64,000 bases of DNA from Bacteroidales bacterium (GTDB lineage: Bacteria > Bacteroidota > Bacteroidia > Bacteroidales > WRLA01). Below the pieces are notes generated by a model. It did no database searches. It was given only the letters and a program-made list of their open reading frames with translations, and was not told the DNA's origin. Shown one piece after another: positions 1 through 64,000 of the stretch. How positions within the stretch are numbered: position 1 is the first letter of the stretch; each line of letters begins with the position of its first letter. The position numbers and the translations under genes are program-made. Location of the stretch: assembly GCA_963676725.1 (NCBI GenBank), contig OY781463.1:2701421-2765420 (forward strand), read 5' to 3'.

Positions 1-2
1 TA

Positions 3-2255
3 CGCATTATCGCTGCACAATCCAACGAACAAAACCGACCTTTCGCCATTACGGCTATAAATGCCAATAAAATAGAAAACCAATTGGGAACCAGGGCTTT
101 TCCTGAAATTATGCAACGAAGCCCCGGACTGTATGCCAGCCGTACCGGTGGCGGTTATGGCGATGCAGCCGTGAACCTTAGGGGCTTTAAACAGGAGAAT
201 ATCAGTCTCTTACTCAATGGTGTTCCTGTAAATAGTTTCGAAAATGGTTTGGTCTATTGGTCTAATTGGCAAGGGCTTACAGAAGCAACTGCTGAAATTG
301 AAGTGCAAAGGGGCTTAGCTCCTTCTCAAACAGCCATGAATGCCGTGGGTGGCACCATCAATATTATTACAAAAACAAGCGAAGCTAAAGCATCCAATTT
401 TATTAGCTATGCCTATAGCAGCTTTGGCAACAGCAAAACCACTTTCGGCATCAATACAGGAAAAACCGAAAAAGGCTGGGCCTTAAGCTTTATCGGAAGC
501 AGAAGCAGTGGTCCGGGCTATATCGACGCAACTTATGTTGATGCATGGTCGTATTTCATGAGCATCAGCAAAAACTTTGGCAGCAAACATAAACTCGTTT
601 TTACCGGTTTGGGAAGCCCCGAGCGTCATGGGCAAAGAAACAGCAAACTATCCAAAGCGGAAGTAGAGGAACGTGGCATAAAATTTAACTCAGATTGGGG
701 CAGTTATAATGGCGAAATCCGGAACCTATCAGAGAATTTTTACCACAAACCTCAGCTTGCCCTCAACCACTACTGGACAATGAATGCGAACAACTTTCTG
801 GCTACATCAGTGTATTATTCGTTTGGTTATGGCGGTGGGCAATGGAATGAAAGCTTCTCATGGGACACACAAAATGTCTTCAGTTTCCGGAATCCATCCG
901 GGCAAATTGATTGGAATGGCATTTATGAGTATAATACTTCCAATGAGGATGAAACCATCATCAGCACAGGCGATACCATACGAAATTATGCACGCAATAT
1001 TTTAACAAATTTTCTTGCCGATCATTATTGGGCCGGAATCATGAGCAGCTGGGATCACCAATTTAATGAACATTTAAGTTTGAAAAGCGGCATCCATATC
1101 CGAACATTTAAATCCTATTTAAAAGAAGAAGTTACAGATTTATTAGGCGCTGAAGTATGGGTCGACAATTATGCCTGGGCTGCTGATGGTGTTGCCGGGC
1201 GCAATGAATTAAAGTACGTTGGCGATATAACACGTATCGACAATAGTGCAATTATTCAATACACACAGGCATTTTCACAAGCAAAATGGGAGAATAAAAA
1301 AATATTGGTCTTTGCTGCTGTCTCTGCTGCAAACAACTGGTATACGCGCGAAGACCGCTATAATTATGTGAAAGACATCAGAAGCGAAACACTTTCCATT
1401 ACTGGCTTTGATGTAAAATCAGGCATAAATTATCAGTTTACGGAATCTTTTTCAGCATGGCTGAATGGAGGTTTCTTCTCCAGAGCGCCTTATTATAAAT
1501 TTGTCTTTCCAAATTACAACAATATCCCGGCTGGTGGATTGAATAACGAAAAAATAAGCACTGCCGAGCTTGGGCTCTCATTCAAAAAAGAACAATTTGC
1601 CTTGCAAGCCAATGTTTATTATAATTTATGGAAAAACAAAAGCTTGCTTACCAATGAGTACATTCAGCTGGAAGACGACAGCCAAACAAGGGCAATGCTG
1701 CGTGGCCTTGACGCTCAACATATTGGTCTTGAACTGGAAGCGGCCTGGAAACCCCTACCCTCTTTAACAACAGGATTTTTAATGAGCATCGGAAACTGGG
1801 AATGGAAAAACGATGTATATGCAGTACTGTTTAATCATGAAAACATTGCTGTGGATACAGTTCAGGTTTTCGCTAAAGGCTTAAAAGTAGGCGATGCACC
1901 ACAAACACAAATTGGACTGTATGCTGATGCAAAATTCCTGCGGCGTTTCGATATTCATGCAGACTGGATGTATTATGACCGTATGTACGCCGATTTTGAC
2001 CCTTCATCGCGCACCGATGCAAACGACAAAGAGCAATCCTACCTCATGCCCGCTTGGTCGGTAATCAACCTACAAATTGGTTATCCATTTTACTGGGGAA
2101 AAGTACAATTTTACGCATCTGCAAATTGCGATAACTTGCTCAATAATAGCTATATTGTGCGAGGAGAAGATGGAGCCGACCACGATTTAGAAAGCTTCAG
2201 GGGATTTTGGTCTTTTGGCAGAACCTTTCAGTTTAGCTTAAAAGCAAAATTATAG
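3..2255 (+). CDS. TonB-dependent outer-membrane receptor (5' end runs off the window)
   Basis: The frame is open from the window edge (RIIAAQSNEQNRPFAITAINANKIENQLGTRAF...), so the track Met at 84 is not the true start. Plug-domain motif NLRGFKQENISLLLNGVPVN is followed by a long beta-barrel-type sequence with an aromatic-rich C-terminus. Confidence 0.85.
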   Translation, partial: RIIAAQSNEQNRPFAITAINANKIENQLGTRAFPEIMQRSPGLYASRTGGGYGDAAVNLRGFKQENISLLLNGVPVNSFENGLVYWSNWQGLTEATAEIEVQRGLAPSQTAMNAVGGTINIITKTSEAKASNFISYAYSSFGNSKTTFGINTGKTEKGWALSFIGSRSSGPGYIDATYVDAWSYFMSISKNFGSKHKLVFTGLGSPERHGQRNSKLSKAEVEERGIKFNSDWGSYNGEIRNLSENFYHKPQLALNHYWTMNANNFLATSVYYSFGYGGGQWNESFSWDTQNVFSFRNPSGQIDWNGIYEYNTSNEDETIISTGDTIRNYARNILTNFLADHYWAGIMSSWDHQFNEHLSLKSGIHIRTFKSYLKEEVTDLLGAEVWVDNYAWAADGVAGRNELKYVGDITRIDNSAIIQYTQAFSQAKWENKKILVFAAVSAANNWYTREDRYNYVKDIRSETLSITGFDVKSGINYQFTESFSAWLNGGFFSRAPYYKFVFPNYNNIPAGGLNNEKISTAELGLSFKKEQFALQANVYYNLWKNKSLLTNEYIQLEDDSQTRAMLRGLDAQHIGLELEAAWKPLPSLTTGFLMSIGNWEWKNDVYAVLFNHENIAVDTVQVFAKGLKVGDAPQTQIGLYADAKFLRRFDIHADWMYYDRMYADFDPSSRTDANDKEQSYLMPAWSVINLQIGYPFYWGKVQFYASANCDNLLNNSYIVRGEDGADHDLESFRGFWSFGRTFQFSLKAKL

Positions 2256-2563
2256 GGTTATGAATGATGGTAATTATTCTATAAACATTCAATCTCGGGG
2301 ATTGTTTTGTTTTTTAAAGCTGGACTTACGGCCCGCTTATTAGTGTGAAAATTTTAGCCCAAGGCAAGGCCTTAGGCTAAAATGAATTGACCTTTCAGGC
2401 CGTTTTGGTTTTTAAGCAATCTCTACGGCTTTTTTCCTGACACCGGCAATGTGTTGCCCTAAAAGACTATATGAGATTTATATCACCACGTTTATTTATA
2501 TCGAGAATTCCATCAACTACTGGCGCTGATTTGTAAATTATAGTTGCAGTGTATAAACTAAAA

Positions 2564-2589
2564 GGGCTCTCGAACGAAGTCGAGAGCCC
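2564..2589. terminator. Hairpin between convergent genes (possible bidirectional terminator)
   Basis: GGGCTCTCGA-acgaag-TCGAGAGCCC is a perfect 10-bp stem. It is flanked by an A-run on one side and T-rich sequence on the other, and lies between the stop codons at 2255 (+) and 2643 (-). Confidence 0.5.
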
Positions 2590-2642
2590 TTGGGTTTATT
2601 ATAATTTCATAATAGTCTTTTTCTCCCCTAGTGTGACAAAGC

Positions 2643-5600
2643 TTACATATAAATAATTTTCTGCACAATATCCTTTCCGCTTCCATTTCTAAAATGCGCT
2701 TTCAAATAATAAATCCCTTTAGGCACGGCCCATTGCGACATAGCAAAACGATGTTCATTATTACCCTCATTAAGTTCAAATTCAGTAAAATGAACCAATA
2801 ATCCCTGAGCATCATAGAATTCGCATTCGAGCACATCTGAAGCCTCACTTTCGAGCCTCAGCTGTAATAAATCACGCACCGGGTTCGGGTAAAGCAGCAT
2901 CTCAACTTCCTGCTCTTCGCTAGCAATCGGTGCTTCTTCATTCAAAATATGCCAATTTGCGAGTTCATCACCCGATTTATAAGACTGTATATCGCTCCAG
3001 CTCAAATTGATCAGCTTATCAGGGCCATCCCCCTTAAATGTAGCCATTGTATTTTCATCAAGCACAAGTGATGAAAAATCTTCATCAGCATCAATCACAA
3101 GGCTCAACGAATAGTTGCGTAGGTCATCAGGGATATCCGAAACATTTATATAAACGTTCAGTTCATTTCCATCAAGCGACCAGGAGAGCTGCGATTGATC
3201 CCGAACACGCAAGTATTCATAAACTTCCTGTAATGGCGCCATCCACATAATATCCGAACCATCTTTACCGTAGGTATCATTTAAGTACTGCATATAGTAT
3301 TCAAAAGTATCGAACAGCAAACTTCCACCGATTGATGTATTTTCTACCCTATGTGTAAACTCTGTCCACCAAAAATGTGTACCATCAGCTGTGCGAGCTG
3401 CAATATCATCCATCATTTCATGAATTGCCGGCAATGTTGCAAACAAATCATCGTATAAATAACGACGGTAAATCCTTAGATCGCTCTCATAATCCAGAGG
3501 ATTATCAACAGGCAAACCATTATACAAACCCAGATAGGAATCGATTTTTGAATAAATCACCTTATAGCCCAGTTCTTTGGCAGGTCCAAAATATTCAGGA
3601 TCGCCCGAAGGGGATATAAAATGCGTCATGCTAATGCCTGTTTTATTCAAAACATGATCGTAGTTTGATTGGATTTCCCAATTATAATCAATTGTGCCAT
3701 AAGCGCTATGCGAATAAGAATGATTAATTGCTTCCCAGCCATGATTATACAATTCGCTCAACTCACTCCACTTAATGTATGATGGTGTATTCACATGCAA
3801 ATCGCTATAGCTACTGTTTACACTATACCATGCCAGAGAAGCCCTGAACGGGATATCGTTTCCGCAGCCGTCTGTCGTATTCAGTCCCGGATACCAGGTA
3901 TTATTGTGGGCAACATATCCACCCTCAAAAAGTGGGTACGCATTGGTATAGGCGCATGAACGGCCATCATCGAGCGTAAAGCTGTATGCAATCATTTTAT
4001 TGAAACGGAGCACAGCTTTTTCCACATCGAGGCTTGAGGGAACCTCATCAAAGAGCACTTTAAAAGAGATTGTTCCGGCAGGCACTTCATCAGTGATCGT
4101 AATAAGAACAGAATCTGAAACAGCTTGCAGCCCTTCAGAATCGGTCAATCTTGCCTTTAACCAATATTCGCCGGCTTCATCAAACAATAAATTGGATGTA
4201 TAAGGAGCCTCCGTTAAAGACAAAAGACTCTCATCATTTACCATAAAATCGATTTGTTGTGGAGCAGCTGTTCCCGGGCTTGCCTGCATTAATTCAGCAG
4301 TAAGTTCACCACCGCCACCATTGCCGTTATGGGCAACATTGGAATGATCTTCGTTAAACCAAACAAATGGTGTGCTGCCCCCAGTAAAACGCATACTCTT
4401 AATGCCCATGACAAAGATGCCGGCACCGGCGCTATATGGGAACTCGATTAAAGAAATATTTGTAAAATCAATGGCCGGGTCAAAATCCGACAAAGGAATA
4501 CGGATTGTAGTCCAATCGCTTAAATCACTGCCAAGGGCATCAATATAACTTTTTATGTAGAGGCTGCCCGTTGCTTCGGGGCGCAGGCGAATCTTCGACC
4601 AATTTGTTGATCCTCCAATATCTTTAATAATAATTTCAAGCGTATCATTTCCTCCAATGGTAACATCATGCTTGGGCGCATACACATTTACTTCATTGCA
4701 ACTGATTTTCAGTTTTCTGTATCCATTATCCGGACAGCTTACGCGCATATACATTGGTTCAGGAGCAATAAAACCACCAATACTGGCAGATAAGGAAACC
4801 ATTGCAGGCGACAAATACTCAGCATTATCATCAGGACTATCCAGATGAACGGACAGCATGGAAATGGGGGTTGCCGGCTCAGGCACGATAAAGTGAATAG
4901 TATCGCTGTGAAACAACTCTCCACTCTCCATCAAAACCTCAGCAAAAAGCGTATGTGCACCGATTTCGGTCATTTGTACACTTCCTGCTATATTTCCATG
5001 AGAAATAGGATCGAAAGGCATATTGTCCAGATAAAAAACGGCCTCACTGATGGCATTTACAGGTGCATCCGGCACAATCACTTCTGCATTGATTTCACCG
5101 GCACCACCGTTGCCATTATGTGCATTATCGATTTGATCGTAGCCAAACCATGTATAAGGATTGCTGCCGCCTACAAAACTCACTTCCTTTATTTCGAGTT
5201 GGAAGAAACCTGCGCCGGCACTGTATGGAAATTCGATATAATCGAGGTCGGTAAAATCTATGGTACTGCTAAAATCGCTGAGTGGAATCCGAAGCCTGAG
5301 CCAATCCATTGAAGGACCACCTGCAGCATTCACATATGATGACAGGCTCAAAGTACCAATTGCCTGTGGGCGAATACGGATTTTTGACCAATTTGCATTG
5401 GCATAAACATCGCGCAGCTCTATTATTAGAGTGTCATTACCACCAAAAACAACATTTTTTCCCGGGCCGTAGATACTTGTAGCATTATTCCCTAATTTCA
5501 ATTTTCGATAACCATCTTCTGTGCACCAAACAGATAAATATGGTGATTCAGCAAAAGACGCCCCATCAACGAGAGCAGAAAAAGACAGATAATCGTATTG

Positions 5601-6524
5601 TTGGATACTATCATTATTGGATGGGTTCAATATGGAGACAAGAACATTTCCCGGCTCCGGCTCAGGAGGCGCATAGACAAAAATATCAATTGCTTCACTA
5701 TACACATAGCTGCCATCATTTTTGTATGCGGCAGACTGAAATTGATGCCAAAGACTATCGGGAGGAACAACATCCACAGAATATGGAGGTGTAGCATCCT
5801 GTCCTACAGACACTCCATCAACAAAAAACTCCATATATTGCACATCGCCAATAGGTGGCGTAGCATCAAATACTTCAGCAAGTAGTTCGCCCACATTGCC
5901 ATCACCATTATGGGCATTATCCGTTTTCCCTTCACCAAACCAAAGATAAGGCATTGCACCACCAGTGAAAACCACCTCAGCAATATCAAGTGTAAAATCA
6001 TCAGCATCAGCACTATAAGGAAATTCAAAATAGGCCAGACTTGTAAAGTCTATTGATGCATCAAAGTCCTCTAAAGGAATCGAAATAGTAGTCCAATCGC
6101 CGCCAACACCCCCGGCAGCATCAACATATTGATTAAGATAGAGATTCCCTGAAGCATTTGGGCGCAATTTGATGCGGTTCCATTGTGCGCTTCCCAGAAC
6201 ATCCCTTAAAGTAATTTTCAGTGTGTTGTTTCCGGATGCCATAACATTTTGCGCCGGGCCGTAAACGCTATTGGGATTATTCCCAAACTTCAGTTTGCGA
6301 TAACCATCTGCATTATCAATAACCCGAAGAAAGGCCGGCGTACCCGGAATAACACCTTCTGCGGAGGCTTCCATCATAAGGCTTTCGCCAAACAATACTG
6401 TATCACCTTGATGCGGTGACAACAACTGAACTTCCTGAGAAATCCCTTGAAAAGAATATAAGTTAAAGAAAATGAAAACAATTGCCAATTTTCCCACTAA
6501 TTTTTTAGAGTAAAAACCTACCAT
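2643..6524 (-). CDS. Secreted multidomain protein: three ~270-aa repeats, a NodB/CE4-like polysaccharide deacetylase domain and a T9SS type-A C-terminal domain
   Basis: The likely start is M47 of the track ORF (MVGFYSKKLVGKLAIVFIFFNLYSFQG, a signal peptide). Three internal repeats each carry GYRKLK, W[SN][KR]I[KR][LI]RP, [IF]EFPYSA[GD]A and NAHNG[ND]G. NodB-like motifs FTLDDG and HSYSH follow. The C-terminus LLYPNPVRDLLQLRL...QKIIYM resembles a Por secretion tail. Confidence 0.8.
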   Translation of the reverse strand: MVGFYSKKLVGKLAIVFIFFNLYSFQGISQEVQLLSPHQGDTVLFGESLMMEASAEGVIPGTPAFLRVIDNADGYRKLKFGNNPNSVYGPAQNVMASGNNTLKITLRDVLGSAQWNRIKLRPNASGNLYLNQYVDAAGGVGGDWTTISIPLEDFDASIDFTSLAYFEFPYSADADDFTLDIAEVVFTGGAMPYLWFGEGKTDNAHNGDGNVGELLAEVFDATPPIGDVQYMEFFVDGVSVGQDATPPYSVDVVPPDSLWHQFQSAAYKNDGSYVYSEAIDIFVYAPPEPEPGNVLVSILNPSNNDSIQQYDYLSFSALVDGASFAESPYLSVWCTEDGYRKLKLGNNATSIYGPGKNVVFGGNDTLIIELRDVYANANWSKIRIRPQAIGTLSLSSYVNAAGGPSMDWLRLRIPLSDFSSTIDFTDLDYIEFPYSAGAGFFQLEIKEVSFVGGSNPYTWFGYDQIDNAHNGNGGAGEINAEVIVPDAPVNAISEAVFYLDNMPFDPISHGNIAGSVQMTEIGAHTLFAEVLMESGELFHSDTIHFIVPEPATPISMLSVHLDSPDDNAEYLSPAMVSLSASIGGFIAPEPMYMRVSCPDNGYRKLKISCNEVNVYAPKHDVTIGGNDTLEIIIKDIGGSTNWSKIRLRPEATGSLYIKSYIDALGSDLSDWTTIRIPLSDFDPAIDFTNISLIEFPYSAGAGIFVMGIKSMRFTGGSTPFVWFNEDHSNVAHNGNGGGGELTAELMQASPGTAAPQQIDFMVNDESLLSLTEAPYTSNLLFDEAGEYWLKARLTDSEGLQAVSDSVLITITDEVPAGTISFKVLFDEVPSSLDVEKAVLRFNKMIAYSFTLDDGRSCAYTNAYPLFEGGYVAHNNTWYPGLNTTDGCGNDIPFRASLAWYSVNSSYSDLHVNTPSYIKWSELSELYNHGWEAINHSYSHSAYGTIDYNWEIQSNYDHVLNKTGISMTHFISPSGDPEYFGPAKELGYKVIYSKIDSYLGLYNGLPVDNPLDYESDLRIYRRYLYDDLFATLPAIHEMMDDIAARTADGTHFWWTEFTHRVENTSIGGSLLFDTFEYYMQYLNDTYGKDGSDIMWMAPLQEVYEYLRVRDQSQLSWSLDGNELNVYINVSDIPDDLRNYSLSLVIDADEDFSSLVLDENTMATFKGDGPDKLINLSWSDIQSYKSGDELANWHILNEEAPIASEEQEVEMLLYPNPVRDLLQLRLESEASDVLECEFYDAQGLLVHFTEFELNEGNNEHRFAMSQWAVPKGIYYLKAHFRNGSGKDIVQKIIYM

Positions 6525-6942
6525 AGCATATTGCGTTTTAAATAATAAACCTAATAAAATAAATCGACCCCTGTGGGATGAGTCAAAAATATCGCCTGTT
6601 GCCACAAATATATATATAATACACACTGTTTGCAATACTTTCTCACAAAAAATACGCAGCAATTAGTAAGTGTGCATCTTTCTTTGGTTTTCGTTCAAAA
6701 TGAGGCAAAAACCCAGAGACAAAAAAAATTAAATCAAACGAATAATAAACACTGAATTCTATGCGCATTTTCATCGAATCACCTAAACCCGGCATATACA
6801 TTAACCATTGAAAACAATTGCCCAAATAAAAAACCGACAGACTTATGCAGCCTTTAAGTATATTTGCCCGATGAAGATAAATTTGAATACTTAATCAAAA
6901 AAATTCCAATACCCTTGTCTCTCCATCAAATTTGAATCATTT

Positions 6943-8487
6943 ATGAACTCCATTTTTAAAACCGTCATACTTTCAATTTTTTTATTCCTGAGCACATTTC
7001 ACTCACTACAAGGCCAAAACAGGGCTTGTCAAGACTTCAGTCTTTATATTGACACACTCAATTGCATTCCGGTTCCTGTTGCCGAGACCGATGGTTATCT
7101 GTACTTTAACTTATGCCCCGATCAGGAAGTCCATATTGCTGTTTATGGTGTTTATCCGGACAATGGCACTTTTTACACCCAGCACGACACCCTAAACACC
7201 TATACTTGGGTTTTTGGCGATGGTGCAACTGAAACAACAATCAAAGAACCATATACAGATCACGAATACAACAGCATAAAAGGTTATGATTTAAGCATCA
7301 GCGCAAAAGATACCGAAGGATGCGAAAGTGACCCCATTACTAATGTAAGGGCGCGAATTGCAGGGAGTCCGATTACATCGATCAATACAAGCGGCACATT
7401 TTGTCAGTACGACACAGTAAATGTAAATATCAGTTCTATTGTTCAGGTATCTGAATACACCTATGAACTAGATGCCAGCCAAAGTTTTGATAGTACAATG
7501 TTCTTACCCGATGGACCAAATTGTGCCCCCGGATATTATTTTACTGATGTTGTTTTTGATGTCTTTACTCCGGGCGCATCCATCACAAGCGAGGAAGACA
7601 TACTCTCCGTTTGTGTAAATATGGAACATACGTATATTGGAGATTTATCCATGGAGCTCATTTGTCCCAGTGGCAAAACCGTACAGCTTAAAACACAGGC
7701 AGGAGGAGGTCGATATTTTGGTTCTCCGGGCTGTATGCCAACACCACACACTTGCGATGATGGTGCAAAAAAATGCAATGCAGCTTCCAATCCGGCAGGC
7801 GAAGGCTGGAATTATTGCTGGTCGGAATATTATCCCAATCGTGGGGATATTAATAATGGCCCTGTTGTCGGGAACAACCAAATCGACTCTACAGATTCTG
7901 AAGGCCTTGAGGGTTTTTACCAACCCGCAAACTCATTTCAAGGGCTTATAGGATGCCCATTAAATGGCTTGTGGACAATCAAAATTACTGATCATTTGGG
8001 CATTGATAATGGCTATATTTTCGATTGGACATTAAACCTCGACCCCGCCCTACTTCCTCAAAGCTGGTCATATACAGTTCCATATGATTCTGCCGGCATC
8101 AGTGGACCAGGTGTTATTAGTCAACAAAACGGAATAATGGTATTTAGCCCACCGACATCCGGAACCCAAAACTATACCGTTACAGCCTACGATGAGTACG
8201 GCTGTTCTTTCGACAGTATTATCGAATTAGAAATACAATCAATGCCCGAATTAATCATGCCCGACACTGTGGCTTTTTGCGCAGGTGGATATATAGATAT
8301 TGATGGTGGAAGCTGCACTAATTGCACATATTTATGGAATAATGGCGATACAGATCATGAAATTAGGGTTTCGAATGGCGGAACCTATTGGAGAAAGGTT
8401 TTTAGCCAAGCTGGATGCTCGGCAACAGATACTTGTATTGTATTGGAGCGGCCTATTCCGCCGCCAATCCAGATCAAACATAATTAA
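6943..8487 (+). CDS. Secreted protein with a PKD-like segment and a proprotein-convertase P-domain; no T9SS CTD (paralog 1)
   Basis: Signal peptide MNSIFKTVILSIFLFLSTFHSLQG. PKD-like YTWVFGDGAT...H.Y. P-domain signature VCVNMEHTYIGDLSMELICPSGKTVQLK ... NGLWTIKITDHLGIDNGYIFDWTLNL. It ends ...ERPIPPPIQIKHN-stop. Confidence 0.8.
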   Translation: MNSIFKTVILSIFLFLSTFHSLQGQNRACQDFSLYIDTLNCIPVPVAETDGYLYFNLCPDQEVHIAVYGVYPDNGTFYTQHDTLNTYTWVFGDGATETTIKEPYTDHEYNSIKGYDLSISAKDTEGCESDPITNVRARIAGSPITSINTSGTFCQYDTVNVNISSIVQVSEYTYELDASQSFDSTMFLPDGPNCAPGYYFTDVVFDVFTPGASITSEEDILSVCVNMEHTYIGDLSMELICPSGKTVQLKTQAGGGRYFGSPGCMPTPHTCDDGAKKCNAASNPAGEGWNYCWSEYYPNRGDINNGPVVGNNQIDSTDSEGLEGFYQPANSFQGLIGCPLNGLWTIKITDHLGIDNGYIFDWTLNLDPALLPQSWSYTVPYDSAGISGPGVISQQNGIMVFSPPTSGTQNYTVTAYDEYGCSFDSIIELEIQSMPELIMPDTVAFCAGGYIDIDGGSCTNCTYLWNNGDTDHEIRVSNGGTYWRKVFSQAGCSATDTCIVLERPIPPPIQIKHN

Positions 8488-8702
8488 TGCTTGTGTCCTA
8501 TGGGCAAACAAATGACTTTATAAACTAGCTTGAAATATTCTGCTTTTCCGACATAAAATTCCTATCAGGCGTAGATCGAAACCAACAAATCCCATCGTTT
8601 TTTTCTATATATTTGCCAATAAGGGAATAATTCCGAAATGCTGTTGCTTTTCCCTTTTATTATACAGCCCGGAATTATTGCTTCTGCTAACTAAATGGTG
8701 TT

Positions 8703-10232
8703 TTGAAAATAAAAGCCCTTTTTACTTGCCTGCTATTGATGGCAGTATTGAATATGTCCTTGGCACAGAACCCACCCTGCCAGCGGGCGCAAATTTATTT
8801 CGACACACTCAACTGCTCTCCTCAACCGCTTGTTGAAGATGGTATTTTATACTTTAACCTCTGCAAAGGCGATAGTCTTAAGCTGCAGGCATTAACAGAA
8901 TATCCTGAAAATTACAACTTTTACACCCAGCACGACAGTCTGCACAGTTTCCGGTGGTCTTTCACCGATGATGACCTGATTCTTACGGAAGGAATAAATC
9001 ATGCTGCTTACAAATACACAGAAGTCAATGGATACGACATCAGCATTAGCCTGATTGACAGCAATGATTGCAGCAGCAATACACAAATAGCCCGTGTACG
9101 CATTGCGGGAAACCCCATCACCGGTATTGGTTTGGATAATCCCTATTGCCACCACGACACGATTAGCATCAGCACAGCAACTATCGGACAGGTAATCCCC
9201 TACTCTTATGAGCATACTTCCACGCAAAAATTTGAAGAAGAAACTTTTCTGCCCGATGGCCCTGACTGTTTCCCTGGTTACTATTATACCGATGTGGTTT
9301 TCAGTGCATTCCTACCCGATCAAATTATAAGTGCCCCCGAGGATATCGTCAGCGTTTGCGTCAATATGGAACATACGTATATGGGCGATCTTTCCATGTA
9401 TATGATTTGCCCCAATGGGCAGACTGTGATGCTTAAAAAGCAAATCCAATACAATCATCGTATGGGCGAACCCGCCGGAATGCCCAATCCACGTTCGATG
9501 GACAATCCGAACTTTGAATGTCTTGCGGACAGTAACCCTCCGGGCATCGGATGGAATTATTGCTGGTCGGAGCTTTATCCAAATACAGGTTCTATCAATG
9601 ATGGAGCTGTTATAGGAAGCAATCAGTTGGATTCGACCTATATTTCTACGGTCCAGAACTATTTTGCGCCAGATAATTCTTTCGCAGGATTGGTTGGCTG
9701 CCCTTTAAATGGTTTATGGACCATCAAAATCAGGGACACCTTAAATATTGACAATGGCTATATTTTCGAATGGACCCTCAATCTCGATGAAAATTTACTC
9801 CCACCCGGTTGGTCCTATTTTGTGGACACCGATTCTATTATTATGTCGGGAGTAAATATTCTCAGCACAAACAATAGCCAAACCATTATTGCGCCACCCG
9901 ATACAGGCACTTATCAATACACCTACACTGTAATTGATGATTATGGATGCCATTGGGACACACTTATCCCTTTAGTTGTAGCACCATTGCCCGATTATCA
10001 TTTGCCTGCCGATGATATAGCCTGCCCTGATATTGAAATAGATATCGTAGGGAGCAATTGCCCTTTTTGCAGCTATTTATGGAGTACAGGAGAAAATACA
10101 GCCCAAATCAGCACAGTTCTTTCAGGAATTATTTGGTGCGAAGTAACCGACACAAATAGCTGTAGCAGCCGTGATACAATGGTGTTGTTGCGCCATCCCA
10201 AGCCTCCGCCTATTAACATCTACCACGAATAA
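8703..10232 (+). CDS. Secreted P-domain protein, tandem paralog 2
   Basis: Collinear with 6943..8487 (VCVNMEHTYMGDLSMYMICPNGQTVMLK; NGLWTIKIRDTLNIDNGYIFEWTLNL). Signal peptide MKIKALFTCLLLMAVLNMSLAQ. The start codon is TTG, so the start is uncertain. It ends ...RHPKPPPINIYHE-stop. Confidence 0.75.
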   Translation: MKIKALFTCLLLMAVLNMSLAQNPPCQRAQIYFDTLNCSPQPLVEDGILYFNLCKGDSLKLQALTEYPENYNFYTQHDSLHSFRWSFTDDDLILTEGINHAAYKYTEVNGYDISISLIDSNDCSSNTQIARVRIAGNPITGIGLDNPYCHHDTISISTATIGQVIPYSYEHTSTQKFEEETFLPDGPDCFPGYYYTDVVFSAFLPDQIISAPEDIVSVCVNMEHTYMGDLSMYMICPNGQTVMLKKQIQYNHRMGEPAGMPNPRSMDNPNFECLADSNPPGIGWNYCWSELYPNTGSINDGAVIGSNQLDSTYISTVQNYFAPDNSFAGLVGCPLNGLWTIKIRDTLNIDNGYIFEWTLNLDENLLPPGWSYFVDTDSIIMSGVNILSTNNSQTIIAPPDTGTYQYTYTVIDDYGCHWDTLIPLVVAPLPDYHLPADDIACPDIEIDIVGSNCPFCSYLWSTGENTAQISTVLSGIIWCEVTDTNSCSSRDTMVLLRHPKPPPINIYHE

Positions 10233-10387
10233 AAGGATTCTTCATGCTTACCAGTCCCTGATAAAACAAATATTTAGTTTGCTTTTGCTTGGCAATCTCT
10301 TTAAAAATACATTTCTATTATTTTATTATCTATTCCATCCAAATTCGCATCAAAGCTATATTAAAGCTATATCAAAGCCTCTTCAAA

Positions 10388-10506
10388 TACGTTATAGGTA
10401 CGTTATAAGTACGTTACAAGTACGTTTCAAGTACGTTTCAAGTACGTTATAGATACGTTCTAGATCGTTTTTATAACATACTTGAAACGTATTTGATACG
10501 TAGAAG
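10388..10506. repeat. 11-bp phased tandem repeat TACGTT[AT][YT]A[AG]G (7 direct copies) followed by inverted partial copies
   Basis: The direct copies read tacgttatagg tacgttataag tacgttacaag tacgtttcaag tacgtttcaag tacgttataga tacgttctaga. Next come acttgaaacgta and tttgatacgta, which are reverse complements of the unit. The array lies in a convergent intergenic region. Confidence 0.8.
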
Positions 10507-10688
10507 ATCAAGTTTAAATACGGTTTAGCTATTGCTCCAATCAGGCTTTACTATGGCCAAATACCGGTATTAGTATAGAATATTTGCTGCCATAAAATAA
10601 GCAGTTCCTAGAATCGTTGGGCATTATTAAACAAGAACAGCAGAACAAGTAGTGATGGTTCTGCATATGACAGAGGCACAGCTTCCCC

Positions 10689-11303
10689 TTATCGAATTAC
10701 CGGCAGGGATAAGCGATACTTCACTACAATCAGGCGCAAAGCAATTACAGAGACAATCGTAATAAACTCGATAAGCATGGGAGCAAGTCCAAGGTACTGC
10801 AAGATAAAAAACAAAGCACCACCAAAAATACATACGGTTGCATAAATTTCTTTCCGAAGGATCAAGGGGATTTCATTATTAAAGATATCGCGTAAAACAC
10901 CACCAAAGACTGCTGTTAGGGTTCCCATCAGCACACTAACCACGGGCGACAAGCCTCTTGCCAGAGCCGTTTCAATTCCAATGATTGTAAATACGCCAAT
11001 ACCTATACTATCGAATAAGAACAGCGTTTTCCGTAAGCGCCCGATATATTTCCGGAATAAGACAGCAGCAGGAACAGCGAGCAGAGCAACGAGCATATAT
11101 TCCGGATAAAGCATCCATCCTACAGGAGTATTTCCAAGAAGAAGGTCGCGCACTGTGCCTCCGCCCAAAGCGGTAAGAAAGGCCACAACGGCGAGACCAA
11201 ACAAATCGTAGCGCTTTTCGATACCCGACAATGCCCCTGACAAAGCAAAGGCAAAAACCCCGAGCAAATCAAGAAGGTAAATTGAGGACAATTCCGACAT
11301 CAT
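10689..11303 (-). CDS. Trimeric intracellular cation channel / UPF0126 (YadS/YicG-like) membrane protein
   Basis: Two UPF0126-type halves (LLDLLGVFAFALSGALSG...ALGGGTVRDLLLG and IGIGVFTIIGIE...AVFGGVLRDI). The track start at 11318 is TTG, so I chose the first ATG (MMSEL). Confidence 0.8.
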   Translation of the reverse strand: MMSELSSIYLLDLLGVFAFALSGALSGIEKRYDLFGLAVVAFLTALGGGTVRDLLLGNTPVGWMLYPEYMLVALLAVPAAVLFRKYIGRLRKTLFLFDSIGIGVFTIIGIETALARGLSPVVSVLMGTLTAVFGGVLRDIFNNEIPLILRKEIYATVCIFGGALFFILQYLGLAPMLIEFITIVSVIALRLIVVKYRLSLPVIR

Positions 11304-11330
11304 GATAAATGCTTTCAAGCGGAGAATCGA

Positions 11331-13007
11331 CTATTTCACAAACTTAAAAGTAGCTTTCGTATTATTTGTTTGTATGCTTAAAAAATACATCCCTGAGGGC
11401 AAGGCATTCAGACCGTTCATAAAAAAGTCACCATTTCCGGCATTATGTTCGCTTTGTTTTATGATCCGGCCATTAATATCGCTTAAAGAACAAGAGATAT
11501 CCCCTTGGATCCCATCATCGATTTTGATATGGATTTTATCTCGTACAGGATTGGAAGACAATAATTTAAAACCAGATTGGCTATTGAATACTGTCTGTGT
11601 CGATGCCAGATTTAAAGCGAGCTCAAAATCAGGGATCCCATAACCATATTCATCATCAGGGTTTTGATAAAAAGAAGAGCTTTTTTGGAGCACTTCAATA
11701 AAATGGTTTACACCCAACTGTGGCCAAGCTTGACGCAAAGAAGCCACAAGACCGGCAGCGATAGGTGAAGAAAAGGAGGTTCCATATCCGCCATAAACTG
11801 TATCATTCAGTAAGCTGGTTGAGGCAAGAATAGCACCACTTCCCTGCGCCATAATATCCGGTTTAATACGACCATCGGAGGTAGGGCCAACGGAGCTAAA
11901 TGAAGCATAAAGCCCATCTTTGTCTACAGCACCAACGGTTATAATATGTTCTGCATCAGCCGGTGCGCCAATATAATGCCAAGCATCATTTCCCGAATTT
12001 CCGGCACTATTGCAAACCAAAATCCCTTTTTCGCCAGCTATGGAAGCGCCAATGGATATTGCTGTTGTTTTCCCATCCATATCAGCATAAGTGTGGTTCA
12101 TTGTCGGATCATCAAATTCTGTATATCCCAATGACGAATTAATAACATCAGCGCCTAGGCTATCAGCAAACTCTGCGCCGCAAACCCAATTATATTCTTC
12201 AATTAGATATTCTGTTGGGCCATCCTCCGTGCGAATTAACCAATAAGAAGCCTCAGGAGCTGTACCAACAATCAATCCCGGCGACCAAGAAGCTATAGTT
12301 GAGAGCACACTACTGCCGTGCGAATGATTTCCTGGAGCAAAAACATCATTTCCGGGATTTACAAAATCGCGTGTTCCCAAAATACGACCTTGCGCCCAAG
12401 CACTATCAAAAACAGGCATTTGGTCAGCATTTACAAATCCCGCATCCAATACTGCGATGATCATGCCTTGCCCGGCATAGCCCAGTTCATGCAATTTTTC
12501 ACCCTTCAACATATTGATTTGATTGGAAGCATATCCATAATCATAAATAGTGGTATGCACCAAAGTATTTTTCTCCTGAACAGGCAAGACAGGTATAATG
12601 GATTCTTCCCGTAAGAATTTATCCTTTGCTTGATTTGGGGACGCAATGCCTGCCGGTTTTACAAAGACTGATTTCTCTACAAAATTGAGTGCGAGTATCG
12701 CATCCAGCATCAGGTCATCAGAAATTTCAAAAACAGCACAATTAAGCCATTTTGATTGATTTAAAAGCTTTGCGCCCATTTCTTCCACAGCAGTGATATA
12801 TTGAGGATTTACGGGCAAATCGGACTCATCAATACTAATACCAAGGCGGGCTCGACGTTCCAAAGCGCGTTCCGACAAAAACCCTGAGGGTTCGCTAATG
12901 GAATAAGGATTATCATTTTTATCGGTAAAATAAACCGCATATTTTGCATCCTGGGCATACACTAAAGAAACGCTTATCAGTAGCAATCCGATCAATAATT
13001 TTCTCAT
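11331..13007 (-). CDS. Subtilisin-family (S8) serine peptidase with a T9SS type-A C-terminal domain
   Basis: Signal peptide MRKLLIGLLLISVSLVYAQ. Catalytic-triad contexts IAVLDAGF (Asp), HGSSVLS (His) and GTSFSSPIAAG (Ser). The C-terminus is LLSSNPVRDKIHIKI...ATFKFVK. Confidence 0.9.
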   Translation of the reverse strand: MRKLLIGLLLISVSLVYAQDAKYAVYFTDKNDNPYSISEPSGFLSERALERRARLGISIDESDLPVNPQYITAVEEMGAKLLNQSKWLNCAVFEISDDLMLDAILALNFVEKSVFVKPAGIASPNQAKDKFLREESIIPVLPVQEKNTLVHTTIYDYGYASNQINMLKGEKLHELGYAGQGMIIAVLDAGFVNADQMPVFDSAWAQGRILGTRDFVNPGNDVFAPGNHSHGSSVLSTIASWSPGLIVGTAPEASYWLIRTEDGPTEYLIEEYNWVCGAEFADSLGADVINSSLGYTEFDDPTMNHTYADMDGKTTAISIGASIAGEKGILVCNSAGNSGNDAWHYIGAPADAEHIITVGAVDKDGLYASFSSVGPTSDGRIKPDIMAQGSGAILASTSLLNDTVYGGYGTSFSSPIAAGLVASLRQAWPQLGVNHFIEVLQKSSSFYQNPDDEYGYGIPDFELALNLASTQTVFNSQSGFKLLSSNPVRDKIHIKIDDGIQGDISCSLSDINGRIIKQSEHNAGNGDFFMNGLNALPSGMYFLSIQTNNTKATFKFVK

Positions 13008-13193
13008 GGTTTTATTTTCAAATGTTTGTATTTAATACATTGGTCATCAAAACAATAGCTTCATATCGGTGAATAAAAACAAAGGCCTGTTGGCCAAAAT
13101 TCTCTTTTCCAAAGGAAAACATTATTATTCAATAAATTAACACCGAAACACCGGCAAAGTTTACTCAAAAATAAAACTTTTTGGGAATAAAGC

Positions 13194-14255
13194 TCAAATT
13201 ATTCTACCTCCGGCCAAAATTGCACCGGAACTATAAAGAACAGCCCATTGCCCTGATGCCGGAGCAAATACGGCTTCTTCCAAGAAAATATCGCAGGATA
13301 AATCATTTATTTTCAATCCCTTAACCTTATGATGCGTATCTTTTCCACGGATTTTCACGCTCACCCCCTGTTCAACAACAAGATCTCGTGTTTTTTGAAA
13401 ATGCATTTGTTCTAATTGCAAATGATGCACAAACAATTTTGATTTTTCACCAACAATCAGTTGATTTTTTTGAAGGTCTTTTCGCAGCACAAAATCACTA
13501 CCTAACTGATGGTTAATTATTTGACCAATAGTATAGAAAGCTAGGCCTTTGTGTTTGCCAAGTATTTCACCCTGAATTCCTACGATATTTCCTTGCTTGC
13601 TTTGGGGTACAAAACTTTTCTGTGCTTCCAAAAAACAATTTGGGCTCATACCATAGTTAAAACAGAGGTCAAAGCTTTCATTTTTTTCAGAAACAAATTT
13701 CGGCAAATGCTTTTGGGCAATTTTCCGCACATCCGATTTCAGCATTTGCCCGAGAGGAAAACGACAAAGCTGCAAATGATCCTGCTGCAAATGAAAAAGC
13801 ATAAACGACTGATCTTTTGCAATATCAACAGCTTCTGACAAAAAAAAGCGTTCGTTTGAATACTGAATTTGCGCATAATGCCCACTGGCAATAAAATCTG
13901 CCCCACAATCTTTTGCCAAGTGCAGAAGTGCATCAAATTTTAATTTCGGATTGCATTGGATACAAGGGAAAGGCGTTTTTCCTTCCATAGTTTCCTTTAG
14001 AAAGGGATCAAGCACATGCTGATAAAATACATCAGAATAATTTCGCACAATGCATTGAATATTCAGGCATTTTGCGATGGCAGCCACATCCATCATTTGC
14101 TGTTGTGCAAAAGCCTGTATATATGGATTGCCCACTTTTTTCCAAAGATCTATATAAAGCCCAATTACATGAATACCAACTGATTGAAGCAAGAAAGCAG
14201 CCACAGCACTATCCATTCCTCCACTCATTGCAATAATCGCCTTTTTCGAGCCCAT
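13194..14255 (-). CDS. mnmA: tRNA 2-thiouridine(34) synthase MnmA-like PP-loop ATPase
   Basis: PP-loop AIIAMSGGMDSAVAAFLL. Conserved Cys context PFPCIQCNPKLKF. ASGHYA motif. The start was moved to M24 (ATG at 14255) so the gene does not overlap the divergent operon. Confidence 0.75.
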   Translation of the reverse strand: MGSKKAIIAMSGGMDSAVAAFLLQSVGIHVIGLYIDLWKKVGNPYIQAFAQQQMMDVAAIAKCLNIQCIVRNYSDVFYQHVLDPFLKETMEGKTPFPCIQCNPKLKFDALLHLAKDCGADFIASGHYAQIQYSNERFFLSEAVDIAKDQSFMLFHLQQDHLQLCRFPLGQMLKSDVRKIAQKHLPKFVSEKNESFDLCFNYGMSPNCFLEAQKSFVPQSKQGNIVGIQGEILGKHKGLAFYTIGQIINHQLGSDFVLRKDLQKNQLIVGEKSKLFVHHLQLEQMHFQKTRDLVVEQGVSVKIRGKDTHHKVKGLKINDLSCDIFLEEAVFAPASGQWAVLYSSGAILAGGRII

Positions 14256-14322
14256 AGGCTGCAAATTTAGAATTTCTCCCTTGAAACAGGCATACAATGA
14301 ATTTTTTTTCTTATTTTGCATC

Positions 14323-17298
14323 ATGCATCAAAATAAGGACAGACTGAACATTAGCGTACTGTATGTAGAAGATGAAATTATCTTTCGCGAGACTATTTCC
14401 TCCCTCCTAGAGCCAAGGATACGAGAACTTATCATGGCAAAAGATGGAGAAGAAGGCTTTGAGGCCTATAAAGTTCATCGTCCGGATATTGTGATTTCGG
14501 ATATTTCCATGCCGCGCATGAATGGCCTGCGCATGTTAAAAAAAATAAAAAAAATAAATCCACAGGCAATTTGCATCATTACAACATCCTATAGTGATAC
14601 GAATTATTTTCTCGATGCTATTGATTTAGGTGTCAACCGATTTATTTTAAAACCATTTGACATACAAGAACTTATCAATACCCTTAAAACACTTTCCAAT
14701 TCGATTATTTATAAACAGCAATTAGAAGCTGAGGAAAAAAGACGCCTACAAACAGAAGAAGCATTACGGGAAAGTGAGGAGCGTTTCAGGTTAATGTTTC
14801 TAGAAATGCCCGGTGCCATTGTATTGGCACATCCCGAAAATGGAAAGATTATTGAAGCAAACAATGCTGCCCTGAAACTATTCGGATACAGCAAAGAGGA
14901 GTTTTTAACATTCACACAAAAAGATATTACAGAAGACCACAATGAATTAATCGATGCCTTTAATGCCAAAGCAAAACAAAAAACCGATGGTTCCTCAATT
15001 GTTGGGGAGTTTAAGGTCAAATTAGCATCAGGCAAAAGCATTCCTGTAGAAATAAAGCAACGCTCGATTCATTATCATGGTTCTGAGATTTTCATTGGCT
15101 TTATTACAGATATAAGCAGCAGAAAGCAGCAAGAAGAAATGCGCCAAAGGTATCAGGAAGCATTGGAAAAACTCGTTCAAATCAGAACAGAAGAACTGCA
15201 AAAATCCAATGAAGACTTAAAGACTAATATTATATCATTGCATAAAGCTCAGAAACAAATAGAAAACAGGAGTTTATCTGAGCATTTACTCTCTGAAATA
15301 TCCAGCAATCTGGTAAATATACCACATTATGAACTAGACAATTACATTCGCAGCTCACTTCAAAAGCTAGGAGAATTTAAAAATGCGCGAAGCACTTTTG
15401 TCAGAATTCAGAATAAATCACAAACGATAAGGCAGATTTTCCGCTGGCATAGCAAAGATTGCCCGAATGCCACTTTAAGTGATGAAGAGTTGATTGAAAA
15501 ACAAGCAGAACTTTGGAAGGCCATCAGTCGTTCAAAACACATTATTGTTGAGCCAGAAAACCAAGCAGAAGCAGAAAACAATAATGCTCCGGCTTTGACC
15601 CAAGGATTGTATTACCAATTGCTTTATAATAATGAGTTTTATGGCTTTATTGGCATTGAGCACAGAAGACAGCAAACAAGATTGTCGGAGCAAGACACAT
15701 TTTTGCCAGGCATGCTTGGAGAGGTAATCTTGAATGCATTTTTCAGAAAACATGACCTTCTTCGAACACTCGAAAAAGAAGAAACAGCCCATGCGTTGAT
15801 CAATGCAAATACTGAAATTATGCTCTTGATCGATAAAAATGCTAAAGTATTGGATCTTAACGATAAAGCGATTGAAAAGCTAAAGATTAATAAAGGAAGT
15901 TCATTATATACCTCCAATACAAAATTTATTACAGTCAAACGATTACGTTCCGCATTAAACGTTTTTGCCAATGGGAAAAAGATACAATTTACTGATACCT
16001 TTAAAGGGCAATATTATGAGCACACTTTTTATCCGGTTCTTGGAATCAACAGTATTATTGAACGTATCGCCATCCACAGCCGTGATATTACTCAAAAAGT
16101 AAAGGGAGAGCAGGAAATACAACGTCAGAACCAATTTCTAAACAGCTTGCTCGAAAGCATACCGAGTCCTGTTTTTATTAAAAATTTGGATGGATTTTTT
16201 ATTGGCTGCAACCAGGAATTAGTAAGACTTACCGGAAAGCCAAAGGATCAAATCATTAGCAAAACACCTTATGACCTTTCCCCAAAAGAAATGGCAGACT
16301 TTTATACTCTGAAAGACAAAGAATTATATAAAAGCAAAGGCATTCAGAATTACGAATCAAAATTTATTGGTAAAAATGGCATTATTCGCGACATTGCCTT
16401 TTATAAAAGTCTTTTTTATGATGGTGAGGGCAATCCAGATGGAATTATTGGCGTAATGATTGATATTACGAAAGTTAAAAAAGACGAAAAGCAATTACGC
16501 GAGTTGAATGAAAACCTTGAAAATCGCGTTAAAGAAGAACTCAGTAAGACAGAAAACCAAAGGCAATTACTGATTCAGAAATCGAAACTGGAGTCTTTAG
16601 GGGAGCTTTCAGCAGGCATGGCCCATGAGATCAACCAGCCATTGGGCGGCATTTCTATGGGGTTGGAGAATATTTTATATAAGCTCAACGACAATCGTTT
16701 AGACAGAGATTACCTTCGGTCAAAGATTGATTACCTTTTCGAGAACATATCCCGTATTAAGCAAATTATTAGTCATATACGGACATTTTCACGGGATCAA
16801 CAACATATCAGCAAAGAAAAAGTGTCCATCTCTGAAGTGATTAAAAATGCATTAATGCTTATTGAAGTACAATTTAAAAGCAATCAGGTGAACCTTATTA
16901 TTAAGCATCCTGAAGAAGACTGCTTTTTTCTTGGGAACAAATACCGCACAGAACAGGTTTTGCTCAATTTACTCTCTAATGCACGCGATGCGGTAAATCA
17001 AAAAGCCGTCTTAGATTCCTGCGAGCCCGGATATCAAAAAACGATTATTATTCGTTATTTTAGTACTTCAGAGCAATGCATTATTGAGGTTTCGGATAAT
17101 GGAACCGGCATAAAACCCGAAAACATTGGTCGCATCTTTGAGCCTTTCTATACTACAAAAAGCGATGGATCCGGCACAGGGCTTGGCCTCTCAATAAATT
17201 ATGGCATAGTGCAAGATATGGGCGGTGAAATAAAAGTTGAAAGTAAAAATGGATTAAGTACCTTAATGCGCGTTATTTTTCCGAAATTTGTAGAGTAA
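14323..17298 (+). CDS. Hybrid sensor kinase: N-terminal receiver, PAS domains, HisKA and HATPase_c
   Basis: REC domain (ISVLYVEDE...DIVISDISMPRMNG...KP). PAS-like segments (ERFRLMF..., NSLLESIPSPVFIKN...). H-box ESLGELSAGMAHEINQPLGG. G-boxes DNGTGI and GTGLGLSI. The start is at M15 of the track ORF. Confidence 0.85.
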   Translation: MHQNKDRLNISVLYVEDEIIFRETISSLLEPRIRELIMAKDGEEGFEAYKVHRPDIVISDISMPRMNGLRMLKKIKKINPQAICIITTSYSDTNYFLDAIDLGVNRFILKPFDIQELINTLKTLSNSIIYKQQLEAEEKRRLQTEEALRESEERFRLMFLEMPGAIVLAHPENGKIIEANNAALKLFGYSKEEFLTFTQKDITEDHNELIDAFNAKAKQKTDGSSIVGEFKVKLASGKSIPVEIKQRSIHYHGSEIFIGFITDISSRKQQEEMRQRYQEALEKLVQIRTEELQKSNEDLKTNIISLHKAQKQIENRSLSEHLLSEISSNLVNIPHYELDNYIRSSLQKLGEFKNARSTFVRIQNKSQTIRQIFRWHSKDCPNATLSDEELIEKQAELWKAISRSKHIIVEPENQAEAENNNAPALTQGLYYQLLYNNEFYGFIGIEHRRQQTRLSEQDTFLPGMLGEVILNAFFRKHDLLRTLEKEETAHALINANTEIMLLIDKNAKVLDLNDKAIEKLKINKGSSLYTSNTKFITVKRLRSALNVFANGKKIQFTDTFKGQYYEHTFYPVLGINSIIERIAIHSRDITQKVKGEQEIQRQNQFLNSLLESIPSPVFIKNLDGFFIGCNQELVRLTGKPKDQIISKTPYDLSPKEMADFYTLKDKELYKSKGIQNYESKFIGKNGIIRDIAFYKSLFYDGEGNPDGIIGVMIDITKVKKDEKQLRELNENLENRVKEELSKTENQRQLLIQKSKLESLGELSAGMAHEINQPLGGISMGLENILYKLNDNRLDRDYLRSKIDYLFENISRIKQIISHIRTFSRDQQHISKEKVSISEVIKNALMLIEVQFKSNQVNLIIKHPEEDCFFLGNKYRTEQVLLNLLSNARDAVNQKAVLDSCEPGYQKTIIIRYFSTSEQCIIEVSDNGTGIKPENIGRIFEPFYTTKSDGSGTGLGLSINYGIVQDMGGEIKVESKNGLSTLMRVIFPKFVE

Positions 17299-17334
17299 AC
17301 AGTATTTTAAGATAATTTAAGTAAGTTCTCTGCT

Positions 17335-18510
17335 ATGAAACAATTTAATTTTAAATTGCTCGTCATCGAAGATGATGAGCCTTCAAGAGCTTATTACGAG
17401 CAAATTATTAAGCCAATTGTGAAATATGTGCATTTTGCAAAAAATGCATTTGAAGGAATTCAACTGTTCAATCAACACCAATATGACCTTATCCTTACGG
17501 ACATTAATATGCCCGAAATGAATGGTTTAGACATGATTCAAAGGATAAAAACCAAACATATAGATCTTAAATTTGTTGTGATGTCGGCCTACGGGCAATC
17601 CGATTTTTTTATCAGGGCAATTGAGCTTGGTGCAAAGGGATTTTTGCTAAAACCTGTTGACCGATTTAAAATCAGTGCTTTACTACAAGATTTTGGCAAA
17701 CAAATCTCCTTAGAGAAGGAATATAAAAAGCAGCAGGAAGAAAATAAAAAGCAGAGGGCCTTACTGATGCAAAAGTCCAAACTGGAATCACTCGGCAAAC
17801 TTGCTTCCTGTATTGCCCATGAAATCAACCAACCTCTTGGTGGCATATCCATGGGTTTGGAAAACATACTTCAAAAAATTGATAATAAAGCAATAGACAA
17901 TAAATACCTTCATCTAAAAATAGAGGCAATTAACGGGCATATTAGCCGGATCAATAACATACTGGAACACATCAGGACATTCAGTATGATACAAAAAGAC
18001 GATCTTAAAACCCGTTTCAACCTCAATGAAAGCATCCATAATGCCCTGAAACTATTTAAAACAGAGCTCCAAAACAACAAAACAGAGCTTACTGTCCACC
18101 TCAGCAAAGAGCCCTTGTTTGTCCGAGGGAATCGGTTTAGAATGGAACAAGTTATTATTAGCCTGATTAACAATGCAATAGAAGCAATAATAATCAAACA
18201 AAACGGACATAAGGATGCATATCAGAAAGAAATAAGCATTAAATCCGAGCTAATTAAAAGAAAAATAAAGGTCTGCATCAAAGACAATGGCATTGGCATT
18301 GACAGCAATAATATGGACAAAGTATTTGACCCCTTCTTTACAACAAAAAGTGCTCAAAAAGGCGGCGGGCTCGGTTTATCGGTTGTTTATGGCATTTTAA
18401 ATGATATGGATGGAGACATAAGGGTAGAATCGGAAAAAGGAAAATTTACGGAATTTACACTAATTTTGCCAATAGCAACGGAAGAAAAGCAAGATGAACG
18501 AGAAGATTAA
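17335..18510 (+). CDS. REC-HisKA-HATPase_c histidine kinase (paralog 2)
   Basis: REC (LLVIEDDE...DLILTDINMPEMNG). H-box ESLGKLASCIAHEINQPLGGISMGLENI. DNGIGI and GGGLGLSV. Confidence 0.85.
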   Translation: MKQFNFKLLVIEDDEPSRAYYEQIIKPIVKYVHFAKNAFEGIQLFNQHQYDLILTDINMPEMNGLDMIQRIKTKHIDLKFVVMSAYGQSDFFIRAIELGAKGFLLKPVDRFKISALLQDFGKQISLEKEYKKQQEENKKQRALLMQKSKLESLGKLASCIAHEINQPLGGISMGLENILQKIDNKAIDNKYLHLKIEAINGHISRINNILEHIRTFSMIQKDDLKTRFNLNESIHNALKLFKTELQNNKTELTVHLSKEPLFVRGNRFRMEQVIISLINNAIEAIIIKQNGHKDAYQKEISIKSELIKRKIKVCIKDNGIGIDSNNMDKVFDPFFTTKSAQKGGGLGLSVVYGILNDMDGDIRVESEKGKFTEFTLILPIATEEKQDERED

Positions 18511-19651
18511 AATAAGCGTACTATTTGTTGAAGATGATCCAATTACTACGAGTTTCTATAAAAGGGTACTGGCACCTTTGGTGAGCGAGCTACTTATCGC
18601 CGATAATGGAAAAACCGGCGCTGAGCTCTATAAAGCACACCGCCCCGATTTGGTGATCACCGATGTGGCCATGCCAGTAATGAATGGATTGGAAATGATA
18701 GAAGAAATACGAGCCTATGACCGTGAGGCACGTTTTATTATCATGTCGGCATTTGAGGAACCCCGAAAATTTATGGAAGAACATCGGGTAGATAAAAATG
18801 ATTTTCTGGCAAAACCCGTTGAAAGGAATAAACTTCAAATGCTGATTACAAAAGTATCCAGCATCATACAATTGGAAAAAGAAATTAAAACTGAGCGAGA
18901 AAAAAACAAGCATCAACAACAATTGCTGATCCATAAATCCAAATTAGAATCGCTCGGAAAACTCGCAGCAGGCATTGCCCATGAAATCAATCAACCATTA
19001 GGCGGCATTGCAATGAGCATCGAGAATATGCATTATAAACTCAATGAGGAAGGAACCGATAAAAAATATTTCCACGATAAAATTGAGAGCATCAATGAAA
19101 ATATAAACCGGATAAACCAAATCATTGAACATATTCGGGTCTTTTCCCGTGCACAGGGAAGCGAATTGAAAGTAGAATTTTCCGTAAAAGAAGCCATTTA
19201 CAATGCCCTATCGCTTACGCAAACGCAGCTGCACAATAATGGAATTGAAACCGACTTAAAAACCTCCGATAAACCTTTTATCGTTTTGGGCAATAAATTT
19301 AAACTCGAACAAGTTTTGATTAATCTGATCACGAATAGCAGGGACGCATTGATTCAAAAAAGGAAGAATTTTGATGATTCATTCAAGCCCTTGCTGACCA
19401 TACGCACACAGCAGAGCGGGCAAAATATACTGATAGATGTTGAAGATAACGGCAGCGGCATAGACAAAGACACCGCCCAATTGATCTTTGACCCCTTCTT
19501 TACGACCAAATCTGAAGGTCAGGGAACCGGTTTAGGGCTCTCTATTTCCTACGGCATTATTAAAGAAATGCAAGGTGATATAGAAGTCTTTAGCGAGCCC
19601 TCAAAAATGACCCGTTTACGAATTACACTTCCTATAATCACTAAAAGCTAG
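18494..19651 (+). CDS. REC-HisKA-HATPase_c histidine kinase (paralog 3)
   Basis: REC (VLFVEDD...DLVITDVAMPVMNG). H-box ESLGKLAAGIAHEINQPLGGIAMSIENM. DNGSGI and GTGLGLSI. It overlaps the upstream gene by 17 nt. Confidence 0.85.
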   Translation: MNEKIKISVLFVEDDPITTSFYKRVLAPLVSELLIADNGKTGAELYKAHRPDLVITDVAMPVMNGLEMIEEIRAYDREARFIIMSAFEEPRKFMEEHRVDKNDFLAKPVERNKLQMLITKVSSIIQLEKEIKTEREKNKHQQQLLIHKSKLESLGKLAAGIAHEINQPLGGIAMSIENMHYKLNEEGTDKKYFHDKIESINENINRINQIIEHIRVFSRAQGSELKVEFSVKEAIYNALSLTQTQLHNNGIETDLKTSDKPFIVLGNKFKLEQVLINLITNSRDALIQKRKNFDDSFKPLLTIRTQQSGQNILIDVEDNGSGIDKDTAQLIFDPFFTTKSEGQGTGLGLSISYGIIKEMQGDIEVFSEPSKMTRLRITLPIITKS

Positions 19652-19658
19652 GCAAAAA

Positions 19659-21071
19659 ATGCAGAACGAAAGCAGAAACCAAAACCTCAGCATACTCATA
19701 ATCGACGATGAAGCACTATATCGTGAAGAAATCGGCGAATTTCTTGGTGATCATAATTTTCGTGTATTAAAAGCTGCAACGCCTTCCGAAGCTTTTCGGA
19801 TTTTCAGGGAAGAAGAAGTAGATATCGCAATTCTGGATATCCGACTACCCGAAATGGACGGGCTCAGTATGCTAAAAAAAATTAAGGAAGACTCTCCCGA
19901 TACAGAAGTAATTATGATTAGTGGCCATGGCGATATGGATAGTGTAATCCAGGCCTTACGCTATGGCGCTACCGATTTCTTTTCCAAACCTTTTAGATTG
20001 GCGAATGTGCTGCACGCGATTGAGCGCACTAAACGCTTTTTGATGCTCTCAAAAAAATTACGCGAAGCAGAGCAAAGCTTCGATCTGATTAGCGCAAAGC
20101 TCAATGAAAAATACGGCCAGATCATTGTGGGCGATAGCAAAGCAATGAAAGATGTTACCGATCTTATTGCACGTGTTGCCAAAAGTGATGATACTTCTGT
20201 ACTGATATTGGGCGAAAGCGGAACCGGTAAAGAACTTATTGCCAGGGCTATACACTATATGAGCAGTCGGAAAGACAAATATTTCTATGCTGTAAACAGC
20301 TCAGCAATTACAGAAAGCCTATTTGAAAGTGAGTTTTTTGGCCATAAAAAAGGCTCATTTACAGGGGCTTCCGACGATCGTGCCGGATGGTTCGAAATTG
20401 CGAATGGCGGAACACTCTTCCTTGATGAAATTGGTGATCTGCCCATGAACCTGCAAACAAAATTCCTGAGGGTTTTGGAAGAGAAAAAAATTAGCAGGGT
20501 TGGAACAACTACCGAAATCGATATTAATGTTCGGGTTGTTGCAGCGACTCATCAGGATTTGCGAAAATTGAGTGGCGAGAAAAATTTCAGGCTCGATCTA
20601 TACCATCGCCTCAATTCTTTTGTGATAGAAGTGCCGCCTTTGCGCAGCAGAAAAGAAGACATTCCTTTGCTTCTGGAACATTTTAGCCAGGAACATACAC
20701 AAAAAATGAATAAAGCCAGCCTAAGCATCGACCCCTCTATTTATGAAGGACTGATGCAGTACAGTTTCCCTGGGAATATTCGCGAACTCAGGAATATGGT
20801 AGAGCGGGCTGTAATTCTTTGCGATGGCAAAAAACTAATGCCAAAACATTTTGAGCTCAATAAGCTCTTGCGCCAACCGGAGAACCTGCTTCGAAGCGAT
20901 AATGAGATAATGAACCTTGATGTGATTGAAAGAAATGCAATCATCCAATCCCTGAAGCAATCCAATTACAATAAATCCCAGGCCAGCCGCTTATTGGGTA
21001 TTAGCTTTCAATCCTTGGATCGCCGGATTAAAAAATTTAACCTCAAATTTGAGAAAAAACTAAGCATCTAA
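19659..21071 (+). CDS. Sigma-54-dependent response regulator (NtrC/AtoC family bacterial enhancer-binding protein)
   Basis: REC (ILIIDDE...DIAILDIRLPEMDG). AAA+ Walker A GESGTGKE. ESEFFGHKKGSFTGA (GAFTGA-type loop). Walker B LFLDEIG. C-terminal Fis-type HTH NKSQASRLLGISFQSLDRRIKK. Confidence 0.9.
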   Translation: MQNESRNQNLSILIIDDEALYREEIGEFLGDHNFRVLKAATPSEAFRIFREEEVDIAILDIRLPEMDGLSMLKKIKEDSPDTEVIMISGHGDMDSVIQALRYGATDFFSKPFRLANVLHAIERTKRFLMLSKKLREAEQSFDLISAKLNEKYGQIIVGDSKAMKDVTDLIARVAKSDDTSVLILGESGTGKELIARAIHYMSSRKDKYFYAVNSSAITESLFESEFFGHKKGSFTGASDDRAGWFEIANGGTLFLDEIGDLPMNLQTKFLRVLEEKKISRVGTTTEIDINVRVVAATHQDLRKLSGEKNFRLDLYHRLNSFVIEVPPLRSRKEDIPLLLEHFSQEHTQKMNKASLSIDPSIYEGLMQYSFPGNIRELRNMVERAVILCDGKKLMPKHFELNKLLRQPENLLRSDNEIMNLDVIERNAIIQSLKQSNYNKSQASRLLGISFQSLDRRIKKFNLKFEKKLSI

Positions 21072-21204
21072 ACTTTGTTTCAGCCTTAGAAAAACCTTCT
21101 GCCTTTTTATATTATTATAAAGCACTAATAAACAATACCTTATATTATTGTTTATTGAGGTGTTCAAATAAATACTTAACCTAATCGGTTGTTATATTGA
21201 TAAT

Positions 21205-21462
21205 TAGATTTCTCCCGCAGGATCTTCACTTCGTTTTGATCCCTTGGTCGAAAAGACAGGATTCGTTAGGGAGCAGACAAAAGTGGCGCGCGGACATATA
21301 TATTTTAAAGTTATTGTGTCCGCGCGCCACTTTTGTCTATCTATATTTCACCATCTTGTCTTTTCGACTGAGGTCATTTTTCTTAGTTACAGTGTTTTAT
21401 ATTCTTTTTGATATAGAACACTCATTAAATTACAAACATAAGATGACCGAGGGAGAAATCTA
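21205..21462. mobile_element. Foldback MITE-like element (copy 1)
   Basis: 12-nt terminal inverted repeats TAGATTTCTCCC...GGGAGAAATCTA, with TA at both ends. Internal matched arms GTCGAAAAGACAGG / CTTGTCTTTTCGAC. Central perfect 22-bp inverted repeat AGACAAAAGTGGCGCGCGGACA (21275-21296) / TGTCCGCGCGCCACTTTTGTCT (21317-21338). Confidence 0.5.
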
Positions 21463-21671
21463 AAACAACATTCATTGAAATATACTGAATTTCATTGCTT
21501 AGCCTAAGTACTCATTTGAGAAAAAACTAAGCATCTAAACTTTGTTTCAGCCTTAGAAAAACCTTCTGCCTTTTTATATTATTATAAAGCACTAATAAAC
21601 AATACCTTATATTATTGTTTATTGAGGTGTTCAAATAAATACTTAACCTAATCGGTTGTTATATTGATAAT

Positions 21672-21929
21672 TAGATTTCTCCCGCAGGATCTTCACTTCG
21701 TTTTGATCCCTTGGTCGAAAAGACAGGATTCGTTAGGGAGCAGACAAAAGTGGCGCGCGGACATATATATTTTAAAGTTATTGTGTCCGCGCGCCACTTT
21801 TGTCTATCTATATTTCACCATCTTGTCTTTTCGACTGAGGTCATTTTTCTTAGTTACAGTGTTTTATATTCTTTTTGATATAGAACACTCATTAAATTAC
21901 AAACATAAGATGACCGAGGGAGAAATCTA
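21672..21929. mobile_element. Foldback MITE-like element (copy 2, inside the second 467-bp unit)
   Basis: Same sequence as 21205..21462, offset by 467 nt. Confidence 0.5.
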
Positions 21930-22285
21930 AAACAACATTCATTGAAATATACTGAATTTCATTGCTTAGCCTATGCACTCAATTGAACACCTCATATTGT
22001 TTATTCGTATAGACCAAATTTTGAGCACTAAGTTTTTTTTTTCAAAAATAGAAGCTTTTTTTCTCGAGCACTATTTTAAAGTGCAATCTAAATCATTTTA
22101 GTATACGATAACGTAAGTCTATCCGAAAACGGATAATAATAATGTTATTCACCTGTTTCTCAATAGTTTATGAGCATATATCAATATATTAAGCTAAAAG
22201 GATATATTGAATTCGGATAAAAGCAGAAGAGGGGCTAAAGAATAGTATGTTTATTAAAGATTGATTAACAATAACTTAAAGACTT

Positions 22286-22301
22286 TGGCACGGACATTGC
22301 A
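22286..22301 (+). promoter_or_regulatory. Sigma-54 (RpoN) -24/-12 promoter
   Basis: TGGCACggacaTTGCA matches the TGGCAC-N5-TTGCW consensus exactly, with GG at 22287-88 and GC at 22299-300. It is on the same strand as, and about 1.2 kb downstream of, the sigma-54 activator gene. Confidence 0.7.
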
Positions 22302-22311
22302 TATTATAGGG

Positions 22312-22470
22312 AGCAAACGTTCTTAGCAAACCTAGAAAATATTGCAAACCAAACCAAATAAAATCAAACGCTCTTAACTACTTTTTATTAATTGTTTCAA
22401 TTTTCTTAAGTTTACTTAATTATTTTTTGATTACTGTTTTACCAGAGCCGTTCCAGGCTCTGGTTTTTTT
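22312..22470 (+). ncRNA. Candidate sigma-54-dependent small RNA (~160 nt)
   Basis: It is bounded by the sigma-54 promoter (predicted TSS ~22311-22313) and an intrinsic terminator. There is no ATG or GTG in the interval and only tiny TTG frames. It has a C/A-rich stretch gcaaaccaaaccaaataaaatcaaacg. The 5' end is inferred, not observed. Confidence 0.5.
22442..22470 (+). terminator. Rho-independent terminator
   Basis: CCAGAGCC-gttcca-GGCTCTGG is a perfect 8-bp GC-rich stem, followed by TTTTTTT. Confidence 0.8.
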
Positions 22471-23096
22471 ACGCCCATTTTTCTACGAAAGACGCGCTTT
22501 TCCTATATGGAAATATCCGGTGTTTGAGCTCGACAGACAAATACATAATTCTTAACTATTCCGGAATATTTAGACCCCCTCTGTTCGTAGAAATCACTCA
22601 TAATTAGTTATTTAGACAAAGGTAATCGTCATTTCGACAGAAAGCTCGAAGCAGAGCGGAGAGCTGAATTGAGAAATCTGTCCTAATAATTCAATAAAAA
22701 TCACTAGAGGTGTTCAAATAAATATTTATTCTAGTCGAAGAAAAAAAGGTCATTTTGTTGAGGAACTCGAAGTAAGATTCTCGAAAGAAACAAAGACGAT
22801 CCATGCGAAACAACTGATAATCAAGCGTAAGAATTACAAATTCGCACTAGCGTTTGGAGAGAATTCGCGTTCTTAGCAAATAAAAAAGGATAAAAAACTA
22901 CTCTACCTAATCCGCGAATAATAATAAAAATAAAAAAACGAAACGGCCTCTTCTGCGCAAATCTGCGTAATCCGCGGGAAAGAAATAAATAAACTATAGT
23001 AGAATCTGCTGAACGCAGCCGAAATGCCCGCAGGATCTTCACTTCACTTCAATACTTTGTTCCAAAAAACAGGATTCCTTCGGAAACAAGATCGAA

Positions 23097-23672
23097 TTAA
23101 ATACTCAGCCAGTTTTCTATAATTTGAGCGCCATAGGGCGTCATTATTGATTCGGGATGAAACTGTATACCAAAAAGGGGGAACTGCCGATGCTCCACAG
23201 CCATTATTAAACCATCTGCATCGGTTGCAGTGCAACGAAGCACTTCCGGAAAGGCTTTCTCCTGAACACACCATGAATGATAACGTCCTGCCTGAAAATT
23301 CTCAGGAATGCCGCGAAATAAAACGGAATCATTCGTATGACGGATCATTGAGGATTCCCCATGAACAATTCTTCCTGGCTTTTGCAATCCGGCGCCAAAA
23401 GTTTCGGCCAAAGCCTGATGTCCGAGGCAAACCCCAAGCATTGGCATACGCCCTGCGCAAGCCCTGATTATATTATAGAGCACTTTACGCTCCGATGGCA
23501 AACCCGGGCCGGGAGAAATCAGCACTTTATCGTATTTATTAATAGTTGATAAATCAAAATGTTCAGGAAAAACCAAATGGTATTTATCCACACCCAATTC
23601 TCTCACAATTTGCAATAAATTATAGGTAAAGGAATCGTGATTATCAATGATTAACAGTTGCTTAGTACTCAT
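23097..23672 (-). CDS. pabA: Glutamine amidotransferase component II of aminodeoxychorismate/anthranilate synthase
   Basis: LLIIDNHDSFTYNL. Catalytic GVCLGHQAL. FGIQFHPES. The start was moved to MSTKQ (ATG at 23672). I prefer pabA over trpG only because pabB and pabC are nearby. Confidence 0.8.
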   Translation of the reverse strand: MSTKQLLIIDNHDSFTYNLLQIVRELGVDKYHLVFPEHFDLSTINKYDKVLISPGPGLPSERKVLYNIIRACAGRMPMLGVCLGHQALAETFGAGLQKPGRIVHGESSMIRHTNDSVLFRGIPENFQAGRYHSWCVQEKAFPEVLRCTATDADGLIMAVEHRQFPLFGIQFHPESIMTPYGAQIIENWLSI

Positions 23673-23849
23673 GCGGCAAAAATAGTATTTTTCCATAGAA
23701 GCAAGCAATAGTATAGTCGGGTGCCGAGGCATCAAAGATCAATCTGCTTTTGACATCAGGGAGGATTTGAGGAAGACAAGTTATCAAATTGGATTTTCAT
23801 TTCCCTATCCTAGGCACTATTGAAAATGCATTGGCATCCTTTCCCAATA

Positions 23850-25502
23850 CTAATCATGATAAATCACCACCGGCAATGGTTTGCTATGCTCTATTGCATG
23901 GGTGCTGTCTATGGCTTTGCAGCCGTGGACACCCGTTACTTCAACACTAAGAATGATCGTGGTGTCTGCATAAAAGCTGGTATCTGTGCTACCGTTTTGC
24001 CAGAGGTAGGATTGAAAATTCCCCGGCCAGAGGTTAACACCATAGTCTTCACAAAAGCCGGTATCTGTTGGTAAAAGCGGAACAGGCAGAGGATGGATAA
24101 AAATCTCCTGCACTGTAGTGTCGTTCAGGTTGTTGTTATAGCCAATTACACTGACCTGATAAGCCCCGGTATCTTCATAAATATGATAAGGAAAAAATGA
24201 ATCCGAATAATTGGCCACACCGCTGGCCGGATCTCCAAAATCCCAGAAAACAGAATCCTGTGAGGCCGTATCTGTAATGGCGAAAAAGCTGGTATCCCCA
24301 ATGCAATGGCCTTCCCATGTGAAGTTGGCTTGGTTGAAGAAGGATTGGATGAAGGCGGGGAGGCCGAGGTAGGCAAGATGATTCCCGCTGCCATTATCCA
24401 GTAATACAGCCGAATCTTCAAATCTACATGCGAGCCCGGCTTCGTTTGGAAAATTGATCCTGCATAAGTAAGGCCGGCCTGACCTGGTGGTATAAATCCT
24501 TGAGTCGGGGCCTATTTGCAAAGCCCCGTATGGATTAGAGGTGGAGCTGACAGAATCTAAAAATACAGATGAATTTATGATTGCCGCAGAATCAGGCAAG
24601 CCTATATCGTATTGCATCAGGATCGTATTCCCCCCATAGTTGTAAGAGCTGAAGTAGAGTTTGCTTTCGTCCGGTGAAAACTCTATGCCATATGCATCAT
24701 TGTAAACATGACGGGGAAAGGTAAGCGGATTGCTCATTTGAGCTGTTTCATTATCAAAATCAAACAGCTGGAAAGTTTCATCCGGACAAACAGCACAGCA
24801 TATATAATTTCCTTTTATGGAGGCTTTTAAATAACCTGTTATGCTGTATGCGCTGTGCACTGCTCCAATACTGCACTCAACGGGTTGATGGTGCAGGGAG
24901 TCTTTGTCTATTAAAAATGACCTGAAAGTATTTGTTTCCCAAATGTGTGTTACTACCCAAAAAGAAGTGTCGTTTGCGTGTTTTACAGAGGTTACCATTT
25001 CGTGGGTCGGGCCGGTTAATACTTGGCCAGACCCGTTGATTACATCGCCAAGCCCACCATCAAGGTTCATATTGATGATATAGTATGATAAACCGGGGCT
25101 GCCTTGCCGCATGGGTACGGTGAACAGATAATACAAACTGTCTCTGCATGGCCAGGGGACAACAATAGCAGACATTGTTGAAGAGGGATGGCCTGTCAGG
25201 CCTTTGCCATTGGGCATGGTGTCGTGCTGCGCATTCCAAACAGAAAGGCCATCCGTATAGAAAAGCAGGTTGCCGGTACCGTCCGAAATAGAAGCACAGC
25301 CTTCACTTTGGTCAATTTGCCCATCAAATAAAGGCTGTGGGCTGCCATTAGCTGTATTGAAGGTAATGCCGGCATTATGCCCAAAATACCAATTATTGGC
25401 TTGTTTGTTTTGGGCAGATGCATAAGCAGAAAACACACACAGTAATAATATGATGATAATTTGGTTCACATTCTTTAATATTCGGACGAAACAAAAGTAC
25501 AA
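23850..25502 (-). CDS. Secreted NNWYFG-family protein (probable beta-propeller) with a PKD-like segment and the same short C-terminal tail as the P-domain paralogs
   Basis: Signal peptide ...IIIILLLCVFSAYASA, then QNKQANNWYFGHNAGITFNT...EGCASISDGTGNLLFYTDG. PKD-like FWDFGDPASG. It ends ...HSKPLPVVIYHD-stop. The track start is TTG, which overlaps a TAGATTTG -7-like box, so the real start may be the GTG 11 codons downstream. Confidence 0.75.
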   Translation of the reverse strand: MYFCFVRILKNVNQIIIILLLCVFSAYASAQNKQANNWYFGHNAGITFNTANGSPQPLFDGQIDQSEGCASISDGTGNLLFYTDGLSVWNAQHDTMPNGKGLTGHPSSTMSAIVVPWPCRDSLYYLFTVPMRQGSPGLSYYIINMNLDGGLGDVINGSGQVLTGPTHEMVTSVKHANDTSFWVVTHIWETNTFRSFLIDKDSLHHQPVECSIGAVHSAYSITGYLKASIKGNYICCAVCPDETFQLFDFDNETAQMSNPLTFPRHVYNDAYGIEFSPDESKLYFSSYNYGGNTILMQYDIGLPDSAAIINSSVFLDSVSSTSNPYGALQIGPDSRIYTTRSGRPYLCRINFPNEAGLACRFEDSAVLLDNGSGNHLAYLGLPAFIQSFFNQANFTWEGHCIGDTSFFAITDTASQDSVFWDFGDPASGVANYSDSFFPYHIYEDTGAYQVSVIGYNNNLNDTTVQEIFIHPLPVPLLPTDTGFCEDYGVNLWPGNFQSYLWQNGSTDTSFYADTTIILSVEVTGVHGCKAIDSTHAIEHSKPLPVVIYHD

Positions 25503-25530
25503 ATCTATTTGATTGTATGATGATTTTTTG
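25461..25530. repeat. 70-nt exact direct repeat, copy 1 (5' end and upstream region of the 550-aa gene)
   Basis: ttggttcacattctttaatattcggacgaaacaaaagtacaaatctatttgattgtatgatgattttttg is identical to 39331..39400. Confidence 0.95.
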
Positions 25531-25580
25531 CTGAATATTTAAGGGGATAACAATGTTTTTAAGTGCAGACCAGCTTTTAA

Positions 25581-25718
25581 ACGACAAGCCAAAACAGCGT
25601 AGTAGAGATTCAAAACCACGAGCTAAACGAACAACTGGCACTTATCAGCCAATTGGATGAAGACGAGAAAAACGCTTTGATTAAAATTATTTATTCTATG
25701 CTTACTAAAAAAGAATGA
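25581..25718 (+). pseudogene. Possible C-terminal remnant of an XRE-type HTH regulator
   Basis: Start-less open frame ...ELNEQLALISQLDEDEKNALIKIIYSMLTKKE-stop. I recall tails like this on small Bacteroidota HTH proteins. There is no start codon or HTH portion. Confidence 0.25.
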
Positions 25719-25795
25719 AGGATTTATTAGATGGGAAGGCTAAGTTTTAGGGTATGAAAAAGCCCCACATTTGCGAGGCTTAGACTATTCAATTA

Positions 25796-26098
25796 TTAGT
25801 TCAAAATTGTCTCAGAGAAGAAAATAAATAATACAATCCAAATAATTGCTGATAACCAAGAAATTCCTAGAAATAATAAAATCTTGATTAAAAACTTTTT
25901 TTCATCCTTATTTATAGTTTCAGATTTATTAACAGTTCTCAAAATCCGGAATGCATCAATCGTATTATTAACATGCCCTGTATACTTTGGGTTTTCTCTT
26001 TGCATCAAACTTTTTAATTTCTTTCTATTTGCTAAATACAAAAGAAGGGAGATACCAGCGGGTATTGTTGAGATGTAGAAAATTATAATGTTATTCAT
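25796..26098 (-). CDS. Small membrane protein, putative immunity protein for cassette H
   Basis: 100 aa with two hydrophobic helices (IIIFYISTIPAGISLLLYLA; ILLFLGISWLSAIIWIVLFIFF). It lies directly downstream of the toxin cassette on the same strand and is AT-rich. Confidence 0.55.
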   Translation of the reverse strand: MNNIIIFYISTIPAGISLLLYLANRKKLKSLMQRENPKYTGHVNNTIDAFRILRTVNKSETINKDEKKFLIKILLFLGISWLSAIIWIVLFIFFSETILN

Positions 26099-26111
26099 AT
26101 CTATATTGTAT

Positions 26112-26357
26112 TTATCTCCTTGATCCAGGACGTGACCAAAAATCTCTTGATGGAGGTGAAAAAGTTATTGTATATGAAAAGTAAAGGAACCAGCCAGCAC
26201 CAACACCAATGTTTCCACCATAACCATTTAAATTATTACCATAATGATCTCGTACAGCACCATGACTCATATCTTTATATCCTTCAAAACTAAGGGGTGT
26301 AGGCCCAATAGATAAGTTTACTCCACTTGCCCAACCAGAAAAGTCATTCATACTCAT
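26112..26357 (-). CDS. Gly/aromatic-rich 81-aa ORF, ATGA-coupled to the cassette H glycine-zipper frame
   Basis: Its ATG overlaps the TGA of the upstream frame (aaaaATGAgt). It contains RDHYGNN, which resembles the [10 protein letters not shown] and EEHYISGSLY termini of cassettes B and F. Confidence 0.4.
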   Translation of the reverse strand: MSMNDFSGWASGVNLSIGPTPLSFEGYKDMSHGAVRDHYGNNLNGYGGNIGVGAGWFLYFSYTITFSPPSRDFWSRPGSRR

Positions 26358-27198
26358 TTTTTATTGGTTTGTGAATAACCCATTCCAGCACTTGCACCCC
26401 AACCAATAACTGCACCTAATGTTAAATACATCTTTGAGTTTCCATAGCTATCTACAACAGCTCCAATATCTCCCATTGCTCCAAATCCAGCAGCAGCGGC
26501 ACCGTTAGCAACTGAAATAACTTGGCCACGATTATCTTCATCACCCCACCAGCTGAGCCTTTATTCTCATTTGTTTTATCTATTTTATCTGTTTTGTTTT
26601 TTTTCTTGTCGCCATCACCCTCAATCTCATCAAAATTGATTTCATATCCATGCCACAATCCTTCTGGATCTTCCATCCATTGCGACCAAATGTCACAATC
26701 ATCAAAACCATGTGGATTCATCCCCGTTGGATCGATAAATTTAATAGGGTTATTAAAGCTATTGTTATATGGGCTCCAGCAATTCATTTCTTCTGCTTTT
26801 GGGTCAACAGAATGCCACCGGGCGATTTGAGGGTCATAAAACCTCGCCCCATAATCATACCAATCCAAACCAAAATCATCCTGCAGCTCACTTCGACTAC
26901 GCTCAGTGCAACGCTTTCCATTATACTTGTATTTATTCTCAGGGCTGGAGTTGGCAGAACTCAAACCGGCAATGTTCATCCCAAAAGGATAATAGGCATC
27001 TTCCTGCAAGACATTTCCGTTTTGGCTGAGGCTAATGCGGGTGTTTCCCAAATGGTCTTTCAGGAAGTACTGGTATTCGTATGTGTCCTCGTTTTGCTTC
27101 ATAATGCGGCCTTCGGAAGTGAGGATAAACTGGAGTTGGTTGTTTTCATACACAAAATTAGCAATATAATCGGATTGGTCAAGAGCACTGCCATCGGA
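26354..27198 (-). pseudogene. Rhs C-terminal toxin cassette H (frameshifted; glycine-zipper type C-terminal domain)
   Basis: Rhs core end SDGSALDQSDYIANFVYENNQLQF...LKDHLGNTRISL...QEDAYYPFGMN...[44 protein letters not shown]...NNPIKFIDPTGMN. The reading frame breaks near 26550-26560. The alternative frame (26354..26560) reads RLSWWGDEDNRGQVISVANGAAAAGFGAMGDIGAVV...GAVIGWGASAGMGYSQTNKK-stop. Confidence 0.7.
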
Positions 27199-27212
27199 TT
27201 ATTCGAGCTTTT

Positions 27213-27380
27213 TATTTGCCCGTCAAACACTGCCTGTGGGCTGCCATCTATGGTGTTAAAGGTGAGCCCGGCATGTTGTCCAAAATACCAATTATTGGCT
27301 TGTTTGTTTTGGGCATAAGTTAGTGTAGCTCCCAGAAGGAAGCTGGTCAATGTTATAGTATTTGTTGTCCGAAAAAACAC
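27213..27380 (-). pseudogene. Leader fragment L1: signal peptide plus the first ~33 residues of an NNWYFG-family gene, joined out of frame to cassette H
   Basis: MFFRTTNTITLTSFLLGATLTYAQNKQANNWYFGQHAGLTFNTIDGSPQAVFDGQI parallels residues ~28-64 of the 23850..25502 protein. Homology ends at FDGQI, and a TAA precedes the Rhs frame. Confidence 0.75.
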
Positions 27381-27449
27381 GAAACAAATATATGAATTTA
27401 ATAATCTTGCTTCTAAATAAAATGGGGGTTGGCGATATTATTTTATGCC

Positions 27450-27596
27450 CGAAAATCAACAATCATTGTCAGTCAGCTACCTGCGGCAAGCTGGTTCAAT
27501 ATCATTGGCGAAGCTACTATTGCCGATGCAATATTGGACCGGTTGATACATACTTCCCACAGAATTGAATTAACAAGGAGACAGTTTAAGAAAAAA
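27450..27596 (+). mobile_element. Remnant of the IS21-family helper ATPase IstB (C-terminal ~50 aa only)
   Basis: IIVSQLPAASWFNIIGEATIADAILDRLIHTSHRIEL matches the IstB C-terminal pattern (S-N/Q...W...G[DE]..[AL]A.AILDRL.H.[AS]H.[IL].L). There is no Walker region, transposase or terminal repeats. Confidence 0.6.
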
Positions 27597-27731
27597 AGTA
27601 ATATTGTCAGCCAATCGCGTTCTTTAATAACTTTACGAATCAGACGGGTCAATATCACCGGAATGTGCATTAATATTATACGGTGATGTTTTCTCTGCTT
27701 GTTCCTGTTCTTTTGATTTTATGAAGCAGTT

Positions 27732-27977
27732 TTAATTAAGTAAACAATACAAAAAAGCAATAAAATTAATCACAATAAAGGCATAAAGTGCAATACTGTA
27801 ATAAGATGTACTCCTGTATTGTGAAATATATTGGTAAAGAACAAAACTCAATAAACACGATGTAACTACTTGTACAGCAACTCCAGTTATTGATAAAACA
27901 AGATTAATCTCTGTGTTGCACAGATTAATAGAGAATGAAATACAAATTAATGCAGCTATAAAAAGTTTTTTTTTCAT
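27732..27977 (-). CDS. Small membrane protein, putative immunity protein for cassette G
   Basis: 81 aa with three predicted TM helices. Its start lies 2 nt after the toxin stop. Confidence 0.55.
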   Translation of the reverse strand: MKKKLFIAALICISFSINLCNTEINLVLSITGVAVQVVTSCLLSFVLYQYISQYRSTSYYSIALYAFIVINFIAFLYCLLN

Positions 27978-27979
27978 TT

Positions 27980-29185
27980 TTAATCATTTTCTTTTGAATA
28001 AACTAACTTTAATGAAAAATCAAGTGAAACATGGAGTACGCCGCCGGGTGTAATGATCAAAGGAACTTTTCCCCCTATTGCAGCACCTGTGCTTATTGTC
28101 GTTGAATTGTTCATGTTACTTATTGTTGTCTCACTTTGAGTAAAAGGTACACCAGTGCCTATGGTAACTGTTGCTTCAGAATTTAGATTTGGATCAATAG
28201 TATATTCAACCCCGTACCCTTTTGCCTGTGCTACCAAATTTAAGGAAGGATTTTCATTCTTTTCCGTTACAATATCCACCTCAGTTTTACCTGTATATAG
28301 TTCTGTTTCTGATTTAGCAGTAATACTAGTTTTATTCAATTCTATTGCAGCTCCGCCGCCCGCTTCTCCTTTAATATTATAAGTAACGCCTAACTCCTCA
28401 CTTACGGATCCTTCAAGTTTTGTTTCCAGCGTCGTGTTTTCAATAATATCATTTATTTTATTTTTTATACTTTTTATTGCTGATCGTAAAAGATTATATG
28501 CGGTAGTTTGAATCCTGTGGGCAATATAATTTTTGACTCTGTTTTTAAAGTCTTCATCTCTTGGGTCTGGCACATCATCAAATTCATGGTCGTTAGCCCC
28601 ATTAGGGTCAATACGCCCCAATGGGTTATTTTGAACATAGTTAAACGGGCTTAGCCATTCTCTTTCTTCTGTTTTAGGGTCGGATACGTGCCATCTGCCA
28701 ATAGAGGCATCATACATCCTCGCCCCGTAATCATACCAATCCAGGCCAAATTCATCCTGCAATTCCTTGCCGTTGTATTTGTATTTGTTTTCGGAACAGG
28801 AGTTGTTATAGCTTAAGCCTTTTATATTCATCCCATAGGGGTAATAGGCATCTTCCTGTAAAATGTTCATATCTTCATCGAAGGTAATACGGGTATTGCC
28901 CAGGTGGTCTTTCAAAGAATACTCATAAGAGGAACTGCCATCCTCATGCATTACTATCCTGCCATGGTTTGCCATTAAATAGGCAAGCTCCGTATTGTCC
29001 CCGTTTACATCAGAATACACAAAACGTCCGGCATAGTCAAACGTTTTGGATATCTGGTGGTCGATGCGGGTCTGTTTCCGCAGCTTTGTGCCAGTGGCCG
29101 TATATAGGTAATTGATTCCCTGCATAATGGTGCTTCTGGAACTTGTTCCGGTTACAATCTGCAAATAATTACACGCGATAATCAT
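27980..29185 (-). CDS. Rhs C-terminal toxin cassette G (beta-rich C-terminal domain of unknown family)
   Basis: ATG start. Conserved ...TGTKLRKQTRIDHQISKTFDYAGRFVYSD...LKDHLGNTRITF...QEDAYYPYGMN...YKYNGKELQDEFGLDWYDYGARMYDASIGRWHVSDP...NNPLGRIDPNGAN, followed by a unique Gly/Thr/Ser-rich domain with an alternating pattern. Confidence 0.75.
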   Translation of the reverse strand: MIIACNYLQIVTGTSSRSTIMQGINYLYTATGTKLRKQTRIDHQISKTFDYAGRFVYSDVNGDNTELAYLMANHGRIVMHEDGSSSYEYSLKDHLGNTRITFDEDMNILQEDAYYPYGMNIKGLSYNNSCSENKYKYNGKELQDEFGLDWYDYGARMYDASIGRWHVSDPKTEEREWLSPFNYVQNNPLGRIDPNGANDHEFDDVPDPRDEDFKNRVKNYIAHRIQTTAYNLLRSAIKSIKNKINDIIENTTLETKLEGSVSEELGVTYNIKGEAGGGAAIELNKTSITAKSETELYTGKTEVDIVTEKNENPSLNLVAQAKGYGVEYTIDPNLNSEATVTIGTGVPFTQSETTISNMNNSTTISTGAAIGGKVPLIITPGGVLHVSLDFSLKLVYSKEND

Positions 29186-29414
29186 ATGGTCTTAAAAAAA
29201 CATCAAATTTAATGATAACTGTTGTGTAATTAAAGTCTTTGTTGATTAATTGAATTTCAAGAAGAACTTGAAGTTATATATTACTGGTTTACATATCTGA
29301 ATCTCAAAAGTAATTGAATTATTATACTTACTAAACTGCTTGAAAAAATGGCAATTACATTTAACTTTGATTGCGTCAACACTAATTCCATATATTGCTG
29401 AAAGGCTCTATTCT

Positions 29415-29735
29415 TTAATTACCTTTAAGTTCTTTTATAAAGTATATTGGTGCATAAATTATATTTAAAAATATTAACAACAATAAATTTATAGTGCTAT
29501 CTTTTCTGTTTTTCCAAACTATAATATTGTATATCCAAAAAACAAAAGCAACTAATCCTGTCAATCTGGCTAATAAACTAGATGTGTACAATCCTATTTT
29601 CTCGGCTATCACTTTCTTTGCTTCATAATTATCAGCAGTCAGTAAAAAAATTGGAATTAGCAATATTAATAAAACATACACAATGCTAATTATCCAAAAC
29701 ACTATCCATAAATTTTTTTTTCTCATATTTCTCAT
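29415..29735 (-). CDS. Small membrane protein, putative immunity protein for cassette F (apparent paralog of 38032..38331)
   Basis: 106 aa with three or four TM helices. The C-terminal half FVFWIYNIIVWKNRKDSTINLLLLIFLNIIYAPIYFI aligns with FGFSIYNLYIWAKYDKRITIFFLLFFLMGLYTPFYYL of the cassette A partner. Confidence 0.6.
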   Translation of the reverse strand: MRNMRKKNLWIVFWIISIVYVLLILLIPIFLLTADNYEAKKVIAEKIGLYTSSLLARLTGLVAFVFWIYNIIVWKNRKDSTINLLLLIFLNIIYAPIYFIKELKGN

Positions 29736-29739
29736 ATTT

Positions 29740-30885
29740 TTAATAAAGAGACCCAGATATATAATGTTCTTCTATTGGATCATCTTTTTCTTTAGGGATT
29801 TCTATTGTTTCTGTTTTAGTTTTTGTCCTTTCATTATCTATATATTCAACACCAATAACTGCTTTAATGCCGAGTAAGATCGCTTTAACTCCTACTCCTA
29901 TTTCATAGCCTATTGAATTGGTTGTTGTAATGCCCTCATCACTTTCAACTACTGTCTCCTTAGACACAAGTGCCTGTATTTCTGTTTTTGACTTGGCAAA
30001 CGTTGGGTGTTCGTCTATAGCATATTCGCTTGATGTTGATTTTCCTCCACCTGGAATTTCTATATTTACCTCATAGTTAACATTTTTAGATTCTTGATTA
30101 AACAAAAACTTAACTTTACCTTCAGGCGTAATACTTAACCCAACTTTAGTCTCTCCAACTACTTTTCCACCACTAATTCCAAGATCTAAAACATCTCCAT
30201 AACTCAATCCAATTTGAGGACCAAAACTTCCCGTAAATTTCAAATAAATCTGCGTTGTTCCAGCTGGCGGATCACCTGGACCCATTCCCATCCAATCTAT
30301 ATAATGGATAGGATGATTAGCCGCATAAACAAATGGTGATTGAAAACTATATTTCGTAGCTAAGGGGTCAAGCGTGTGAAATCGGGCAATAGCTGGGTCA
30401 TAAAACCTCGCCCCATAATCATACCAATCCAAGCCAAAATCACCTTCCAACTCACTTCGACTACGCTCAGTGCAACGCTTTCCATTGTATTTGTATTTAT
30501 TCTCAGGGCTGGAGTTGCCAGAATTCAATCCAGCAATGCTCATCCCATAGGGATAATAGGCATCTTCCTGCAAAATATTCAGGTTTTCATCAAAGGTAAT
30601 GCGGGTATTGCCCAGATGGTCTTTTAAAGAGAACTCATATAAGGAACTGCCATCCTCATGCATTATTATCCGGCCTTGGTTGGCCATTAAATAGGCAAGT
30701 TGGGTATTGTCCCCATTTTGGTCGGCATACACAAAGCGGCCGCTATAATCCCATGTGGCAGACACTTGATGGTCGATCTTTGTCTGTTTGCGTAGTTTAA
30801 TGCCATTGGCTGCATATGAAAAGTTCACTGACTGCATAATCGAACCGTTGGTATTTGTTCCGGTACTATTAATCTTTTGAGGCAA
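29740..30885 (-). CDS. Rhs C-terminal toxin cassette F (orphan; no ATG at the homology boundary)
   Basis: The track start is TTG, six codons after a stop, and the homology boundary is sharp and shared with cassette C. Conserved block ...NGIKLRKQTKIDHQ...LKDHLGNTRITF...[44 protein letters not shown]...NHPIHYIDWMGMG. The C-terminal domain is unique and beta-rich, ending EEHYISGSLY. Confidence 0.75.
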   Translation of the reverse strand: MPQKINSTGTNTNGSIMQSVNFSYAANGIKLRKQTKIDHQVSATWDYSGRFVYADQNGDNTQLAYLMANQGRIIMHEDGSSLYEFSLKDHLGNTRITFDENLNILQEDAYYPYGMSIAGLNSGNSSPENKYKYNGKRCTERSRSELEGDFGLDWYDYGARFYDPAIARFHTLDPLATKYSFQSPFVYAANHPIHYIDWMGMGPGDPPAGTTQIYLKFTGSFGPQIGLSYGDVLDLGISGGKVVGETKVGLSITPEGKVKFLFNQESKNVNYEVNIEIPGGGKSTSSEYAIDEHPTFAKSKTEIQALVSKETVVESDEGITTTNSIGYEIGVGVKAILLGIKAVIGVEYIDNERTKTKTETIEIPKEKDDPIEEHYISGSLY

Positions 30886-31014
30886 ATTTAATAAATTACA
30901 CTTTTAAAATGTCGAGTTTTTGGGGAAGCTTACACATAATAATAAATATGTTTTTTAATTTAAAGCAAGCTCTCTAATTCCAAGTGCGTATGGATAATAC
31001 AGTGAGTTGTAATA

Positions 31015-31719
31015 TTAATCAATCTCTTTGTCTTTCAATCTGGGGTCGGCAATTAATATATAATCTTCCGAAACTCCTTTATAGAAACCCAAATTTTCAA
31101 TAGTGTATTTTTCCGTTAGCATAGTGTCAATTACAACTCCGTTATTAGTTAATTTATAAATTGTTGAAGATTGATAATAAACGCTGTCAGGTGTACAATA
31201 TGCTTCATGGAGGTCCGATCCTCCTAATTCAATAGTACCATCACCGTCTAAATCTCCATAATAAGAAGCTTTAGTTTTAGTTATCAATATACACTTCTCG
31301 TCTTTAATCTCCAATATATGATAATTATTCCCGAGAATTGGATCAAATTCCTCCAAAATTAAATATTCTAAATTATCCAGTACTAAAAACTTTACGCGAC
31401 CCCTATTAAGATAAAAGGATTCATTAGTTAGACTATTATAGACCAGATTTGACCTAATATATAAGCTGGGGTGAAGGTAAATCGTATCTCCTTTATCAAC
31501 TAGTCCTGAATCTGGTGCCACAATATATACTGAATCATTTATGTCAACCAACAAGAAGTTGTTTTTTTCTTGCTTTATGTCAATATCATAAGTTGTTTCA
31601 AGTTCGTATAGTGCATCTGGAATTGATGAGTGCTTTTGATTTTCAATAGTTGAATTATTGCAAAAACAACCAGAAAATAGAAAACAGCCGATTATGTAGA
31701 ATAATTCTATTGGCTTCAT
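31015..31719 (-). CDS. Lipoprotein, putative immunity protein for cassette E
   Basis: I chose the start MKPIELFYIIGCFLFSGC (lipobox LFSGC), ATG at 31719, 4 nt after the toxin stop. It contains a DGDG motif (YYGDLDGDGTIELGG). Confidence 0.6.
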   Translation of the reverse strand: MKPIELFYIIGCFLFSGCFCNNSTIENQKHSSIPDALYELETTYDIDIKQEKNNFLLVDINDSVYIVAPDSGLVDKGDTIYLHPSLYIRSNLVYNSLTNESFYLNRGRVKFLVLDNLEYLILEEFDPILGNNYHILEIKDEKCILITKTKASYYGDLDGDGTIELGGSDLHEAYCTPDSVYYQSSTIYKLTNNGVVIDTMLTEKYTIENLGFYKGVSEDYILIADPRLKDKEID

Positions 31720-31723
31720 AATT

Positions 31724-32923
31724 TTATTCAATGTCCCCGTCCTCAAACCTTCCTCCTTTCGTAAAGTCAAACCACCAACCTTCTTGAACAACCATTTCAT
31801 CATTACTACTTGAATTTTGAGAAGGGCTTTGTGTGACATTTTTACCAAACACTTGATTCTTAATGATTATCATGATCAAATTTATAAATGAAAGAGGATT
31901 TTTGTCTGAACTTTGATTATTCAAGTACATATTAGACTTAGGTCTGCTAGGCCTATCATCTACAGCTGTTTTATCTTTGTTTAAAATAAAAAATTGCGGA
32001 GATGATTTAGAGCCAAATGTTTGCGAGATAGTGCCAACTTTATTTATTTTGCCTACATTCATTACTAAAACCTCATCCTCGCTTTTAGGAGAAACCACAG
32101 CAATATGACCACCAAATTTCCCGGGTTTCTCTCCACTACCATCATTTGATACATAGGAGGCGATGACTGTTATTCCTTTTTTTGCATAATAGATAGCATT
32201 CTTTTCATTAACAGGCGTTGCGAAATTGTTGTTGACGTACTTGCCAACAGCTCCTCTAAGCTTCCAGCCCATTTGATTAGCTGTGTAATCATTTATTTCA
32301 TAGTCTCCTAAAGAATAGTCCCTGGCTTGATTCAAAATATACTGAACTCCAATATTACAATATGTAGTTTCACCATTCTTGGGCCATTTTTTAATAGCTT
32401 CATTGCCAGCCGCAATTAAACCTTTTATTGTTGGGAAAATTCCATTCCCATCTGGGTCTATAAAAACAATGGGATTGTTAGTAGCGTAGTTATAACACGA
32501 AAATGAATAAAATTCTTCTGAAAGCATATCCAAGACAAACCATCGTCCTAGCCCTGCATCATACATCCTCGCCCCATAATCATACCAATCCAAACCAAAC
32601 TCATCCTGCAGCTCACTTCGACTACGCTCAGTGCAACGCTTGCCGTTGTATTTGTATTTGTTTTCGGAGCAGGAATTGCTATAGCTTAAGCCTTTTATAT
32701 TCATCCCATAGGGATAATAGGTATCTTCCTGCAAGACATTTCCGTTTTGGCTGAGGCTAATGCGGGTGTTTCCCAAATGGTCTTTCAGGAAGTACTGGTA
32801 TTCGTATGTGTCCTCGTTTTGCTTCATAATGCGGCCTTCGGAAGTGAGGATAAACTGGAGTTGGTTGTTTTCATAAACAAAGTTAGTAATATAATTGGTT
32901 TGGTCAAGAGCACTGCCATCGGA
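31724..32923 (-). CDS. Rhs C-terminal toxin cassette E (candidate papain-fold Cys/His amidase or peptidase C-terminal domain)
   Basis: The frame is open from 32923 (SDGSALDQTNYITNFVYENNQLQF...) and the first ATG is at 32827. Core end ...YKYNGKRCTERSRSELQDEFGLDWYDYGARMYDAGLGRWFVLD...NNPIVFIDPDGNG. The C-terminal domain has TTYCNIGVQYIL (Cys) and FGGHIAVVSP (His), as in NlpC/P60/CHAP-like enzymes. Confidence 0.7.
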   Translation of the reverse strand, partial: SDGSALDQTNYITNFVYENNQLQFILTSEGRIMKQNEDTYEYQYFLKDHLGNTRISLSQNGNVLQEDTYYPYGMNIKGLSYSNSCSENKYKYNGKRCTERSRSELQDEFGLDWYDYGARMYDAGLGRWFVLDMLSEEFYSFSCYNYATNNPIVFIDPDGNGIFPTIKGLIAAGNEAIKKWPKNGETTYCNIGVQYILNQARDYSLGDYEINDYTANQMGWKLRGAVGKYVNNNFATPVNEKNAIYYAKKGITVIASYVSNDGSGEKPGKFGGHIAVVSPKSEDEVLVMNVGKINKVGTISQTFGSKSSPQFFILNKDKTAVDDRPSRPKSNMYLNNQSSDKNPLSFINLIMIIIKNQVFGKNVTQSPSQNSSSNDEMVVQEGWWFDFTKGGRFEDGDIE

Positions 32924-32937
32924 TTATTCGAGCTTTC

Positions 32938-33102
32938 CATTTGCCCACCAAAAACTGCTTTTGGGCTGTCATCTATAGTGCTAAAGGTGAGCCAAGCATT
33001 ATGGCCAAAATACCAATTGTTGGCCTGCTTGCTTTGGGCATGAGCAAAAACAGCTCCTAAAAGCAGTGTGAATAATAATAAATATGGAGCATGATAATTC
33101 AT
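32938..33102 (-). pseudogene. Leader fragment L2 (signal peptide plus NNWYFG N-terminus) with the same out-of-frame junction as L1
   Basis: MNYHAPYLLLFTLLLGAVFAHAQSKQANNWYFGHNAWLTFSTIDDSPKAVFGGQM is followed by the same junction sequence as L1 (..SSNNPMAVLLT.PIILL..). Confidence 0.75.
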
Positions 33103-33261
33103 TTAAATGTAATTCCCTTTCTAACTAGAAGATTGCACTCTGACGTTAAGTGTTCCGCCGGATTCACAATGTTTTGAATACCATGGCATAGTATATATTA
33201 ATTGATATATAATATTATGCTACTATTTGCAGTCAAGCTAAATATCAATGTTTTATTCATA

Positions 33262-33459
33262 TTATTTTTTTTTCAAATATGAATAGGAAAATTCAGCGAA
33301 CATATAGCCAATATATATTCCTGCCTGTAAAAAAAATAAATATGTAAATACTTTGTGCAAACGTTCATGTAGAAAGAAAAAAAATAAAAAATATAACCAA
33401 AAAACCAAAACTACAATGATGCGCGAATTAGAGGCAAGCCAATATTTAAAACCATTCAT
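33262..33459 (-). CDS. Small membrane protein (second immunity-type ORF after cassette D)
   Basis: 65 aa with two TM helices. It overlaps the upstream small ORF by 14 nt. Confidence 0.4.
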   Translation of the reverse strand: MNGFKYWLASNSRIIVVLVFWLYFLFFFFLHERLHKVFTYLFFLQAGIYIGYMFAEFSYSYLKKK

Positions 33460-33670
33460 CTTTCTTGAGATTAATTGCTGATATTAATATAGCGAAAAGC
33501 ACTATTAATTCTGATATTCCATATAGCTTAGAATACTTATATTCAATATACTCTCCAAAAAATATTGAAAACAGAATTTGTGCGAAACCAATTACTAAAC
33601 TAGTAATATGAATCTTTTTTGCTAAACTGTTATTCAAACTCTTCTTTTTCCTTTCTTTTTTTCGCTTCAT
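33446..33670 (-). CDS. Small membrane protein, putative immunity protein for cassette D
   Basis: 74 aa with a basic N-terminus and two TM helices. It overlaps the 3' end of cassette D by 41 nt. Confidence 0.45.
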   Translation of the reverse strand: MKRKKERKKKSLNNSLAKKIHITSLVIGFAQILFSIFFGEYIEYKYSKLYGISELIVLFAILISAINLKKDEWF

Positions 33671-34817
33671 TGATTAAGTGTTTTTCCCATCTTTTTATCC
33701 GATCCTTCTCATAGTCTTCTTTTTGTTTCTTATCAGCATTTTCCCAAGCGTCTGGGTCTGTTTTTTTAATGTGCTTGCCAACAACTGACTCAAAATCATT
33801 TAGACGATAAAATCTAGTATTTTTGTCTTCATTTGGATTACTAAAAAATTCTTTTCCCATATCTCTTCCTTTTTCATCTTTTTCGTTTTGTGTTTGGTCG
33901 TATGGCCTCTTTGAAGGATCCTTATTAAAAAGATGATTAAAAGCATCTGCCGCTGTGGCAATTGTTACCACTACTGCCGCGGTCACAAGTTTAGGATTTC
34001 CTTCCGGATTACCTTTCGGCTTTCCTTCACCACATGAGTTGAGGTTTGAGTTGTTTTTTCCTATATTTTTACTATGATTTCTAGCATTCTTCAGTTTCTC
34101 CTTTTGAGAACGAACCTCTCTATTTTCTTGTTCTTGTCTTTCGTCACGAAGATCTTCCCAATATTTATAAGTTATATATGTAGTTATGGCTGTAGTAGTT
34201 ACCGCTGCTTGATAAATAGTATAAATGATAAAAGGGTACTCTCCATTCTTATCTATAAATATAACAGGGTTATTGACTGCATAAGCATATGTTGTTTGAA
34301 ATCGATACAATTCAGCTTTGGGATCAATTGAATGAAACCTCCACAAAGCCGCATCATACATCCTCGCCCCATAATCATACCAATCCAAACCAAACTCATC
34401 CTGCAGCTCACTTCGACTACGCTCAGTGCAACGCTTGCCGTTATACTTATATTTATTCTCAGGGCTGGAGTTGGCGGTACTCAAACCGGCAATGTTCATT
34501 CCAAAAGGATAATAGGCATCTTCCTGCAAAATATTCAGGTTTTCATCAAAGGTAATGCGGGTATTGCTCAGGTGGTCTTTTAAGGAATACTCATATGCAG
34601 GGCTGCCATCTTCCTCTATCGTGATGCGCCCCTGTGCAGCCATTAAATAAGCAAGCTCCGTATTGTCCCCGTTTACATCAGAATACACAAAACGTCCGGC
34701 ATAGTCAAACGTTTTGGAAACTGGTGGTCGATGCGGGTCTGTTTCCGAAGCTTTGTGCCAGAGGCCGCAATAGGTAGTTAATTCCCAGTATGATAGTGTT
34801 CCTTGAGCTTGTTTCAC
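33630..34817 (-). CDS. Rhs C-terminal toxin cassette D (5' region frameshifted relative to cassette G; TM-plus-charged C-terminal domain)
   Basis: ...SKTFDYAGRFVYSDVNGDNTELAYLMA...LKDHLSNTRITF...YKYNGKRCTERSRSELQDEFGLDWYDYGARMYDAALWRFHSIDP...NNPVIFIDKNGEY. Upstream of SKTFDY the DNA matches cassette G but lacks 1 nt (ggaaactgg versus ggatatctgg). The C-terminal domain has a TM-like YPFIIYTIYQAAVTTTAITTYITY and a long K/E-rich tail. Confidence 0.7.
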   Translation of the reverse strand: MKQAQGTLSYWELTTYCGLWHKASETDPHRPPVSKTFDYAGRFVYSDVNGDNTELAYLMAAQGRITIEEDGSPAYEYSLKDHLSNTRITFDENLNILQEDAYYPFGMNIAGLSTANSSPENKYKYNGKRCTERSRSELQDEFGLDWYDYGARMYDAALWRFHSIDPKAELYRFQTTYAYAVNNPVIFIDKNGEYPFIIYTIYQAAVTTTAITTYITYKYWEDLRDERQEQENREVRSQKEKLKNARNHSKNIGKNNSNLNSCGEGKPKGNPEGNPKLVTAAVVVTIATAADAFNHLFNKDPSKRPYDQTQNEKDEKGRDMGKEFFSNPNEDKNTRFYRLNDFESVVGKHIKKTDPDAWENADKKQKEDYEKDRIKRWEKHLINEAKKRKEKEEFE

Positions 34818-34902
34818 TTAAGCTGATCTTTTAATGTAAATTTGATCAATAATACTTTTAAAATGTCCATTTTATTGAGAAGCCAACATCTATTAAAATC
34901 TA

Positions 34903-35280
34903 TTATTCCTTATATATTATGATTCCATTAATTTTTAGTTTTCGATCGTTAACAACTTTTACCATATGCTCTCTTTTGTCTATGAATGCTGGTGAAAATG
35001 TTTCCATGAGGCCATATTTATAACATTTTAATACTATACCTCTATTTCTTTTATAACTCCATGTTCCTTTGCATGTTTTATGTGAATAATTACCGATAAT
35101 TCTTAAGTTAAAAGTGCTGTCACTGTTCAACTGCAAAATATAGTAATATTCATTTTTTGTTGGGCGGCTCTTATATATGCCTTGAAAATTATCATGTTGC
35201 ATGTAATAATTTGAGCTACATGAGAATAGCAATATAATAAGAAATAGATGCAAGTTAGTCCTGATAATAATAATCCCCAT
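34903..35280 (-). CDS. Lipoprotein, putative immunity protein for cassette C
   Basis: 125 aa, MGIIIIRTNLHLFLIILLFSC (lipobox). It overlaps the toxin 3' end by 26 nt. Confidence 0.55.
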   Translation of the reverse strand: MGIIIIRTNLHLFLIILLFSCSSNYYMQHDNFQGIYKSRPTKNEYYYILQLNSDSTFNLRIIGNYSHKTCKGTWSYKRNRGIVLKCYKYGLMETFSPAFIDKREHMVKVVNDRKLKINGIIIYKE

Positions 35281-36526
35281 AAGTATCTCCTTTTACTATA
35301 CTTTCATTACTTGGTAGATTTTGTAATGCTTTATTATTTGGATACGCCTTAAGCCAATCTTCCCTCTTAGAATAAATGTCTAAAGGATATTGTGCCGTAT
35401 TAGCCTTTCCATTAGGCCCATAAAAACTACCGTCATCTATATTTTTCACCCAACTTCGGGTAATTAGCTCATATTTATTCGCAATTCCATAAGATTGAAT
35501 ATTTTGAACAGAGACTGGGGAAACATTAAACTGCGCCCGATAGGCTTCCACTTCATTTTTAAGATCGACTAAAAAAGCTAATCCACTGGATTTGAAAAAA
35601 GCTATTTCCCCTTCCATAAATTGTTTAACATGCGTCACCTCATGGATTAGTACAGCAGCATTAGTATAAATAACATTAATTTTATTATCCTCTAATAATT
35701 CTAGAGTGCCAGCTTTCCCATTTACGGAACCTTCCATCGGCGTCAATACAAACGTCTGTTCCTCAGTGGCCTCCATATCATCCATGTGTTTAAGAGATAC
35801 CTTTAAACGAAATATCCTCTTATTTAGCCTTTCTTTTTTCTTTTCGCTGTTTTTTTCAGTATGTAGCTTATTGGTCAGCCTCCCTACTAATTTTTCCAAA
35901 AATCTTCTTTGACGCTCAAACTCTTCTTGACTGGCAGGGTCAATATCCATTCCTGTGGGATCTGTATAGCGAACGGGATTATTTGCAAACATTCTGTATG
36001 GACTAATTGGGTGGTATTTTTCAAGAAGCGGATCCATGCTTAATGTCATGGTCAGAGAAGCGTCATAGAATCTTGTTTCAAAATCATAGCAATTTAGTCC
36101 AAAGTCCTCCTGATGTTCTTTGCCGTTGTATTTGTATTTGTTTTCAGAACAGGAATTGTTATAGCTTAAGCCTTTTATATTCATCCCATATGGGTAATAG
36201 GCGTCTTCCTGTATAATGTTCAGATCTTCATCAAAGGTAATGCGGGTATTGCCCAGATGGTCTTTTAAGGAATATTCATAAGATGAACTGCCATCCTCAT
36301 GCATTACTATCCTGCCATGGTTTGCCATTAAATAGGCAAGTTGGGTGTTGTCCCCGTTGTTGTCTGCATAAATAAAGCGGCCGCTATAATCCCATGTGGC
36401 AGACAATTGATGGTCGATCTTTGTCTGTTTGCGTAGTTTAATGCCATTGGCTGCATATGAAAAGTTCACTGACTGCATAATCGATCCACTGGTATTTGTT
36501 CCGGTACTATTAATCTTTTGAGGCAA
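35255..36526 (-). CDS. Rhs C-terminal toxin cassette C (HExxH metallopeptidase-like C-terminal domain; orphan, TTG at the boundary)
   Basis: It has the same 5' homology boundary as cassette F. ...YKYNGKEHQEDFGLNCYDFETRFYDASLTMTLSMDP...NNPVRYTDPTGMD. The C-terminal domain contains AAVLIHEVTHVKQFMEGE. Confidence 0.7.
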   Translation of the reverse strand: MPQKINSTGTNTSGSIMQSVNFSYAANGIKLRKQTKIDHQLSATWDYSGRFIYADNNGDNTQLAYLMANHGRIVMHEDGSSSYEYSLKDHLGNTRITFDEDLNIIQEDAYYPYGMNIKGLSYNNSCSENKYKYNGKEHQEDFGLNCYDFETRFYDASLTMTLSMDPLLEKYHPISPYRMFANNPVRYTDPTGMDIDPASQEEFERQRRFLEKLVGRLTNKLHTEKNSEKKKERLNKRIFRLKVSLKHMDDMEATEEQTFVLTPMEGSVNGKAGTLELLEDNKINVIYTNAAVLIHEVTHVKQFMEGEIAFFKSSGLAFLVDLKNEVEAYRAQFNVSPVSVQNIQSYGIANKYELITRSWVKNIDDGSFYGPNGKANTAQYPLDIYSKREDWLKAYPNNKALQNLPSNESIVKGDTYGDYYYQD

Positions 36527-36544
36527 ATTTAAAAAATATATTCA

Positions 36545-36739
36545 TTTAATAAATACGCTGGAGTAACCTTCTCCCTGAAATATTTGCCCACCAAAAACTG
36601 CTTTTGGGCTGTCATCTATAGTGTTAAAGGTGAGCCAAGCATTATGGCCAAAATACCTTTGTTGGCTTGTGAGATGTGCTGCGAAACGCCTACTAATATG
36701 TTGAAAATAAAAAGTTAGATAATAATACTTTTGCAACAT
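36545..36739 (-). pseudogene. Leader fragment L3 (degenerate signal-peptide region; retains ..YFGHNAWLTFNTIDDSPKAVFGGQIFQGEGYSSV)
   Basis: It is homologous to L2 and to residues ~39-72 of the 550-aa protein (DGQIDQSEGCASI). There is a deletion in the AQ.KQANNW segment, and a stop lies immediately upstream of cassette C. Confidence 0.65.
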
Positions 36740-36787
36740 GGCACACTTCCAAGTAGATTTTTATTACACGCTATCCTAATGTAAAAA

Positions 36788-37264
36788 TTATTTAATATTT
36801 AAGTTGTCAATCACTGCTATAATGTTTTTTAGGTCACTGTCTTTCCATTGATTAACTCTACTTTCCATTATCTCTGCAATATATTTATCTTGGTTTTTAA
36901 AAACCAACGTGTTTTTGCGAATACCATATCCAACTTTTTGTTTGTAGTACTCATATTTAAGCAAATAATACGGAATGGAAACCGATCGTTTCCAAAAGAT
37001 ATATCTATAATAGAAAATAGTACATAGCTGTTTATTCTCGGAAAATGCAACTTTATAAACCACTCTGCCTTTATTGCGACTTATCATTAATATTATAATC
37101 AAAAGAACAATTAACTGAATACCTATCCAATACGTATAAAAAAAAGAAGCACCTTTAGCAATAAAAACAAAATTTATAATTGGTAGGATGTTAAATTCTG
37201 AATTATACTTACTATACCAATAAAACTTTTTTTTAAAAACCTTCATAATGGGTATTTTATTCAA
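36788..37264 (-). CDS. Membrane protein, putative immunity protein for cassette B
   Basis: 158 aa with two TM helices near the N-terminus followed by a soluble domain. It lies 17 nt downstream of the toxin stop. Confidence 0.5.
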   Translation of the reverse strand: MNKIPIMKVFKKKFYWYSKYNSEFNILPIINFVFIAKGASFFYTYWIGIQLIVLLIIILMISRNKGRVVYKVAFSENKQLCTIFYYRYIFWKRSVSIPYYLLKYEYYKQKVGYGIRKNTLVFKNQDKYIAEIMESRVNQWKDSDLKNIIAVIDNLNIK

Positions 37265-37281
37265 TTTACATGAATGTTGTG

Positions 37282-38001
37282 TTAATAAAGTGATTTATTT
37301 CTATAGTGATCACGCAATGCTTCTTCAGTTGGATCCATCTCTTCTACCTGTTCTTTAGGATTCATTGTTTTATTAATAATTTCATTAAAATTCTCTTTTA
37401 CTGAATTTATCGCATTTTGAATTTTACCACCAACAGATTCAAGGAATTCTTTACCGGAGGATACAATAAACTTGGTCGGTTCAGAGGCAGTAACAAGCAT
37501 ATTTGCACCCGAAACAGCACCGTCTATTGTATATTTAGGAGATCCTCCTGTAAGGCCGACTCCTAAATCCACTACAGCCCCTGCTTCTCGTAATCCTGAA
37601 CCTTCCATATCAAAAGCTTTTTCGGCAGTAGCTGCTGTTAATTCACCTAAGCCTCCCGGTACATTGTTCTCCCCATCATTAGCGGCACCATCAATAATTT
37701 GTGCCGTACCCAGAGCAATTGTTCCACTCCCGCTTATAATTAAAACTACACCAGCTGGACCCCCAACTCCCGTCGCAGCTAGACCAACCCCTCCGACCCA
37801 TTGGGTAACACCTCCAGCAACAGTAAGGCATCCTAGAGCAACATCCCAGCCATCTTCTCCGTTAATATCAATAAATCTCATTGGATTATTATATGTATAA
37901 TGGAATGGGGTTAATGAATAGTATTTTTCAGCTAAAGGATCAACAGCATGCCACCGGGCGATTTGAGGGTCATAAAACCTCGCCCCGTAATCATGTCTTA
38001 A
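37282..38001 (-). pseudogene. Rhs C-terminal toxin cassette B, 5'-truncated within the core (starts at ..[10 protein letters not shown]); glycine-zipper C-terminal domain
   Basis: The open frame from 38001 reads [52 protein letters not shown]... and the first ATG is at 37881. The C-terminal domain is Gly-rich ([29 protein letters not shown]) and ends [10 protein letters not shown]. Confidence 0.7.
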
Positions 38002-38031
38002 TCACCTGCCAACAAATTATAGTGAAATACA

Positions 38032-38331
38032 TTATACCCACCCTTTTCTTTTTGCATTAAGATAATAAAATGGGGTGTACAGTCCCATAAGAAAGAAAAG
38101 AAGGAAAAATATAGTTATTCTTTTGTCGTATTTCGCCCATATGTATAAGTTATAAATAGAAAATCCAAACGTTACATATGATAATATACTACGAATACAG
38201 GAAAAAACATCCCCAATTAAAATATCTTTTAAAAACATTAATTTGAATATCGATGAAAGGAAAATACCAATGAATACTGCAAATAATAAAAAATTCGATA
38301 TTAGTGCGACGGTTAATACAGTTTTTTTCAT
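38032..38331 (-). CDS. Small membrane protein, putative immunity protein for cassette A
   Basis: 99 aa with three TM helices. It is an apparent paralog of 29415..29735. Confidence 0.6.
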   Translation of the reverse strand: MKKTVLTVALISNFLLFAVFIGIFLSSIFKLMFLKDILIGDVFSCIRSILSYVTFGFSIYNLYIWAKYDKRITIFFLLFFLMGLYTPFYYLNAKRKGWV

Positions 38332-38343
38332 AATAAATATTAT

Positions 38344-39372
38344 TTAATAAAGTTCGCCATTTCTAAAATGCAACAGCATTGCCTCTTTTATAGGAGATAA
38401 TGTTGGAGTAATAGATTTTGATTTATTATTATCCAAGTCAGAATTGTTGTTATTGACCTTATTGCTACTGGGTGTATATTTTATTTGTAATTCTGCTCCT
38501 ACTCCTACCATAAGAGCATTTACACTTTGACTTATTCCGAAACCAAAGCCGTCACTACTTGCAGACACTTCGGCGCGACCAGCTCCTACAGAAACAGTTG
38601 GTTTAGGGTCATCATCTTCTTTGGCTTTATTTTCAGTATTCGATGATATTATTGGACTGACATTTGTCTTTGAGCTTTCAAATGTGTATGGTCCCAAACT
38701 GAGAGAATAATTGTCAAAATGTCCTTCGGTTGTAACTCTGTTAAATTCAGGACATACATTGAAATTACCAGTTTCGGTATCGTAGCTAAAAGAGATGGTA
38801 AGTGTATTCTTTAGGCTTCCGTCAAAATCATAATTTAAACTATATGGTGTTTGAGTAAAAGGAATCTTTCCGCTAAAACCAATGCTTCCACTACCCATAG
38901 ATAAAGAAAAACTAAAAGACCATTCATCATTTCCATCTGGATCTATATAAAAAATAGGATTGTTATTAACGTATAAATAGGGAGAGGTGTTGTGATTTCC
39001 CTCTGATAAATTATCAATCACATGCCACCTCCCCAAAACCGCATCATAAAACCTCGCCCCGTAATCATACCAGTCCAATCCAAACTCATCCTGCAGCTCA
39101 CTTCGACTACGCTCAGTGCAACGCTTGCCGTTGTATTTGTATTTGTTTTCGGAGCAGGAATTGCTATAGCTTAAGCCTTTTATATTCATCCCATAGGGGT
39201 AATAGGCGTCTTGCTGCAAAACAGTTCCGCTTATTCTATGGGTGACGGGTATTTTATCGAACCGAATCAATGACAATTGCTTGGCTTCTAATGCACAATA
39301 AGCGGTACCATTTGTATGTATGGATGCGGTTTGGTTCACATTCTTTAATATTCGGACGAAACAAAAGTACAA
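38344..39372 (-). CDS. Rhs C-terminal toxin cassette A, fused at its 5' end to a copy of the first 14 codons and upstream region of the 550-aa gene
   Basis: The N-terminus MYFCFVRILKNVNQ is identical to that of 23850..25502 (part of the 70-nt repeat; TTG start). It continues ...LQQDAYYPYGMNIKGL...[43 protein letters not shown]...NNPIFYIDPDGND. The C-terminal domain is beta-rich and ends LLHFRNGELY. Confidence 0.7.
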   Translation of the reverse strand: MYFCFVRILKNVNQTASIHTNGTAYCALEAKQLSLIRFDKIPVTHRISGTVLQQDAYYPYGMNIKGLSYSNSCSENKYKYNGKRCTERSRSELQDEFGLDWYDYGARFYDAVLGRWHVIDNLSEGNHNTSPYLYVNNNPIFYIDPDGNDEWSFSFSLSMGSGSIGFSGKIPFTQTPYSLNYDFDGSLKNTLTISFSYDTETGNFNVCPEFNRVTTEGHFDNYSLSLGPYTFESSKTNVSPIISSNTENKAKEDDDPKPTVSVGAGRAEVSASSDGFGFGISQSVNALMVGVGAELQIKYTPSSNKVNNNNSDLDNNKSKSITPTLSPIKEAMLLHFRNGELY

Positions 39373-39400
39373 ATCTATTTGATTGTATGATGATTTTTTG
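39331..39400. repeat. 70-nt exact direct repeat, copy 2
   Basis: Identical to 25461..25530, offset by 13,870 nt. The flanks diverge on both sides. Confidence 0.95.
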
Positions 39401-39439
39401 TGCTAAAATAACAATAGGTATAGGCAAATTACCTAAACA

Positions 39440-39517
39440 CTATTTATTAGGCTGTTTGTTTTGGGCAAACCCTCTATCAGCCCATAAAAGCTGGTACAGC
39501 AATAGTAGAAATTTCAC
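39440..39517 (-). pseudogene. Leader fragment L4 (signal-peptide-like VKFLLLLYQLLWADRGFAQNKQPNK-stop)
   Basis: It contains the FAQNKQ signal-peptidase/N-terminus junction shared by L0-L2 and is truncated by a stop after 25 codons. The possible start is GTG. Confidence 0.45.
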
Positions 39518-39590
39518 ATGATTGGCAAAAAAAGGTTTGACTACTTTGGGTGGCGCTGCATATCTGAATTTAAAGCCGTAATTTTGCATC

Positions 39591-40583
39591 ATGTCCATCA
39601 ATACATTAAACCGCAAACAGGCTATTCTAGCCATGAATCAGGCAGCAGCAGCAAATGAAGCCTTTTTCTTTACCATTGATTTTGATGTGCAAAACTGTAT
39701 TTTTATTCTGCGAAAGGATCTAGAAAAATCGGGGATTTCTTTTCGGATTGGCACCATCAAAAACGAAAATAATTCTACGCCAAGCAAAAACCTAAAGCCG
39801 GAAATTGTGGCGTCACCCCCATCCTACCTGCAATATAAAGCCGGTTTTGATTCGGTAATGCAGCATTTGCAGTTTGGCAATACCTATCTCACAAATTTTA
39901 CATGCTCCACACCCATAAAAACAAATATCCCTGCAGAAGAAATCTTCCAAAGAAGCCAGGCCAAATACAAATTATTTGTCCCGGGGCATTTTCTGGTTTT
40001 TTCGCCCGAATGTTTTGTGAAAATCAATAAAAATGGCCGTATTTTTTCGTACCCAATGAAAGGGACCATAGACGCTTCAATACCGGATGCAGCACAAAAA
40101 ATACTATCCGACAGCAAAGAAATGGCCGAACATAATACCATTGTTGATTTAATCCGCAATGACCTGAGTAGTATTGCTGAAAAAGTACGCGTAACAAAAT
40201 TCCGATATATCGACGAACTAAAAACCTCTTCTAAAACGCTTTTGCAGGTCAGTTCAGAGATTTCAGGGCAACTCCCGATCAACTGGCAGGAAAATCTAGG
40301 GACATTAATTTTCAAACTTTTACCCGCCGGCTCCATTAGTGGGGCACCAAAACAGAAAACCATTGAAATCATCAGGGAAGCAGAAGGAACCCAAAGAGGA
40401 TTTTATACCGGGGTTTGTGGCTATTTTGATGGCAGCACACTCGATAGTGGCGTTATGATCCGTTTTATTGAAATGCAGCATCAAAATATGATTTACCGCA
40501 GTGGTGGCGGAATTACAATCAATAGTGATGCGCGAAAAGAATACGAAGAAATGAAAGACAAAATATATGTGCCAATATCTTGA
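39591..40583 (+). CDS. pabB: Aminodeoxychorismate synthase component I (short form)
   Basis: Chorismate-binding signature LLPAGSISGAPKQKTIEIIREAEGTQRGFYTGVCGYFDG. The 330-aa size fits the short Bacteroidota PabB. pabC follows and pabA is nearby. Confidence 0.8.
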   Translation: MSINTLNRKQAILAMNQAAAANEAFFFTIDFDVQNCIFILRKDLEKSGISFRIGTIKNENNSTPSKNLKPEIVASPPSYLQYKAGFDSVMQHLQFGNTYLTNFTCSTPIKTNIPAEEIFQRSQAKYKLFVPGHFLVFSPECFVKINKNGRIFSYPMKGTIDASIPDAAQKILSDSKEMAEHNTIVDLIRNDLSSIAEKVRVTKFRYIDELKTSSKTLLQVSSEISGQLPINWQENLGTLIFKLLPAGSISGAPKQKTIEIIREAEGTQRGFYTGVCGYFDGSTLDSGVMIRFIEMQHQNMIYRSGGGITINSDARKEYEEMKDKIYVPIS

Positions 40584-41172
40584 AAGCATTGCTTGCCGCG
40601 ATGGAGCCTTTGCATTGGCACACTACCATCAACAGCGCATTGAACGTACATTTTCAGAAGCATTCCATGCTAGGCCGAGCTTTCAATTAAAAGCCGTTTT
40701 GAATGAGCTCAGACCTCCACAAAAAGGATTGTATAAATTTCGCATGATCTATGGCAAAGAAGGCATTATCAGCTATGGTTTCACACCATATATCCTACCA
40801 ATGATCAAGTCTTTAAAGCTGGTTCGTAAGGATGAGCTTGCATACAGGCACAAAAAAGCAGATCGCTCCATCTTAAATAAAGCATTTGAGGAACGCAGTG
40901 GATGCGATGATATTATTATTGTGCAAAACGATAAACCCACAGACTCCTGGTTTTGCAATCTTGTTTTTAAAATGGGCGATCGGCTGCATACACCCTTAAA
41001 CCCATTATTGGAAGGCATACGCAGAGCCTATTACCTTGATGAAGAACAGATCATCGAAAAAGATATAAGCATAAATCAAATCAGTGAATATGAGGGTGTT
41101 TACTTAATCAATGCTTTGCTCCCGCTTAGCACTGCTCCTTTTATTGCAATAGAAAACATTAAAGGGCTGTAA
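40567..41172 (+). CDS. pabC: Aminodeoxychorismate lyase-like (class IV aminotransferase fold) protein
   Basis: It overlaps pabB by 17 nt. The ~200-aa size and position match the short PabC-like proteins that follow pabB. No strong motif was verified by eye. Confidence 0.55.
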   Translation: MCQYLESIACRDGAFALAHYHQQRIERTFSEAFHARPSFQLKAVLNELRPPQKGLYKFRMIYGKEGIISYGFTPYILPMIKSLKLVRKDELAYRHKKADRSILNKAFEERSGCDDIIIVQNDKPTDSWFCNLVFKMGDRLHTPLNPLLEGIRRAYYLDEEQIIEKDISINQISEYEGVYLINALLPLSTAPFIAIENIKGL

Positions 41173-41320
41173 ATTAATCTTCAATCCACAAAAGCCTTTG
41201 AATCCGAATATTCTGACCCAAAAAAGGAGTTTAGCATTTTTTGGGTAAAGTAGTCAGAAGCCTCAAGCTGAATTTTTCAGTAATTTCGCCGCTATTTTTC
41301 AAGTTTAAATACTCATAAAT

Positions 41321-43354
41321 ATGAATAAAGGGAAAAAACATTCAGTGGCCGGACTACGTTTCAGGCGATGGGACCGCAATAAATACAGCGTATTTAATTC
41401 TATTAAAAAGAGGATCACAATTGGTGTATTGGCTCTCTGCAGTAGTTTGGCGATCACACCAAAATGTTCTAAAGCACAGACAGATAGCAGTGAAAATATC
41501 AGAAAGGAAGTCTTGGAAGAATATGTTGTTTCCGCAGATCCTGCTCCCTTGCTCTATTCAGAAAGCGCCCGCATAGTACATATCATTAGTAAAGAAGAGA
41601 TTGAGCAAGCCCCACTGAACAGCCTTGACGCCCTTTTGGAATACACAAGTCAGCTCGACATCCGACAGCGTGGCGGCATGGACGTTCAATCAGACATCAG
41701 CATAAGAGGTGGCAGTTCAGAACAAGTAGCCATACTGCTCAATGGCATCAATATCAGCGATCCACAAACAGGTCATCATCAATTAAACCTTCCTTTCGAC
41801 CTTTCTGCCATTGATCATATTGAAATTCTGGAAGGCTCTTCGTCCCGCATCTATGGAGCCGGGGCATTTTCCGGGGCAATCAACATCATCACTCAACCCA
41901 AAAGCACAAACAATAAGGCCGAATTAAATCTGTCAGGTGGTTCTTTTGGATACAGGAACATCTCTCTCAACAAGCATCTCCAAACAGGAAAAATCCATCA
42001 TTTCACCAATATCAGCCATAAGGCCAGCGATGGTTATATACGCAATACCGATTTTACAAACAGCAGTATTTTTTATCATGCTTTGATGGAGCTTAAAAAC
42101 CAACAATTCGAAGTACAAGCCGGTTACACAACAAAATCTTTTGGAGCCAATGCTTTTTATACTCCTGCTTATCCTGATCAGTTTGAGTCCATACGCAGCA
42201 AATTTGCCAGCATCAAATACAGCAGCGGAACATGGCTTAAGTTCACTTTTTCAGGATATTGGCGAAGGCTTCACGATCGTTTTGAATTGTTTCGATATGA
42301 GGCAGCCGATTGGTATACAGGCCATAACTACCATCGAAGCGATCTTTCAGGAATCCAATCATCCCTGGTTTATACGACTGCAGCAGGAAAAACATCCATT
42401 GGATTTGATGTACGCGATGAGCGCATTAAAAGTAATGTTTTAGGCTATGAAATGCCTGAAGCTTTGCCTGCAGAAGGCTCTGCATTTTTCACGAAGCAGG
42501 ATGCACGTCAAAATGCAGGGATTTATATTGAGCACAGCTTGGTGACGAATTCATTTACTGCAAGTGCCGGCGCTTTAATATACTGGCACTCAAGGCTGGA
42601 AGGAGCACATATTTTCCCCGGATTAGATGTCTCCTACTCTATAAACAAACATTTTAAGGCATTTGCATCTGTAAACCACAGCCTTCGGATGCCAACATTT
42701 ACCGATCTGTTTTATGAAGGCCCAACAAATAAAGGAAACCCAAACTTAAAACCGGAAACATCGACAAATATTGAAACCGGAATAAAATTCAATACTAAAG
42801 GCACACAAGCCTATCTACTTGGTTTCTATAGAAATGGCAAAAATATTATCGACTGGGTGCGCCAAAGTGAGGACGATATTTGGCTCGCCAGCAATCTTAC
42901 AGAATTAAATACATCCGGGTTAAGCCTCGCCATAAATATGCAACCTTTTCTATGGGAACGTCCTATTTCGATAATTAAAAATATTAGTATAAGCTATTCA
43001 TACATCATTATGGAAAAAGAAAGCGGTCAACTATTAAGTAAATATGCACTCGATTATTTAAAACATAAGCTCGACTTTTCCCTGCGCCATAAAATCTGGT
43101 CGAAATTAAATGCAAATTGGCTGCTCAGCTGGCAGGACAGAAACGGTCAATACATTAAATATGAGGCAGTAAAAAGCAGTCCGGCAGAATACAAAGCCTT
43201 TGCATTGCTCAACTTACGCTTAAGCTGGATGGAGAAAAAATGGCAAATATATACAGAAGCCAATAATCTTTTCAATACACTTTATTATGATTTTGGCAAT
43301 ATTGCGCAGCCCGGAAGATGGATTATTTGCGGCATCAGCTTGAAGCTGGGGTAG
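41321..43354 (+). CDS. TonB-dependent outer-membrane receptor
   Basis: N-terminal signal region. Plug motifs DIRQRGGMDVQSDISIRGGSSEQVAILLNGINISDPQTGHH. Beta-barrel region. NLFNTLYYDFG near the C-terminus. Confidence 0.9.
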   Translation: MNKGKKHSVAGLRFRRWDRNKYSVFNSIKKRITIGVLALCSSLAITPKCSKAQTDSSENIRKEVLEEYVVSADPAPLLYSESARIVHIISKEEIEQAPLNSLDALLEYTSQLDIRQRGGMDVQSDISIRGGSSEQVAILLNGINISDPQTGHHQLNLPFDLSAIDHIEILEGSSSRIYGAGAFSGAINIITQPKSTNNKAELNLSGGSFGYRNISLNKHLQTGKIHHFTNISHKASDGYIRNTDFTNSSIFYHALMELKNQQFEVQAGYTTKSFGANAFYTPAYPDQFESIRSKFASIKYSSGTWLKFTFSGYWRRLHDRFELFRYEAADWYTGHNYHRSDLSGIQSSLVYTTAAGKTSIGFDVRDERIKSNVLGYEMPEALPAEGSAFFTKQDARQNAGIYIEHSLVTNSFTASAGALIYWHSRLEGAHIFPGLDVSYSINKHFKAFASVNHSLRMPTFTDLFYEGPTNKGNPNLKPETSTNIETGIKFNTKGTQAYLLGFYRNGKNIIDWVRQSEDDIWLASNLTELNTSGLSLAINMQPFLWERPISIIKNISISYSYIIMEKESGQLLSKYALDYLKHKLDFSLRHKIWSKLNANWLLSWQDRNGQYIKYEAVKSSPAEYKAFALLNLRLSWMEKKWQIYTEANNLFNTLYYDFGNIAQPGRWIICGISLKLG

Positions 43355-43694
43355 TATGAACAGCTAGCTGAAGCTAAAAATAAAGATCATAAAGCGATGC
43401 TTTGCAAAAGATAGAATTTTTTGGATATATCTTTGAATTCACTATAAAATATTGCATCTTTACAGTTTTTTAGACCTATATGCATTAACATCTCATGAGC
43501 GATCAGGCAAAGGGAAGCAGATGCATATAAATAGTTTCTGTCCATAGAGTCGTGAGTTTGTTCTATAAAGTTCAAATTCAAGGCGTGTGAAAAATTCAAA
43601 CTGGATAATACTCAGGTATTTGAGGATTTGGATTTTGAGCAATCCCGAATTTTCGGGAGACTTTATAGACGAACTCTAAATACTGTCAGCACAT

Positions 43695-46211
43695 ATGGAA
43701 ACGAATTACGAACTGGAACTTGCACGGAAATTTGTTTATTTCACGAATAGGAATGTATTTCTCACCGGAAAAGCCGGAACAGGAAAAACAACATTTTTGC
43801 ATCAACTAAAGCAAGAATCACTGAAACGTATGGTGGTTGTGGCTCCTACAGGAGTTGCAGCTATTAATGCCGGTGGCGTTACTGTTCATTCATTTTTTCA
43901 AATGCCTTTTGGCCCTATGCTTTGCGAAAGGGTGGCTGGTGCTGCAGCGCGCAAAGAAGCTCCGACACACAAAATAAACAGGACAAAAATCAATATCATC
44001 CGTTCTCTTGATTTATTGGTAATCGATGAAATTAGCATGGTGCGTGCCGATATGCTCGACGGTATTGATGAAGTATTAAGGCGTTATAAAGACAGAAGCA
44101 AACCATTTGGTGGCGTTCAATTACTCATGATTGGCGATATGCAGCAATTACCCCCGGTTGTGAAAGATGATGAATGGCAACTACTTTCCCCTTATTACGA
44201 CACCTACTATTTTTTTGGGAGCAAGGCTCTCCGGGAATCCTATACGATTTCTATCGAACTAAAGCATATTTTTCGTCAAAGCGACAATGTTTTTATTGGC
44301 GTACTGAATGAAATCAGGAATAATAAACTGAGCAAAGCATCGGCAGACATCCTGAACACACGCTATAAACAAGGCTTTCGCGATGATAAAAATGAAGGTT
44401 ATATTAATCTTACAACGCATAATCATTCTGCCAATAAAATTAATGAAGAAGCCTTATCAAAAATTGATTATCAATCATTTACATACCATGCAACCATAGA
44501 AGGGGATTTTCCCGAACATGCAGCTCCGGCCGATATTGAACTGGAATTAAAAAAAGGTGCCCAGGTGATGTTTATTAAAAACGACAGCTCCTTTGAGAAA
44601 CGCTTTTATAATGGAAAAATAGGCGAAATTACAGCAATCGGCCATCATTTTATTGAAGTGCGCTGTAAGGGGGATGAGGAAACAATTGATGTTGATCGTG
44701 AAGAATGGAAAAATATCCGTTATAAGATCAACGACAAAACCAAAGAAGTTGAAGAAAATATTGTTGGCACATTCAAGCAATATCCACTGCGTCTTGCTTG
44801 GGCAATAACCATCCACAAGAGCCAGGGACTTACTTTTGAAAAAGCTATTATCGATGCGCAGGCAGCATTTGCGCATGGGCAAACCTATGTCGCCCTGAGC
44901 CGATGTAAATCATTGGAAGGATTAGTGCTCAGCACGCAACTTCATTCGGGCAGCATAATATCCGACAGCACCATTCAATCATTCTCGCAGCAAATTGAAG
45001 ACAATCCACCCGACGACAATTCACTATCAGCAGCTCAAAGGGATTATCAACTTTCCTTGCTTGAGGAGCTTTTTAGCTTCAAGCAAATATCTTATCTATT
45101 TGACCGCCAATATCGTACTTCAAGGGAGCATTATCGGGTGATTCATGGCAGGATGCATGAACTACTCCAGGAAATCCAAAAACCTGCTCTTGAAGAACTG
45201 AGGAATATTGGAGAAAAATTCCTCCAGCAAATCCGCTCTTTGATTGCTGCAGAGACGAATCCGGAAGAAAACAAAGCCTTACAGGAACGCATCAAAAAAG
45301 CAAGCGATTGGTTTTACAATAAATTATCGAAAGAGGTATGCACTCCTTTTGAAGCAATAAATTGGGATACAGATAATAAAGGCATCCATAAAAGCCTGAA
45401 AGAAACCGAAGACAAAATCAGGGAGCAATTAAACCTGAAAGAATTTTGTTTGAAGTCATGCAAGCAAGGTTTTGTTATTAAAGAATACCTGAACGAGCGA
45501 GCGAAAGCACTGCTGGAAGAGCCGCCAAAATCTAAAAAACCGAAGAATAAGAATCTGGAGCTAAGCGATTCCAGTCCAAATCATCAGAAACTTTTTCAGA
45601 TCCTGAAAGAATGGCGCAGAGAAATGGCTGATGAAGCAGATATTCCTCATTATATGGTATTAACGCAAAAAGCAATGGGGGAAATTGTGGAAGAATTACC
45701 GGTCACCTTTTCCGAATTAAAAGAGATTCATGGCATTGGGAAAAAGAAAATCGAGAGCTTGGGAGAGGAAATCCTGGATATCGTGCGCGCCTTTTGCAAA
45801 AAGAATGAACTGAAAGAAGTGCCCGAAGACATGAATGATTTGCCGGCACCAAAAGCAAAAAAAGCAGCAAAACCTAAAAAACCCAAACAGCCCAAGGGAA
45901 GCTCCAATAAAATAAGTCTGGAACTGTTTCAGCAGGGCAAAACAATTGCCGAAATAGCAGAAGAACGCAATTTTGCCCAATCAACCATTGAAGGTCATCT
46001 GGCATGGTGCGTTCGTCGGGGCATGCTTAAACTCAGCGACAAACTTTTGAAAAAAGAAAAAGAAAAGGCCATACGCGCATGGCATCAAAAGAGTGACAGC
46101 CAAAGTGCTACCGAGGCAAGGGAAACCCTCGGCGAAGATTATTCCTTTTCAGAAATACGCTATGTAGTGAACAGTATACTCTTTGAAACTGAAGGAGCCC
46201 CGGAAAATTAA
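43695..46211 (+). CDS. Superfamily-1 Pif1/RecD-like helicase with a C-terminal HRDC and HTH domain
   Basis: Walker A GKAGTGKTTFL. Walker B LLVIDEISMV. ITIHKSQGLTFEKAIID. HRDC-like LFQILKEWRREMADEADIPHYMVLTQKAMGEIVEELP...IHGIGKKKIE. HTH-like TIAEIAEERNFAQSTIEGHL. Confidence 0.85.
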   Translation: METNYELELARKFVYFTNRNVFLTGKAGTGKTTFLHQLKQESLKRMVVVAPTGVAAINAGGVTVHSFFQMPFGPMLCERVAGAAARKEAPTHKINRTKINIIRSLDLLVIDEISMVRADMLDGIDEVLRRYKDRSKPFGGVQLLMIGDMQQLPPVVKDDEWQLLSPYYDTYYFFGSKALRESYTISIELKHIFRQSDNVFIGVLNEIRNNKLSKASADILNTRYKQGFRDDKNEGYINLTTHNHSANKINEEALSKIDYQSFTYHATIEGDFPEHAAPADIELELKKGAQVMFIKNDSSFEKRFYNGKIGEITAIGHHFIEVRCKGDEETIDVDREEWKNIRYKINDKTKEVEENIVGTFKQYPLRLAWAITIHKSQGLTFEKAIIDAQAAFAHGQTYVALSRCKSLEGLVLSTQLHSGSIISDSTIQSFSQQIEDNPPDDNSLSAAQRDYQLSLLEELFSFKQISYLFDRQYRTSREHYRVIHGRMHELLQEIQKPALEELRNIGEKFLQQIRSLIAAETNPEENKALQERIKKASDWFYNKLSKEVCTPFEAINWDTDNKGIHKSLKETEDKIREQLNLKEFCLKSCKQGFVIKEYLNERAKALLEEPPKSKKPKNKNLELSDSSPNHQKLFQILKEWRREMADEADIPHYMVLTQKAMGEIVEELPVTFSELKEIHGIGKKKIESLGEEILDIVRAFCKKNELKEVPEDMNDLPAPKAKKAAKPKKPKQPKGSSNKISLELFQQGKTIAEIAEERNFAQSTIEGHLAWCVRRGMLKLSDKLLKKEKEKAIRAWHQKSDSQSATEARETLGEDYSFSEIRYVVNSILFETEGAPEN

Positions 46212-46237
46212 TATGATGATGCACAAAATTTTATCAA

Positions 46238-46972
46238 ATGGATTTCTACCAAAGCATTGCCTCTTATTATGATGATATTTTTCCTAAAAACCCCTTGCAG
46301 AGCAGCTTTGTTTTGCAATCAATCGAGGATGCAGGCAATAGCCGGCTTTTAGACATTGGTTGTGCTACAGGGAGTCTATCTTTAAGTCTAAGTTCTCATT
46401 TACAGTATATTGAAGGCATAGACATTGATCGTGAGTTTCTCGGCATTGCAGCAAAAAAATCGCCCAAAAAATGCACCAATGTTCGGTTTACCTATTGCGA
46501 TATGTTGAAAATCGGGCAGCAGTTTGGAGCAAATTCATTTGATGCACTTGTTTGTTTTGGGAATACGCTTGTGCATCTTCCGGATATGAATGCTATGGAT
46601 CGTTTTCTCAAAAACGCTTCCGAAGTCTTGCGTAAAGATGGAAAAATGCTCCTGCAAATTATTCATTACGACAGAATACTCGATCAGGACATCTGGCAAT
46701 TGCCAACAATCGATACAGAAAAAATCTGTTTTGAACGCAATTATGCCACTAATAAATCAACAAAGCGCATCGCCTTTAAGAGCAGTCTTCTCATAAAGAA
46801 AAGTGGCGAACGCATTCAGAATTCTATTGAACTCTACCCCCTTCGAAAAAAGGAGCTACATAAGCTTTTAGAAGACAATCATTTCGGTGATATACAGTTT
46901 TATGGGAATTTCAATAAGAAGGAATTAGAAACGAATGACCAGCCACTTATTATTGAATGCAGGCGTTTGTAG
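46238..46972 (+). CDS. Class I SAM-dependent methyltransferase
   Basis: Motif I LLDIGCATGSLSL and post-I/II spacing (FDALVCFGNTLVHL). Confidence 0.8.
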   Translation: MDFYQSIASYYDDIFPKNPLQSSFVLQSIEDAGNSRLLDIGCATGSLSLSLSSHLQYIEGIDIDREFLGIAAKKSPKKCTNVRFTYCDMLKIGQQFGANSFDALVCFGNTLVHLPDMNAMDRFLKNASEVLRKDGKMLLQIIHYDRILDQDIWQLPTIDTEKICFERNYATNKSTKRIAFKSSLLIKKSGERIQNSIELYPLRKKELHKLLEDNHFGDIQFYGNFNKKELETNDQPLIIECRRL

Positions 46973-46994
46973 TTTTCGAGTTGATGGTTACGAA

Positions 46995-49900
46995 TATTTT
47001 ATTTCGCTGCACTCAACTTTTTGTCCCGCGGATTTTCGCAGAGGGATTCGCAGTAAATATCTTTCCTTTCCACGAAGAACGCCAATAGCCGCTAATTCTC
47101 CAACTGCTGGCGCGAATTTGCAAGCCGTGCCCCAAAAACACTTTACGAATCGGACTTTTATTTCTTCCACGAAGGATGCAGATATTTCGCTTACTTCGGC
47201 TACGCTCAGCACAGGTCGCTCAACTTTTCTTTTCCCGCGGATTTTCGCAGGGGGACTCGTTCTGCTTATCCTTTCTTTTTGTCCCGCAGATTACGCGGAT
47301 TTTCGCAGATGGATTTGTAGTAAATATCTTTCCTTTCCACAAAGAACGCCAATAGCCGCTAATTCTCTAACCGCTGGCGCGGATTTGCAAGCCATGCCCC
47401 CAAACCAAATTCCAAATCGGACTTTTGATTCTTCCACGAAGGATGCAAATATTTCGCTTACTTCGGCTACGCTCAGCACAGGTCGCTCAACTTTTCTTTT
47501 CCCGCAGATTACGCAGGGGGATTCGCTCTGCTTATCCTTTCTTTTTGTCCCGCAGATTACGCGGATTTTCGCAGATGGATTTGTAGTAAATATCTTTCCT
47601 TTCCACGAAGAACGCCAATAGCCGCTAATTCTCCAACCGCTGGCGCGAATTTGCAAGCCGTGCCCACAAACCACTTTACGAATCGGACTTTTGATTCTTC
47701 CACGAAGGATGCAGATATTTCGCTTACTTCGGCTACGCTCAGCACAGGTCGCTCAACTTTTCTTTTCCCGCAGATTACGCAGGGGGATTCGCTCTGCTTA
47801 TCCTTTCTTTTTGTCCCGCAGATTACGCGGATTTTCGCAGATGGATTTGTAGTAAATATCTTTCCTTTCCACAAAGAACGCCAATAGCCGCTAATTCTCC
47901 AACCGCTGGCGCGGATTTGCAAGCCATGCCCCCAAACCAAATTCCAAATCGGACTTTTGATTCTTCCACGAAGGATGCAAATATTTCGCTTACTTCGGCT
48001 ACGCTCAGCACAGGTCGCTCAACTTTTCTTTTCCCGCAGATTACGCAGGGGGATTCGCTCTGCTTATCCTTTCTTTTTGTCCCGCAGATTACGCGGATTT
48101 TCGCAGATGGATTTGTAGTAAATATCTTTCCTTTCCACGAAGAACGCCAATAGCCGCTAATTCTCCAACCGCTGGCGCGAATTTGCAAGCCGTGCCCACA
48201 AACCACTTTACGAATCGGACTTTTGATTCTTCCACGAAGGATGCAGATATTTCGCTTTGCTCAACTTTTCTTTTCCCGCAGATTACGCAGGGGGATTCGC
48301 TCTGCTTATCCTTTCTTTTTGTCCCGCAGATTACGCGGATTTTCGCAGATGGATTTGTAGTAAATATCTTTCCTTTCCACAAAGAACGCCAATAGCCGCT
48401 AATTCTCCAACCGCTGGCGCGGATTTGCAAGCCGTGCCCCAAAAACACTTTACGAATCGGACTTTTATTTCTTCCACGAAGGATGCAGATATTTCGCTGC
48501 ACTCAACTTTTCTTTTCCCGCGGATTTTCGCAGGGGGATTCGTTCTGCTTATCCTTTCTTTTTGTCCCGCAGATTACGCGGATTTTCGCAGATGGATTCG
48601 CAGCGATTATATTTCTTCTCTACGTAGAACGCTGATTTCCATCCAACCGCTGGCGCGGATTTGCAAGCCGTGCCCCCAAACCACTTTACGAATCGGGCTT
48701 TTGATTCTTCCACGAAGGATGCAGATATTTCGCTTACTTCGGCTACGCTCAGCACAGGTCGCTCAACTTTTCTTTTCCCGCGGATTACGCAGAGGGATTC
48801 GCTCTGCTTATCCTTTCTTTTTGTCCCGCAGATTACGCGGATTTTCGCAGATGGATTTGTAGTAAATATCTTTCCTTTCCACGAAGAACGCCAATAGCCG
48901 CTAATTCTCCAACCGCTGGCGCGGATTTGCAAGCCGTGCCCACAAACCAAATTCCAAATCGGACTTTTGATTCTTCCACGAAGGATGCAGATATTTCGCT
49001 TACTTCGGCTACGCTCAGCACAGGTCGCTCAACTTTTCTTTTCCCGCGGATTTTCGCAGAGGGATTCGTTCTGCTTATCCTTTCTTTTTGTCCCGCAGAT
49101 TACGCGGATTTTCGCAGAGGATTCGCAGCGATTATATTTCTTCTCTACGTAGAACGCTGATTTCCATCCAACCGCTGGCGCGGATTTGCAAGCCGTGCCC
49201 CCAAACCACTTTACGAATCGGGCTTTTGATTCTTCCACGAAGGATGCAGATATTTCGCTTTGCTCAACTTTTCTTTTCCCGCAGATTACGCGGATTTTCG
49301 CAGATGGATTTGTAGTAAATATCTTTCCTTTCCACGAAGAACGCCAATAGCCGCTAATTCTCCAACCGCTGGCGCGGATTTGCAAGCCATGCCCACAAAC
49401 CAAATTCCAAATCGGACTTTTGATTCTTCCACGAAGGATGCAGATATTTCGCTTTGCTCAACTTTTCTTTTCCCGCAGATTACGCAGGGGGATTCGTTCT
49501 GCTTATCCTTTCTTTTTGTCCCGCAGATTACGCGGATTTTCGCAGAGGATTCGCAGTAAATATCTTTCCTTTCCACGAAAAACGCCAATAGCCGCTAATT
49601 CTCCAACCGCTGGCGCGGATTTGCAAGCCGTGCACACAAACCAAATTCCAAATCGGACTTTTGATTCTTCCACGAAGGATGCAGATATTTCGCTTTGCTC
49701 AACTTTTCTTTTCCCGCAGATTACGCAGGGGGATTCGCTCTGCTTATCCTTTCTTTTTGTCCCGCAGATTACGCGGATTTTCGCAGATGGATTTGTAGTA
49801 AATATCTTTCCTTTCCACGAAGAACGCCAATAGCCGCTAATTCTCCAACCGCTGGCGCGAATTTGCAAGCCGTGCCCACAAACCGAATTCCATAGCAGTT

Positions 49901-50345
49901 CTTTATTTCTTCCACGAAAAATGCAGATATTTCGCTGCACTCAACTTTTTGTCCCGCAGATTACGCAGGGGGATTCGTTCTGCTTATCCTTTCTTTTTGT
50001 CCTGCAGATTACGCGGATTTTCGCAGAGGGATTTGTAGTAAATATCTTTCCTTTCCACGAAGAACGCCAATAGCCGCTAATTCTCCAACCGCTGGCGCGA
50101 ATTTGCAAGCCGTGCCCACAAACCGAATTCCATAGCAGTTCTTTATTTCTTCCACGAAAAATGCAGATATTTCGCTGCACTCAACTTTTTGTCCCGCAGA
50201 TTACGCAGGGGGATTCGTTCTGCTTATCCTTTCTTTTTGTCCCGCAGATTACGCGGATTTTCGCAGAGGATTCGCAGCGATTATCTTTCTTCTCTACGTA
50301 GAACGCTGATTTCCCTCCAACCGCTGGCGCGAATTTGCAAGCCGT
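46995..50345. repeat. Non-coding satellite: ~14 tandem units of 240-266 bp with 532-bp higher-order (A/B alternating) structure
   Basis: The 266-nt periodicity shows in track ORFs 47291/47557/47823/48089. Alternate units are identical (47291..47674 equals 47823..48206 at protein level). Each unit carries two cccgcagattacgc boxes and gccgctaattctccaaccgctggcgcg. Shorter units lack a 26-nt core (acttcggctacgctcagcacaggtcg). Confidence 0.95.
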
Positions 50346-50499
50346 GCCCCTAATCTTCAAGATTTTAGCTTAACTTTTTAGACACAGATGTGTTTTGCTT
50401 GATTCGACTTACTTCGGCTACGCTTGTTTCGAGGGTCTCAGCACTAAAGGACAAGCTCAATGCATCGCATCGCAGCACGGGTCGCTTACAACAAGCCGC

Positions 50500-51015
50500 T
50501 TAATTTTTGTCTTTGATAAGAAAGCGCCATAGCCCAAGAAAGATATTTAAACCCGGCACTCTCTTTTGGTAAAGAATTGTTTCACTACCAAAACGTTCCC
50601 GCAAATAGGCATCTTCAAAAACACAACCTAAAGCGATAAAAACAATGGACATCAAGGCAAGCAAAATAATCCATATATTTTGACTGAGAAAAATAAAACC
50701 TAAAGCGAATAAAATAAAACCGAAATACTGCGGATGGCGCAGCAAGGAAAAAACACCTTTATCGACCAAATAATTTGTTTCCATATAATTCCCTTTCATA
50801 GGCAATCCATATTTTCTTAAATGGATCAATCCTATCAACCAAAAAAAACTTCCAGAAATCCACAAAACACCCCCTATAATTGTAAGCTTGGGAAAAACAG
50901 GAACACTTGGAATGAAAACATGGAAGAAAAAACAAAGAAAAAGCATAGAAAAACCCACTTTCAAACTATGGCCAAAAAACTTTCCTTTGAAATACCCACT
51001 CTTTTCTTCCACCAT
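50500..51015 (-). CDS. Isoprenylcysteine carboxyl / phospholipid methyltransferase-family membrane protein
   Basis: Polytopic membrane protein with the family motif LLRHPQYFGFILFALGF. Confidence 0.75.
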   Translation of the reverse strand: MVEEKSGYFKGKFFGHSLKVGFSMLFLCFFFHVFIPSVPVFPKLTIIGGVLWISGSFFWLIGLIHLRKYGLPMKGNYMETNYLVDKGVFSLLRHPQYFGFILFALGFIFLSQNIWIILLALMSIVFIALGCVFEDAYLRERFGSETILYQKRVPGLNIFLGLWRFLIKDKN

Positions 51016-51190
51016 TCGATTCTCTTGAAATATTTGGATAAAGGTATAACATTACGGCCTAATAAGACGAAAAACCTACAAATCAATCCTGCACCCAAAA
51101 AGAGCAACAAATTATCCTATAATTCATATCTTTACCGAAAGATTTATAATAAATAAGCTTGTAAAGCAAATTTTTCTTATTTTTGTATAA

Positions 51191-54100
51191 ATGATTGATT
51201 ACAAGAAATATACAAAACTATTTTTTTCCATATGGCTGTTTATGCTGTATTCAGTCATCCTTTTTGCCCAAAATTCCCCCTACACTTCCTCCGGTTCTTC
51301 CTCTCCCGATGCTACATTGTCCTTTATTGAAAACAAAGGCCAATGGCCGGAACAAGTACTTTTTAAAGCTCGTTTGGCAGATCATTTAACCGTATATTTT
51401 GAACAAAGCGGCTGGACTCTTTGCATGTATGATGCTGAGGACATGCACCATTCCCATGCCCATCATGATAGCGATGGGCACAATCACAAACTCAGGGGCC
51501 ATGCTGTTAAAGTACGATTGCCTGAAACCAATGCAATTGCTGAAGGCGTCGGGATGAAGGAAGAAAAATACAATTATCTGAATTTTGGCACAAGCTCTTC
51601 TGCCAAAAATGTACGCGCATTCAAAGAGATAATCTATAAAAATCTATGGCCCAATATTGATCTACGTTTTTATTGCAGTCCGGGCACTCGCTTAAAGTAT
51701 GAATTTATCCTTTCGGAAGGTGCTGACATCAATAAGATCAGATTGGAATATTCCGGTCAGGAGTCTATGGCCATTGAAAACGGGCATTTGGTTATTGGCA
51801 CTTCCCTCGATGAAATTACCGAACTAAAACCCATTGCCTGGACAGGTGATGGTCAGCAAAAGGATCATTTATCGTGCAGTTATCAACTGACGGACAACCT
51901 CCTCACATTTCAAACAGACGAATATCCGAAAGAAAGCAAAATGGTGATTGACCCCGAACTCGTTTTTTCAACATACACAGGCTCTTTATCAGATAATTGG
52001 GGCTTTAGTGCCACCGATGATCTAGATGGAAATGTATATTCCGGGGGCATTGTTTCAGGCGGTGGATATCCCGTAAGCCCGGGCGCCTTTCAGGAAGAAT
52101 TTGCCGGCAACTGGGACATTGCCATCATCAAATACACACCCGATGGAACACAAAGACTGTTTGCAACCTTGCTTGGCGGAAGCTATGCCGACCTGCCTCA
52201 CAGCCTCATTGTAAATAAAAACAACGAATTGCTTATTTTTGGAACAACAGGCTCCCCCGATTTCCCTATAACCCCTTCTGCCTATGATACTTCCTTTAAC
52301 GGTGGAGCAAATATTTCCTATGATGGCGTTTTAAATTTTCCTTTTGGCGTTGACCTTTTTGTGGCACGACTTAGTGAGGACGGAAGTCAATTGCTTTCCT
52401 CAACATTTATTGGCGGAAGTGGAAATGACGGACTAAACTACCGCAGCCGCTACGCCCCATTTTTAATGCATGGCAACGATTCCCTATATTATAATTATGG
52501 TGATGGTGCTCGTGGCGAAATCATTACAGATGATCAAAATAATGTGTATATAGGTTCCTGTACTTTTTCTACAGATTTTCCTGTGAGCACCAATGCTTTT
52601 CAGTCTCAATCAGCCGGAATGCAAGAAGGCATTGTACTCAAAATGGATGCAGGAATGAACAATCTTTTATGGAGTTCGTATCTTGGCGGCAGTTCCGATG
52701 ATGCTGTTTATTCTGTTGATATTGATAGCCAAAACAGGCTTTTCGCCACAGGAGGAACAACATCCGGCGATTTCCCAACAACAAGCAATGCCTGGAAGAG
52801 CACTTTTCAGGGTGGCACCACCGATGCTTTCCTTACTTGTATTCAGGCGGATGGAAGCAGTTTGTACGGTTCAACATTTTATGGCAGCAACGCATACGAT
52901 CAGTCCTATTTTGTGCGGCTAAGCCGTGATGATGAAGTATTTATTTATGGCCAAACCAAGGCATCAGATAATAGCCTTATCATCAATAACCCTGCTTATG
53001 CTCAAAGCAATAGCGGACAATTTATCGCTAAATTCCCTGCAGAAATGGATCAAATCTATTGGTCTTCGGTATTTGGCACCGGAAATGGAGAACCCAATAT
53101 CAGCCCAACTGCCTTTGCTGTTGATATGTGCAATAGGATTTATGTTTCGGGCTGGGGGCGCATTTGGGGAAATTATACGGTAAACGGAGTGCATCATCCT
53201 TGGGGCTCAGAATTTGGTACTGTTGGTATGGATATTACTGCAGATGCAGCTCAGAATACTACGGATGGACAAGATTTTTATATCGCTGTTTTTGCATCAG
53301 AAATGGCTGATCTTGAATACGGTAGCTTTTTTGGCGAACTGCATTATTCCAACTGCTATTATAGTGGCCACGACCATGTTGATGGTGGCACCAGCCGTTT
53401 CGACAAAAAAGGGCATATCTACCAATCAGTTTGCGCCAGTTGTGGCAATTGCCAGCAGTTCCCTACATGGCCAAATCCCGGAGCATGGTCGAACACAAAT
53501 AATGGGGGAAATTGCAATAATGCTGTATTTAAAATCCATGTACAATCAGATTTTGCTTATGCCGATTTTAAACAGCCCGAACCCGGCTGCACAGTCTATA
53601 CTGTTGATTTTGAAAATCTTAGTCAAGGCACAGAATTTCTATGGAATTTTGGGGACCCAGCATCAGGAAGCAATAATACATCGATAGAAGAAAACCCTTC
53701 ACATATATATACACAAGCCGGCTCCTACTCCATTCAACTGATTGCGTTTATGCCCGGCGGCTGTTACCCATCAGACACTACCATCAGGCAATTGCTTGTC
53801 ATGAACGACACCTCCTACTTTTTGCCTGATACGGGTATTTGCCTAGGAAATTCTATTCAAATTGGGCTAGATCCGGTTCCGGACACAAGCATTCATTACT
53901 TATGGCAACCCTCTGCCGGACTGAACGATACACTAATTGCTAACCCTATTGCAAGTCCAACAACGTCAACGCTTTATACGCTTGTGGTTTCCAATGGCTA
54001 TTGCGCCGACACCATCAGGCAATGGATTTATGTTTCTGAATTATACATTGATGCGGGTGCAGACACAAGCATTTGTCAAGAAAGCTTGCAGTTGACAGGG

Positions 54101-57100
54101 CATGCATGGCCGGAGCCCGTCTATTATTTATGGTCAAACAATCCGGAATTTTCAGACACACTCAATACCTTTCCCGACGACAGCACTGCCATTGTACAAA
54201 TCACAGGATCACAATGCTTTTATCTGCAAAGCGCGAGTATTGATGGCTGCATTGCAACGGATACAATCTGCATTACAGCTGCAACAGCGACAAGCAATAT
54301 TCCGAAAGACACAACAGCATGTATGGGCGACACATTGGCCATTCATGCAGGGATTCAATCCACAAACGGCATCGCAAGCATCCATTGGGAACCGGAAAAT
54401 ATGATAATTAGTGGTCAGGGAAGCCCTGATATAGAATGTATTGCCCCTTACGACTATGCCTTAACATTAAATATGGTTGATTCTTCGGGCTGTGTTTTTG
54501 GTGACACCACAATGGTTCACACTTCTGAAATTCTGGGGAAAACATATATACGAAACCCATTGTGTTCGGGCCTTTGCAATGGTGAAATTCGTTTTGAGGC
54601 ATTCGGCGGATTGCCCCCATATCATTATCAATGGTCCAACGGAGCAACAACAGCTGAAATTACAGGCCTTTGTGCAGGAACATACCATTTAATAATCACG
54701 GACAGCGCTTTATGCCAAAGCGAGTTTGATTTTGTTCTTCTTGAACCTGCTCCGTTTTTTATTATAGAAGCGCTTTCACCGCCAAGTTGTTATGGTAAAC
54801 CCGATGCATCTATTGAAGTATTTGTAAACGGAGCCACGCCTCCTTATGAATATTTGTGGTCGAATGGAGCGACAGTCCCCTTCATTGAAAGCCTGATTCC
54901 CGGAGAGTATAACCTAACGATCACAGATTCTGCACAATGCGATACAACACTATATTTTACAATTGAGCAAGCAGGGCTTTTTCAAATCATCGACAGTATA
55001 AAAAACCCTACATGCCATGACGCAGCAGATGGCTTTATTAAGGTATGGGTGAATGGCTCACGGCCTCCCTACGAATATTTCTGGAATGGTATTCAAGGAA
55101 CCGATTCACTGGGGGGGATTTCAGCAGGAACATACGAACTACTGATCACAGATACAGGAAATTGCGACAGCCTGCTGGTTTTTGAAATCAGCGCGCCGGA
55201 TGCATACAGCATACAATCAGAAATTGGAAATGCACGCTGTTATGGCAGTGAAGATGGATCGATTGCACTCAATATTAATGGCGCAAGCCCTCCCTACACA
55301 ATTGAATGGAGCAATGGCCAAAATTCTGCTTTTATCGATCATCTAAGCTCCGGTCTTTATACGGCTCATATCACCGATTCCCTAAACTGCGACACAACAG
55401 TTTCATTATGGGTTTCAGAACCAGACAGCCTCTATATTATCGCAGACCTTTTGAATCCACTATGTTATGGATCACAGAACGGCCATATTTTTATTGAGGC
55501 CTTTGGCGGCACGCCCCCTTACACTTTTCAATGGTCGAATGGAGCAATAACCCCTGAAATTGAAGAACTTGGATCCGGAACTTATGAATTATTACTTACA
55601 GACAATAATGCATGCAGCCTACAGCAAAACTTTATCCTAAACGAAACACCTAATTTTAATATCCTTAGCGAAATCACAGCGCCTTTATGCCACAACAGTA
55701 GCGATGGCAGCATTCATTTAGAGCTTGATGGCGCCACAAAACCTTATAGTTTTTTATGGTCAGATGGCAGCACCGAACAAAACCTCAGCAGTATCTCTTC
55801 CGGTATTTATACAGTTCTTATATCTGATGCTCACGAATGCGATACAAGCCTTGAATTTTCAGTGCTTGCTCCATCAAATTTTGACATTTTGATTAAGAAA
55901 GAAAATATTGCTTGTTATGGGCAGGCAACAGGACGTATTGAAGTTGGTTTGACGGGTGGAAGCCCACCCTATAATTTTCATTGGGAGCATGGCGCTATTG
56001 GGCCAATATTAGAAAATCTCACTGCAGGAACCTATAATCTCCAAATTACCGATGCCCATGAATGCGATACATTGTTACAGATTATGATCGAAGCCCCGGA
56101 AAGCGGACTCACTTGTACTGCAGAAATCACCCATTGCAGATGTTTTGGAAGCTCCGATGGTACCATTAGAACCAGCATAAGCGGCGGCACACCACCATAC
56201 ATATTTGAATGGGATAATGGCCAAAGCACTACGAATATTGACAATCTGAGCAGCGGGACCTATTCATTGCATATTATCGACGCACTGCTCTGCGACAGCA
56301 CTATTAGCTTTACCGTAGATCAGCCTTCAGCAATTGAAGCCACGGCAGAAATTACTGATGCAAGTTGTTATTTTGGCCGGGCCGATGGAAGCATCAAAGC
56401 AGTAATTAGTGGAGGAACAAAACCATATACATATATTTGGTCTGATGGGCAACAAAGCCTGTATATTAACCAATTATCCCGAGGCCTTTATAAGTTAAAT
56501 ATAACAGACTCCTCACTTTGTACAAAGAATGCTTTTTTTACTGTAGGCTCACCCGATTCCATTCAATTAGATGCAGATGTAAAAAATATCCGCTGCTTTG
56601 GAGAGCAAAATGGAGAAATTAGCATTCAAGTTTCGGGAGGCCTTGAGCCTTATCGAATTCTTTGGTCGAATGGAGAAGAAGGAAGACTCATCTACGATCT
56701 TGCTCCGGGGAATTACAGTCTTGAGCTTACGGACGATCATGGCTGTAAAGCTCAAGGCACTTATTGGATTACAGAGCCAGAGGAGCTCCTTTTAGGATTT
56801 CATCTTCAGGAAGTTGTATGCATTGGCCGTTCGAATGGCAGCATAGAAAGCAATGTAGATGGAGGCACAGAACCCTATAGTTATGTTTGGAACACAGGAA
56901 GTATGGAGGCGGATTTATACGATATCCCGGCAGGGGAATACAGTTTAGTACTTAGCGATTATAATGGATGCTCCATAGAAAAAAGCTGTATATTGACTGA
57001 GAAGCCTTGTGATCTGGTCATTCCAAATGTGATTACACCAAATGGAGATGGTTTTAATGATTTCTTTGTGATCACGAACATTTCGTATTATCCGGGCAAT

Positions 57101-57274
57101 GAATTATTAATTTTTAATCGTTGGGGAAAAGAAATTGCATCCTATACGAATTACCAAAATGATTGGGATGGCATTAAGAATGATGGCAGCAGAGCGGCTG
57201 ACGGCGTTTACTATTTCATTCTCAGGATACCCGGTGAGGAGCAAGTTCAGGGCTCAATTACGATTCTTCATTAA
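51191..57274 (+). CDS. Giant cell-surface protein: N-terminal beta-propeller-type region, PKD domain, ~14 SprB repeats and a T9SS type-B (CHU_C / gliding-motility) C-terminal domain
   Basis: Signal peptide. PKD-like FLWNFGDPASGSNNT...HIYTQAGSY. Repeated C.G..[DN]G.I......G..PY.[YF].WS[ND]G.....I..L..G.Y.L.[IL].D...C units from ~54.5 to 57.0 kb. C-terminus VIPNVITPNGDGFNDFFVI...LLIFNRWGKEI...DGVYYFIL. Confidence 0.9.
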   Translation: MIDYKKYTKLFFSIWLFMLYSVILFAQNSPYTSSGSSSPDATLSFIENKGQWPEQVLFKARLADHLTVYFEQSGWTLCMYDAEDMHHSHAHHDSDGHNHKLRGHAVKVRLPETNAIAEGVGMKEEKYNYLNFGTSSSAKNVRAFKEIIYKNLWPNIDLRFYCSPGTRLKYEFILSEGADINKIRLEYSGQESMAIENGHLVIGTSLDEITELKPIAWTGDGQQKDHLSCSYQLTDNLLTFQTDEYPKESKMVIDPELVFSTYTGSLSDNWGFSATDDLDGNVYSGGIVSGGGYPVSPGAFQEEFAGNWDIAIIKYTPDGTQRLFATLLGGSYADLPHSLIVNKNNELLIFGTTGSPDFPITPSAYDTSFNGGANISYDGVLNFPFGVDLFVARLSEDGSQLLSSTFIGGSGNDGLNYRSRYAPFLMHGNDSLYYNYGDGARGEIITDDQNNVYIGSCTFSTDFPVSTNAFQSQSAGMQEGIVLKMDAGMNNLLWSSYLGGSSDDAVYSVDIDSQNRLFATGGTTSGDFPTTSNAWKSTFQGGTTDAFLTCIQADGSSLYGSTFYGSNAYDQSYFVRLSRDDEVFIYGQTKASDNSLIINNPAYAQSNSGQFIAKFPAEMDQIYWSSVFGTGNGEPNISPTAFAVDMCNRIYVSGWGRIWGNYTVNGVHHPWGSEFGTVGMDITADAAQNTTDGQDFYIAVFASEMADLEYGSFFGELHYSNCYYSGHDHVDGGTSRFDKKGHIYQSVCASCGNCQQFPTWPNPGAWSNTNNGGNCNNAVFKIHVQSDFAYADFKQPEPGCTVYTVDFENLSQGTEFLWNFGDPASGSNNTSIEENPSHIYTQAGSYSIQLIAFMPGGCYPSDTTIRQLLVMNDTSYFLPDTGICLGNSIQIGLDPVPDTSIHYLWQPSAGLNDTLIANPIASPTTSTLYTLVVSNGYCADTIRQWIYVSELYIDAGADTSICQESLQLTGHAWPEPVYYLWSNNPEFSDTLNTFPDDSTAIVQITGSQCFYLQSASIDGCIATDTICITAATATSNIPKDTTACMGDTLAIHAGIQSTNGIASIHWEPENMIISGQGSPDIECIAPYDYALTLNMVDSSGCVFGDTTMVHTSEILGKTYIRNPLCSGLCNGEIRFEAFGGLPPYHYQWSNGATTAEITGLCAGTYHLIITDSALCQSEFDFVLLEPAPFFIIEALSPPSCYGKPDASIEVFVNGATPPYEYLWSNGATVPFIESLIPGEYNLTITDSAQCDTTLYFTIEQAGLFQIIDSIKNPTCHDAADGFIKVWVNGSRPPYEYFWNGIQGTDSLGGISAGTYELLITDTGNCDSLLVFEISAPDAYSIQSEIGNARCYGSEDGSIALNINGASPPYTIEWSNGQNSAFIDHLSSGLYTAHITDSLNCDTTVSLWVSEPDSLYIIADLLNPLCYGSQNGHIFIEAFGGTPPYTFQWSNGAITPEIEELGSGTYELLLTDNNACSLQQNFILNETPNFNILSEITAPLCHNSSDGSIHLELDGATKPYSFLWSDGSTEQNLSSISSGIYTVLISDAHECDTSLEFSVLAPSNFDILIKKENIACYGQATGRIEVGLTGGSPPYNFHWEHGAIGPILENLTAGTYNLQITDAHECDTLLQIMIEAPESGLTCTAEITHCRCFGSSDGTIRTSISGGTPPYIFEWDNGQSTTNIDNLSSGTYSLHIIDALLCDSTISFTVDQPSAIEATAEITDASCYFGRADGSIKAVISGGTKPYTYIWSDGQQSLYINQLSRGLYKLNITDSSLCTKNAFFTVGSPDSIQLDADVKNIRCFGEQNGEISIQVSGGLEPYRILWSNGEEGRLIYDLAPGNYSLELTDDHGCKAQGTYWITEPEELLLGFHLQEVVCIGRSNGSIESNVDGGTEPYSYVWNTGSMEADLYDIPAGEYSLVLSDYNGCSIEKSCILTEKPCDLVIPNVITPNGDGFNDFFVITNISYYPGNELLIFNRWGKEIASYTNYQNDWDGIKNDGSRAADGVYYFILRIPGEEQVQGSITILH

Positions 57275-57371
57275 ATTCATGCAAAAACTTATGGATTTTA
57301 TGATACAAAAGCTTATCTTTGTTAATCAATAACATTAATTTTGCTGCTTTATCAACCCTAAAAATTAAACG

Positions 57372-58295
57372 ATGAAAAAAGTTTTAGTTGCAACTGAAAA
57401 ACCCTTTGCTCCCGCAGCTGTAGAAGGCATTAAAAAATCCCTAGAAGAAGCCGCTTATGAGTGCATTCTTCTTGAAAAATACACCGATCAGCAAGCACTT
57501 TTAGATGCTGTTAAAGATGTTGACGCAATGATTATCCGTAGTGACAAAGCCAACAGGACTGTCATAGAAGCTGCCGAAAAGTTAAAAATTATTGTACGCG
57601 CCGGTGCCGGTTACGACAATATTGACCTTGAAGCTGCCACGGAAAAAGGCATTATTGCAATGAATACACCTGGTCAAAACTCCAATGCAGTAGCAGAATT
57701 AGCCATTGGCATGATGGTTTTTCTTGCCCGTAATGAATTCAACGGAAAAGCAGGCACCGAGCTTCGCGGAAAAAGCATTGGAATCCATGCCTATGGAAAC
57801 GTGGGTCGCTATGTAGCCAATATTGCAAAAGGTTTTGGAATGCAGGTTTTTGCATTTGATCCATTCGTCAAAAAGGAAGATATCGAAAAAGATGGCGTTC
57901 AAGTAATCGATACTGTTGAAGATCTCTACAAAAAATGCCAGTATATTTCATTGCATATCCCTGCCAATGCAAAAACCAAAGGCAGCATCAATTATGATTT
58001 ACTGATGTCGATGCCCAAAGGAGCCTGTTTAGTAAACACGGCCCGAAAAGAAGTAATCTGCGAAGAAGGGCTTGTAAAAGTATTTGCTGATCGTCCTGAT
58101 TTTCAATATTTAAGTGATATAGCACCTGATTGCAAAGAAGAAATCGCCGAAAAATACAGTGGACGCTTTTTCTTCACTCCAAAAAAGATGGGTGCCCAAA
58201 CCTCTGAAGCCAACATCAATGCCGGACTTGCTGCAGCGAAACAAATTATCGACTGTTTCGAGCATGGCGATACCAGCTTCCAGGTAAACAAATAA
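57372..58295 (+). CDS. serA: D-isomer-specific 2-hydroxyacid dehydrogenase, probably D-3-phosphoglycerate dehydrogenase
   Basis: NAD-binding GIHAYGNVGRYVA. Catalytic-region context (SLHIP...; NTARKEV). The ~307-aa size and the DUF1015 neighbour are as I recall for Bacteroidota serA loci. Confidence 0.65.
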   Translation: MKKVLVATEKPFAPAAVEGIKKSLEEAAYECILLEKYTDQQALLDAVKDVDAMIIRSDKANRTVIEAAEKLKIIVRAGAGYDNIDLEAATEKGIIAMNTPGQNSNAVAELAIGMMVFLARNEFNGKAGTELRGKSIGIHAYGNVGRYVANIAKGFGMQVFAFDPFVKKEDIEKDGVQVIDTVEDLYKKCQYISLHIPANAKTKGSINYDLLMSMPKGACLVNTARKEVICEEGLVKVFADRPDFQYLSDIAPDCKEEIAEKYSGRFFFTPKKMGAQTSEANINAGLAAAKQIIDCFEHGDTSFQVNK

Positions 58296-58325
58296 GACCA
58301 AACTAAACTACTAAAAATAAGCCCT

Positions 58326-58736
58326 ATGAACGATTATGAACACGACAAAAATCCGGCATTCTTCCGTTTTGAAGAATTAAGGATTTACCACAAATCGCTG
58401 GATTATATATGCTGGGTAAACCAGCATCAGCCAATCCCGGAAGCGAAAAAACAACTGCTTTGCGAAAAATTTCAAACAGCAGCTGCGAATATTGCGATCA
58501 ATATTGCTGAAGGATCGGCGCGAAACAAAAGCCAGTTTGTTTACTATCTGAAAATGTCGAAGAGTTGCATCCGCGAATGCGTTGTTTTTACAAGCACCAT
58601 GCACAAATTGGGATATTTCTCAGATGAAGAAGAACAGGAGTCGCGCAATCAACTGATGGAAATGACCAAAATGCTTGGCGCTTTCATCGGTTCTTTACAA
58701 CGAAATCAGCGCGATGATGACCACCGAGATGATTAA
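58326..58736 (+). CDS. Four-helix-bundle protein (23S rRNA intervening-sequence protein family)
   Basis: FEELRIYHKSLDY...NIAEGSARNKSQFVYYLKMSKSCIRECVVF matches the family pattern (L.vy.....l......NIAEG..r.s..ef..fl.iA.GS..E). Confidence 0.8.
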   Translation: MNDYEHDKNPAFFRFEELRIYHKSLDYICWVNQHQPIPEAKKQLLCEKFQTAAANIAINIAEGSARNKSQFVYYLKMSKSCIRECVVFTSTMHKLGYFSDEEEQESRNQLMEMTKMLGAFIGSLQRNQRDDDHRDD

Positions 58737-58758
58737 TTTTTAATACTTAAAAACTGCT

Positions 58759-60012
58759 ATGGCAATCTTTAAACCATTTAAAGGGCTACGCCCACCAAAA
58801 GAACTAGCCAAACAATTGGCTTCAAGACCTTATGATGTTTTAAATTCGGAAGAAGCTCGCGTAGAAGCTCAAGGAAACATCTACTCTTTACTACATATTA
58901 CAAAATCTGAAATCGACCTCGAACCCGGTATTGATGTACACAGCCAGGAGGTCTACGACAAATCTGTAGAAAATTTTAAGCTATTTCAAGAAAAAGGCTA
59001 TCTGAACCAGGATAAAACACCGAAGTTCTATATCTATGCCCAAACTATGGACGGGCGTACTCAATATGGCTTAGTGGGTTGTGCTCATATAGACGATTAT
59101 ATGAATGGTATCATTAAAAAACATGAGCTTACCAGAAAAGATAAAGAAGAAGACCGTATGATTCATGTGCGCATCAATGATGCCAATATTGAGCCTGTTT
59201 TCTTTGCTTATCCTGCTGTTAAAGAAATAGATAGAATTGTTGATAGCGTTGTAAAAACCCAGCAGGCTGAATACAACTTTGTTACAGAAGATGGTTTTGG
59301 CCATCATTTCTGGGTGATTAATGACGATATTGTTAACCAAAGGATTACTGAACTCTTCGCAACAAAAGTGCCATTTACCTATGTTGCTGATGGGCATCAT
59401 AGAACTGCTGCTGCTGCCTTGGTTGGCAAAGAAAAACGCGAAAACGACCCAAATCCTACTCCCGACAAAGAATACAACCATTTTCTTGCTGTGCATTTCC
59501 CTGACAACCAATTAAATATTATTGATTATAACAGAGTTGTTAAAGACCTCAACGGACATAGTCCTGAAGAGCTCATTGCATTGCTCGAAAAGAATTTTAT
59601 CGTAAAAGAAGAAGGTGAAGAGATTTACAAGCCTTCGAAATTACATGAATTCAGTATGTATCTTGAGGGCAAATGGTATAGCCTTCAGGCAAAAGATCAT
59701 ACTTATGACGATAACGACCCTATTGGCGTTTTGGATGTTACTGTTTTAAGCAAATTTGTCTTGGATGAAATGCTCGATATAAAAGACCTTAGAACATCAC
59801 AACGCATCGATTTTGTTGGCGGAATCAGAGGTCTGGGTGAATTGGAACGCCGCGTTGATAATGGCGAAATGAAAGTTGCCTTTGCACTTTATCCTGTTTC
59901 TATGAAACAACTGATCGATATTGCAGACAGTGGAAACATCATGCCACCAAAAACAACATGGTTTGAGCCTAAATTGAGGAGTGGGCTAGCAATCCATAAA
60001 CTCGAAGACTAA
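58759..60012 (+). CDS. DUF1015 domain protein
   Basis: The N-terminus MAIFKPFKGLRPPKELA...RPYDVL and the YVADGHHR motif are typical of DUF1015. Confidence 0.8.
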   Translation: MAIFKPFKGLRPPKELAKQLASRPYDVLNSEEARVEAQGNIYSLLHITKSEIDLEPGIDVHSQEVYDKSVENFKLFQEKGYLNQDKTPKFYIYAQTMDGRTQYGLVGCAHIDDYMNGIIKKHELTRKDKEEDRMIHVRINDANIEPVFFAYPAVKEIDRIVDSVVKTQQAEYNFVTEDGFGHHFWVINDDIVNQRITELFATKVPFTYVADGHHRTAAAALVGKEKRENDPNPTPDKEYNHFLAVHFPDNQLNIIDYNRVVKDLNGHSPEELIALLEKNFIVKEEGEEIYKPSKLHEFSMYLEGKWYSLQAKDHTYDDNDPIGVLDVTVLSKFVLDEMLDIKDLRTSQRIDFVGGIRGLGELERRVDNGEMKVAFALYPVSMKQLIDIADSGNIMPPKTTWFEPKLRSGLAIHKLED

Positions 60013-60086
60013 GTAGTGTTTGTCCATAATATTCAATCTTTTAGATTGTGGATAGGACGAATGAATACAGAAAATACAATGAATCA

Positions 60087-60118
60087 ACCGCTTTCCTTAT
60101 TTGGAAGGCGGTTTTTTA
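60087..60118 (+). terminator. Rho-independent terminator after DUF1015
   Basis: ACCGCTTTCC-ttattt-GGAAGGCGGT forms a 10-bp stem with one G-U pair, followed by TTTTTT. Confidence 0.7.
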
Positions 60119-60194
60119 TTGGATGGAAGTTTGAATCTCAAACGCCCATCAAGGAAATTATATTAGGTGGATTTTTAAAACCCTAATATGGTGA

Positions 60195-61060
60195 TCTGAA
60201 TTTTAAATACATAAATCCCCTGATTTACAAATGATAATACCACCCATTCTGGGTTTGATCATGCGCTGCATCCTGAATTTCTATAATAATGACATCCCTA
60301 TCGGGATTGGTGTGTGCTATTGAACCATTTGTTCGGTTTTGATGGAAATTTATGTGAAAAACACGCCTTATTTATTACATATCAGAACATTAAAACCCTG
60401 AAAGGGTGACATGATTATAAAAAGGCCTAACCTACTGGCTATCAAAACCCTGAAAGGGTGACACAATTATTACATTAGCATGCAACACCCAAAATACCTG
60501 AATTTCAAGTATTATAATACCACCCATTCTGGGTTTGATCATGCACTGCATCCTGAATTTCTATAATAACGACATCCCTATCGGAATTGGTGTGTGCTAT
60601 TGAACCATTTGTTCGGTTTTGATGGAAATTTACGTGAAAAACACTCCTTATTTATTGCATATCAGAACATTAAAACCCTGAAAGGGTGACATGATTATAA
60701 AAAGACCTAACCTACTGGCTATCAAAACCCTGAAAGGGTGACACAATTATTACATAAGCGCGCAACACCCAAAATACCTGAATTTCAAGTATTATAATAC
60801 CACCCATTCTGGGTTTGATCATGCACTGCATCCTGAATTTCTATAATAATGACATCCCTATTGGGATTGGTGTGTGCTATTGAACCATTTGTTCGGTTTT
60901 GATGGAAATTTACGTGAAAAACACGCCTTATTTATTGCATATCAGAACATTAAAACCCTGAAAGGGTGACATGATTATAAAAAGACCTAACCTACTGGCT
61001 ATCAAAACCCTGAAAGGGTGACACAATTATTACATAAGCGCGCAACACCCAAAATACCTG
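60195..61060. repeat. Tandem repeat, 3 x 280 bp, each unit containing two copies of a 20-nt hairpin motif
   Basis: aataccacccattctgggtttgatcatgc starts at 60236, 60516 and 60796. Each unit carries aaaACCCTgaaAGGGTgaca twice, with starts 53 nt apart. It lies in a convergent intergenic region. Confidence 0.9.
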
Positions 61061-61112
61061 AATTTCTTCTTTGAAACCTCAATAAGCATTAATACTCAGG
61101 ATTCCAGAATAT

Positions 61113-62891
61113 TTATGGTATCGGAATGCGAACAATAAACCTGGAGCCTTTTTCTTTTATGCTCTCCACATTTATATCGCCACCATGCTGCTCGGCAAAC
61201 TCTTTGCACAAGAGCAGACCGAGACCAGTACCCGTTTCATTATCTGTTCCCGGCATACTTTCAATGTTCCCAATCTGGAATAGTTTTGTTCGAATTTCAT
61301 CAGTCATTCCAATTCCATTATCTGAAACTGTGATAAAAACATCATGAGCCTTTTTATCCACATCAATATTGATTTCACCGCCTTCGAGGGAATATTTTAT
61401 TGCATTAGAGAGAAGGTTGCGAAGAATAGCCCGAATCATATTTTCGTCAGCGACAAATTCGATTTCGTCAAAATTAAAATGAATTTGTATTTTCTTTTTT
61501 TCTGCTGCTGAACGCAATAGGCTTACAACATCTTCAATAGACTCATTTAAATAATGCTTCATGGGCGAAAAATGAATTCTTCCTGTTTGTACCCGAGCCC
61601 ATTCCAAAAGATTATCAAGGAGGTTCAGGCTACGAATTGCAGTATTATTGAGGTGCCGGCTAATACGGTCAATATCTTCGCACTCTTTGTCTTTGCTTTT
61701 TTGCACTAATAATTCGCTATAGCCGAGAATACTATTAAAGGGAGACCTAAGGTCGTGCGCAATCACAGAGAACAATAAATCTTTTGTTGCATTCAATTCT
61801 TTCAGTTCTTTCGCCCGATCCTGAAGCATTTGATAGCTGCGACTATTCTGCAAGGCGATTGCGGCATAATCACCAAAAGCAGCAGCAAGTTGGGCATCAT
61901 GCTCATTAAAATCGCCATCTTTACAGGCCATTCCCATAATGCCTACGGTTTTTCCATCAATATTTAAAGGGCTGAACAGGACATTCCGCAGCGCCATATG
62001 GCCTTTAGGCATAAAATTCACCCATTCACTTTTCATAAAGTCATTATCAAAAACAACTTTCCCACTATAATACGCCTCAGCGCGCAAACCACGCACCGGC
62101 ATTGGCAGTTCAGGGTTTACCGTACAAGGCATTCCACCGTCTTCAAGAAACAAGAGTTCGTTCTCTTCTCCGTCATCAGACAATAATGCTACATAACCGG
62201 CTCTAGCTCCAATAGAGCGGGCACAAGCATCAAAAATATGCTTTGCTGTTTTTGTAAAATCCTCACTTTTCAGTATAGTATTTGCAGCTGCAAGAAGTTC
62301 CGATATTTCTTTCTCCCTTAACTTTAATTGGTTAAGGGATTTCATCAACTCCGTTCTACTATGCTCCAAGGAATTTTCTATTCTTTTCTGTTCGCTGATA
62401 TCACGGAATTCAGCAACACGAATCGTTCTCTGCTGAAAAGGAATATTTTTTGCACGGATTTCAAGATCAAAAGTCTTTCCATTTTTGCTCCTACCAATGG
62501 AAAAATATGGTTCTTCTGACTCATTCTTTATATGATTACTCACATGATCTCGTTCTTGCTCAGCAATAAGCAGCAAGACGTCCATTCCTTTGATTTCTGC
62601 TTCATCATAAGCAAACAGATCACAAAGGCTATGATTAAAATCCAGTATTACACCCTGATCATGGACAGCGATCCCGCCAAAAGACGCATTCGTCAATGTT
62701 TTGAAACGTGATTCGCTTTCCTGAAGCATTTGTGTTAATTCTGTTTGCTTTTTTAGAGCTTGATCATATTGCTGTTCATGTTTCTCTTGATAGCGAATCA
62801 ATTCTTCTACAATCCCATCTGTATTAATATTCGGCAGAAGTTCAGGATTCAATCCATTTTTCTCGAGAATTTCCCTAATTTTTTTTCGCAT
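61113..62891 (-). CDS. PAS-GAF sensor histidine kinase
   Basis: PAS-like N-terminal region and a GAF-like middle. H-box FSVIAHDLRSPFNSILGYSELL. N-box LRNLLSNAIKYS. DNGIGM and GTGLGLLLCKE. I chose ATG at 62891 because the track start is TTG. Confidence 0.85.
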   Translation of the reverse strand: MRKKIREILEKNGLNPELLPNINTDGIVEELIRYQEKHEQQYDQALKKQTELTQMLQESESRFKTLTNASFGGIAVHDQGVILDFNHSLCDLFAYDEAEIKGMDVLLLIAEQERDHVSNHIKNESEEPYFSIGRSKNGKTFDLEIRAKNIPFQQRTIRVAEFRDISEQKRIENSLEHSRTELMKSLNQLKLREKEISELLAAANTILKSEDFTKTAKHIFDACARSIGARAGYVALLSDDGEENELLFLEDGGMPCTVNPELPMPVRGLRAEAYYSGKVVFDNDFMKSEWVNFMPKGHMALRNVLFSPLNIDGKTVGIMGMACKDGDFNEHDAQLAAAFGDYAAIALQNSRSYQMLQDRAKELKELNATKDLLFSVIAHDLRSPFNSILGYSELLVQKSKDKECEDIDRISRHLNNTAIRSLNLLDNLLEWARVQTGRIHFSPMKHYLNESIEDVVSLLRSAAEKKKIQIHFNFDEIEFVADENMIRAILRNLLSNAIKYSLEGGEINIDVDKKAHDVFITVSDNGIGMTDEIRTKLFQIGNIESMPGTDNETGTGLGLLLCKEFAEQHGGDINVESIKEKGSRFIVRIPIP

Positions 62892-63020
62892 AATATTTCT
62901 CCACAAAGTATTCTATTATTAATCAAGCACAAAACACATATCCTGATGACGATAGATCAACAAATTAACTCCATTAAAATTTGAGCTACTCTTCGACAGA
63001 TATTGTATTTTGTATTAATC

Positions 63021-64000
63021 TCACACATATTTTTTAATCTTTCTTAATAAACTATCTTTTTGCACCGGCTTTTGGATATAGTCCGTGCATCCGGCTTCAA
63101 TGGTTTTTTCTCTATCACCACTTAGGGCATAAGCTGTTTGCGCAATAATTGGCAATTCGGGACGAAAAAGACGAATAGCCCTTGTTGCTTCATAACCATC
63201 CATTTTAGGCAATTTTATATCCATCAGCACCAAGTCAATATCATCATGCTCCCGAACAAAGTCCACGGCAATTTGTCCATTTTCTGCAAAAGAGACCGTC
63301 TTGCATAGATCATCCAATATATTCGCCAGGTATTCTCTGGCTATTTCATCATCTTCCACTACCAGAATATGGAGATGACTTAATTTTTCCATATTTTTAT
63401 CGGCACATACTTCCTGTTCCGGTATTGGCTTTATTTCGCAGCATTCCTCATAAGGGATTTTCAAATAGAAACAGGAGCCCTTTCCTTCCTCAGAAGCCAA
63501 GCTAATGGATCCCCCAAGCAATTCGGCATAAGCTTTAGCTATGGACAGCCCGAGACCTGCACCTTCAATTGCCTTGGTATAATCGAGGTCAACCTGATTA
63601 AAGCGGTTAAATATAAAATCCTGTTTATCAGTAGGAACACCAATACCTGTATCCTTTACAAATACTTCAATACACTCCTGCCCCATTTCTTGGCATTTGA
63701 TCAAATGATAACCAAATTCCACGCTTCCTTTTTGCGTATATTTTATAGCATTTTTAAGAAGGTTGATCAGGATTGCGTTAAATTTATCCATATCTGTGCG
63801 GGTAAACACTTCAATTTGATTCTTTATTAGCTTCAATTCCAATCCTTTCAGGGCGGCTTCCGGAGCAAAGAAGGAGTAATGGAATTCCATTTGCTCCTTT
63901 AAATTCATTTCGCTTAGGCTTATATCGACCTGCCCGGCTTCGATACGGGAAATATCTATTAAATCATTGATAATTGCCAGCATTCGTTTTCCACTTCGTT
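63021..64000 (-). CDS. Hybrid sensor histidine kinase / response regulator (N-terminus beyond the window)
   Basis: The frame is open to the window edge (..RSGKRMLAIINDLIDISRIEAG, the end of HisKA). HATPase_c (LINLLKNAIKYT, DTGIGV, GAGLGLSIAKA). C-terminal REC (ILVVEDDE...DLVLMDIKLPKMDG...KP). Confidence 0.85.
   Translation of the reverse strand, partial: RSGKRMLAIINDLIDISRIEAGQVDISLSEMNLKEQMEFHYSFFAPEAALKGLELKLIKNQIEVFTRTDMDKFNAILINLLKNAIKYTQKGSVEFGYHLIKCQEMGQECIEVFVKDTGIGVPTDKQDFIFNRFNQVDLDYTKAIEGAGLGLSIAKAYAELLGGSISLASEEGKGSCFYLKIPYEECCEIKPIPEQEVCADKNMEKLSHLHILVVEDDEIAREYLANILDDLCKTVSFAENGQIAVDFVREHDDIDLVLMDIKLPKMDGYEATRAIRLFRPELPIIAQTAYALSGDREKTIEAGCTDYIQKPVQKDSLLRKIKKYV

Follow-up and report, generated by a model that had tools for sequence, protein, structure and literature searches.

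The 64-kb stretch of DNA analysed here (the window) originates from an uncultured Bacteroidales bacterium (MAG) and was compared with the MAG loci of four relatives (L001, L085, L086 and L092); the five MAG contigs were ERZ21878363:ctg6968c, CAXXFD010000002.1, ERZ21878204:ctg9509l, ERZ25074352:ctg23421_178x_c and ERZ21878193:ctg13497c. Pfam domain analysis identified three REC-histidine kinase genes followed on the same strand by the gene of an NtrC-type sigma-54 activator (bEBP), confirming the operon described in a first-pass annotation made from the sequence, and the genes next downstream of the proposed sRNA interval were on the minus strand, as that annotation had stated (Table 1). The first kinase probably starts at the ATG at 14323 and its gene call in a further assembly, L081, encodes 991 aa. 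Orthologues of the three kinases in the relatives showed 54–55%, 65–66% and ~70% amino acid identity, respectively, and those of the bEBP were ~81% identical. The bEBP appears intact, with its GSFTGA loop, Walker A/B motifs and receiver aspartate all present. An RpoN-box protein is not encoded within the 64-kb window, so that rpoN is presumed, given the regulator, to be present elsewhere in the genome.

Table 1. Features of the regulatory locus, in window positions except for the last row.
Feature	Position	Strand	Basis or remark
Kinase 1, REC-PAS-PAS-HisKA-HATPase hybrid histidine kinase	14281..17298	+	Pfam
Predicted sRNA pairing site over the kinase-2 translation-initiation region (-39 to +12)	17296..17346	+	duplexfold, -26.5 kcal/mol
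Kinase 2, REC-HisKA-HATPase	17335..18510	+	Pfam
Kinase 3, REC-HisKA-HATPase	18494..19651	+	Pfam
NtrC-type sigma-54 activator (bEBP)	19659..21071	+	Pfam and motifs: REC, sigma-54 interaction AAA+ domain, Fis-type HTH (HTH_8)
Perfect 467-bp tandem duplication (21047-21513 and 21514-21980)	21047..21980	.	insertion outside the regulatory unit
Possible third, weaker activator site GTATACGATAACGT (relatives TTATACGGAAACGG)	22101..22114	.	partly conserved alignment block; weak evidence
UAS1, distal candidate enhancer, dyad TATCCG-AAAA-CGGATA	22120..22135	.	centre about -184
UAS2, proximal candidate enhancer ATATTGAATTCGGATA (relatives ATATCGTTTTCGGATA)	22204..22219	.	centre about -100
Sigma-54 promoter TGGCACGGACATTGCA (TGGCAC-GGACA-TTGCA)	22286..22301	+	GG-N10-GC, with -24 GG at 22287-88 and -12 GC at 22299-300
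Predicted ~160-nt non-coding transcript	22312..22471	+	start from promoter geometry, end at U-tract
CAAAC-repeat module	22314..22369	+	CAAAC 5x here, 3-4x in relatives, within first 58 nt
Invariant RNA core, 108 nt	22338..22445	+	identical in all five genomes
U-rich 3' half, predicted base-pairing module	22389..22440	+	duplex predictions
Intrinsic terminator ACCAGAGCC-GTTCCA-GGCTCTGGT + T7	22441..22471	+	G+C-rich stem, 6-nt loop, U7
Degenerate second MITE-like copy, downstream of the sRNA gene	22707..23088	.	left end 22707-22737, internal block 23027-23088
Second regulator-sRNA family	L027:7556-7670, L031:5104-5216		same layout as the window unit

The original proposal was that an exact -24/-12 consensus downstream of this operon drives an ORF-free small RNA. 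A search of both strands for TGGCAC-N5-TTGCW with zero mismatches recovered this element as the only match in 64 kb; a mononucleotide-shuffled window would be expected to contain 0.02 such matches, compared with 0.47 for the looser TGGYAY-N5-TTGCW. Two other sigma-54 candidates in the window, at 52813 (+) and 59358 (-), each had one mismatch, lay inside long ORFs and were rejected. The first-pass annotation had tied its proposal to conservation of the -24/-12 element, which was kept in all four relatives that retain the operon, and the promoter blocks TGGCACGG and TTGCATA showed no change across the five genomes. Bacteroidota use typical -24/-12 promoters, as mutagenesis has confirmed for motif SM4 of F. 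psychrophilum (PMC9723704). On this promoter evidence the RNA unit is very likely to be sigma-54-dependent.

The interval 22302-22471 contained neither ATG nor GTG on either strand and had stop codons in every frame, in line with the claim that it is free of ORFs, and a minus-strand gene over the RNA was rejected on the same grounds. A 42-codon TTG ORF (22427-22555) was discarded as it passes through the terminator into unconserved sequence. Folding of the predicted transcript gave z = -3.3, and the strong intrinsic terminator reported ~140 nt past the promoter was verified, with a 9-bp stem containing six G-C pairs (-17.8 kcal/mol; z = -7.1). The A22446-U22459 pair of this stem is changed to G-C in the four relatives, which represents a compensatory change. 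The first ~26 nt at the 5' end of the RNA were variable between genomes.

Upstream of the promoter, the dyads TATCCGAAAACGGATA and ATATTGAATTCGGATA were identified as candidate bEBP-binding sites. Measured from its right half-site, UAS1 is 157 nt and UAS2 (CGGATA at 22214) 73 nt upstream of the -24 GG, and 84 bp separate the two half-sites. Both dyads are thus placed within the range of roughly 80-200 bp expected for the activator sites of such sRNA genes. Across the five genomes a single spacer base of UAS1 varied with the rest invariant, and the invariant part of UAS2 was TTCGGATAA. The dyad ATCC[GA]-N4-[CT]GGAT occurred 17 times in 1.06 Mb of loci, with 11 of the 17 occurrences just downstream of orthologous regulator genes, and the proximal half-site was separated from the -24 GG by 72–75 nt in the window clade, L004, L095 (Marinifilum) and L096 (Labilibaculum). 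Regulators of the dyad-bearing loci share the HTH helix I(S/T)(F/Y/W)QSLDRR(I/M)KK(F/Y), which reads ISFQSLDRRIKKF in the window bEBP. In Marinifilum and Labilibaculum, the dyad-promoter layout downstream of orthologous regulators precedes protein genes, including a REC-like gene; the Marinifilum locus has a 141-aa protein gene at L095:5735-6160. The adjoining dyad, promoter and RNA were all absent next to regulator orthologues at 69% (L087, L088) and 63% (L093, L094) identity. From co-occurrence only, we infer that the regulator binds TATCCG-N4-CGGATA dyads, and activation of the RNA unit by the adjacent regulator is considered likely. Marinifilum and Labilibaculum are cultured and have the same layout, so that the site bound by this widespread Bacteroidales regulator family would be directly testable in growable organisms.

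The 1.2-kb gap reported between regulator gene and promoter is real in the window, but is a secondary feature, as the promoter of the relatives begins 233 nt past the regulator stop codon; the gap here arose through insertion of a MITE-like element and tandem duplication of 467 bp. The duplication takes in the 3'-terminal 25 nt of the bEBP ORF together with the MITE-like element, which has inverted ends GAGGTGTTCAA...TTGAACACCTC and a perfect, G+C-rich palindrome of 22 bp and was not found when sought in L001, L085, L086 and L092. A single copy of the 467-bp unit is present in the L081 assembly (99.5–99.7% identical), and short-read contigs end ~24 nt inside the MITE-like element. The repeats GAGGTGTTCAA (21157, 21624 and 22707 on the plus strand; 21983-21993 on the minus strand) and GAGCACTA (22023 and 22066) occur at the positions first given for them, but their suggested role as enhancers was not upheld, as they were found in none of the four relatives and both fall within the insertion/duplication rather than in conserved regulatory sites.

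All four relatives showed an identical gene order of REC-PAS-HK/REC-HK/REC-HK/regulator followed by promoter, RNA and terminator, and the RNA was linked to the operon in 5/5 genomes. The gene at its 3' side differed by genome (AAA_14/DUF4143 or GATase), indicating that the linkage is to the operon rather than to the downstream gene. Sequence conservation beyond the RNA unit dropped to 8–22%. Flanking proteins of the window and its relatives were 54–81% identical, and the four-fold degenerate sites of the bEBP gene were 66–67% different, i.e. saturated, compared to 25–36% among the four relatives themselves. The conservation and covariance analysis that had been proposed for the interval found promoter, dyads, 108-nt core and terminator kept in four relatives along with one compensatory pair; as the core does not vary at all, covariation lends no support to its internal structure. 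The RNA-bearing genomes (n = 5) represent two deep lineages, four of them being close relatives. Searches for the RNA with nhmmer and blastn in 80 species-representative loci matched L001 alone, and a JGI metagenome scan with the core pattern CAAACCAAACCAAANNNNNTCAAACGC returned two matches, on an unrelated AT-rich contig (beside an ORF) and on a GC-rich contig, that were attributed to chance. As judged by these searches the RNA family is narrow, and the pattern of conservation makes it highly probable that the locus harbours a conserved functional non-coding unit.

Duplex predictions pointed to the translation-initiation region of kinase 2 as a target of the U-rich half. The predicted site includes the motifs AAACAG and AAGUAAG and the start codon, and the segments predicted to pair (RNA/kinase 2) are AAUUGUUUCA/UGAAACAAUU and ACUGUUU/AAACAGU. 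Duplex energies in the five genomes were -26.5, -21.6, -15.9, -19.6 and -22.4 kcal/mol, with the same three-helix layout in each, and the controls reached -6 to -11 (unrelated U-rich sRNA) and -7 to -13 (reversed sequence). Comparison of the 101-nt core (22340-22440) with mononucleotide-shuffled cores at this site gave z = -1.9 to -3.5. The kinase-2 site ranked as the second-best distinct site among 12,760 windows here and was top-ranked in three of the four relatives (in L092 the best of 2,244), being weak in L085 (rank 114/2,245). Three A-to-G changes in kinase-2 codons 2–3 retain pairing via G-U. The start regions of kinase 3 and of the regulator gave no pairing signal with the RNA. These rankings apply to a scan of ~1.5% of the genome (64 kb), carried out with an energy model free of accessibility terms on A/U-rich sequences and with a small hypothesis set. 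The top matches of the CAAAC half fell on an FGLDWY-coding motif (TTTGGTTTGGATTGGTA) in an RHS-core paralogue array and were judged to be chance: the match spans 10 nt within coding sequence, the copies are paralogous and non-independent, and several chance 10-mers are expected. Matches of the same half in the GATase gene of relatives were rejected because they were at non-orthologous positions. Action of the RNA in trans by base pairing is, on these predictions, somewhat favoured. Predicted pairing at the kinase-2 start in all five genomes suggests feedback, although feedback on kinase 2 is put at slightly below an even chance.

Overall, the explanation we favour, and regard as likely on the strength of conservation in relatives, is that the locus contains a real ~160-nt sRNA gene of a new family, transcribed by sigma-54 under the adjacent regulator. 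The central claim of the first-pass annotation, a sigma-54-dependent ORF-free sRNA next to its NtrC-type regulator, is thereby supported at the level of promoter, dyads, core and terminator. According to the proposed mechanism, the REC-histidine kinases encoded upstream would phosphorylate the NtrC-type regulator, which in its phosphorylated form would occupy two, perhaps three, TATCCG-N4-CGGATA dyads centred at about -184 and -100 and contact sigma-54 holoenzyme at TGGCACGGACATTGCA. Transcription would start near 22312, as estimated from promoter geometry, and terminate at the hairpin-U7 at 22471. The RNA may then pair with the kinase-2 mRNA around its start codon (-39 to +12) and stop translation initiation, which would close a proposed negative feedback loop on the kinase set.

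Alternative explanations for the unit differ mainly in how the RNA acts or arises. The RNA could chiefly be a protein decoy or sponge like CrcZ and RsmZ, in which the CAAAC repeats titrate an RNA-binding protein and mRNA pairing is secondary or absent; three to five copies of CAAAC within the first 58 nt, where ~0.15 are expected by chance, and an invariant core of 108 nt that exceeds the need of one seed both fit this reading, and CrcZ, the analogue of most similar layout, acts in this manner (PMC5113210). However, no candidate protein or known factor that binds CAAAC was identified, the repeat differs by inspection from the AAnAAnAA motif of CrcZ, and the U-rich half has a specific, conserved predicted complementarity to the kinase-2 start region, so that a primary sponge function is rather unlikely. 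Sponge and base-pairing modes can coexist. Some of the RNA could also come from read-through, since the relatives have no intrinsic terminator between the regulator stop and the RNA and the terminator of the RNA is the first after the operon; CrcZ* arises in this way from cbrB-crcZ transcripts (PMC5113210). A mainly processed 3'-UTR product of the operon, with the sigma-54 promoter minor or a fossil, is nevertheless improbable, given that the -24/-12 elements and two dyads are invariant and the intervening spacer is variable, indicating selection on promoter function, and that in the window the operon and the RNA are set apart by an insertion and duplication totalling ~980 bp, with the 22-bp palindrome among them, yet the RNA unit is intact.

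The chance that the unit instead encodes a tiny peptide is very slight. An 11-codon TTG ORF (22342-22377; MQTKPNKIKRS) is indeed unchanged in 5/5 genomes, but its TTG start is unsupported in a unit with zero ATG/GTG, and invariance runs ~70 nt beyond the ORF stop and includes all synonymous positions, so that coding constraint is not the explanation. We attach equally little probability to the unit being the decaying and now functionless leader of an ancestral sigma-54-dependent protein gene, comparable to the REC-like gene of Marinifilum and Labilibaculum. Protein genes do follow the same dyad-promoter layout in other genera, and similarity to the 5'-UTR of the Marinifilum locus is seen in the CGTTCT segment at the RNA 5' end, yet tblastn of the 141-aa protein against the window found no trace of it and a clean terminator with a compensatory change has been kept. 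Furthermore, neutral decay is ruled out by the lack of any change in 108 nt next to a gene whose synonymous divergence is saturated.

Units composed of a regulator gene and an sRNA are well known in Proteobacteria. Our literature search found no description of a sigma-54-dependent sRNA in Bacteroidota, which agrees with the remark in the first-pass annotation that an equivalent is not established there. Using cmscan, the whole window gave no match to 4227 Rfam families at gathering threshold, and at E <= 10 over 21000-23200 only miRNA-like matches to the MITE palindrome and other matches at chance level were obtained; a Ref84 match at the RNA was of terminator type and also at chance level (E = 0.86). 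Neither NrsZ, GlmY nor Pxr, where modelled among these families, matched at the RNA. As far as sequence can tell, the RNA is a new sRNA family within a known kind of unit (cbrB-crcZ, ntrC-nrsZ, pxrR-pxr).

In Pseudomonas aeruginosa, nrsZ is located in the ntrC-PA5126 spacer, is activated by that regulator and RpoN, and encodes an sRNA that regulates at the post-transcriptional level through base pairing (PMC4253122). The likeness lies in a TGGCAC-N5-TTGCW-type promoter between an NtrC-type regulator gene and a convergent gene (PMC4253122). NrsZ differs in having three repeated stem-loops and in being processed, has no sequence or Rfam relation to the window RNA, and is part of a two-component system for nitrogen in a gammaproteobacterium that has Hfq, whereas three REC-kinases of a Bacteroidales bacterium are present here. 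The crcZ gene is directly downstream of cbrB, its sigma-54 activator gene, throughout the genomes of the clade, and shares with the window unit a short A/C-rich repeated motif, a possible read-through share and the placement of the sRNA gene after the activator gene (PMC5113210). In contrast to the ~160-nt window RNA with its CAAAC repeats and U-rich module, CrcZ is an Hfq/Crc sponge of ~400 nt with AAnAAnAA motifs; the exact motif was not seen by inspection of the window RNA, and the CrcZ model (RF01675) gave only chance matches outside the RNA (21370-21411 and 21837-21878, minus strand; 11.8 bits compared with a gathering score of 95, E = 2.6). In Myxococcus, pxr is directly downstream of pxrR/pxrK, the Pxr sRNA co-evolves with its two-component genes, and the arrangement resembles the one described here in that an operon of a kinase and an NtrC-like regulator precedes an sRNA gene whose sigma-54 promoter is predicted and whose enhancer region falls within ~260 bp (PMC5684412). 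Pxr is nevertheless unrelated in sequence, with three stem-loops and one kinase versus three here.

The first-pass annotation had likened the locus to LuxO-Qrr circuits, which holds as a fair functional analogy, in that multiple kinases feed one NtrC-type regulator of sigma-54 sRNA genes, but the cbrB-crcZ, ntrC-nrsZ and pxrK/pxrR-pxr units are closer in layout. The feedback predicted for kinase 2 has a parallel in the Qrr sRNAs, which act back on luxO and on the mRNA of the luxMN kinase. They differ from the window RNA in that only a single copy turned up here, the qrr1 gene points away from luxO instead of following it, Qrr sRNAs need Hfq, and the kinases here are soluble REC-HKs and not membrane receptors. 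The Rfam Qrr model gave no match, even among the E <= 10 matches in 21000-23200. Bacteroidota are not, to our knowledge, known to possess Hfq, and we know of no Shine-Dalgarno sites in their mRNAs.

A more far-reaching interpretation, considered rather unlikely, is that a Qrr-like integrator circuit evolved independently in Bacteroidota, in which three soluble REC-HKs signal to the regulator and a two-module sRNA is its only local output. The U-rich half would mask the A-rich kinase-2 start, which is without a Shine-Dalgarno site, and reset kinase ratios by feedback, and the CAAAC half may engage further mRNAs or some RNA-binding protein. The sRNA would have taken an ancestral enhancer-promoter slot from a receiver-like protein gene that is kept in related genera, such that the output of one slot switched from a protein gene to an sRNA. 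Regulation by sRNAs in Bacteroidota is poorly charted. The locus provides a fully delimited candidate (dyads, promoter, RNA and terminator) whose conservation signature is unusually strong and whose predicted target, the kinase-2 start region, is concrete.

A second unit of this type was found in L027 and L031, whose regulators are 87.8% identical to each other and 56% identical to that of the window. The order is regulator gene, a spacer of ~183 nt, sigma-54-type promoter, RNA and terminator, and the RNA is ~85 nt, U-rich, ORF-free and nearly 100% conserved. The HTH recognition helix differs from that of the window regulator, the RNAs are without detectable homology, and the upstream region carries two repeated GGnTAAAATGrC motifs that are unlike the window dyads. 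L027 has no adjacent kinases, and its RNA showed no predicted pairing to the start region of its own regulator (z = -0.9). In view of the L027/L031 family, placement of a sigma-54 sRNA after an NtrC-type regulator gene may be a recurrent Bacteroidales design. Together with this family, the window unit provides a simple rule for mining genomes for sigma-54 sRNAs, namely a regulator stop codon, ~200 nt, a -24/-12 promoter and a terminator, with the sequence between the latter two ORF-free.

Conservation was assessed across five genomes from two lineages, comprising the window and four MAGs (L001, L085, L086 and L092) whose regulators share ~81% identity with that of the window; the nearest relatives are Bacteroidales MAGs. 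The four-gene operon is present in 4/4 relatives, and the first-pass annotation had proposed conservation in operon-retaining relatives as a check: promoter (TGGCACGGC(C/T)TTTGCA in the relatives), RNA and terminator are kept in all four, the unit starting 233 nt past the regulator stop codon in each. Between window and relatives the kinases are just 54–70% identical and four-fold degenerate sites of the regulator differ at 66–67%, which equals saturation (25–36% among the four relatives). The alignment nonetheless holds six invariant blocks, among them an uninterrupted 108-nt core, while invariance outside the unit falls to 8% upstream of the dyads and 22% past the U-tract. The sole variable pair of the terminator stem is altered on both sides (A-U to G-C). 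Judged from sequence, the RNA is shown to be under extreme purifying selection. Because the 3' neighbour varies by genome (AAA_14/DUF4143 or GATase), the unit is linked to the operon rather than to the downstream gene. No Rfam family matches the RNA, and its distribution is narrow, as it was found in these five genomes.

The promoter, annotated as an exact -24/-12 consensus, proved to be the one exact match to TGGCAC-N5-TTGCW on either strand of the 64-kb window, where 0.02 strict matches are expected per shuffled window and 0.47 per window for the looser TGGYAY-N5-TTGCW. Two one-mismatch sigma-54 matches in the window were rejected, both lying within long ORFs. The predicted RNA (~160 nt) starts 12 nt past the -12 GC and ends in the strong intrinsic terminator previously described (ACCAGAGCC/GGCTCTGGT plus U7; 9 bp, -17.8 kcal/mol, z = -7.1). 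The interval from promoter to terminator is indeed ORF-free: neither strand has an ATG or GTG, and every frame contains stops. No RpoN was seen in the 64-kb window. Domain search also bore out the multi-kinase/NtrC operon upstream, with three REC-histidine kinases, the first also carrying PAS domains, and an activator with REC, AAA+ sigma-54-interaction and Fis-type HTH domains as well as a GSFTGA loop and Walker A/B motifs. Since each of the three kinases opens with a receiver domain, and no further sensor domain is present in kinases 2 and 3, a kinase-to-kinase phosphorelay is suggested and not three independent sensors. In most related genera the REC-PAS (first) kinase alone adjoins the regulator.

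Coordinates of features in the window and in orthologous loci (positions are those of the window unless a locus is named)
Feature	Position	Sequence or basis
Three kinases	14281-19651	
NtrC-type regulator	19659-21071 (+)	
Predicted kinase-2 pairing site	17296-17346	
Helix	kinase-2 start region	ACUGUUU with AAACAGU; duplex prediction
Helix, one bulge	kinase-2 start region	GUUUACUUAAUUAU with AUAAUUUAAGUAAG; duplex prediction
Helix, start codon covered	kinase-2 start region	AAUUGUUUCA with UGAAACAAUU; duplex prediction
Tandem duplication	21047-21980	
Invariant block	22120-22135	TATCCGAAA / CGGATA; five-genome alignment
Invariant block	22212-22220	TTCGGATAA; five-genome alignment
Sigma-54 promoter	22286-22301 (+)	TGGCACGGACATTGCA
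Invariant block	22286-22293	TGGCACGG; five-genome alignment
Invariant block	22297-22303	TTGCATA; five-genome alignment
Predicted RNA	~22312 to ~22471 (+)	
13-mer, sRNA 5' end	22318-22330	CGTTCTTAGCAAA
Invariant 108-nt uninterrupted core	22338-22445	five-genome alignment
101-nt core used for pairing	22340-22440	
U-rich 3' half	22389-22440	
Terminator hairpin	22441-22471	
Invariant terminator stem and loop	22447-22458	GCCGTTCCAGGC; five-genome alignment
Degenerate second MITE-like copy	22707-23088	
13-mer, second occurrence	22868-22880	CGTTCTTAGCAAA
RHS array	26452-36526 (-)	
Dyads, orthologous loci	L095:5419-5710; L096:5518-5710; L004:7412-7620	TATCCG-N4-YGGATA
Second candidate sRNA family	L027:7556-7670; L031:5104-5216	
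Repeat spacer	L088:6386-6530	AATGTGGA / AATGTGCT

Two candidate enhancers precede the promoter, a distal dyad TATCCG-N4-CGGATA centred at about -184 and a proximal one at about -100 whose right half CGGATA is kept and whose left half is weaker, with the half-sites exactly 84 bp apart in 5/5 genomes. A search for the dyad class ATCC[GA]-N4-[CT]GGAT over 1.06 Mb of retrieved loci, distant orthologues included, gave 17 occurrences, 11 of them just 3' of orthologous regulator stop codons: in the window clade, an uncultured MAG (L004, regulator 58% identical), and loci whose regulators are annotated as Marinifilum fragile (L095, three dyads) and Labilibaculum manganireducens (L096, two). In every dyad locus the proximal half-site lies 72–75 nt 5' of the GG of a sigma-54-type promoter (-12 element TTGA instead of TTGC in L095 and L096), with the distal dyad 156–183 nt upstream of that GG. 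The HTH helix I(S/T)(F/Y/W)QSLDRR(I/M)KK(F/Y) is common to all dyad-locus regulators, whereas two other regulators (L027, L031) have a different helix and a different upstream motif. Together these observations are the strongest available pre-experimental evidence for control of the promoter by the adjacent regulator. What the promoter would drive differs by lineage: in the window clade the sRNA, in L095 and L096 a degenerate receiver-like protein of 141 aa, and in L004 a secreted protein with a receiver-like ORF after it. As the dyad-promoter layout is common to these genera and the product lineage-specific, the sRNA appears to sit in an ancestral enhancer-promoter slot.

The 11-mer GAGGTGTTCAA and 8-mer GAGCACTA put forward earlier as enhancer sites are absent from 4/4 relatives. 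A perfect 467-bp tandem duplication, its first 25 nt within the regulator ORF, occupies this region and is missing from L081 (ENA ERZ21878363:ctg6968c), a 99.5–99.7% identical assembly of the window's own genome, which has a single unit. Within the duplicated block is a MITE-like element whose inverted ends read GAGGTGTTCAA...TTGAACACCTC, along with a 22-bp perfect palindrome, AGACAAAAGTGGCGCGCGGACA; past the sRNA there is a second copy of the element, in degenerate form. In short-read assemblies of the same organism, contigs stop ~24 nt inside the element, as would be the case for a multi-copy repeat, suggesting many genomic copies. The reported 1.2-kb gap between regulator and promoter is therefore secondary, as the duplication and element lie in between; relatives have the 233 nt.

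The first ~26 nt of the RNA are variable, including a 3-nt indel, with GCAAACG kept, and the invariant core follows. The minimum-free-energy fold has z = -3.3 and its internal helices are all A-U; because the core is invariant in five genomes these helices lack covariation support, and the terminator hairpin is the only structure claimed. The 13-mer at the sRNA 5' end is found again 550 nt further downstream, where the sequence is unconserved, and CGTTCT is common to the sRNA 5' region and the Marinifilum 5'-UTR past the promoter; these may be traces of an ancestral leader, or chance.

At the DNA level the locus holds a consensus sigma-54 promoter, an intact activator gene next to it, dyads whose sequence and spacing to the promoter are conserved, an ORF-free unit and a terminator. 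The REC-kinase set would phosphorylate the regulator, which would bind the dyads, allowing open complex formation and RNA synthesis, and the U-rich half of the RNA would pair across the kinase 2 start region to form a feedback loop. The predicted duplex (-39 to +12, -26.5 kcal/mol) has three collinear helices, and this layout is kept at the diverged orthologous sites of the four relatives (-21.6, -15.9, -19.6 and -22.4 kcal/mol), where three A-to-G changes in codons 2–3 keep pairing through G-U. With the 101-nt core as query, z against shuffled cores was -1.9 to -3.5 at kinase 2 but stayed at about -1 to +1 for the start regions of kinase 3 and the regulator; an unrelated U-rich sRNA gave -6 to -11 and the reversed sequence -7 to -13 kcal/mol. 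When all 70-nt windows on both strands were ranked, only one other distinct site scored better among the 12,760 of the window; the kinase-2 site came first among 2,244 in L092, roughly third and fifth in L001 and L086, and at rank 114 in L085, in a scan of A/U-rich sequence covering a small part of the genome (64 kb) by energy without accessibility terms. Feedback on kinase 2 by pairing is a tentative proposal, somewhat short of probable. Qrr acts on luxO and luxMN by feedback, which the predicted loop resembles. A live explanation, alternative to pairing or alongside it, is that the CAAAC repeats (three to five copies in the first 58 nt vs ~0.15 expected) act as a protein sponge. The RNA may also possibly be made in part by operon read-through, as in the relatives no terminator was found between operon and RNA.

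Proteobacteria offer established cases of this gene order, in which kinase(s) and an NtrC-type regulator precede a sigma-54 sRNA. nrsZ is located in the ntrC-PA5126 spacer (PMC4253122), crcZ lies directly 3' of cbrB in every Pseudomonas genome that was analysed, where read-through also yields CrcZ (PMC5113210), and pxr, for which a sigma-54 promoter and an enhancer region are predicted, lies directly 3' of pxrR/pxrK (PMC5684412); two-component systems also activate the sRNAs Qrr and GlmY (review PMC7602753). Usual -24/-12 promoters function in Bacteroidota (PMC9723704). The window RNA would work in a similar way but falls outside each family, with no sequence or model match to NrsZ, CrcZ, Pxr, Qrr or GlmY. 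Our literature search found no sigma-54-dependent sRNA described for Bacteroidota, in agreement with the first-pass annotation.

Directly 3' of the NtrC-type regulators of L027 and L031 (87.8% identical to each other, 56% to the window's) lies another candidate sigma-54 sRNA family, unrelated in sequence to the first. A sigma-54-type promoter lies ~183 nt past the stop codon (-12 element TTGT in L031), with two repeated GGnTAAAATGrC motifs upstream, and the predicted RNA is ~85 nt, U-rich, ORF-free and almost 100% conserved, with a 5' hairpin, a strong terminator and no Rfam match. Because these loci repeat the layout with an unrelated RNA, the predicted regulator-then-sRNA design appears to be recurrent in Bacteroidales. 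At another orthologous locus (L088, regulator 69% identical), ~20 tandem 8-nt units stand right past the regulator stop codon; the related locus L087 has no such repeat spacer.

Elsewhere in the window, a neighbouring protease carries a T9SS sorting domain, which assigns the organism to Bacteroidota. Five or six tandem paralogous ORFs on the minus strand, for which a Pfam search gave no match, share an RHS repeat-associated core domain (TIGR03696; motif FGLDWYDYGARMYD...DPxG) followed in each by an unrelated C-terminus, and resemble the orphan cassettes of a polymorphic-toxin array; an insert of 8 aa, RCTERSRS, is present in some of the copies.

Follow-up and report, generated by a model that had tools for sequence, protein, structure and literature searches.

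An orphan Rhs toxin/immunity array lying between pabA and pabBC in a Bacteroidales bacterium and varied by recombination

The window analysed, a stretch of 64 kb from the 5.19-Mb genome of an uncultured Bacteroidales bacterium, carries a strain-variable accessory island of about 16 kb (23.85-39.55 kb), located between divergent pabA and pabBC genes and containing eight truncated Rhs toxin/immunity cassettes on the minus strand and one intact secreted beta-propeller gene, here called the terminal gene. The eight Rhs C-terminal cassettes form a minus-strand array, enclosed by an exact 71-nt direct repeat (R70) and punctuated by four leader fragments (L1-L4). The island is a recombination-driven orphan Rhs array, a well-documented variant within an already known kind of toxin array; no new kind of system is represented. 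The best explanation for the whole, which we regard as probable, is a reservoir of orphan Rhs cassettes, whose leaders are stubs of terminal genes and which is reshuffled by homologous recombination.

The right-hand conserved flank is pabA (23097-23672, minus strand; Pfam GATase, E 1e-47), coding for the glutamine amidotransferase subunit of aminodeoxychorismate synthase and called as 191 aa in strain S2. The left-hand one is pabB-pabC (39591-41172, plus strand; Chorismate_bind, E 5e-57, and Aminotran_4, E 3e-10); pabB homologues carry the name aminodeoxychorismate synthase component I. The Pfam matches confirm the flanks named in the original prediction, and a comparison with relatives bears out the accessory insertion into a folate locus proposed there: in two outgroups, L084 and Prolixibacter bellariivorans, pabA and pabBC are immediate divergent neighbours with no terminal gene between them, so that the island, terminal gene included, interrupts an ancestrally adjacent pair. 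No tRNA genes were found across the window, nor any recombinase gene; the sole trace of a mobile element is the C-terminal remnant of an IS21 IstB gene (27429-27686, plus strand; Pfam IstB_IS21, E 8e-11, profile positions 183-234 of 238), kept in strains S2-S4.

The cassettes are 3' fragments of DUF6443-RHS-type toxin genes. Each module joins the last 48-195 shell codons to the RHS-associated core, ends with a unique C-terminal toxin region (CT), and has behind it one or two small ORFs as immunity candidates; TIGR03696 (Rhs_assc_core) is matched by 7 of the 8, with E values of 1e-12 to 1e-17. Starting from the pabBC side, and all on the minus strand, cassette A (38032-39329) comprises an Rhs fragment with its CT (38344-39329; TIGR03696 E 3e-14) and a 99-aa membrane ORF (38032-38331), while cassette B (36788-37994) holds, of the core, only the last ~48 codons, a glycine-rich CT (37282-37881) and a 158-aa ORF (36788-37264). 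Cassette C (34903-36537) is made of an Rhs fragment (35255-36526) and a 125-aa ORF (34903-35280), cassette D (33262-34896) of a fragment (33630-34817) and two small ORFs (33262-33670), cassette E (31015-32937) of a fragment (31724-32827) with a lipoprotein-like ORF downstream (31015 to about 31722), and cassette F (29415-30942) of a fragment whose head starts from 'LPQKI' (29740-30885) and a 106-aa membrane ORF (29415-29735). Cassette G (27732-29185; TIGR03696 E 1e-17), a block 94-96% identical in S2-S4, has a fragment at 27980-29185 and an 81-aa membrane ORF, candidate for immunity, at 27732-27977. Cassette H (26452-27212; TIGR03696 E 1e-14) has a head matched by tblastn and starting near residue 46 of the reference head, the core and a unique CT; it is followed by a 100-aa membrane protein, a candidate immunity protein by position only, and an 81-aa ORF (25796-26357), with no Pfam match. 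The CT of cassette C shows an HEVTH metallopeptidase-like motif and a weak DUF6782 match (E 0.0075, below threshold), that of cassette E a Cys...His pattern and no Pfam match. Across the array, neither the toxin CTs nor the immunity candidates gave a significant Pfam match, and the putative toxin and immunity roles are therefore assigned from architecture alone.

Rhs heads of the type found in the window correspond to residues ~790-1000 of DUF6443+RHS proteins of 1,184-1,207 aa in L010 and L026; other paralogous loci encode SpvB/FG-GAP/TcdB_midN/RHS proteins of 2,100-2,270 aa. A closely matching head was not found in any full-length Rhs protein, the best of these reaching at most 51% identity over the head, and the head matches at 65% identity or more are all to orphan-sized proteins. 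The island locus contains no full-length Rhs gene, and no large Rhs ORF is present anywhere in the window. Known orphan rhs-CT fragments are devoid of initiation and export signals, and are activated via recombination with the main rhs gene (PMC3967940); like them, the fragments of the island have no native start codon or export signal. With neither these signals nor a full-length Rhs gene, deployment of the toxins from this locus is therefore not possible.

The terminal gene (23850-25469, minus strand) encodes a secreted beta-propeller and PKD-like protein of 539 aa, starting from the GTG at 25469. The ORF list gives 550 aa from a TTG at 25502, which coincides with the final three bases of a proposed TAGATTTG box; the product is identical to a public protein of 539 aa (P0329), and public gene calls for identical and 97%-identical proteins report 539 aa from the GTG. 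An AF2 model places the propeller at residues 25-370 (pLDDT 70-92), and Foldseek matches generic 7-bladed propellers and one S-layer protein with propeller and PKD. In 23 of 30 paralogous loci of the close subfamily, from four other genomes, Rhs sequence is found upstream on the same strand, and in none of the 30 does it lie downstream or on the opposite strand; only 1 of 48 distant family members has Rhs sequence so placed. In related Bacteroidales, this subfamily provides the conserved gene with which Rhs loci end on their 3' side. Relative to the window, the terminal gene of strain S3 is 100% identical through 25391, 42-68% over about 1 kb, and 95-100% from 24383 onward. Genes of other species (L002 and L024) are 93% identical to it at the nucleotide level from codon 18 to the stop, within unrelated flanks, and third-codon-position identity among 27 paralogues is 61-70% in the final ~170 codons vs about 40% elsewhere. 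On these comparisons the gene is a mosaic: what had been taken for an adjacent resident is rather an integral, conserved component of the Rhs locus, swapped between strains.

The exact repeat occupies 25460-25530 and 39330-39400 (minus strand); identity and spacing (13,870 nt) are as originally described, but the length is 71 and not 70 nt. The first copy is the terminal gene's own 5' region, with the TAGATTTG and TACTTTTG boxes, the GTG and three codons. Because public calls start the gene at the GTG at 25469, R70 more likely comprises 61 nt of upstream sequence and three codons than the 28 nt and 14 codons previously assigned to it. The second copy carries the promoter-like region, the GTG (39339) and three terminal-gene codons, fused in frame to cassette A. 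R70 is found at both array ends also in three more conspecific genomes (68-71 nt, 100%), and among all stubs only its copies correspond to the adjacent terminal gene.

Of the leaders, all on the minus strand, L1-L3 are homologues of the 550-aa family, and their reading as direct repeats of this family held on alignment: identity to the family N-terminus is 65% for L1, 50% for L2 and 47% for L3 by tblastn, over 43-49 aa, and 73-83% by blastn. L1 (27213-27392) includes a complete signal peptide and about 55 codons of a paralogue; L2 (32938-33102) has the same breakpoint, and over its 3' part shares 95.5% identity with L3 (36545-36739), which is 5'-truncated. A signal peptide had been attributed to all four leaders, but L3 is without it in this strain. 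L4 (39432-39530), counted as a fourth fragment, is only a short relic, formed by a hydrophobic signal-like segment and FAQNKQPNK, cut after ~30 codons and abutting the pabB upstream region; over 36-49 nt it is 79-84% identical to the AQNKQANNWYFG-coding position of 14 or more paralogues. At the position of L4, strains S2 and S3 have a repeat-rich insertion of 355-460 nt. For L1, identity is 86% with the N-terminus of the L008 paralogue and 65% with the adjacent gene. L1-L4 derive from diverged terminal-gene paralogues, and not, as formerly supposed, from duplication of the adjacent 550-aa gene.

Three types of junction connect these stubs to Rhs sequences. J1 joins terminal-gene codon ~61 to Rhs head residue ~46, at a single breakpoint, found in L1 and L2 and also in copies from two other strains. 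J2 joins codon ~68 of the 550-aa family to the head at 'LPQK' ('...YNFLNLPQK'), again at a single breakpoint, common to L3 and eight copies in other strains; J3 joins R70 to the head of cassette A. The identical out-of-frame junction of L1 and L2, already noticed, is confirmed: ...GGGCAAAT is followed, across the breakpoint, by A/G..AAGCTCGAATAATCCGATGGCAGTGCTCTTGACCAA, and translates as GQI/M.SSNNP in the leader frame and as KKLE, stop, SDGSALDQ in the Rhs frame. The idea that it was formed once and then duplicated together with its toxin payloads stands for a 486-nt stretch (89%) made up of leader, Rhs head and core; the toxins differ. Chimeric junctions, on these common breakpoints, arose rarely and were afterwards propagated.

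In four conspecific genomes, with flanks 98-100% identical, four different arrays are found, of 14.1, 10.4, 15.9 and 9.7 kb, with 8, 5, 7 and 5 Rhs heads, respectively. Blocks shared between strains are 82-97% identical and reordered, with breakpoints at heads and leaders; the heads constitute dispersed direct repeats of 300-600 nt, 72-92% identical. A leader of strain S4 (S4_b) is a recombinant, 95% L1-like on the 5' side of the NNWYFG motif and 83-84% J2-like on the 3' side, and its crossover, as well as that of the S3 terminal-gene swap, falls in the ~35-nt AQNKQANNWYFG-coding motif. These patterns, which agree with the predicted recombinational deletion and expansion, show that cassette groups are deleted, expanded and reshuffled through the direct repeats. 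Array blocks being more diverged than the flanks, part of the variation is therefore due to imported diverged alleles and not to intrachromosomal rearrangement.

As to the order of events, we infer that stubs of the 5' ends of terminal-gene paralogues make up L1-L4 and the second copy of R70, and that a few illegitimate events fused such an end to the 3' portion of an Rhs gene, either by tandem duplication of a unit going from Rhs tail to terminal-gene start, or by deletion between consecutive Rhs-to-terminal-gene modules. Ordinary homologous recombination on three dispersed repeat sets (Rhs heads, leaders, especially their AQNKQANNWYFG-coding motif, and R70) would now duplicate, delete, reorder and replace cassette groups, and replace the terminal-gene body too. 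The locus would act as a cassette reservoir, and probably also as a bank of candidate immunity genes, which may be expressed by transcription of the array from R70 (and L1), through Bacteroidetes-type TAnnTTTG boxes.

A different weight could be given to this last aspect, by considering the leaders as selected portable promoters, which drive cassette groups and express orphan immunity genes, their role as recombination sites being secondary. This is a possible reading, though a distinctly less likely one. In all three junction types it is the very 5' end of a terminal-gene paralogue that is retained, and not an internal piece; R70, with its two boxes (TAGATTTG and TACTTTTG, which in both copies precede the GTG by 38 and 30 nt) and start codon, has 100% conservation among four strains at the array head, and gene calls of S2 and S4 begin the cassette-A ORF at its GTG; and L1 retains a homologous TATATTTG box, 12 nt before its own GTG. 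However, R70 and L1 are the only elements with a correctly placed box: none is present at L3, or within 300 nt of L2. The entire upstream part and the signal peptide are gone from L3 and from its four counterparts of other strains, and the upstream regions of the leaders are not conserved among one another. TAnnTTTG is only ~2.4-fold enriched on the array strand, partly from repeated coding sequence, and a sigma-70 scan is uninformative for Bacteroidota. Promoter activity of R70 and L1 is plausible.

An integron-like or rAID-like capture system, in which a site-specific recombinase inserts cassettes at the repeated leader, is very improbable. Bacteroidales are known to carry rAID-1 arrays, in which immunity genes are separated by repetitive intergenic sequences and new genes are actively acquired (bioRxiv 10.1101/471110), and the island similarly has a repeated element recurring between cassette groups; unlike rAID-1, it keeps toxin fragments alongside immunity genes. 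Moreover, no XerD-type or other recombinase is found in or beside the array in the four strains, where the only traces of mobile elements are the IstB remnant and one strain's IS, the repeats are recognizable gene fragments of graded similarity (60-100%), and crossovers fall inside extended homology, a hallmark of homologous and not of site-specific recombination.

Equally little credit can be given to the leader and Rhs units as present or recent genes for small Sec-exported Rhs toxins (signal peptide, ~55 aa of propeller N-terminus, Rhs tail and toxin), whose frameshifts and stops would reflect recent decay. Intact signal-peptide ORFs with start codons do exist in L1, L2 and several S2-S4 copies, and among the closest homologues orphan-sized proteins (370-450 aa) far outnumber full-length ones. 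Nevertheless, each of the ~14 copies of the leader in four strains has an ORF that is stopped or out of the Rhs frame; the Rhs frame of J1 holds a conserved TAA, and J2 has a TGA in its leader frame together with a TAA in that of Rhs. Never being in frame with a toxin, the leaders therefore supply no signal peptide and have no export role; in addition, an Rhs tail without its shell is not known to have an export or encapsulation function (Rhs/TcBC cocoons). Finally, although every sequence comes from a MAG and Rhs loci are rich in repeats, collapse or chimerism of similar Rhs loci during assembly is hardly credible, as the repeats are short (at most 600 nt) and diverged, unproblematic for long reads, and as the same junctions and the same order (pabBC, L4, R70, cassettes, R70, terminal gene, pabA) recur in four independent assemblies, whose contigs measure 1.9-5.2 Mb.

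Eight ORF groups, cassettes A to H, lie on the minus strand between the two copies of the terminal repeat R70. The RHS repeat-associated core TIGR03696 was matched by 7 of the 8 cassettes, with E values of 1e-12 to 1e-17, all matches scoring above the curated cut-off, and in these it sits directly ahead of a variable C-terminal domain; cassette B retains the last ~48 core codons only. The heads, which precede the core, are 72-92% identical among cassettes at the nucleotide level. Past the DPxG-type core end (IDPDG, IDPTG, TDPTG or IDPNG) the sequences are mutually unrelated, and they share no Pfam family; cassette C carries an HExxH motif. Downstream of every cassette there are one or two small ORFs of 65-277 aa, of which several are membrane- or lipoprotein-like. 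None of these matched a known immunity family, and Pfam searches of whole cassette ORFs, toxin C-terminal domains and small ORFs returned nothing significant except an IstB remnant. Toxin and immunity roles are putative, assigned from this architecture by reference to the Rhs paradigm as established elsewhere (PMC3967940).

The cassette heads begin within the Rhs reading frame, without a native translation start or export signal, and no large Rhs gene is present in the window. The same head corresponds to residues ~790-1000 of proteins of 1,184-1,207 aa, encoded at two loci in other genomes (L010 and L026), with RHS repeats and an N-terminal DUF6443 (E values 1e-28 to 4e-36). Because the head recurs inside these full-length proteins, the window cassettes are, judged by their sequence, 3' fragments of DUF6443-RHS toxin genes, each composed of shell tail, core and a unique C-terminal domain. 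More generally, the full-length relatives found beside paralogues of the terminal gene, the propeller/PKD gene that closes the array at 23850..25469 (-), resemble the Tc-toxin TcB/TcC cocoon and DUF6443-RHS proteins: they are either SpvB+FG-GAP+TcdB_midN+RHS (L007, L019) or DUF6443+RHS (L010, L026) proteins, and in both cases, as here, the toxin lies behind the RHS-associated core. The window differs in holding only the last 48-195 shell codons, the core and the toxin; DUF6443, the SpvB/FG-GAP/TcdB_midN region and the multi-repeat RHS shell are absent from all window ORFs, as are a propeller part and a TcA-like gene.

The locus has neither a full-length Rhs gene nor start codons and export signals of the fragments' own, and so cannot deploy the toxins. 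An exhaustive search of a protein library clustered at 50% identity related the head to orphan-sized proteins at 65-76% identity, and to full-length proteins at no more than 51% identity over the head. No protein longer than 335 aa came up when the Rhs head was used in a word-indexed search; this ceiling reflects a limit of candidate selection, since the exhaustive search finds relatives of 1,100-2,300 aa. A matching main rhs gene may be located elsewhere in the source genome, because the library was clustered at 50% identity and, of that genome, the scan covered the window only. Orphan Rhs arrays are generally regarded as stores that allow bacteria to change weapons and to collect immunity genes. 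The present-day role of this one is most likely that of an immunity-gene bank and cassette reservoir. A large toxin/immunity bank can persist without an adjacent full-length delivery gene, as this array shows, which favours the role of an immunity bank over that of a weapon.

Tandem C-terminal fragments that each retain part of the conserved core, carry a toxin domain of their own and precede a candidate immunity ORF are also found in the orphan rhs-CT/rhsI arrays of Enterobacteria, which stand downstream of main rhs genes, as in Salmonella Typhimurium STM0291/0292 (Koskiniemi et al. 2014, PMC3967940). The likeness extends to the lack of initiation and export signals and to homologous recombination through a conserved stretch, by which the enterobacterial fragments are rearranged (PMC3967940). 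In contrast to those arrays, no main rhs stands at the array head, the array abutting pabB in four strains; the parents are Bacteroidota DUF6443-RHS proteins; and a conserved downstream gene family provides a second repeat set, whose 5' stubs are interspersed among the cassettes. Related loci of other genomes do contain full-length rhs genes. By the definition of Koskiniemi et al. (PMC3967940) the array counts as an orphan Rhs array, minus the 'main rhs at head' feature. For the large arrays of bee-gut Snodgrassella and Gilliamella (Steele et al. 2017, PMC5727410; PMC8125069), many Rhs C-terminal cassettes per locus, extensive recombination and strain-level turnover are likewise reported, but those arrays are T6SS-linked (VgrG/PAAR) and lie beside full-length rhs genes. 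No terminal gene with array-punctuating 5' stubs was found described in the literature on Rhs orphan arrays in general, and no paper mentioning DUF6443 was found. Nor are the Snodgrassella/Gilliamella arrays known to have a conserved terminal gene with such fragments. We rate the array as well documented and mechanistically transparent; it overturns no concept.

The locus lies between pabA (GATase) and pabB-pabC (Chorismate_bind, Aminotran_4), and the frame pabC<-pabB<-L4-R70-cassettes-R70-terminal gene->pabA is common to four conspecific genomes: the window's 5.19-Mb contig and strains S2 (ERZ21831104), S3 (ERZ25042269) and S4 (ERZ21878363). The flanks are 98-100% identical among the four, and the arrays differ, measuring 14.1, 10.4, 15.9 and 9.7 kb with 8, 5, 7 and 5 heads, respectively. 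Blocks common to strains are 82-97% identical, vary in order and combination, and end in heads or leaders, the 5' stubs of terminal-gene paralogues (L1 to L4 in the window). The recombinational turnover of cassette groups that had been predicted is borne out by these four different arrays and their breakpoints. Ideas on cassette entry and exit in orphan Rhs arrays have mostly been based on inference from single genomes. In the present case the process is recorded directly, as gain, loss and reordering of cassette groups at defined repeats, in four genomes of one species whose flanks are nearly identical.

Leaders L1 to L3 share homology with the N-terminus of the terminal-gene family; L4 is a short relic, 36-49 nt of which align with the AQNKQANNWYFG-coding position in at least 14 paralogues. 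All leaders had been expected to carry the signal peptide and N-terminus of the family; the homology holds for L1 to L3, but the signal peptide is absent from L3 in this strain and L4 is a relic only. Nor do the leaders come from the adjacent gene, as had been proposed: all four derive from diverged paralogues, L1 being 86% identical to the L008 paralogue versus 65% to the neighbouring gene. By their junctions, the roughly 14 leader copies of the four strains form two classes. In J1, family codon ~61 is fused to Rhs head residue ~46 (L1, L2 and one copy each in S2 and S3), and in J2, codon ~68 (..EGC[AS]SI) is fused to Rhs '...YNFLNLPQK' (L3 and eight copies in S2-S4). A single breakpoint per class is common to all its copies across strains, in agreement with the predicted propagation of junctions. 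R70-cassette A is a third junction and L4-R70 a fourth. The duplication linking L1 and L2 spans leader, head and core (486 nt, 89%); their common leader-Rhs breakpoint was correctly predicted, but the toxin payloads, said to have been duplicated with it, differ.

In the simplest origin, a few illegitimate events would have joined the 5' end of a terminal gene to an Rhs 3' region, either by tandem duplication of a unit that spans the Rhs tail through to the start of the terminal gene or by deletion between consecutive Rhs-to-terminal-gene modules; the junctions would then have spread by homologous recombination. Locus L011, where two terminal genes lie 9 kb apart with Rhs between them, represents a precursor state for the inter-module deletion. 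The data fit both options alike. In every one of the about 14 copies the leader ORF is stopped or out of frame before the Rhs frame, and a TAA is conserved in the J1 Rhs frame. The leader signal peptides thus have no export function for the toxins, contrary to the relevance attributed to them, and signal-peptide-Rhs fusion genes were rejected as an explanation of the leaders on the same evidence. The C-terminal remnant of an IS21 IstB is located at 27429-27686 (+), just upstream of L1, and accompanies L1-type leaders in other strains, including leader S4_b of strain S4.

Three recombinants are explicit. In leader S4_b the sequence 5' of the NNWYFG-coding motif, with the IS21 remnant upstream, matches L1 at 95% identity, and the sequence 3' of the motif matches J2-type leaders at 83-84% and L1 at 60%. 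The S3 terminal gene is 100% identical to that of the window through 25391, which corresponds to the same motif; identity then falls to 42-68% over about 1 kb and returns to 95-100% from 24383 onward. The third case is that of the terminal genes L002 and L024, from two other species, which are 93% identical to the window gene in nucleotide sequence from codon 18 to the stop, within unrelated flanks. The crossover point is a specific ~35-nt coding motif. Over the last ~170 codons of the terminal gene (window 23850-24383), third-codon-position identity is 61-70% versus ~40% elsewhere, among 27 paralogues (L002-L028) from five genomes; this rise indicates that the 3' segment has been homogenised at the DNA level. 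Given the recombinants and the 3' homogenisation, the 5' motif and the 3' third of the terminal gene, with the Rhs heads, behave as homology arms.

An integron/rAID-like mechanism was weighed against homologous exchange. The array resembles rAID-1 loci in belonging to Bacteroidales, in being large (>10 kb) and strain-variable, in its orphan immunity-type genes with repeats between genes, and in its likely role in protection against neighbours' toxins. However, the defining features of rAID-1 are a recombinase of the XerD family and intergenic repeats of integron type (2019, bioRxiv 10.1101/471110; PMC12247911), and no recombinase ORF or Pfam match, XerD-type or other, was found in or beside the array in the four strains. 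In the present array, pieces of a neighbouring gene make up the repeats, and sizeable toxin fragments with Rhs cores are kept; compared with the rAID-1 intergenic motifs, leader repeats stand before some cassettes only and recombine within extended homology. With no recombinase and with crossovers within extended homology, such a mechanism was rejected: the exchange is homologous, not site-specific, recombination.

The exact direct repeat predicted to bracket the array was found at 25460-25530 and 39330-39400, with identity over 71 nt, slightly more than the 70 nt claimed, and a spacing of 13,870 nt. In public annotation the identical protein (539 aa) starts at GTG 25469, and TTG 25502 lies inside the proposed TAGATTTG box, of which it forms the end; for these reasons, R70 is better read as 61 nt upstream plus three codons than as the 28 nt plus 14 codons of the original prediction. 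The repeat was also considered as an att site and rejected, its sequence being the terminal gene's own 5' region. Ahead of cassette A, R70 supplies the TAGATTTG and TACTTTTG boxes of the terminal gene and its GTG in 4 of 4 strains, and gene callers begin the cassette-A ORF at this GTG in S2 and S4; cassette A alone has such a borrowed start codon. A homologous TATATTTG box is retained in L1. A sigma-70 promoter/terminator scan remained at background (76 found vs 65±9 expected), its model being inapplicable to Bacteroidota, and a scan for TAnnTTTG, the Bacteroidetes -7 consensus, was used in its place; no box of this type was detected in L2 and L3. The R70 and L1 boxes are plausible, putative promoters for the array. 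A perfect TAAATTTG (TAnnTTTG) box is also present at 36524-36531 and 30883-30890 (-), 5 nt ahead of the 'LPQKI' start of heads C and F, where minor changes to the stretch coding for Rhs ...NF(M/L)NLPQK gave rise to it; it is a possible internal promoter.

Homologues of the terminal gene make up a subfamily encoding proteins of 524-565 aa, and each genome has several paralogues. When representative genomes were scanned, 30 paralogous loci were recovered, all from four long-read MAGs of Bacteroidales. In 23 of these loci the paralogue is preceded by Rhs sequence on its own strand, and Rhs is never downstream or on the opposite strand; in a more distant, T9SS-CTD-bearing family, Rhs is nearby in 1 of 48 loci. 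The upstream sequences include classic orphan arrays (L018), DUF6443-RHS genes and, at the L007, L019 and L025 paralogues, SpvB/FG-GAP/TcdB_midN/RHS fusions of 2,100-2,270 aa. The linkage of the subfamily to Rhs loci is robust, and the 550-aa terminal gene is part of the Rhs system. This linkage, consistent in Bacteroidales and previously unannotated, makes the subfamily a concrete candidate for the part of an accessory factor, or of a second homology arm, in such toxin systems. The terminal protein has a predicted signal peptide and a beta-propeller at residues 25-370 (pLDDT 70-92), followed by a PKD-like region; its conserved C-terminal third is modelled with pLDDT below 50, and a fold search returned generic propellers only, with no functional lead. 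A broader and rather doubtful reading is that the subfamily would be a dedicated, co-evolving Rhs/Tc-like partner (e.g. secreted targeting or receptor-binding), whose 5' motif and homogenised 3' third, with the Rhs core, would be the handles of a recombinase-free exchange of toxins, immunity genes and the propeller variable body between loci, strains and species, the pab array being a parentless cassette/immunity bank transcribed from the captured R70 promoter. An ORF of 570-640 aa lies directly upstream of full-length Rhs genes (L007:253-1962, L025:154-2076) and in comparable positions at other paralogous loci (L020:1688-3607, L023:2204-4123, L011:2470-4371); the two copies scanned (L007, L025) had no Pfam match. 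It may be a further component of these toxin loci.

In the nearest available outgroups, L084 and Prolixibacter bellariivorans (59% and 56% pabB identity, respectively), pabA and pabB-pabC are divergently adjacent, with nothing between. More distant synteny outgroups were used because the four long-read MAGs with paralogues had no close pabB. Since the pab genes are directly adjacent in both outgroups, the island, including the terminal gene, splits an ancestral pab cluster, as had been proposed. The GC content, 35-36% in the array vs 37-41% in the flanks, is a weak signal of foreign DNA. No tRNA was detected by a tRNA scan of the window and no integrase was found there; with no att-type repeat either, an integrase-mediated island was rejected. 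An assembly artefact was also rejected among the rival explanations. Taken as a whole, the original prediction was right in its observation and, the promoter role apart, in part of its interpretation: repeats, junction propagation, turnover and the pab split held, but payload co-duplication, adjacent-gene leaders and signal-peptide relevance did not. A T9SS-bearing Bacteroidota host is confirmed by two context genes, encoding a SprB-repeat protein with a T9SS type-B C-terminal domain (2,027 aa, 51191-57274, +) and a T9SS-CTD protein (1,339 aa, 2643-6662, -).

Five of the seven Rhs cores contain an in-frame 24-nt insertion, NGK[RCTERSRS]EL, with DNA sequence CGTTGCACTGAGCGTAGTCGAAGT, at 26880-26906, 30444-30470, 32605-32631, 34400-34426 and 39090-39116 on the minus strand (cassettes H, F, E, D and A, respectively). 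It is absent from cassettes C and G and from cores viewed in full elsewhere (L018). The 17-mer CTGAGCGTAGYCGAAGT within it is a genome repeat motif, with 12 window matches vs 0 expected, which suggests that the insertion is repeat-derived and was spread among cassettes by gene conversion. The same motif, CTGAGCGTAGCCGAAGT, occurs together with 'CCCGCAGATTACGCGGATTTTCGCAGA' in a tandem array at 47027-50350 (about 13 copies of 240-266-nt units, 74-94% matches), for which Rfam gave no match. In S2 and S3, L4 is interrupted by an insertion of 355-460 nt (about 9400-9850 in L080/L081; window equivalent ~39440), MITE-like in appearance, with duplicated AAATAGTGT at its flanks and rich in the GTGCTGAGCG.AGCCGAAGT motif; it is missing in the window and S4. 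Similar tails end the otherwise unrelated toxins A (...HFRNGELY, 38344-38370), B (...HYRNKSLY, 37282-37310) and F (...HYISGSLY, 29740-29770), and could be a functional or recombination motif at the toxin/immunity boundary. At 21047-21986 a 467-nt unit occurs as two tandem copies with 99% identity; the equivalent position in S2 holds an IS (DDE_Tnp_1, 429 aa). Further tandem repeats are located at 60234-61066 (280 nt x3, 97% matches) and 10388-10459 (11 nt x6.5).

Follow-up and report, generated by a model that had tools for sequence, protein, structure and literature searches.

Within a 64-kb stretch of the chromosome of an uncultured Bacteroidales bacterium (the whole of the DNA analyzed, hereafter the window), eight orphan Rhs toxin/immunity cassettes form an array spanning ~14 kb, all on the minus strand. 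Orphan Rhs cassette arrays are a well-known kind of locus, found here in an uncultured Bacteroidales bacterium. The array is flanked by pabB/pabC on one side and pabA on the other, with pabB upstream and on the opposite strand. Each unit comprises the last ~45–190 residues of an Rhs core, then its own C-terminal domain (CT), then one or two small membrane or lipoprotein ORFs, here labeled imm as candidate immunity genes. From high to low coordinate, these features are:

38344..39372, minus strand: unit A, X550 start (see below) joined in frame to degenerate core sequence (from ..VLQQDAYYPYGM), with a beta-rich CT related to that of F; TIGR03696 3e-14
38032..38331, minus strand: immA, small membrane protein, homologous to immF
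37282..38001, minus strand: unit B, core cut at ..HDYGAR; glycine-zipper-like CT
36788..37264, minus strand: immB, hydrophobic stretches in the N-terminal third (residues ~32–63)
35255..36526, minus strand: unit C, type-1 core with HExxH CT; TIGR03696 5e-14; public protein P0014
34903..35280, minus strand: immC, lipoprotein-type ORF with lipobox-like LFSC
33630..34817, minus strand: unit D, type-1 core; CT with a hydrophobic segment and a K/E-rich region
33262..33670, minus strand: immD1 and immD2, two overlapping small membrane ORFs
31724..32923, minus strand: unit E, type-2 core with a putative Tse1-like Cys/His peptidoglycan amidase CT
31015..31719, minus strand: immE, 234-aa lipoprotein-type ORF with lipobox-like FSGC
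29740..30885, minus strand: unit F, type-1 core with beta-rich CT; identical to public protein P0001
29415..29735, minus strand: immF, membrane protein
27980..29185, minus strand: unit G, type-1 core with beta-rich CT, common to the sister strain; public protein P0015
27732..27977, minus strand: immG, small membrane ORF, identical in the sister strain
27429..27686, plus strand: 3′ remnant of IS21 istB (PF01695, 8.4e-11), 94% identical to an intact IS21 in L040
26112..27198, minus strand: unit H, type-2 core with glycine-rich CT
25796..26098, minus strand: immH, small membrane ORF

All eight units are Rhs cassettes. The RHS repeat-associated core model (TIGR03696, NCBIfam; cutoff 32.5 bits) matches units A, C, D, E, F, G, and H (7/8) at 48–64 bits, and tblastn of a full-length Rhs protein, P0256, against the 64-kb window returned exactly eight matches, one per unit. 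Unit B, with ~45 core residues left, is too truncated to match the model and aligns with P0256 residues 925–970 only. The P0256 matches all lie within core residues 785–976, and residues 1–784 match nowhere in the window, which therefore lacks an Rhs shell. PAAR, VgrG, and YD-shell sequences are absent from the large ORFs of the window outside the array (SprB/CHU_C, Big_7/Por_Secre_tail, kinases, and similar), and neither a T6SS gene neighborhood nor a recombinase or integrase was found in the window. The core/toxin boundary motif (..NNPxxxxDPxG) is present in 8/8 units, with variants in B, D, and F. GC content is 41% in cores, 37% in CTs, and 27% in immunity ORFs, compared with 40% in the remainder of the window. 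An earlier note on this DNA had described eight minus-strand units retaining only Rhs core ends, a conserved block of RHS core type, and a window free of full-length rhs, YD shell, PAAR, and VgrG genes; all of this held, as did its descriptions of a truncated unit B and of a frameshifted unit D, in which two compensating 1-nt deletions lie near the 5′ end of the core.

Downstream of the boundary motif the units cannot be aligned with one another, save A with F, whose CTs (blastp 1.7e-6) and immunity ORFs (1.6e-6) are homologous; the claim that the CTs are mutually unrelated thus applies to the other units only. Six of the eight CTs are intact and run 190–245 codons through AT-rich sequence. 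That of unit H is split over three frames by two frameshifts, at ~26560 and ~26360. An intact version of unit B with a full core is on record as P0010, and the CT of unit C has a weak DUF6782 match (0.008). The downstream ORFs are intact in all nine cases and follow every unit at a gap of 2–17 nt or with overlap, as previously noted; seven of the nine contain hydrophobic stretches and two have lipobox-like signals. By this layout, seen in 8/8 units, they are candidate cognate immunity genes. Toxin-immunity adjacency is also kept in the sister strain for B and G, and an F-type toxin and immunity gene are adjacent in the relative L079 (4541–5683 and 4198–4626), on a different core type. The view that most cassettes lack a credible start went too far: a conserved ATG (MQSVNF/MQGINY) survives in C, F, and G, which are called as proteins in public annotation, and unit A has an in-frame GTG. 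Nor do C and F begin at a sharp homology edge, as had been proposed, for degenerate Rhs coding sequence continues ~60 nt further upstream, past an in-frame stop.

The CT of unit E has no Pfam match at gathering score, and a single-sequence AF2 model of it gave a pLDDT of 35 and no usable structure. A profile of the E-type CT family (17 sequences), which always sits after an NNPxxxxDPDG boundary, matched Tse1 in the PDB (E 2e-4, ~120 residues aligned). Cys34 and His118, in an NlpC/P60-like arrangement, are invariant in the 17 aligned members and in register with the Tse1 Cys and the His of GHVAVV. We infer from this remote match that the domain is a Tse1-like Cys/His peptidoglycan amidase. It would resemble the papain-fold amidases Tse1/Tae1 (PDB 4eob, 7tvh) in its catalytic residues and in the lipoprotein-type neighbor immE, as expected of a periplasmic immunity protein; unlike Tse1, which is stand-alone T6SS cargo, it is fused to an Rhs core.

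A full-length partner rhs exists in the same genome at another locus. P0256 is a DUF6443-Rhs protein of 1189 aa (Pfam DUF6443 and Toxin-JAB1) with a signal-peptide-like sequence at its N terminus and no PAAR family among its listed domains. The longest contig in its cluster is the source contig (5,190,514 bp), for which two orphan proteins, P0068 and P0124, are listed as well. We read the main-locus DNA from the sister assembly L116, and measured core identities and exact tracts there. The main locus lies ~1.7 Mb from the array in that assembly and consists, in order, of rhs, an immunity gene, three orphan cassettes with immunity genes, and an X550-like gene. Core identity of the units to the main rhs is 72%–81% overall, highest for unit H (81% over 408 nt), and the exact tracts held in common measure 80 nt (H), 36 nt (E), and 35 nt (F). 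The earlier note had predicted a partner with more than 90% identity; the partner is there, but even the core of H, for all its 80-nt tract, falls below that value. No full-length partner was identified for the type-1 cores (C, D, F, and G). A T6SS-delivered Rhs effector was considered as a class and rejected, given a window free of PAAR, VgrG, and T6SS genes and a P0256 that pairs DUF6443 with a signal-peptide-like N terminus.

The array also contains pieces of X550, a conserved gene that in this clade is the last, 3′-most gene of Rhs arrays; X550-like genes terminate the arrays in L036, L040, L102, L116, L117, and the window. Fragments of its 5′ end occur upstream of units A, C, E, and H:

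39443..39514, minus strand: X-frag0, truncated signal-peptide end of an X550-like gene (..LLWADRGFAQNKQPNK, then stop), just upstream of the array; GCCCAAAACAAACAGCCTAATAA aligns with X550 sequence GCCCAAAACAAACAAGCCAATAA
39330..39400, minus strand: upstream copy of a 71-nt perfect direct repeat, with TAGATTTG box and GTG start at 39339
36545..36680, minus strand: X-frag upstream of C (..QQRYFGHNAWLTFNTIDDSPKAVFGGQIFQGEGYSSVFIK, then stop); junction type J2; 99% identical to L117 7807–7942
32924..33102, minus strand: X-frag upstream of E, with start codon, signal peptide, and AQSKQANNWYFG..GGQ; out-of-frame join to the core (junction J1)
27199..27380, minus strand: X-frag upstream of H, with signal peptide and AQNKQANNWYFG..FDGQ; J1 junction as at E, also out of frame
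25460..25530, minus strand: downstream copy of the 71-nt repeat, in the X550 5′ region
23850..25502, minus strand: X550, secreted protein with signal peptide, NNWYFG, and weak PKD; likely start GTG at 25469

The two 71-nt copies are 100% identical at a spacing of 13870, and the repeat is also present in the sister strain. The earlier reading had missed the X550 fragments that punctuate the array, along with the frameshifts in the H toxin. These fragments look like a second recombination anchor beside the Rhs core.

The cores themselves are mosaics. The two type-2 cores, E and H, are 100% identical in block 1 and 71% identical in block 2, where E is 98% identical to A and H is 96%–98% identical to main-locus cores; in block 3, D and E are 100% identical. 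Several cores also carry a short insert:

39100..39123, 26890–26913, 30454–30477, 32615–32638, and 34410–34433, minus strand: five identical copies of a 24-nt in-frame core insert (RCTERSRS)

Both this insert and the J1 junction are common to the array and the main-locus array. The insert is invariant in six copies, against flanks with 40 variable columns out of 120, and has recombination breakpoints on either side, as would be expected if the array were a programmed, shufflon- or integron-like switching device with a dedicated recombinase acting at this site. We consider such a device very improbable: besides the want of a recombinase or integrase in the window, the insert is found in neither C nor G, nor in the main rhs or any cassette of a related genome, and its copies all lie in direct orientation. 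Moreover, the same 24-mer occurs in unrelated non-coding metagenome repeats, and a tandem array within the window contains a relative with 1 mismatch, which together point to a dispersed-repeat origin.

The sister strain (L117) has the same pabB/pabA-flanked locus, with flanks 97%–99% identical, and different cassettes: only the window has C_CT, D, E, and F, and only the sister has P0005, among others. Both arrays start at a junction with the X550 5′ region. The L117 head gene has the same 5′ end as unit A, yet is fused straight to a B-type CT; the additional A_CT and immA of the window (39006–37995) are bounded by a 25-nt repeat, ATGATTACGGGGCGAGGTTTTATGA, and the difference is, judged from the two sequences, a clean displacement. 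The strains also switch from collinear to different cassettes at FDGQ. The recombination invoked by the earlier note in its reservoir model is supported by mosaic cores and by the cassette differences between strains; in the two strains compared, no CT cassette is common to the array and the main locus, and no transfer of a toxin tip onto the main rhs was observed.

Decay is also apparent, in the frameshifted H, the truncated B, the frameshifted 5′ end of D, a premature stop in the sister's B CT, and a frameshifted X550 in the sister strain. Taken with the IS21 remnant, the out-of-frame chimeric junctions, and the absence of a head gene from both strains, it could mark the array as neutral, decaying DNA left behind when an rhs locus lost its full-length gene. 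We find this unlikely, since the array opens, at its 5′ end, on a junction with the X550 5′ region and not on a truncated rhs, the ORFs are mostly intact with dN/dS between strains of 0.12–0.35, and cassettes have been gained as well as lost between such closely matching flanks.

Orphan rhs-CT/rhsI arrays formed via C-terminal displacement have been described in E. coli, Salmonella, Serratia, and Snodgrassella alvi (PMC2935791, PMC3150448, PMC3967940, PMC5727410), where the array comes after a complete rhs gene (PMC5727410). As in those loci, the cores here are truncated and end at the core/toxin boundary, the cassettes are AT-rich, and each polymorphic CT has an immunity gene closely linked on its downstream side; the cores are mosaic, and cassettes turn over between strains, with short core repeats at the edges of the segments that differ. 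The present array differs in being headless, with no full-length rhs directly upstream in either the window or L117 and the complete gene at the distant main locus; in having a Sec-signal DUF6443-Rhs as partner rather than a PAAR/VgrG-linked T6SS effector; and in holding 5′ fragments of a neighboring gene, X550, as additional internal repeats. Orphan cdiA-CT/cdiI modules (PMC3150448) are likewise displaced toxin tips and immunity genes that keep upstream homology for recombination, but their delivery family is CdiA/TPS, and neither cdiB nor cdiA is present at this locus. The AID arrays of gut Bacteroidales, immunity genes without toxins and in some cases with a recombinase (10.1101/471110), are similar as strain-variable chromosomal arrays that stockpile immunity genes against contact-dependent toxins. 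We rejected membership of that class because each immunity-type ORF here sits behind a toxin ORF and the window contains no recombinase.

The AID precedent nonetheless bears on a broader alternative, that selection acts solely on the small downstream ORFs, which would guard against the Rhs toxins of neighbors, the toxin parts being passengers never redeployed. All nine immunity-type ORFs are intact while H, the B core, and the sister's B CT are damaged, and immB (dN/dS 0.30), which the sister strain retains in diverged form, is under purifying selection. On the other hand, six of the eight toxin ORFs remain open over their full 190–245 codons, B_CT has a dN/dS of 0.32, the cores keep long exact tracts in common with the main rhs, and AID clusters lack toxin genes and often include a recombinase, neither of which is true here. 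Purely defensive selection is a serious possibility, if on balance an unlikely one.

The X550 copies also bear on expression. The coding strand is enriched in TAnnTTTG boxes (19 versus 7.7±2.4), with boxes upstream of units A, C, F, G, and H. Because the start of unit A is a perfect copy of the promoter-like X550 5′ region, TAnnTTTG box and in-frame GTG included, its description as silent is questionable; on this consensus match, at least the first cassette may owe its transcription to a captured X550 promoter. Orphan Rhs proteins of Salmonella have been reported as toxin-antitoxin-like growth regulators (PMC7043789), and shell-less core/toxin proteins could be expressed in the producer here to act similarly with their immunity proteins. 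The promoter-like head of unit A, the same in both strains, the conserved ATG of C, F, and G, and the enriched boxes would all suit such a role. However, several toxins look periplasm- or membrane-directed (the Tse1-like amidase with its lipoprotein immunity gene; the membrane immunity proteins) and would fail to reach their targets without export, and units E and H have out-of-frame junctions, making an intracellular role improbable.

Taken together, eight orphan Rhs toxin/immunity cassettes here make up a detached, "headless" array whose full-length partner lies elsewhere in the genome; very probably, the array is remodeled by recombination and would serve as an immunity bank and toxin-tip reservoir. 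Its layout and the literature on enterobacterial and bee-gut Rhs loci suggest that it acts as a bank of immunity genes, and its toxin tips would be transferable to a full-length rhs through core recombination. The delivery gene would be the signal-peptide-bearing DUF6443-Rhs of 1189 aa, which stands at the head of a separate array of similar build. We envisage two sorts of repeated anchor, the conserved Rhs core and 5′ fragments of an X550-like gene, at which recombination, both homologous and illegitimate, would have built and remodeled the present array. This array probably originated when a distal rhs-array segment recombined into an X550-like paralogue already resident at the pab locus.

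What is new here is the punctuation of the array by X550 5′ fragments. We tentatively propose, as a more general and still rather doubtful model, that a two-anchor system, with the Rhs core as 5′ arm and the X550-like 5′ end as 3′ arm, mobilizes and diversifies the Rhs arrays of this clade. Given two such anchors, distal segments could seed "headless" satellite arrays at any X550-like paralogue, which would still exchange with the main DUF6443-rhs locus and would be expressed from a captured X550 promoter and start codon.

The eight units occupy 25.8-39.4 kb on the minus strand of a window that is Bacteroidota-like in its T9SS C-terminal domains, SprB/CHU_C adhesin, TonB receptors, and GC content of ~40%. 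Each consists of an Rhs core piece, a differing C-terminal toxin domain (CT), and one or two small downstream ORFs of immunity type (immA-immH), which begin 2-17 nt past the stop codon of the unit or overlap it; hydrophobic stretches occur in seven of nine downstream ORFs and lipobox-like signals in two. The core carries the conserved run ..KDHLGNTR..QEDAYYP[YF]GM..NKYKYNGK..GLDWYDYGAR.YD..NNPxxxxDPxG, and the NCBIfam model TIGR03696 matched seven units at 48-64 bits (cut-off 32.5), the other being unit B, whose core is cut at ..HDYGAR. When P0256, a full-length 1189-aa DUF6443-Rhs from the same species, was compared with the 64-kb window by tblastn, eight matches were obtained, all within P0256 residues 785-976, and none to its Rhs shell. 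PAAR, VgrG, T6SS genes, and a recombinase were likewise not found in the window. The cassette array is thus real and far beyond chance, and the earlier note was correct both in its class, orphan Rhs cassettes, and in finding no shell or delivery module.

GC content declines from 41% (cores) through 37% (CTs) to 27% (immunity ORFs), compared with 40% elsewhere. Reading frames are intact in every immunity ORF and in six of the eight CTs; the toxin of unit H is spread across three reading frames, and unit D bears two mutually compensating 1-nt deletions within its first ~40 codons. Cores C, D, F, and G belong to one type (type 1) and E and H to another (type 2). The "sharp homology edge" described earlier proved not to be one: at C, D, and F, degenerate coding sequence of the Rhs (..NLLNLPQKI..) extends another ~60 nt in the 5′ direction, beyond an in-frame TAA. 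TAAATTTG, 5′ of C and F, was considered as a promoter at this edge and set aside as weak evidence, the same DNA encoding the Rhs repeat ..LNLP... No tRNA genes or Rfam matches were found.

Missed by the earlier note, 5′ fragments of a second gene family (X-frags) punctuate the array. The family is that of X550, a secreted-protein ORF located 3′ of the array.

23850-25502, X550: signal peptide, AQNKQANNWYFG motif (NNWYFG), weak PKD match, no T9SS tail
25460-25530 and 39330-39400, 71-nt perfect direct repeat bracketing the whole 13.9-kb array
27429-27686, plus strand, IS21 istB 3′ remnant between immG and the H X-frag

X-frags sit 5′ of A, C, E, and H, and the array comprises four segments running from core fragment to X-frag: (A, B), (C, D), (E, F, G, IS remnant), and (H, then X550). 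One out-of-frame X-frag/core junction, J1, is common to E and H and is found in the main rhs locus too. Programmed frameshifting at this junction was considered and dropped, the A-rich run of H (AAATAAAAAG) not being kept in E (AAATGGAAAG). The 71-nt repeat, also present in the sister strain, spans the X550 TAGATTTG box and a probable GTG start. Because the repeat carries this start, unit A is an in-frame fusion of MNQ, ~40 degenerate residues, core, and toxin. A crossover between the two copies would remove the array exactly. An intact IS21 (istA and istB) lies in opposite orientation within the array of a relative (L040, 6626-7910).

An X550-like gene lies directly 3′ of every Rhs array seen in the clade, in the same orientation, and the arrays of relatives L040, L079, L102, and L036 terminate in such genes. 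Coordinates of X550-like genes in relatives and in the sister assembly are as follows.

L040, 2529-4160
L116, 19353-20960
L102, 7634-7993
L036, 2-130
L117, 15447-17247

X550 itself is frameshifted in the sister strain and is therefore dispensable.

P0256, which bears DUF6443 and Toxin-JAB1 domains, was retrieved with a 1169-aa Rhs from relative L102, and its cluster takes in the 5.19-Mb source contig. We read the DNA of its locus, the main locus, in the sister assembly (L116). The layout there is classical: rhs, an immunity gene, a truncated orphan and two further orphans (P0068 and P0124), all three with immunity genes, and the X550-like gene. P0068 and P0124 are both on record for the source contig as well. 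The earlier note had proposed looking for a full-length partner at above 90% core identity; the partner exists, but its core is only 72-81% identical to those of the window (72-90% for main-locus cores together), with exact tracts in common of 80 nt (H), 36 nt (E), and 35 nt (F). Directly 5′ of the full-length gene (L116 2865-9988) are three large genes, of 582 aa, 700 aa (Por_Secre_tail), and 1089 aa, which are possible accessory or export factors; tblastn found no homologues of them in the window.

Block-wise identities show that the cores are mosaics.

Blocks of the Rhs cores, pairwise identity
Block 1, E and H: 100%
Block 2, E and H: 71%
Block 2, E and A: 98%
Block 2, H and main-locus cores: 96-98%
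Block 3, D and E: 100%

The sister assembly also holds a counterpart of the array itself (L117), in the order pabC, pabB, array, X550, pabA. Its flanks match those of the window at 97-99% identity, and its cassette content differs. C_CT, D, E, and F are found in the window only, and P0005 and others in the sister only. The head gene of L117 has the same X550-derived 5′ end, fused directly to a B-type CT; the window has in addition A_CT and immA (39006-37995), bordered by a 25-nt repeat, ATGATTACGGGGCGAGGTTTTATGA, that encodes DYGARFYD. A repeat-bordered difference of this kind is the mark that C-terminal displacement, or the reverse event, leaves. The strains are collinear as far as ..FDGQ of the H-type X-frag, beyond which the window continues with J1 and a type-2 core and the sister with a second junction, J2, and a type-1 core. 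Since the strains part at this point, X-frags too behave like recombination sites.

In both strains, array and X550 separate a pabA/trpG-like glutamine amidotransferase gene (23097-23735 in the window) from pabB/pabC-like genes (39591-41172), the latter being those for aminodeoxychorismate synthase and lyase. The pab locus may at first have held an X550-like gene only, as a remnant fragment (X-frag0) 5′ of the 71-nt repeat suggests. A distal array segment would then have recombined into that gene, through homology on the X550 side and, we infer, by an illegitimate join on the opposite side. The two-strain comparison suggests a way in which an array can be detached from its delivery gene, namely recombination at a second conserved flank. 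A two-anchor mobilisation model for Rhs arrays is one that we offer tentatively and consider rather unlikely.

Several cores bear an identical 24-nt in-frame insert, CGTTGCACTGAGCGTAGTCGAAGT, which encodes RCTERSRS and follows ..YNGK.

26890-26913, minus strand, 24-nt insert
30454-30477, minus strand, 24-nt insert
32615-32638, minus strand, 24-nt insert
34410-34433, minus strand, 24-nt insert
39100-39123, minus strand, 24-nt insert
L116 17742-17765, 24-nt insert in one main-locus core

All 24 of its columns are invariant, whereas the flanks vary at 40 of 120. Eight metagenome contigs (L118-L125) also contain the 24-mer, in non-Rhs, non-coding, repeat-like contexts, with 90-nt tandem copies in L119. 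RCTERSRS is carried by 39 short cassettes and by none of 91 proteins of at least 900 aa among those retrieved, a comparison that phylogeny confounds. The insert looks as if a coding core had captured one arm of a palindromic repeat of the dispersed kind. A 3.3-kb tandem array elsewhere in the window (47027-50350; about 13 copies of 240-266-nt units, 47% GC, no long ORFs) contains in six units CTGAGCGTAGCCGAAGT, which has a single mismatch to the insert's core, and is a possible source family.

The CTs had been described as all mutually unrelated, which is wrong for A_CT and F_CT: these two share homology (1.7e-6), and so do immA and immF (1.6e-6). Between strains, dN/dS lies at 0.12-0.35 in the cores, with values of 0.30 in immB and 0.32 in B_CT. 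No CT or immunity ORF scored over the cut-off in Pfam or NCBIfam. The E-type CT family is small (48 representatives among 1.84 billion proteins), always lies C-terminal to an NNPxxxxDPDG boundary, and has an invariant Cys and His; a profile of the family matches Tse1, a peptidoglycan amidase, at E 2e-4, and the two catalytic residues align. E_CT alone found no match in the PDB by phmmer, and its AF2 model, of the CT alone, reached a pLDDT of 35. The lipoprotein-type ORF next to unit E would fit a periplasmic immunity protein. Unit C contains an HExxH motif and matches DUF6782 weakly. F_CT was modelled by AF2 from a five-sequence alignment, at low confidence (pLDDT 50.6), as all-beta with six long strands; its Foldseek matches in the PDB were discarded (TM about 0.14), and the beta-rich A, F, and G types gave no meaningful fold match.

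Some extreme C-terminal tails are common to differing toxin domains. Units A, B, and F terminate with ..H[YF]xxxxLY* (DNA ..CTTTATTAA), P0005 and one L102 orphan in ..GGFY*, and unit E (31724-31790) and the M23-peptidase cassette P0007 in ..WFDFxxGGRFEDGD[IV]E*.

38344-38375, tail of unit A
37282-37313, tail of unit B
29740-29771, tail of unit F

By consensus match only, the coding strand has an excess of TAnnTTTG boxes (19 vs 7.7±2.4), and such boxes sit 5′ of A, C, F, G, the H X-frag, and X550. Sites of this kind lie at 36531, 30890, 29211, and 27392, and the duplicated putative X550 promoter lies at 39377. Scans for sigma-70 promoters and for terminators showed no enrichment.

A public protein on a 5,190,514-bp contig has exactly the sequence of unit F, and in one relative a type-2 core carries an F-type toxin together with an immF-type gene. 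The proposal that close relatives are short Rhs-core proteins only was rejected, because our protein homologue search gave only matches of ~0.6-1.75x query length (a 381-aa query yielded at most 648 aa and a 271-aa query at most 473 aa; P0057 was not recovered by a query with its own N-terminus), such that short queries cannot reveal full-length multi-domain relatives. The 1169-aa query then retrieved full-length proteins. The predominance of short matches therefore says nothing on full-length genes. A core-pattern scan of genome contigs found at least 115 loci across Bacteroidota, the source genome not being among the matches listed. Leaving aside core matches restricted by the edge of a locus, 95 were listed at other Bacteroidota loci; in 71 of these the open frame 5′ of DYGAR is shorter than 300 codons, and orphans are thus common in the phylum.

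The array is a further member of an already known kind, sharing its orphan-module/C-terminal-displacement architecture with loci of Enterobacteriaceae and Snodgrassella (PMC2935791, PMC3150448, PMC3967940, PMC5727410). Unlike those, it is detached from the full-length gene, its partner is a signal-peptide DUF6443 Rhs, X-frags form a second internal repeat class, and its toxin and immunity families are mostly without assignment. Salmonella provides a precedent for shell-less Rhs toxins expressed internally (PMC7043789), and AID immunity islands (10.1101/471110) serve an analogous purpose but contain no toxins. DUF6443 is not mentioned in the literature searched.

These findings do not overturn current understanding. 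Orphan toxin/immunity arrays are raw material for bacterial arms races and are well described in Proteobacteria. The same logic is found here in an uncultured Bacteroidales, with an Rhs that has a Sec signal and DUF6443, not T6SS adaptors. The two-strain comparison illustrates C-terminal displacement concretely, at the level of single bases, and the toxin and immunity families could be mined.
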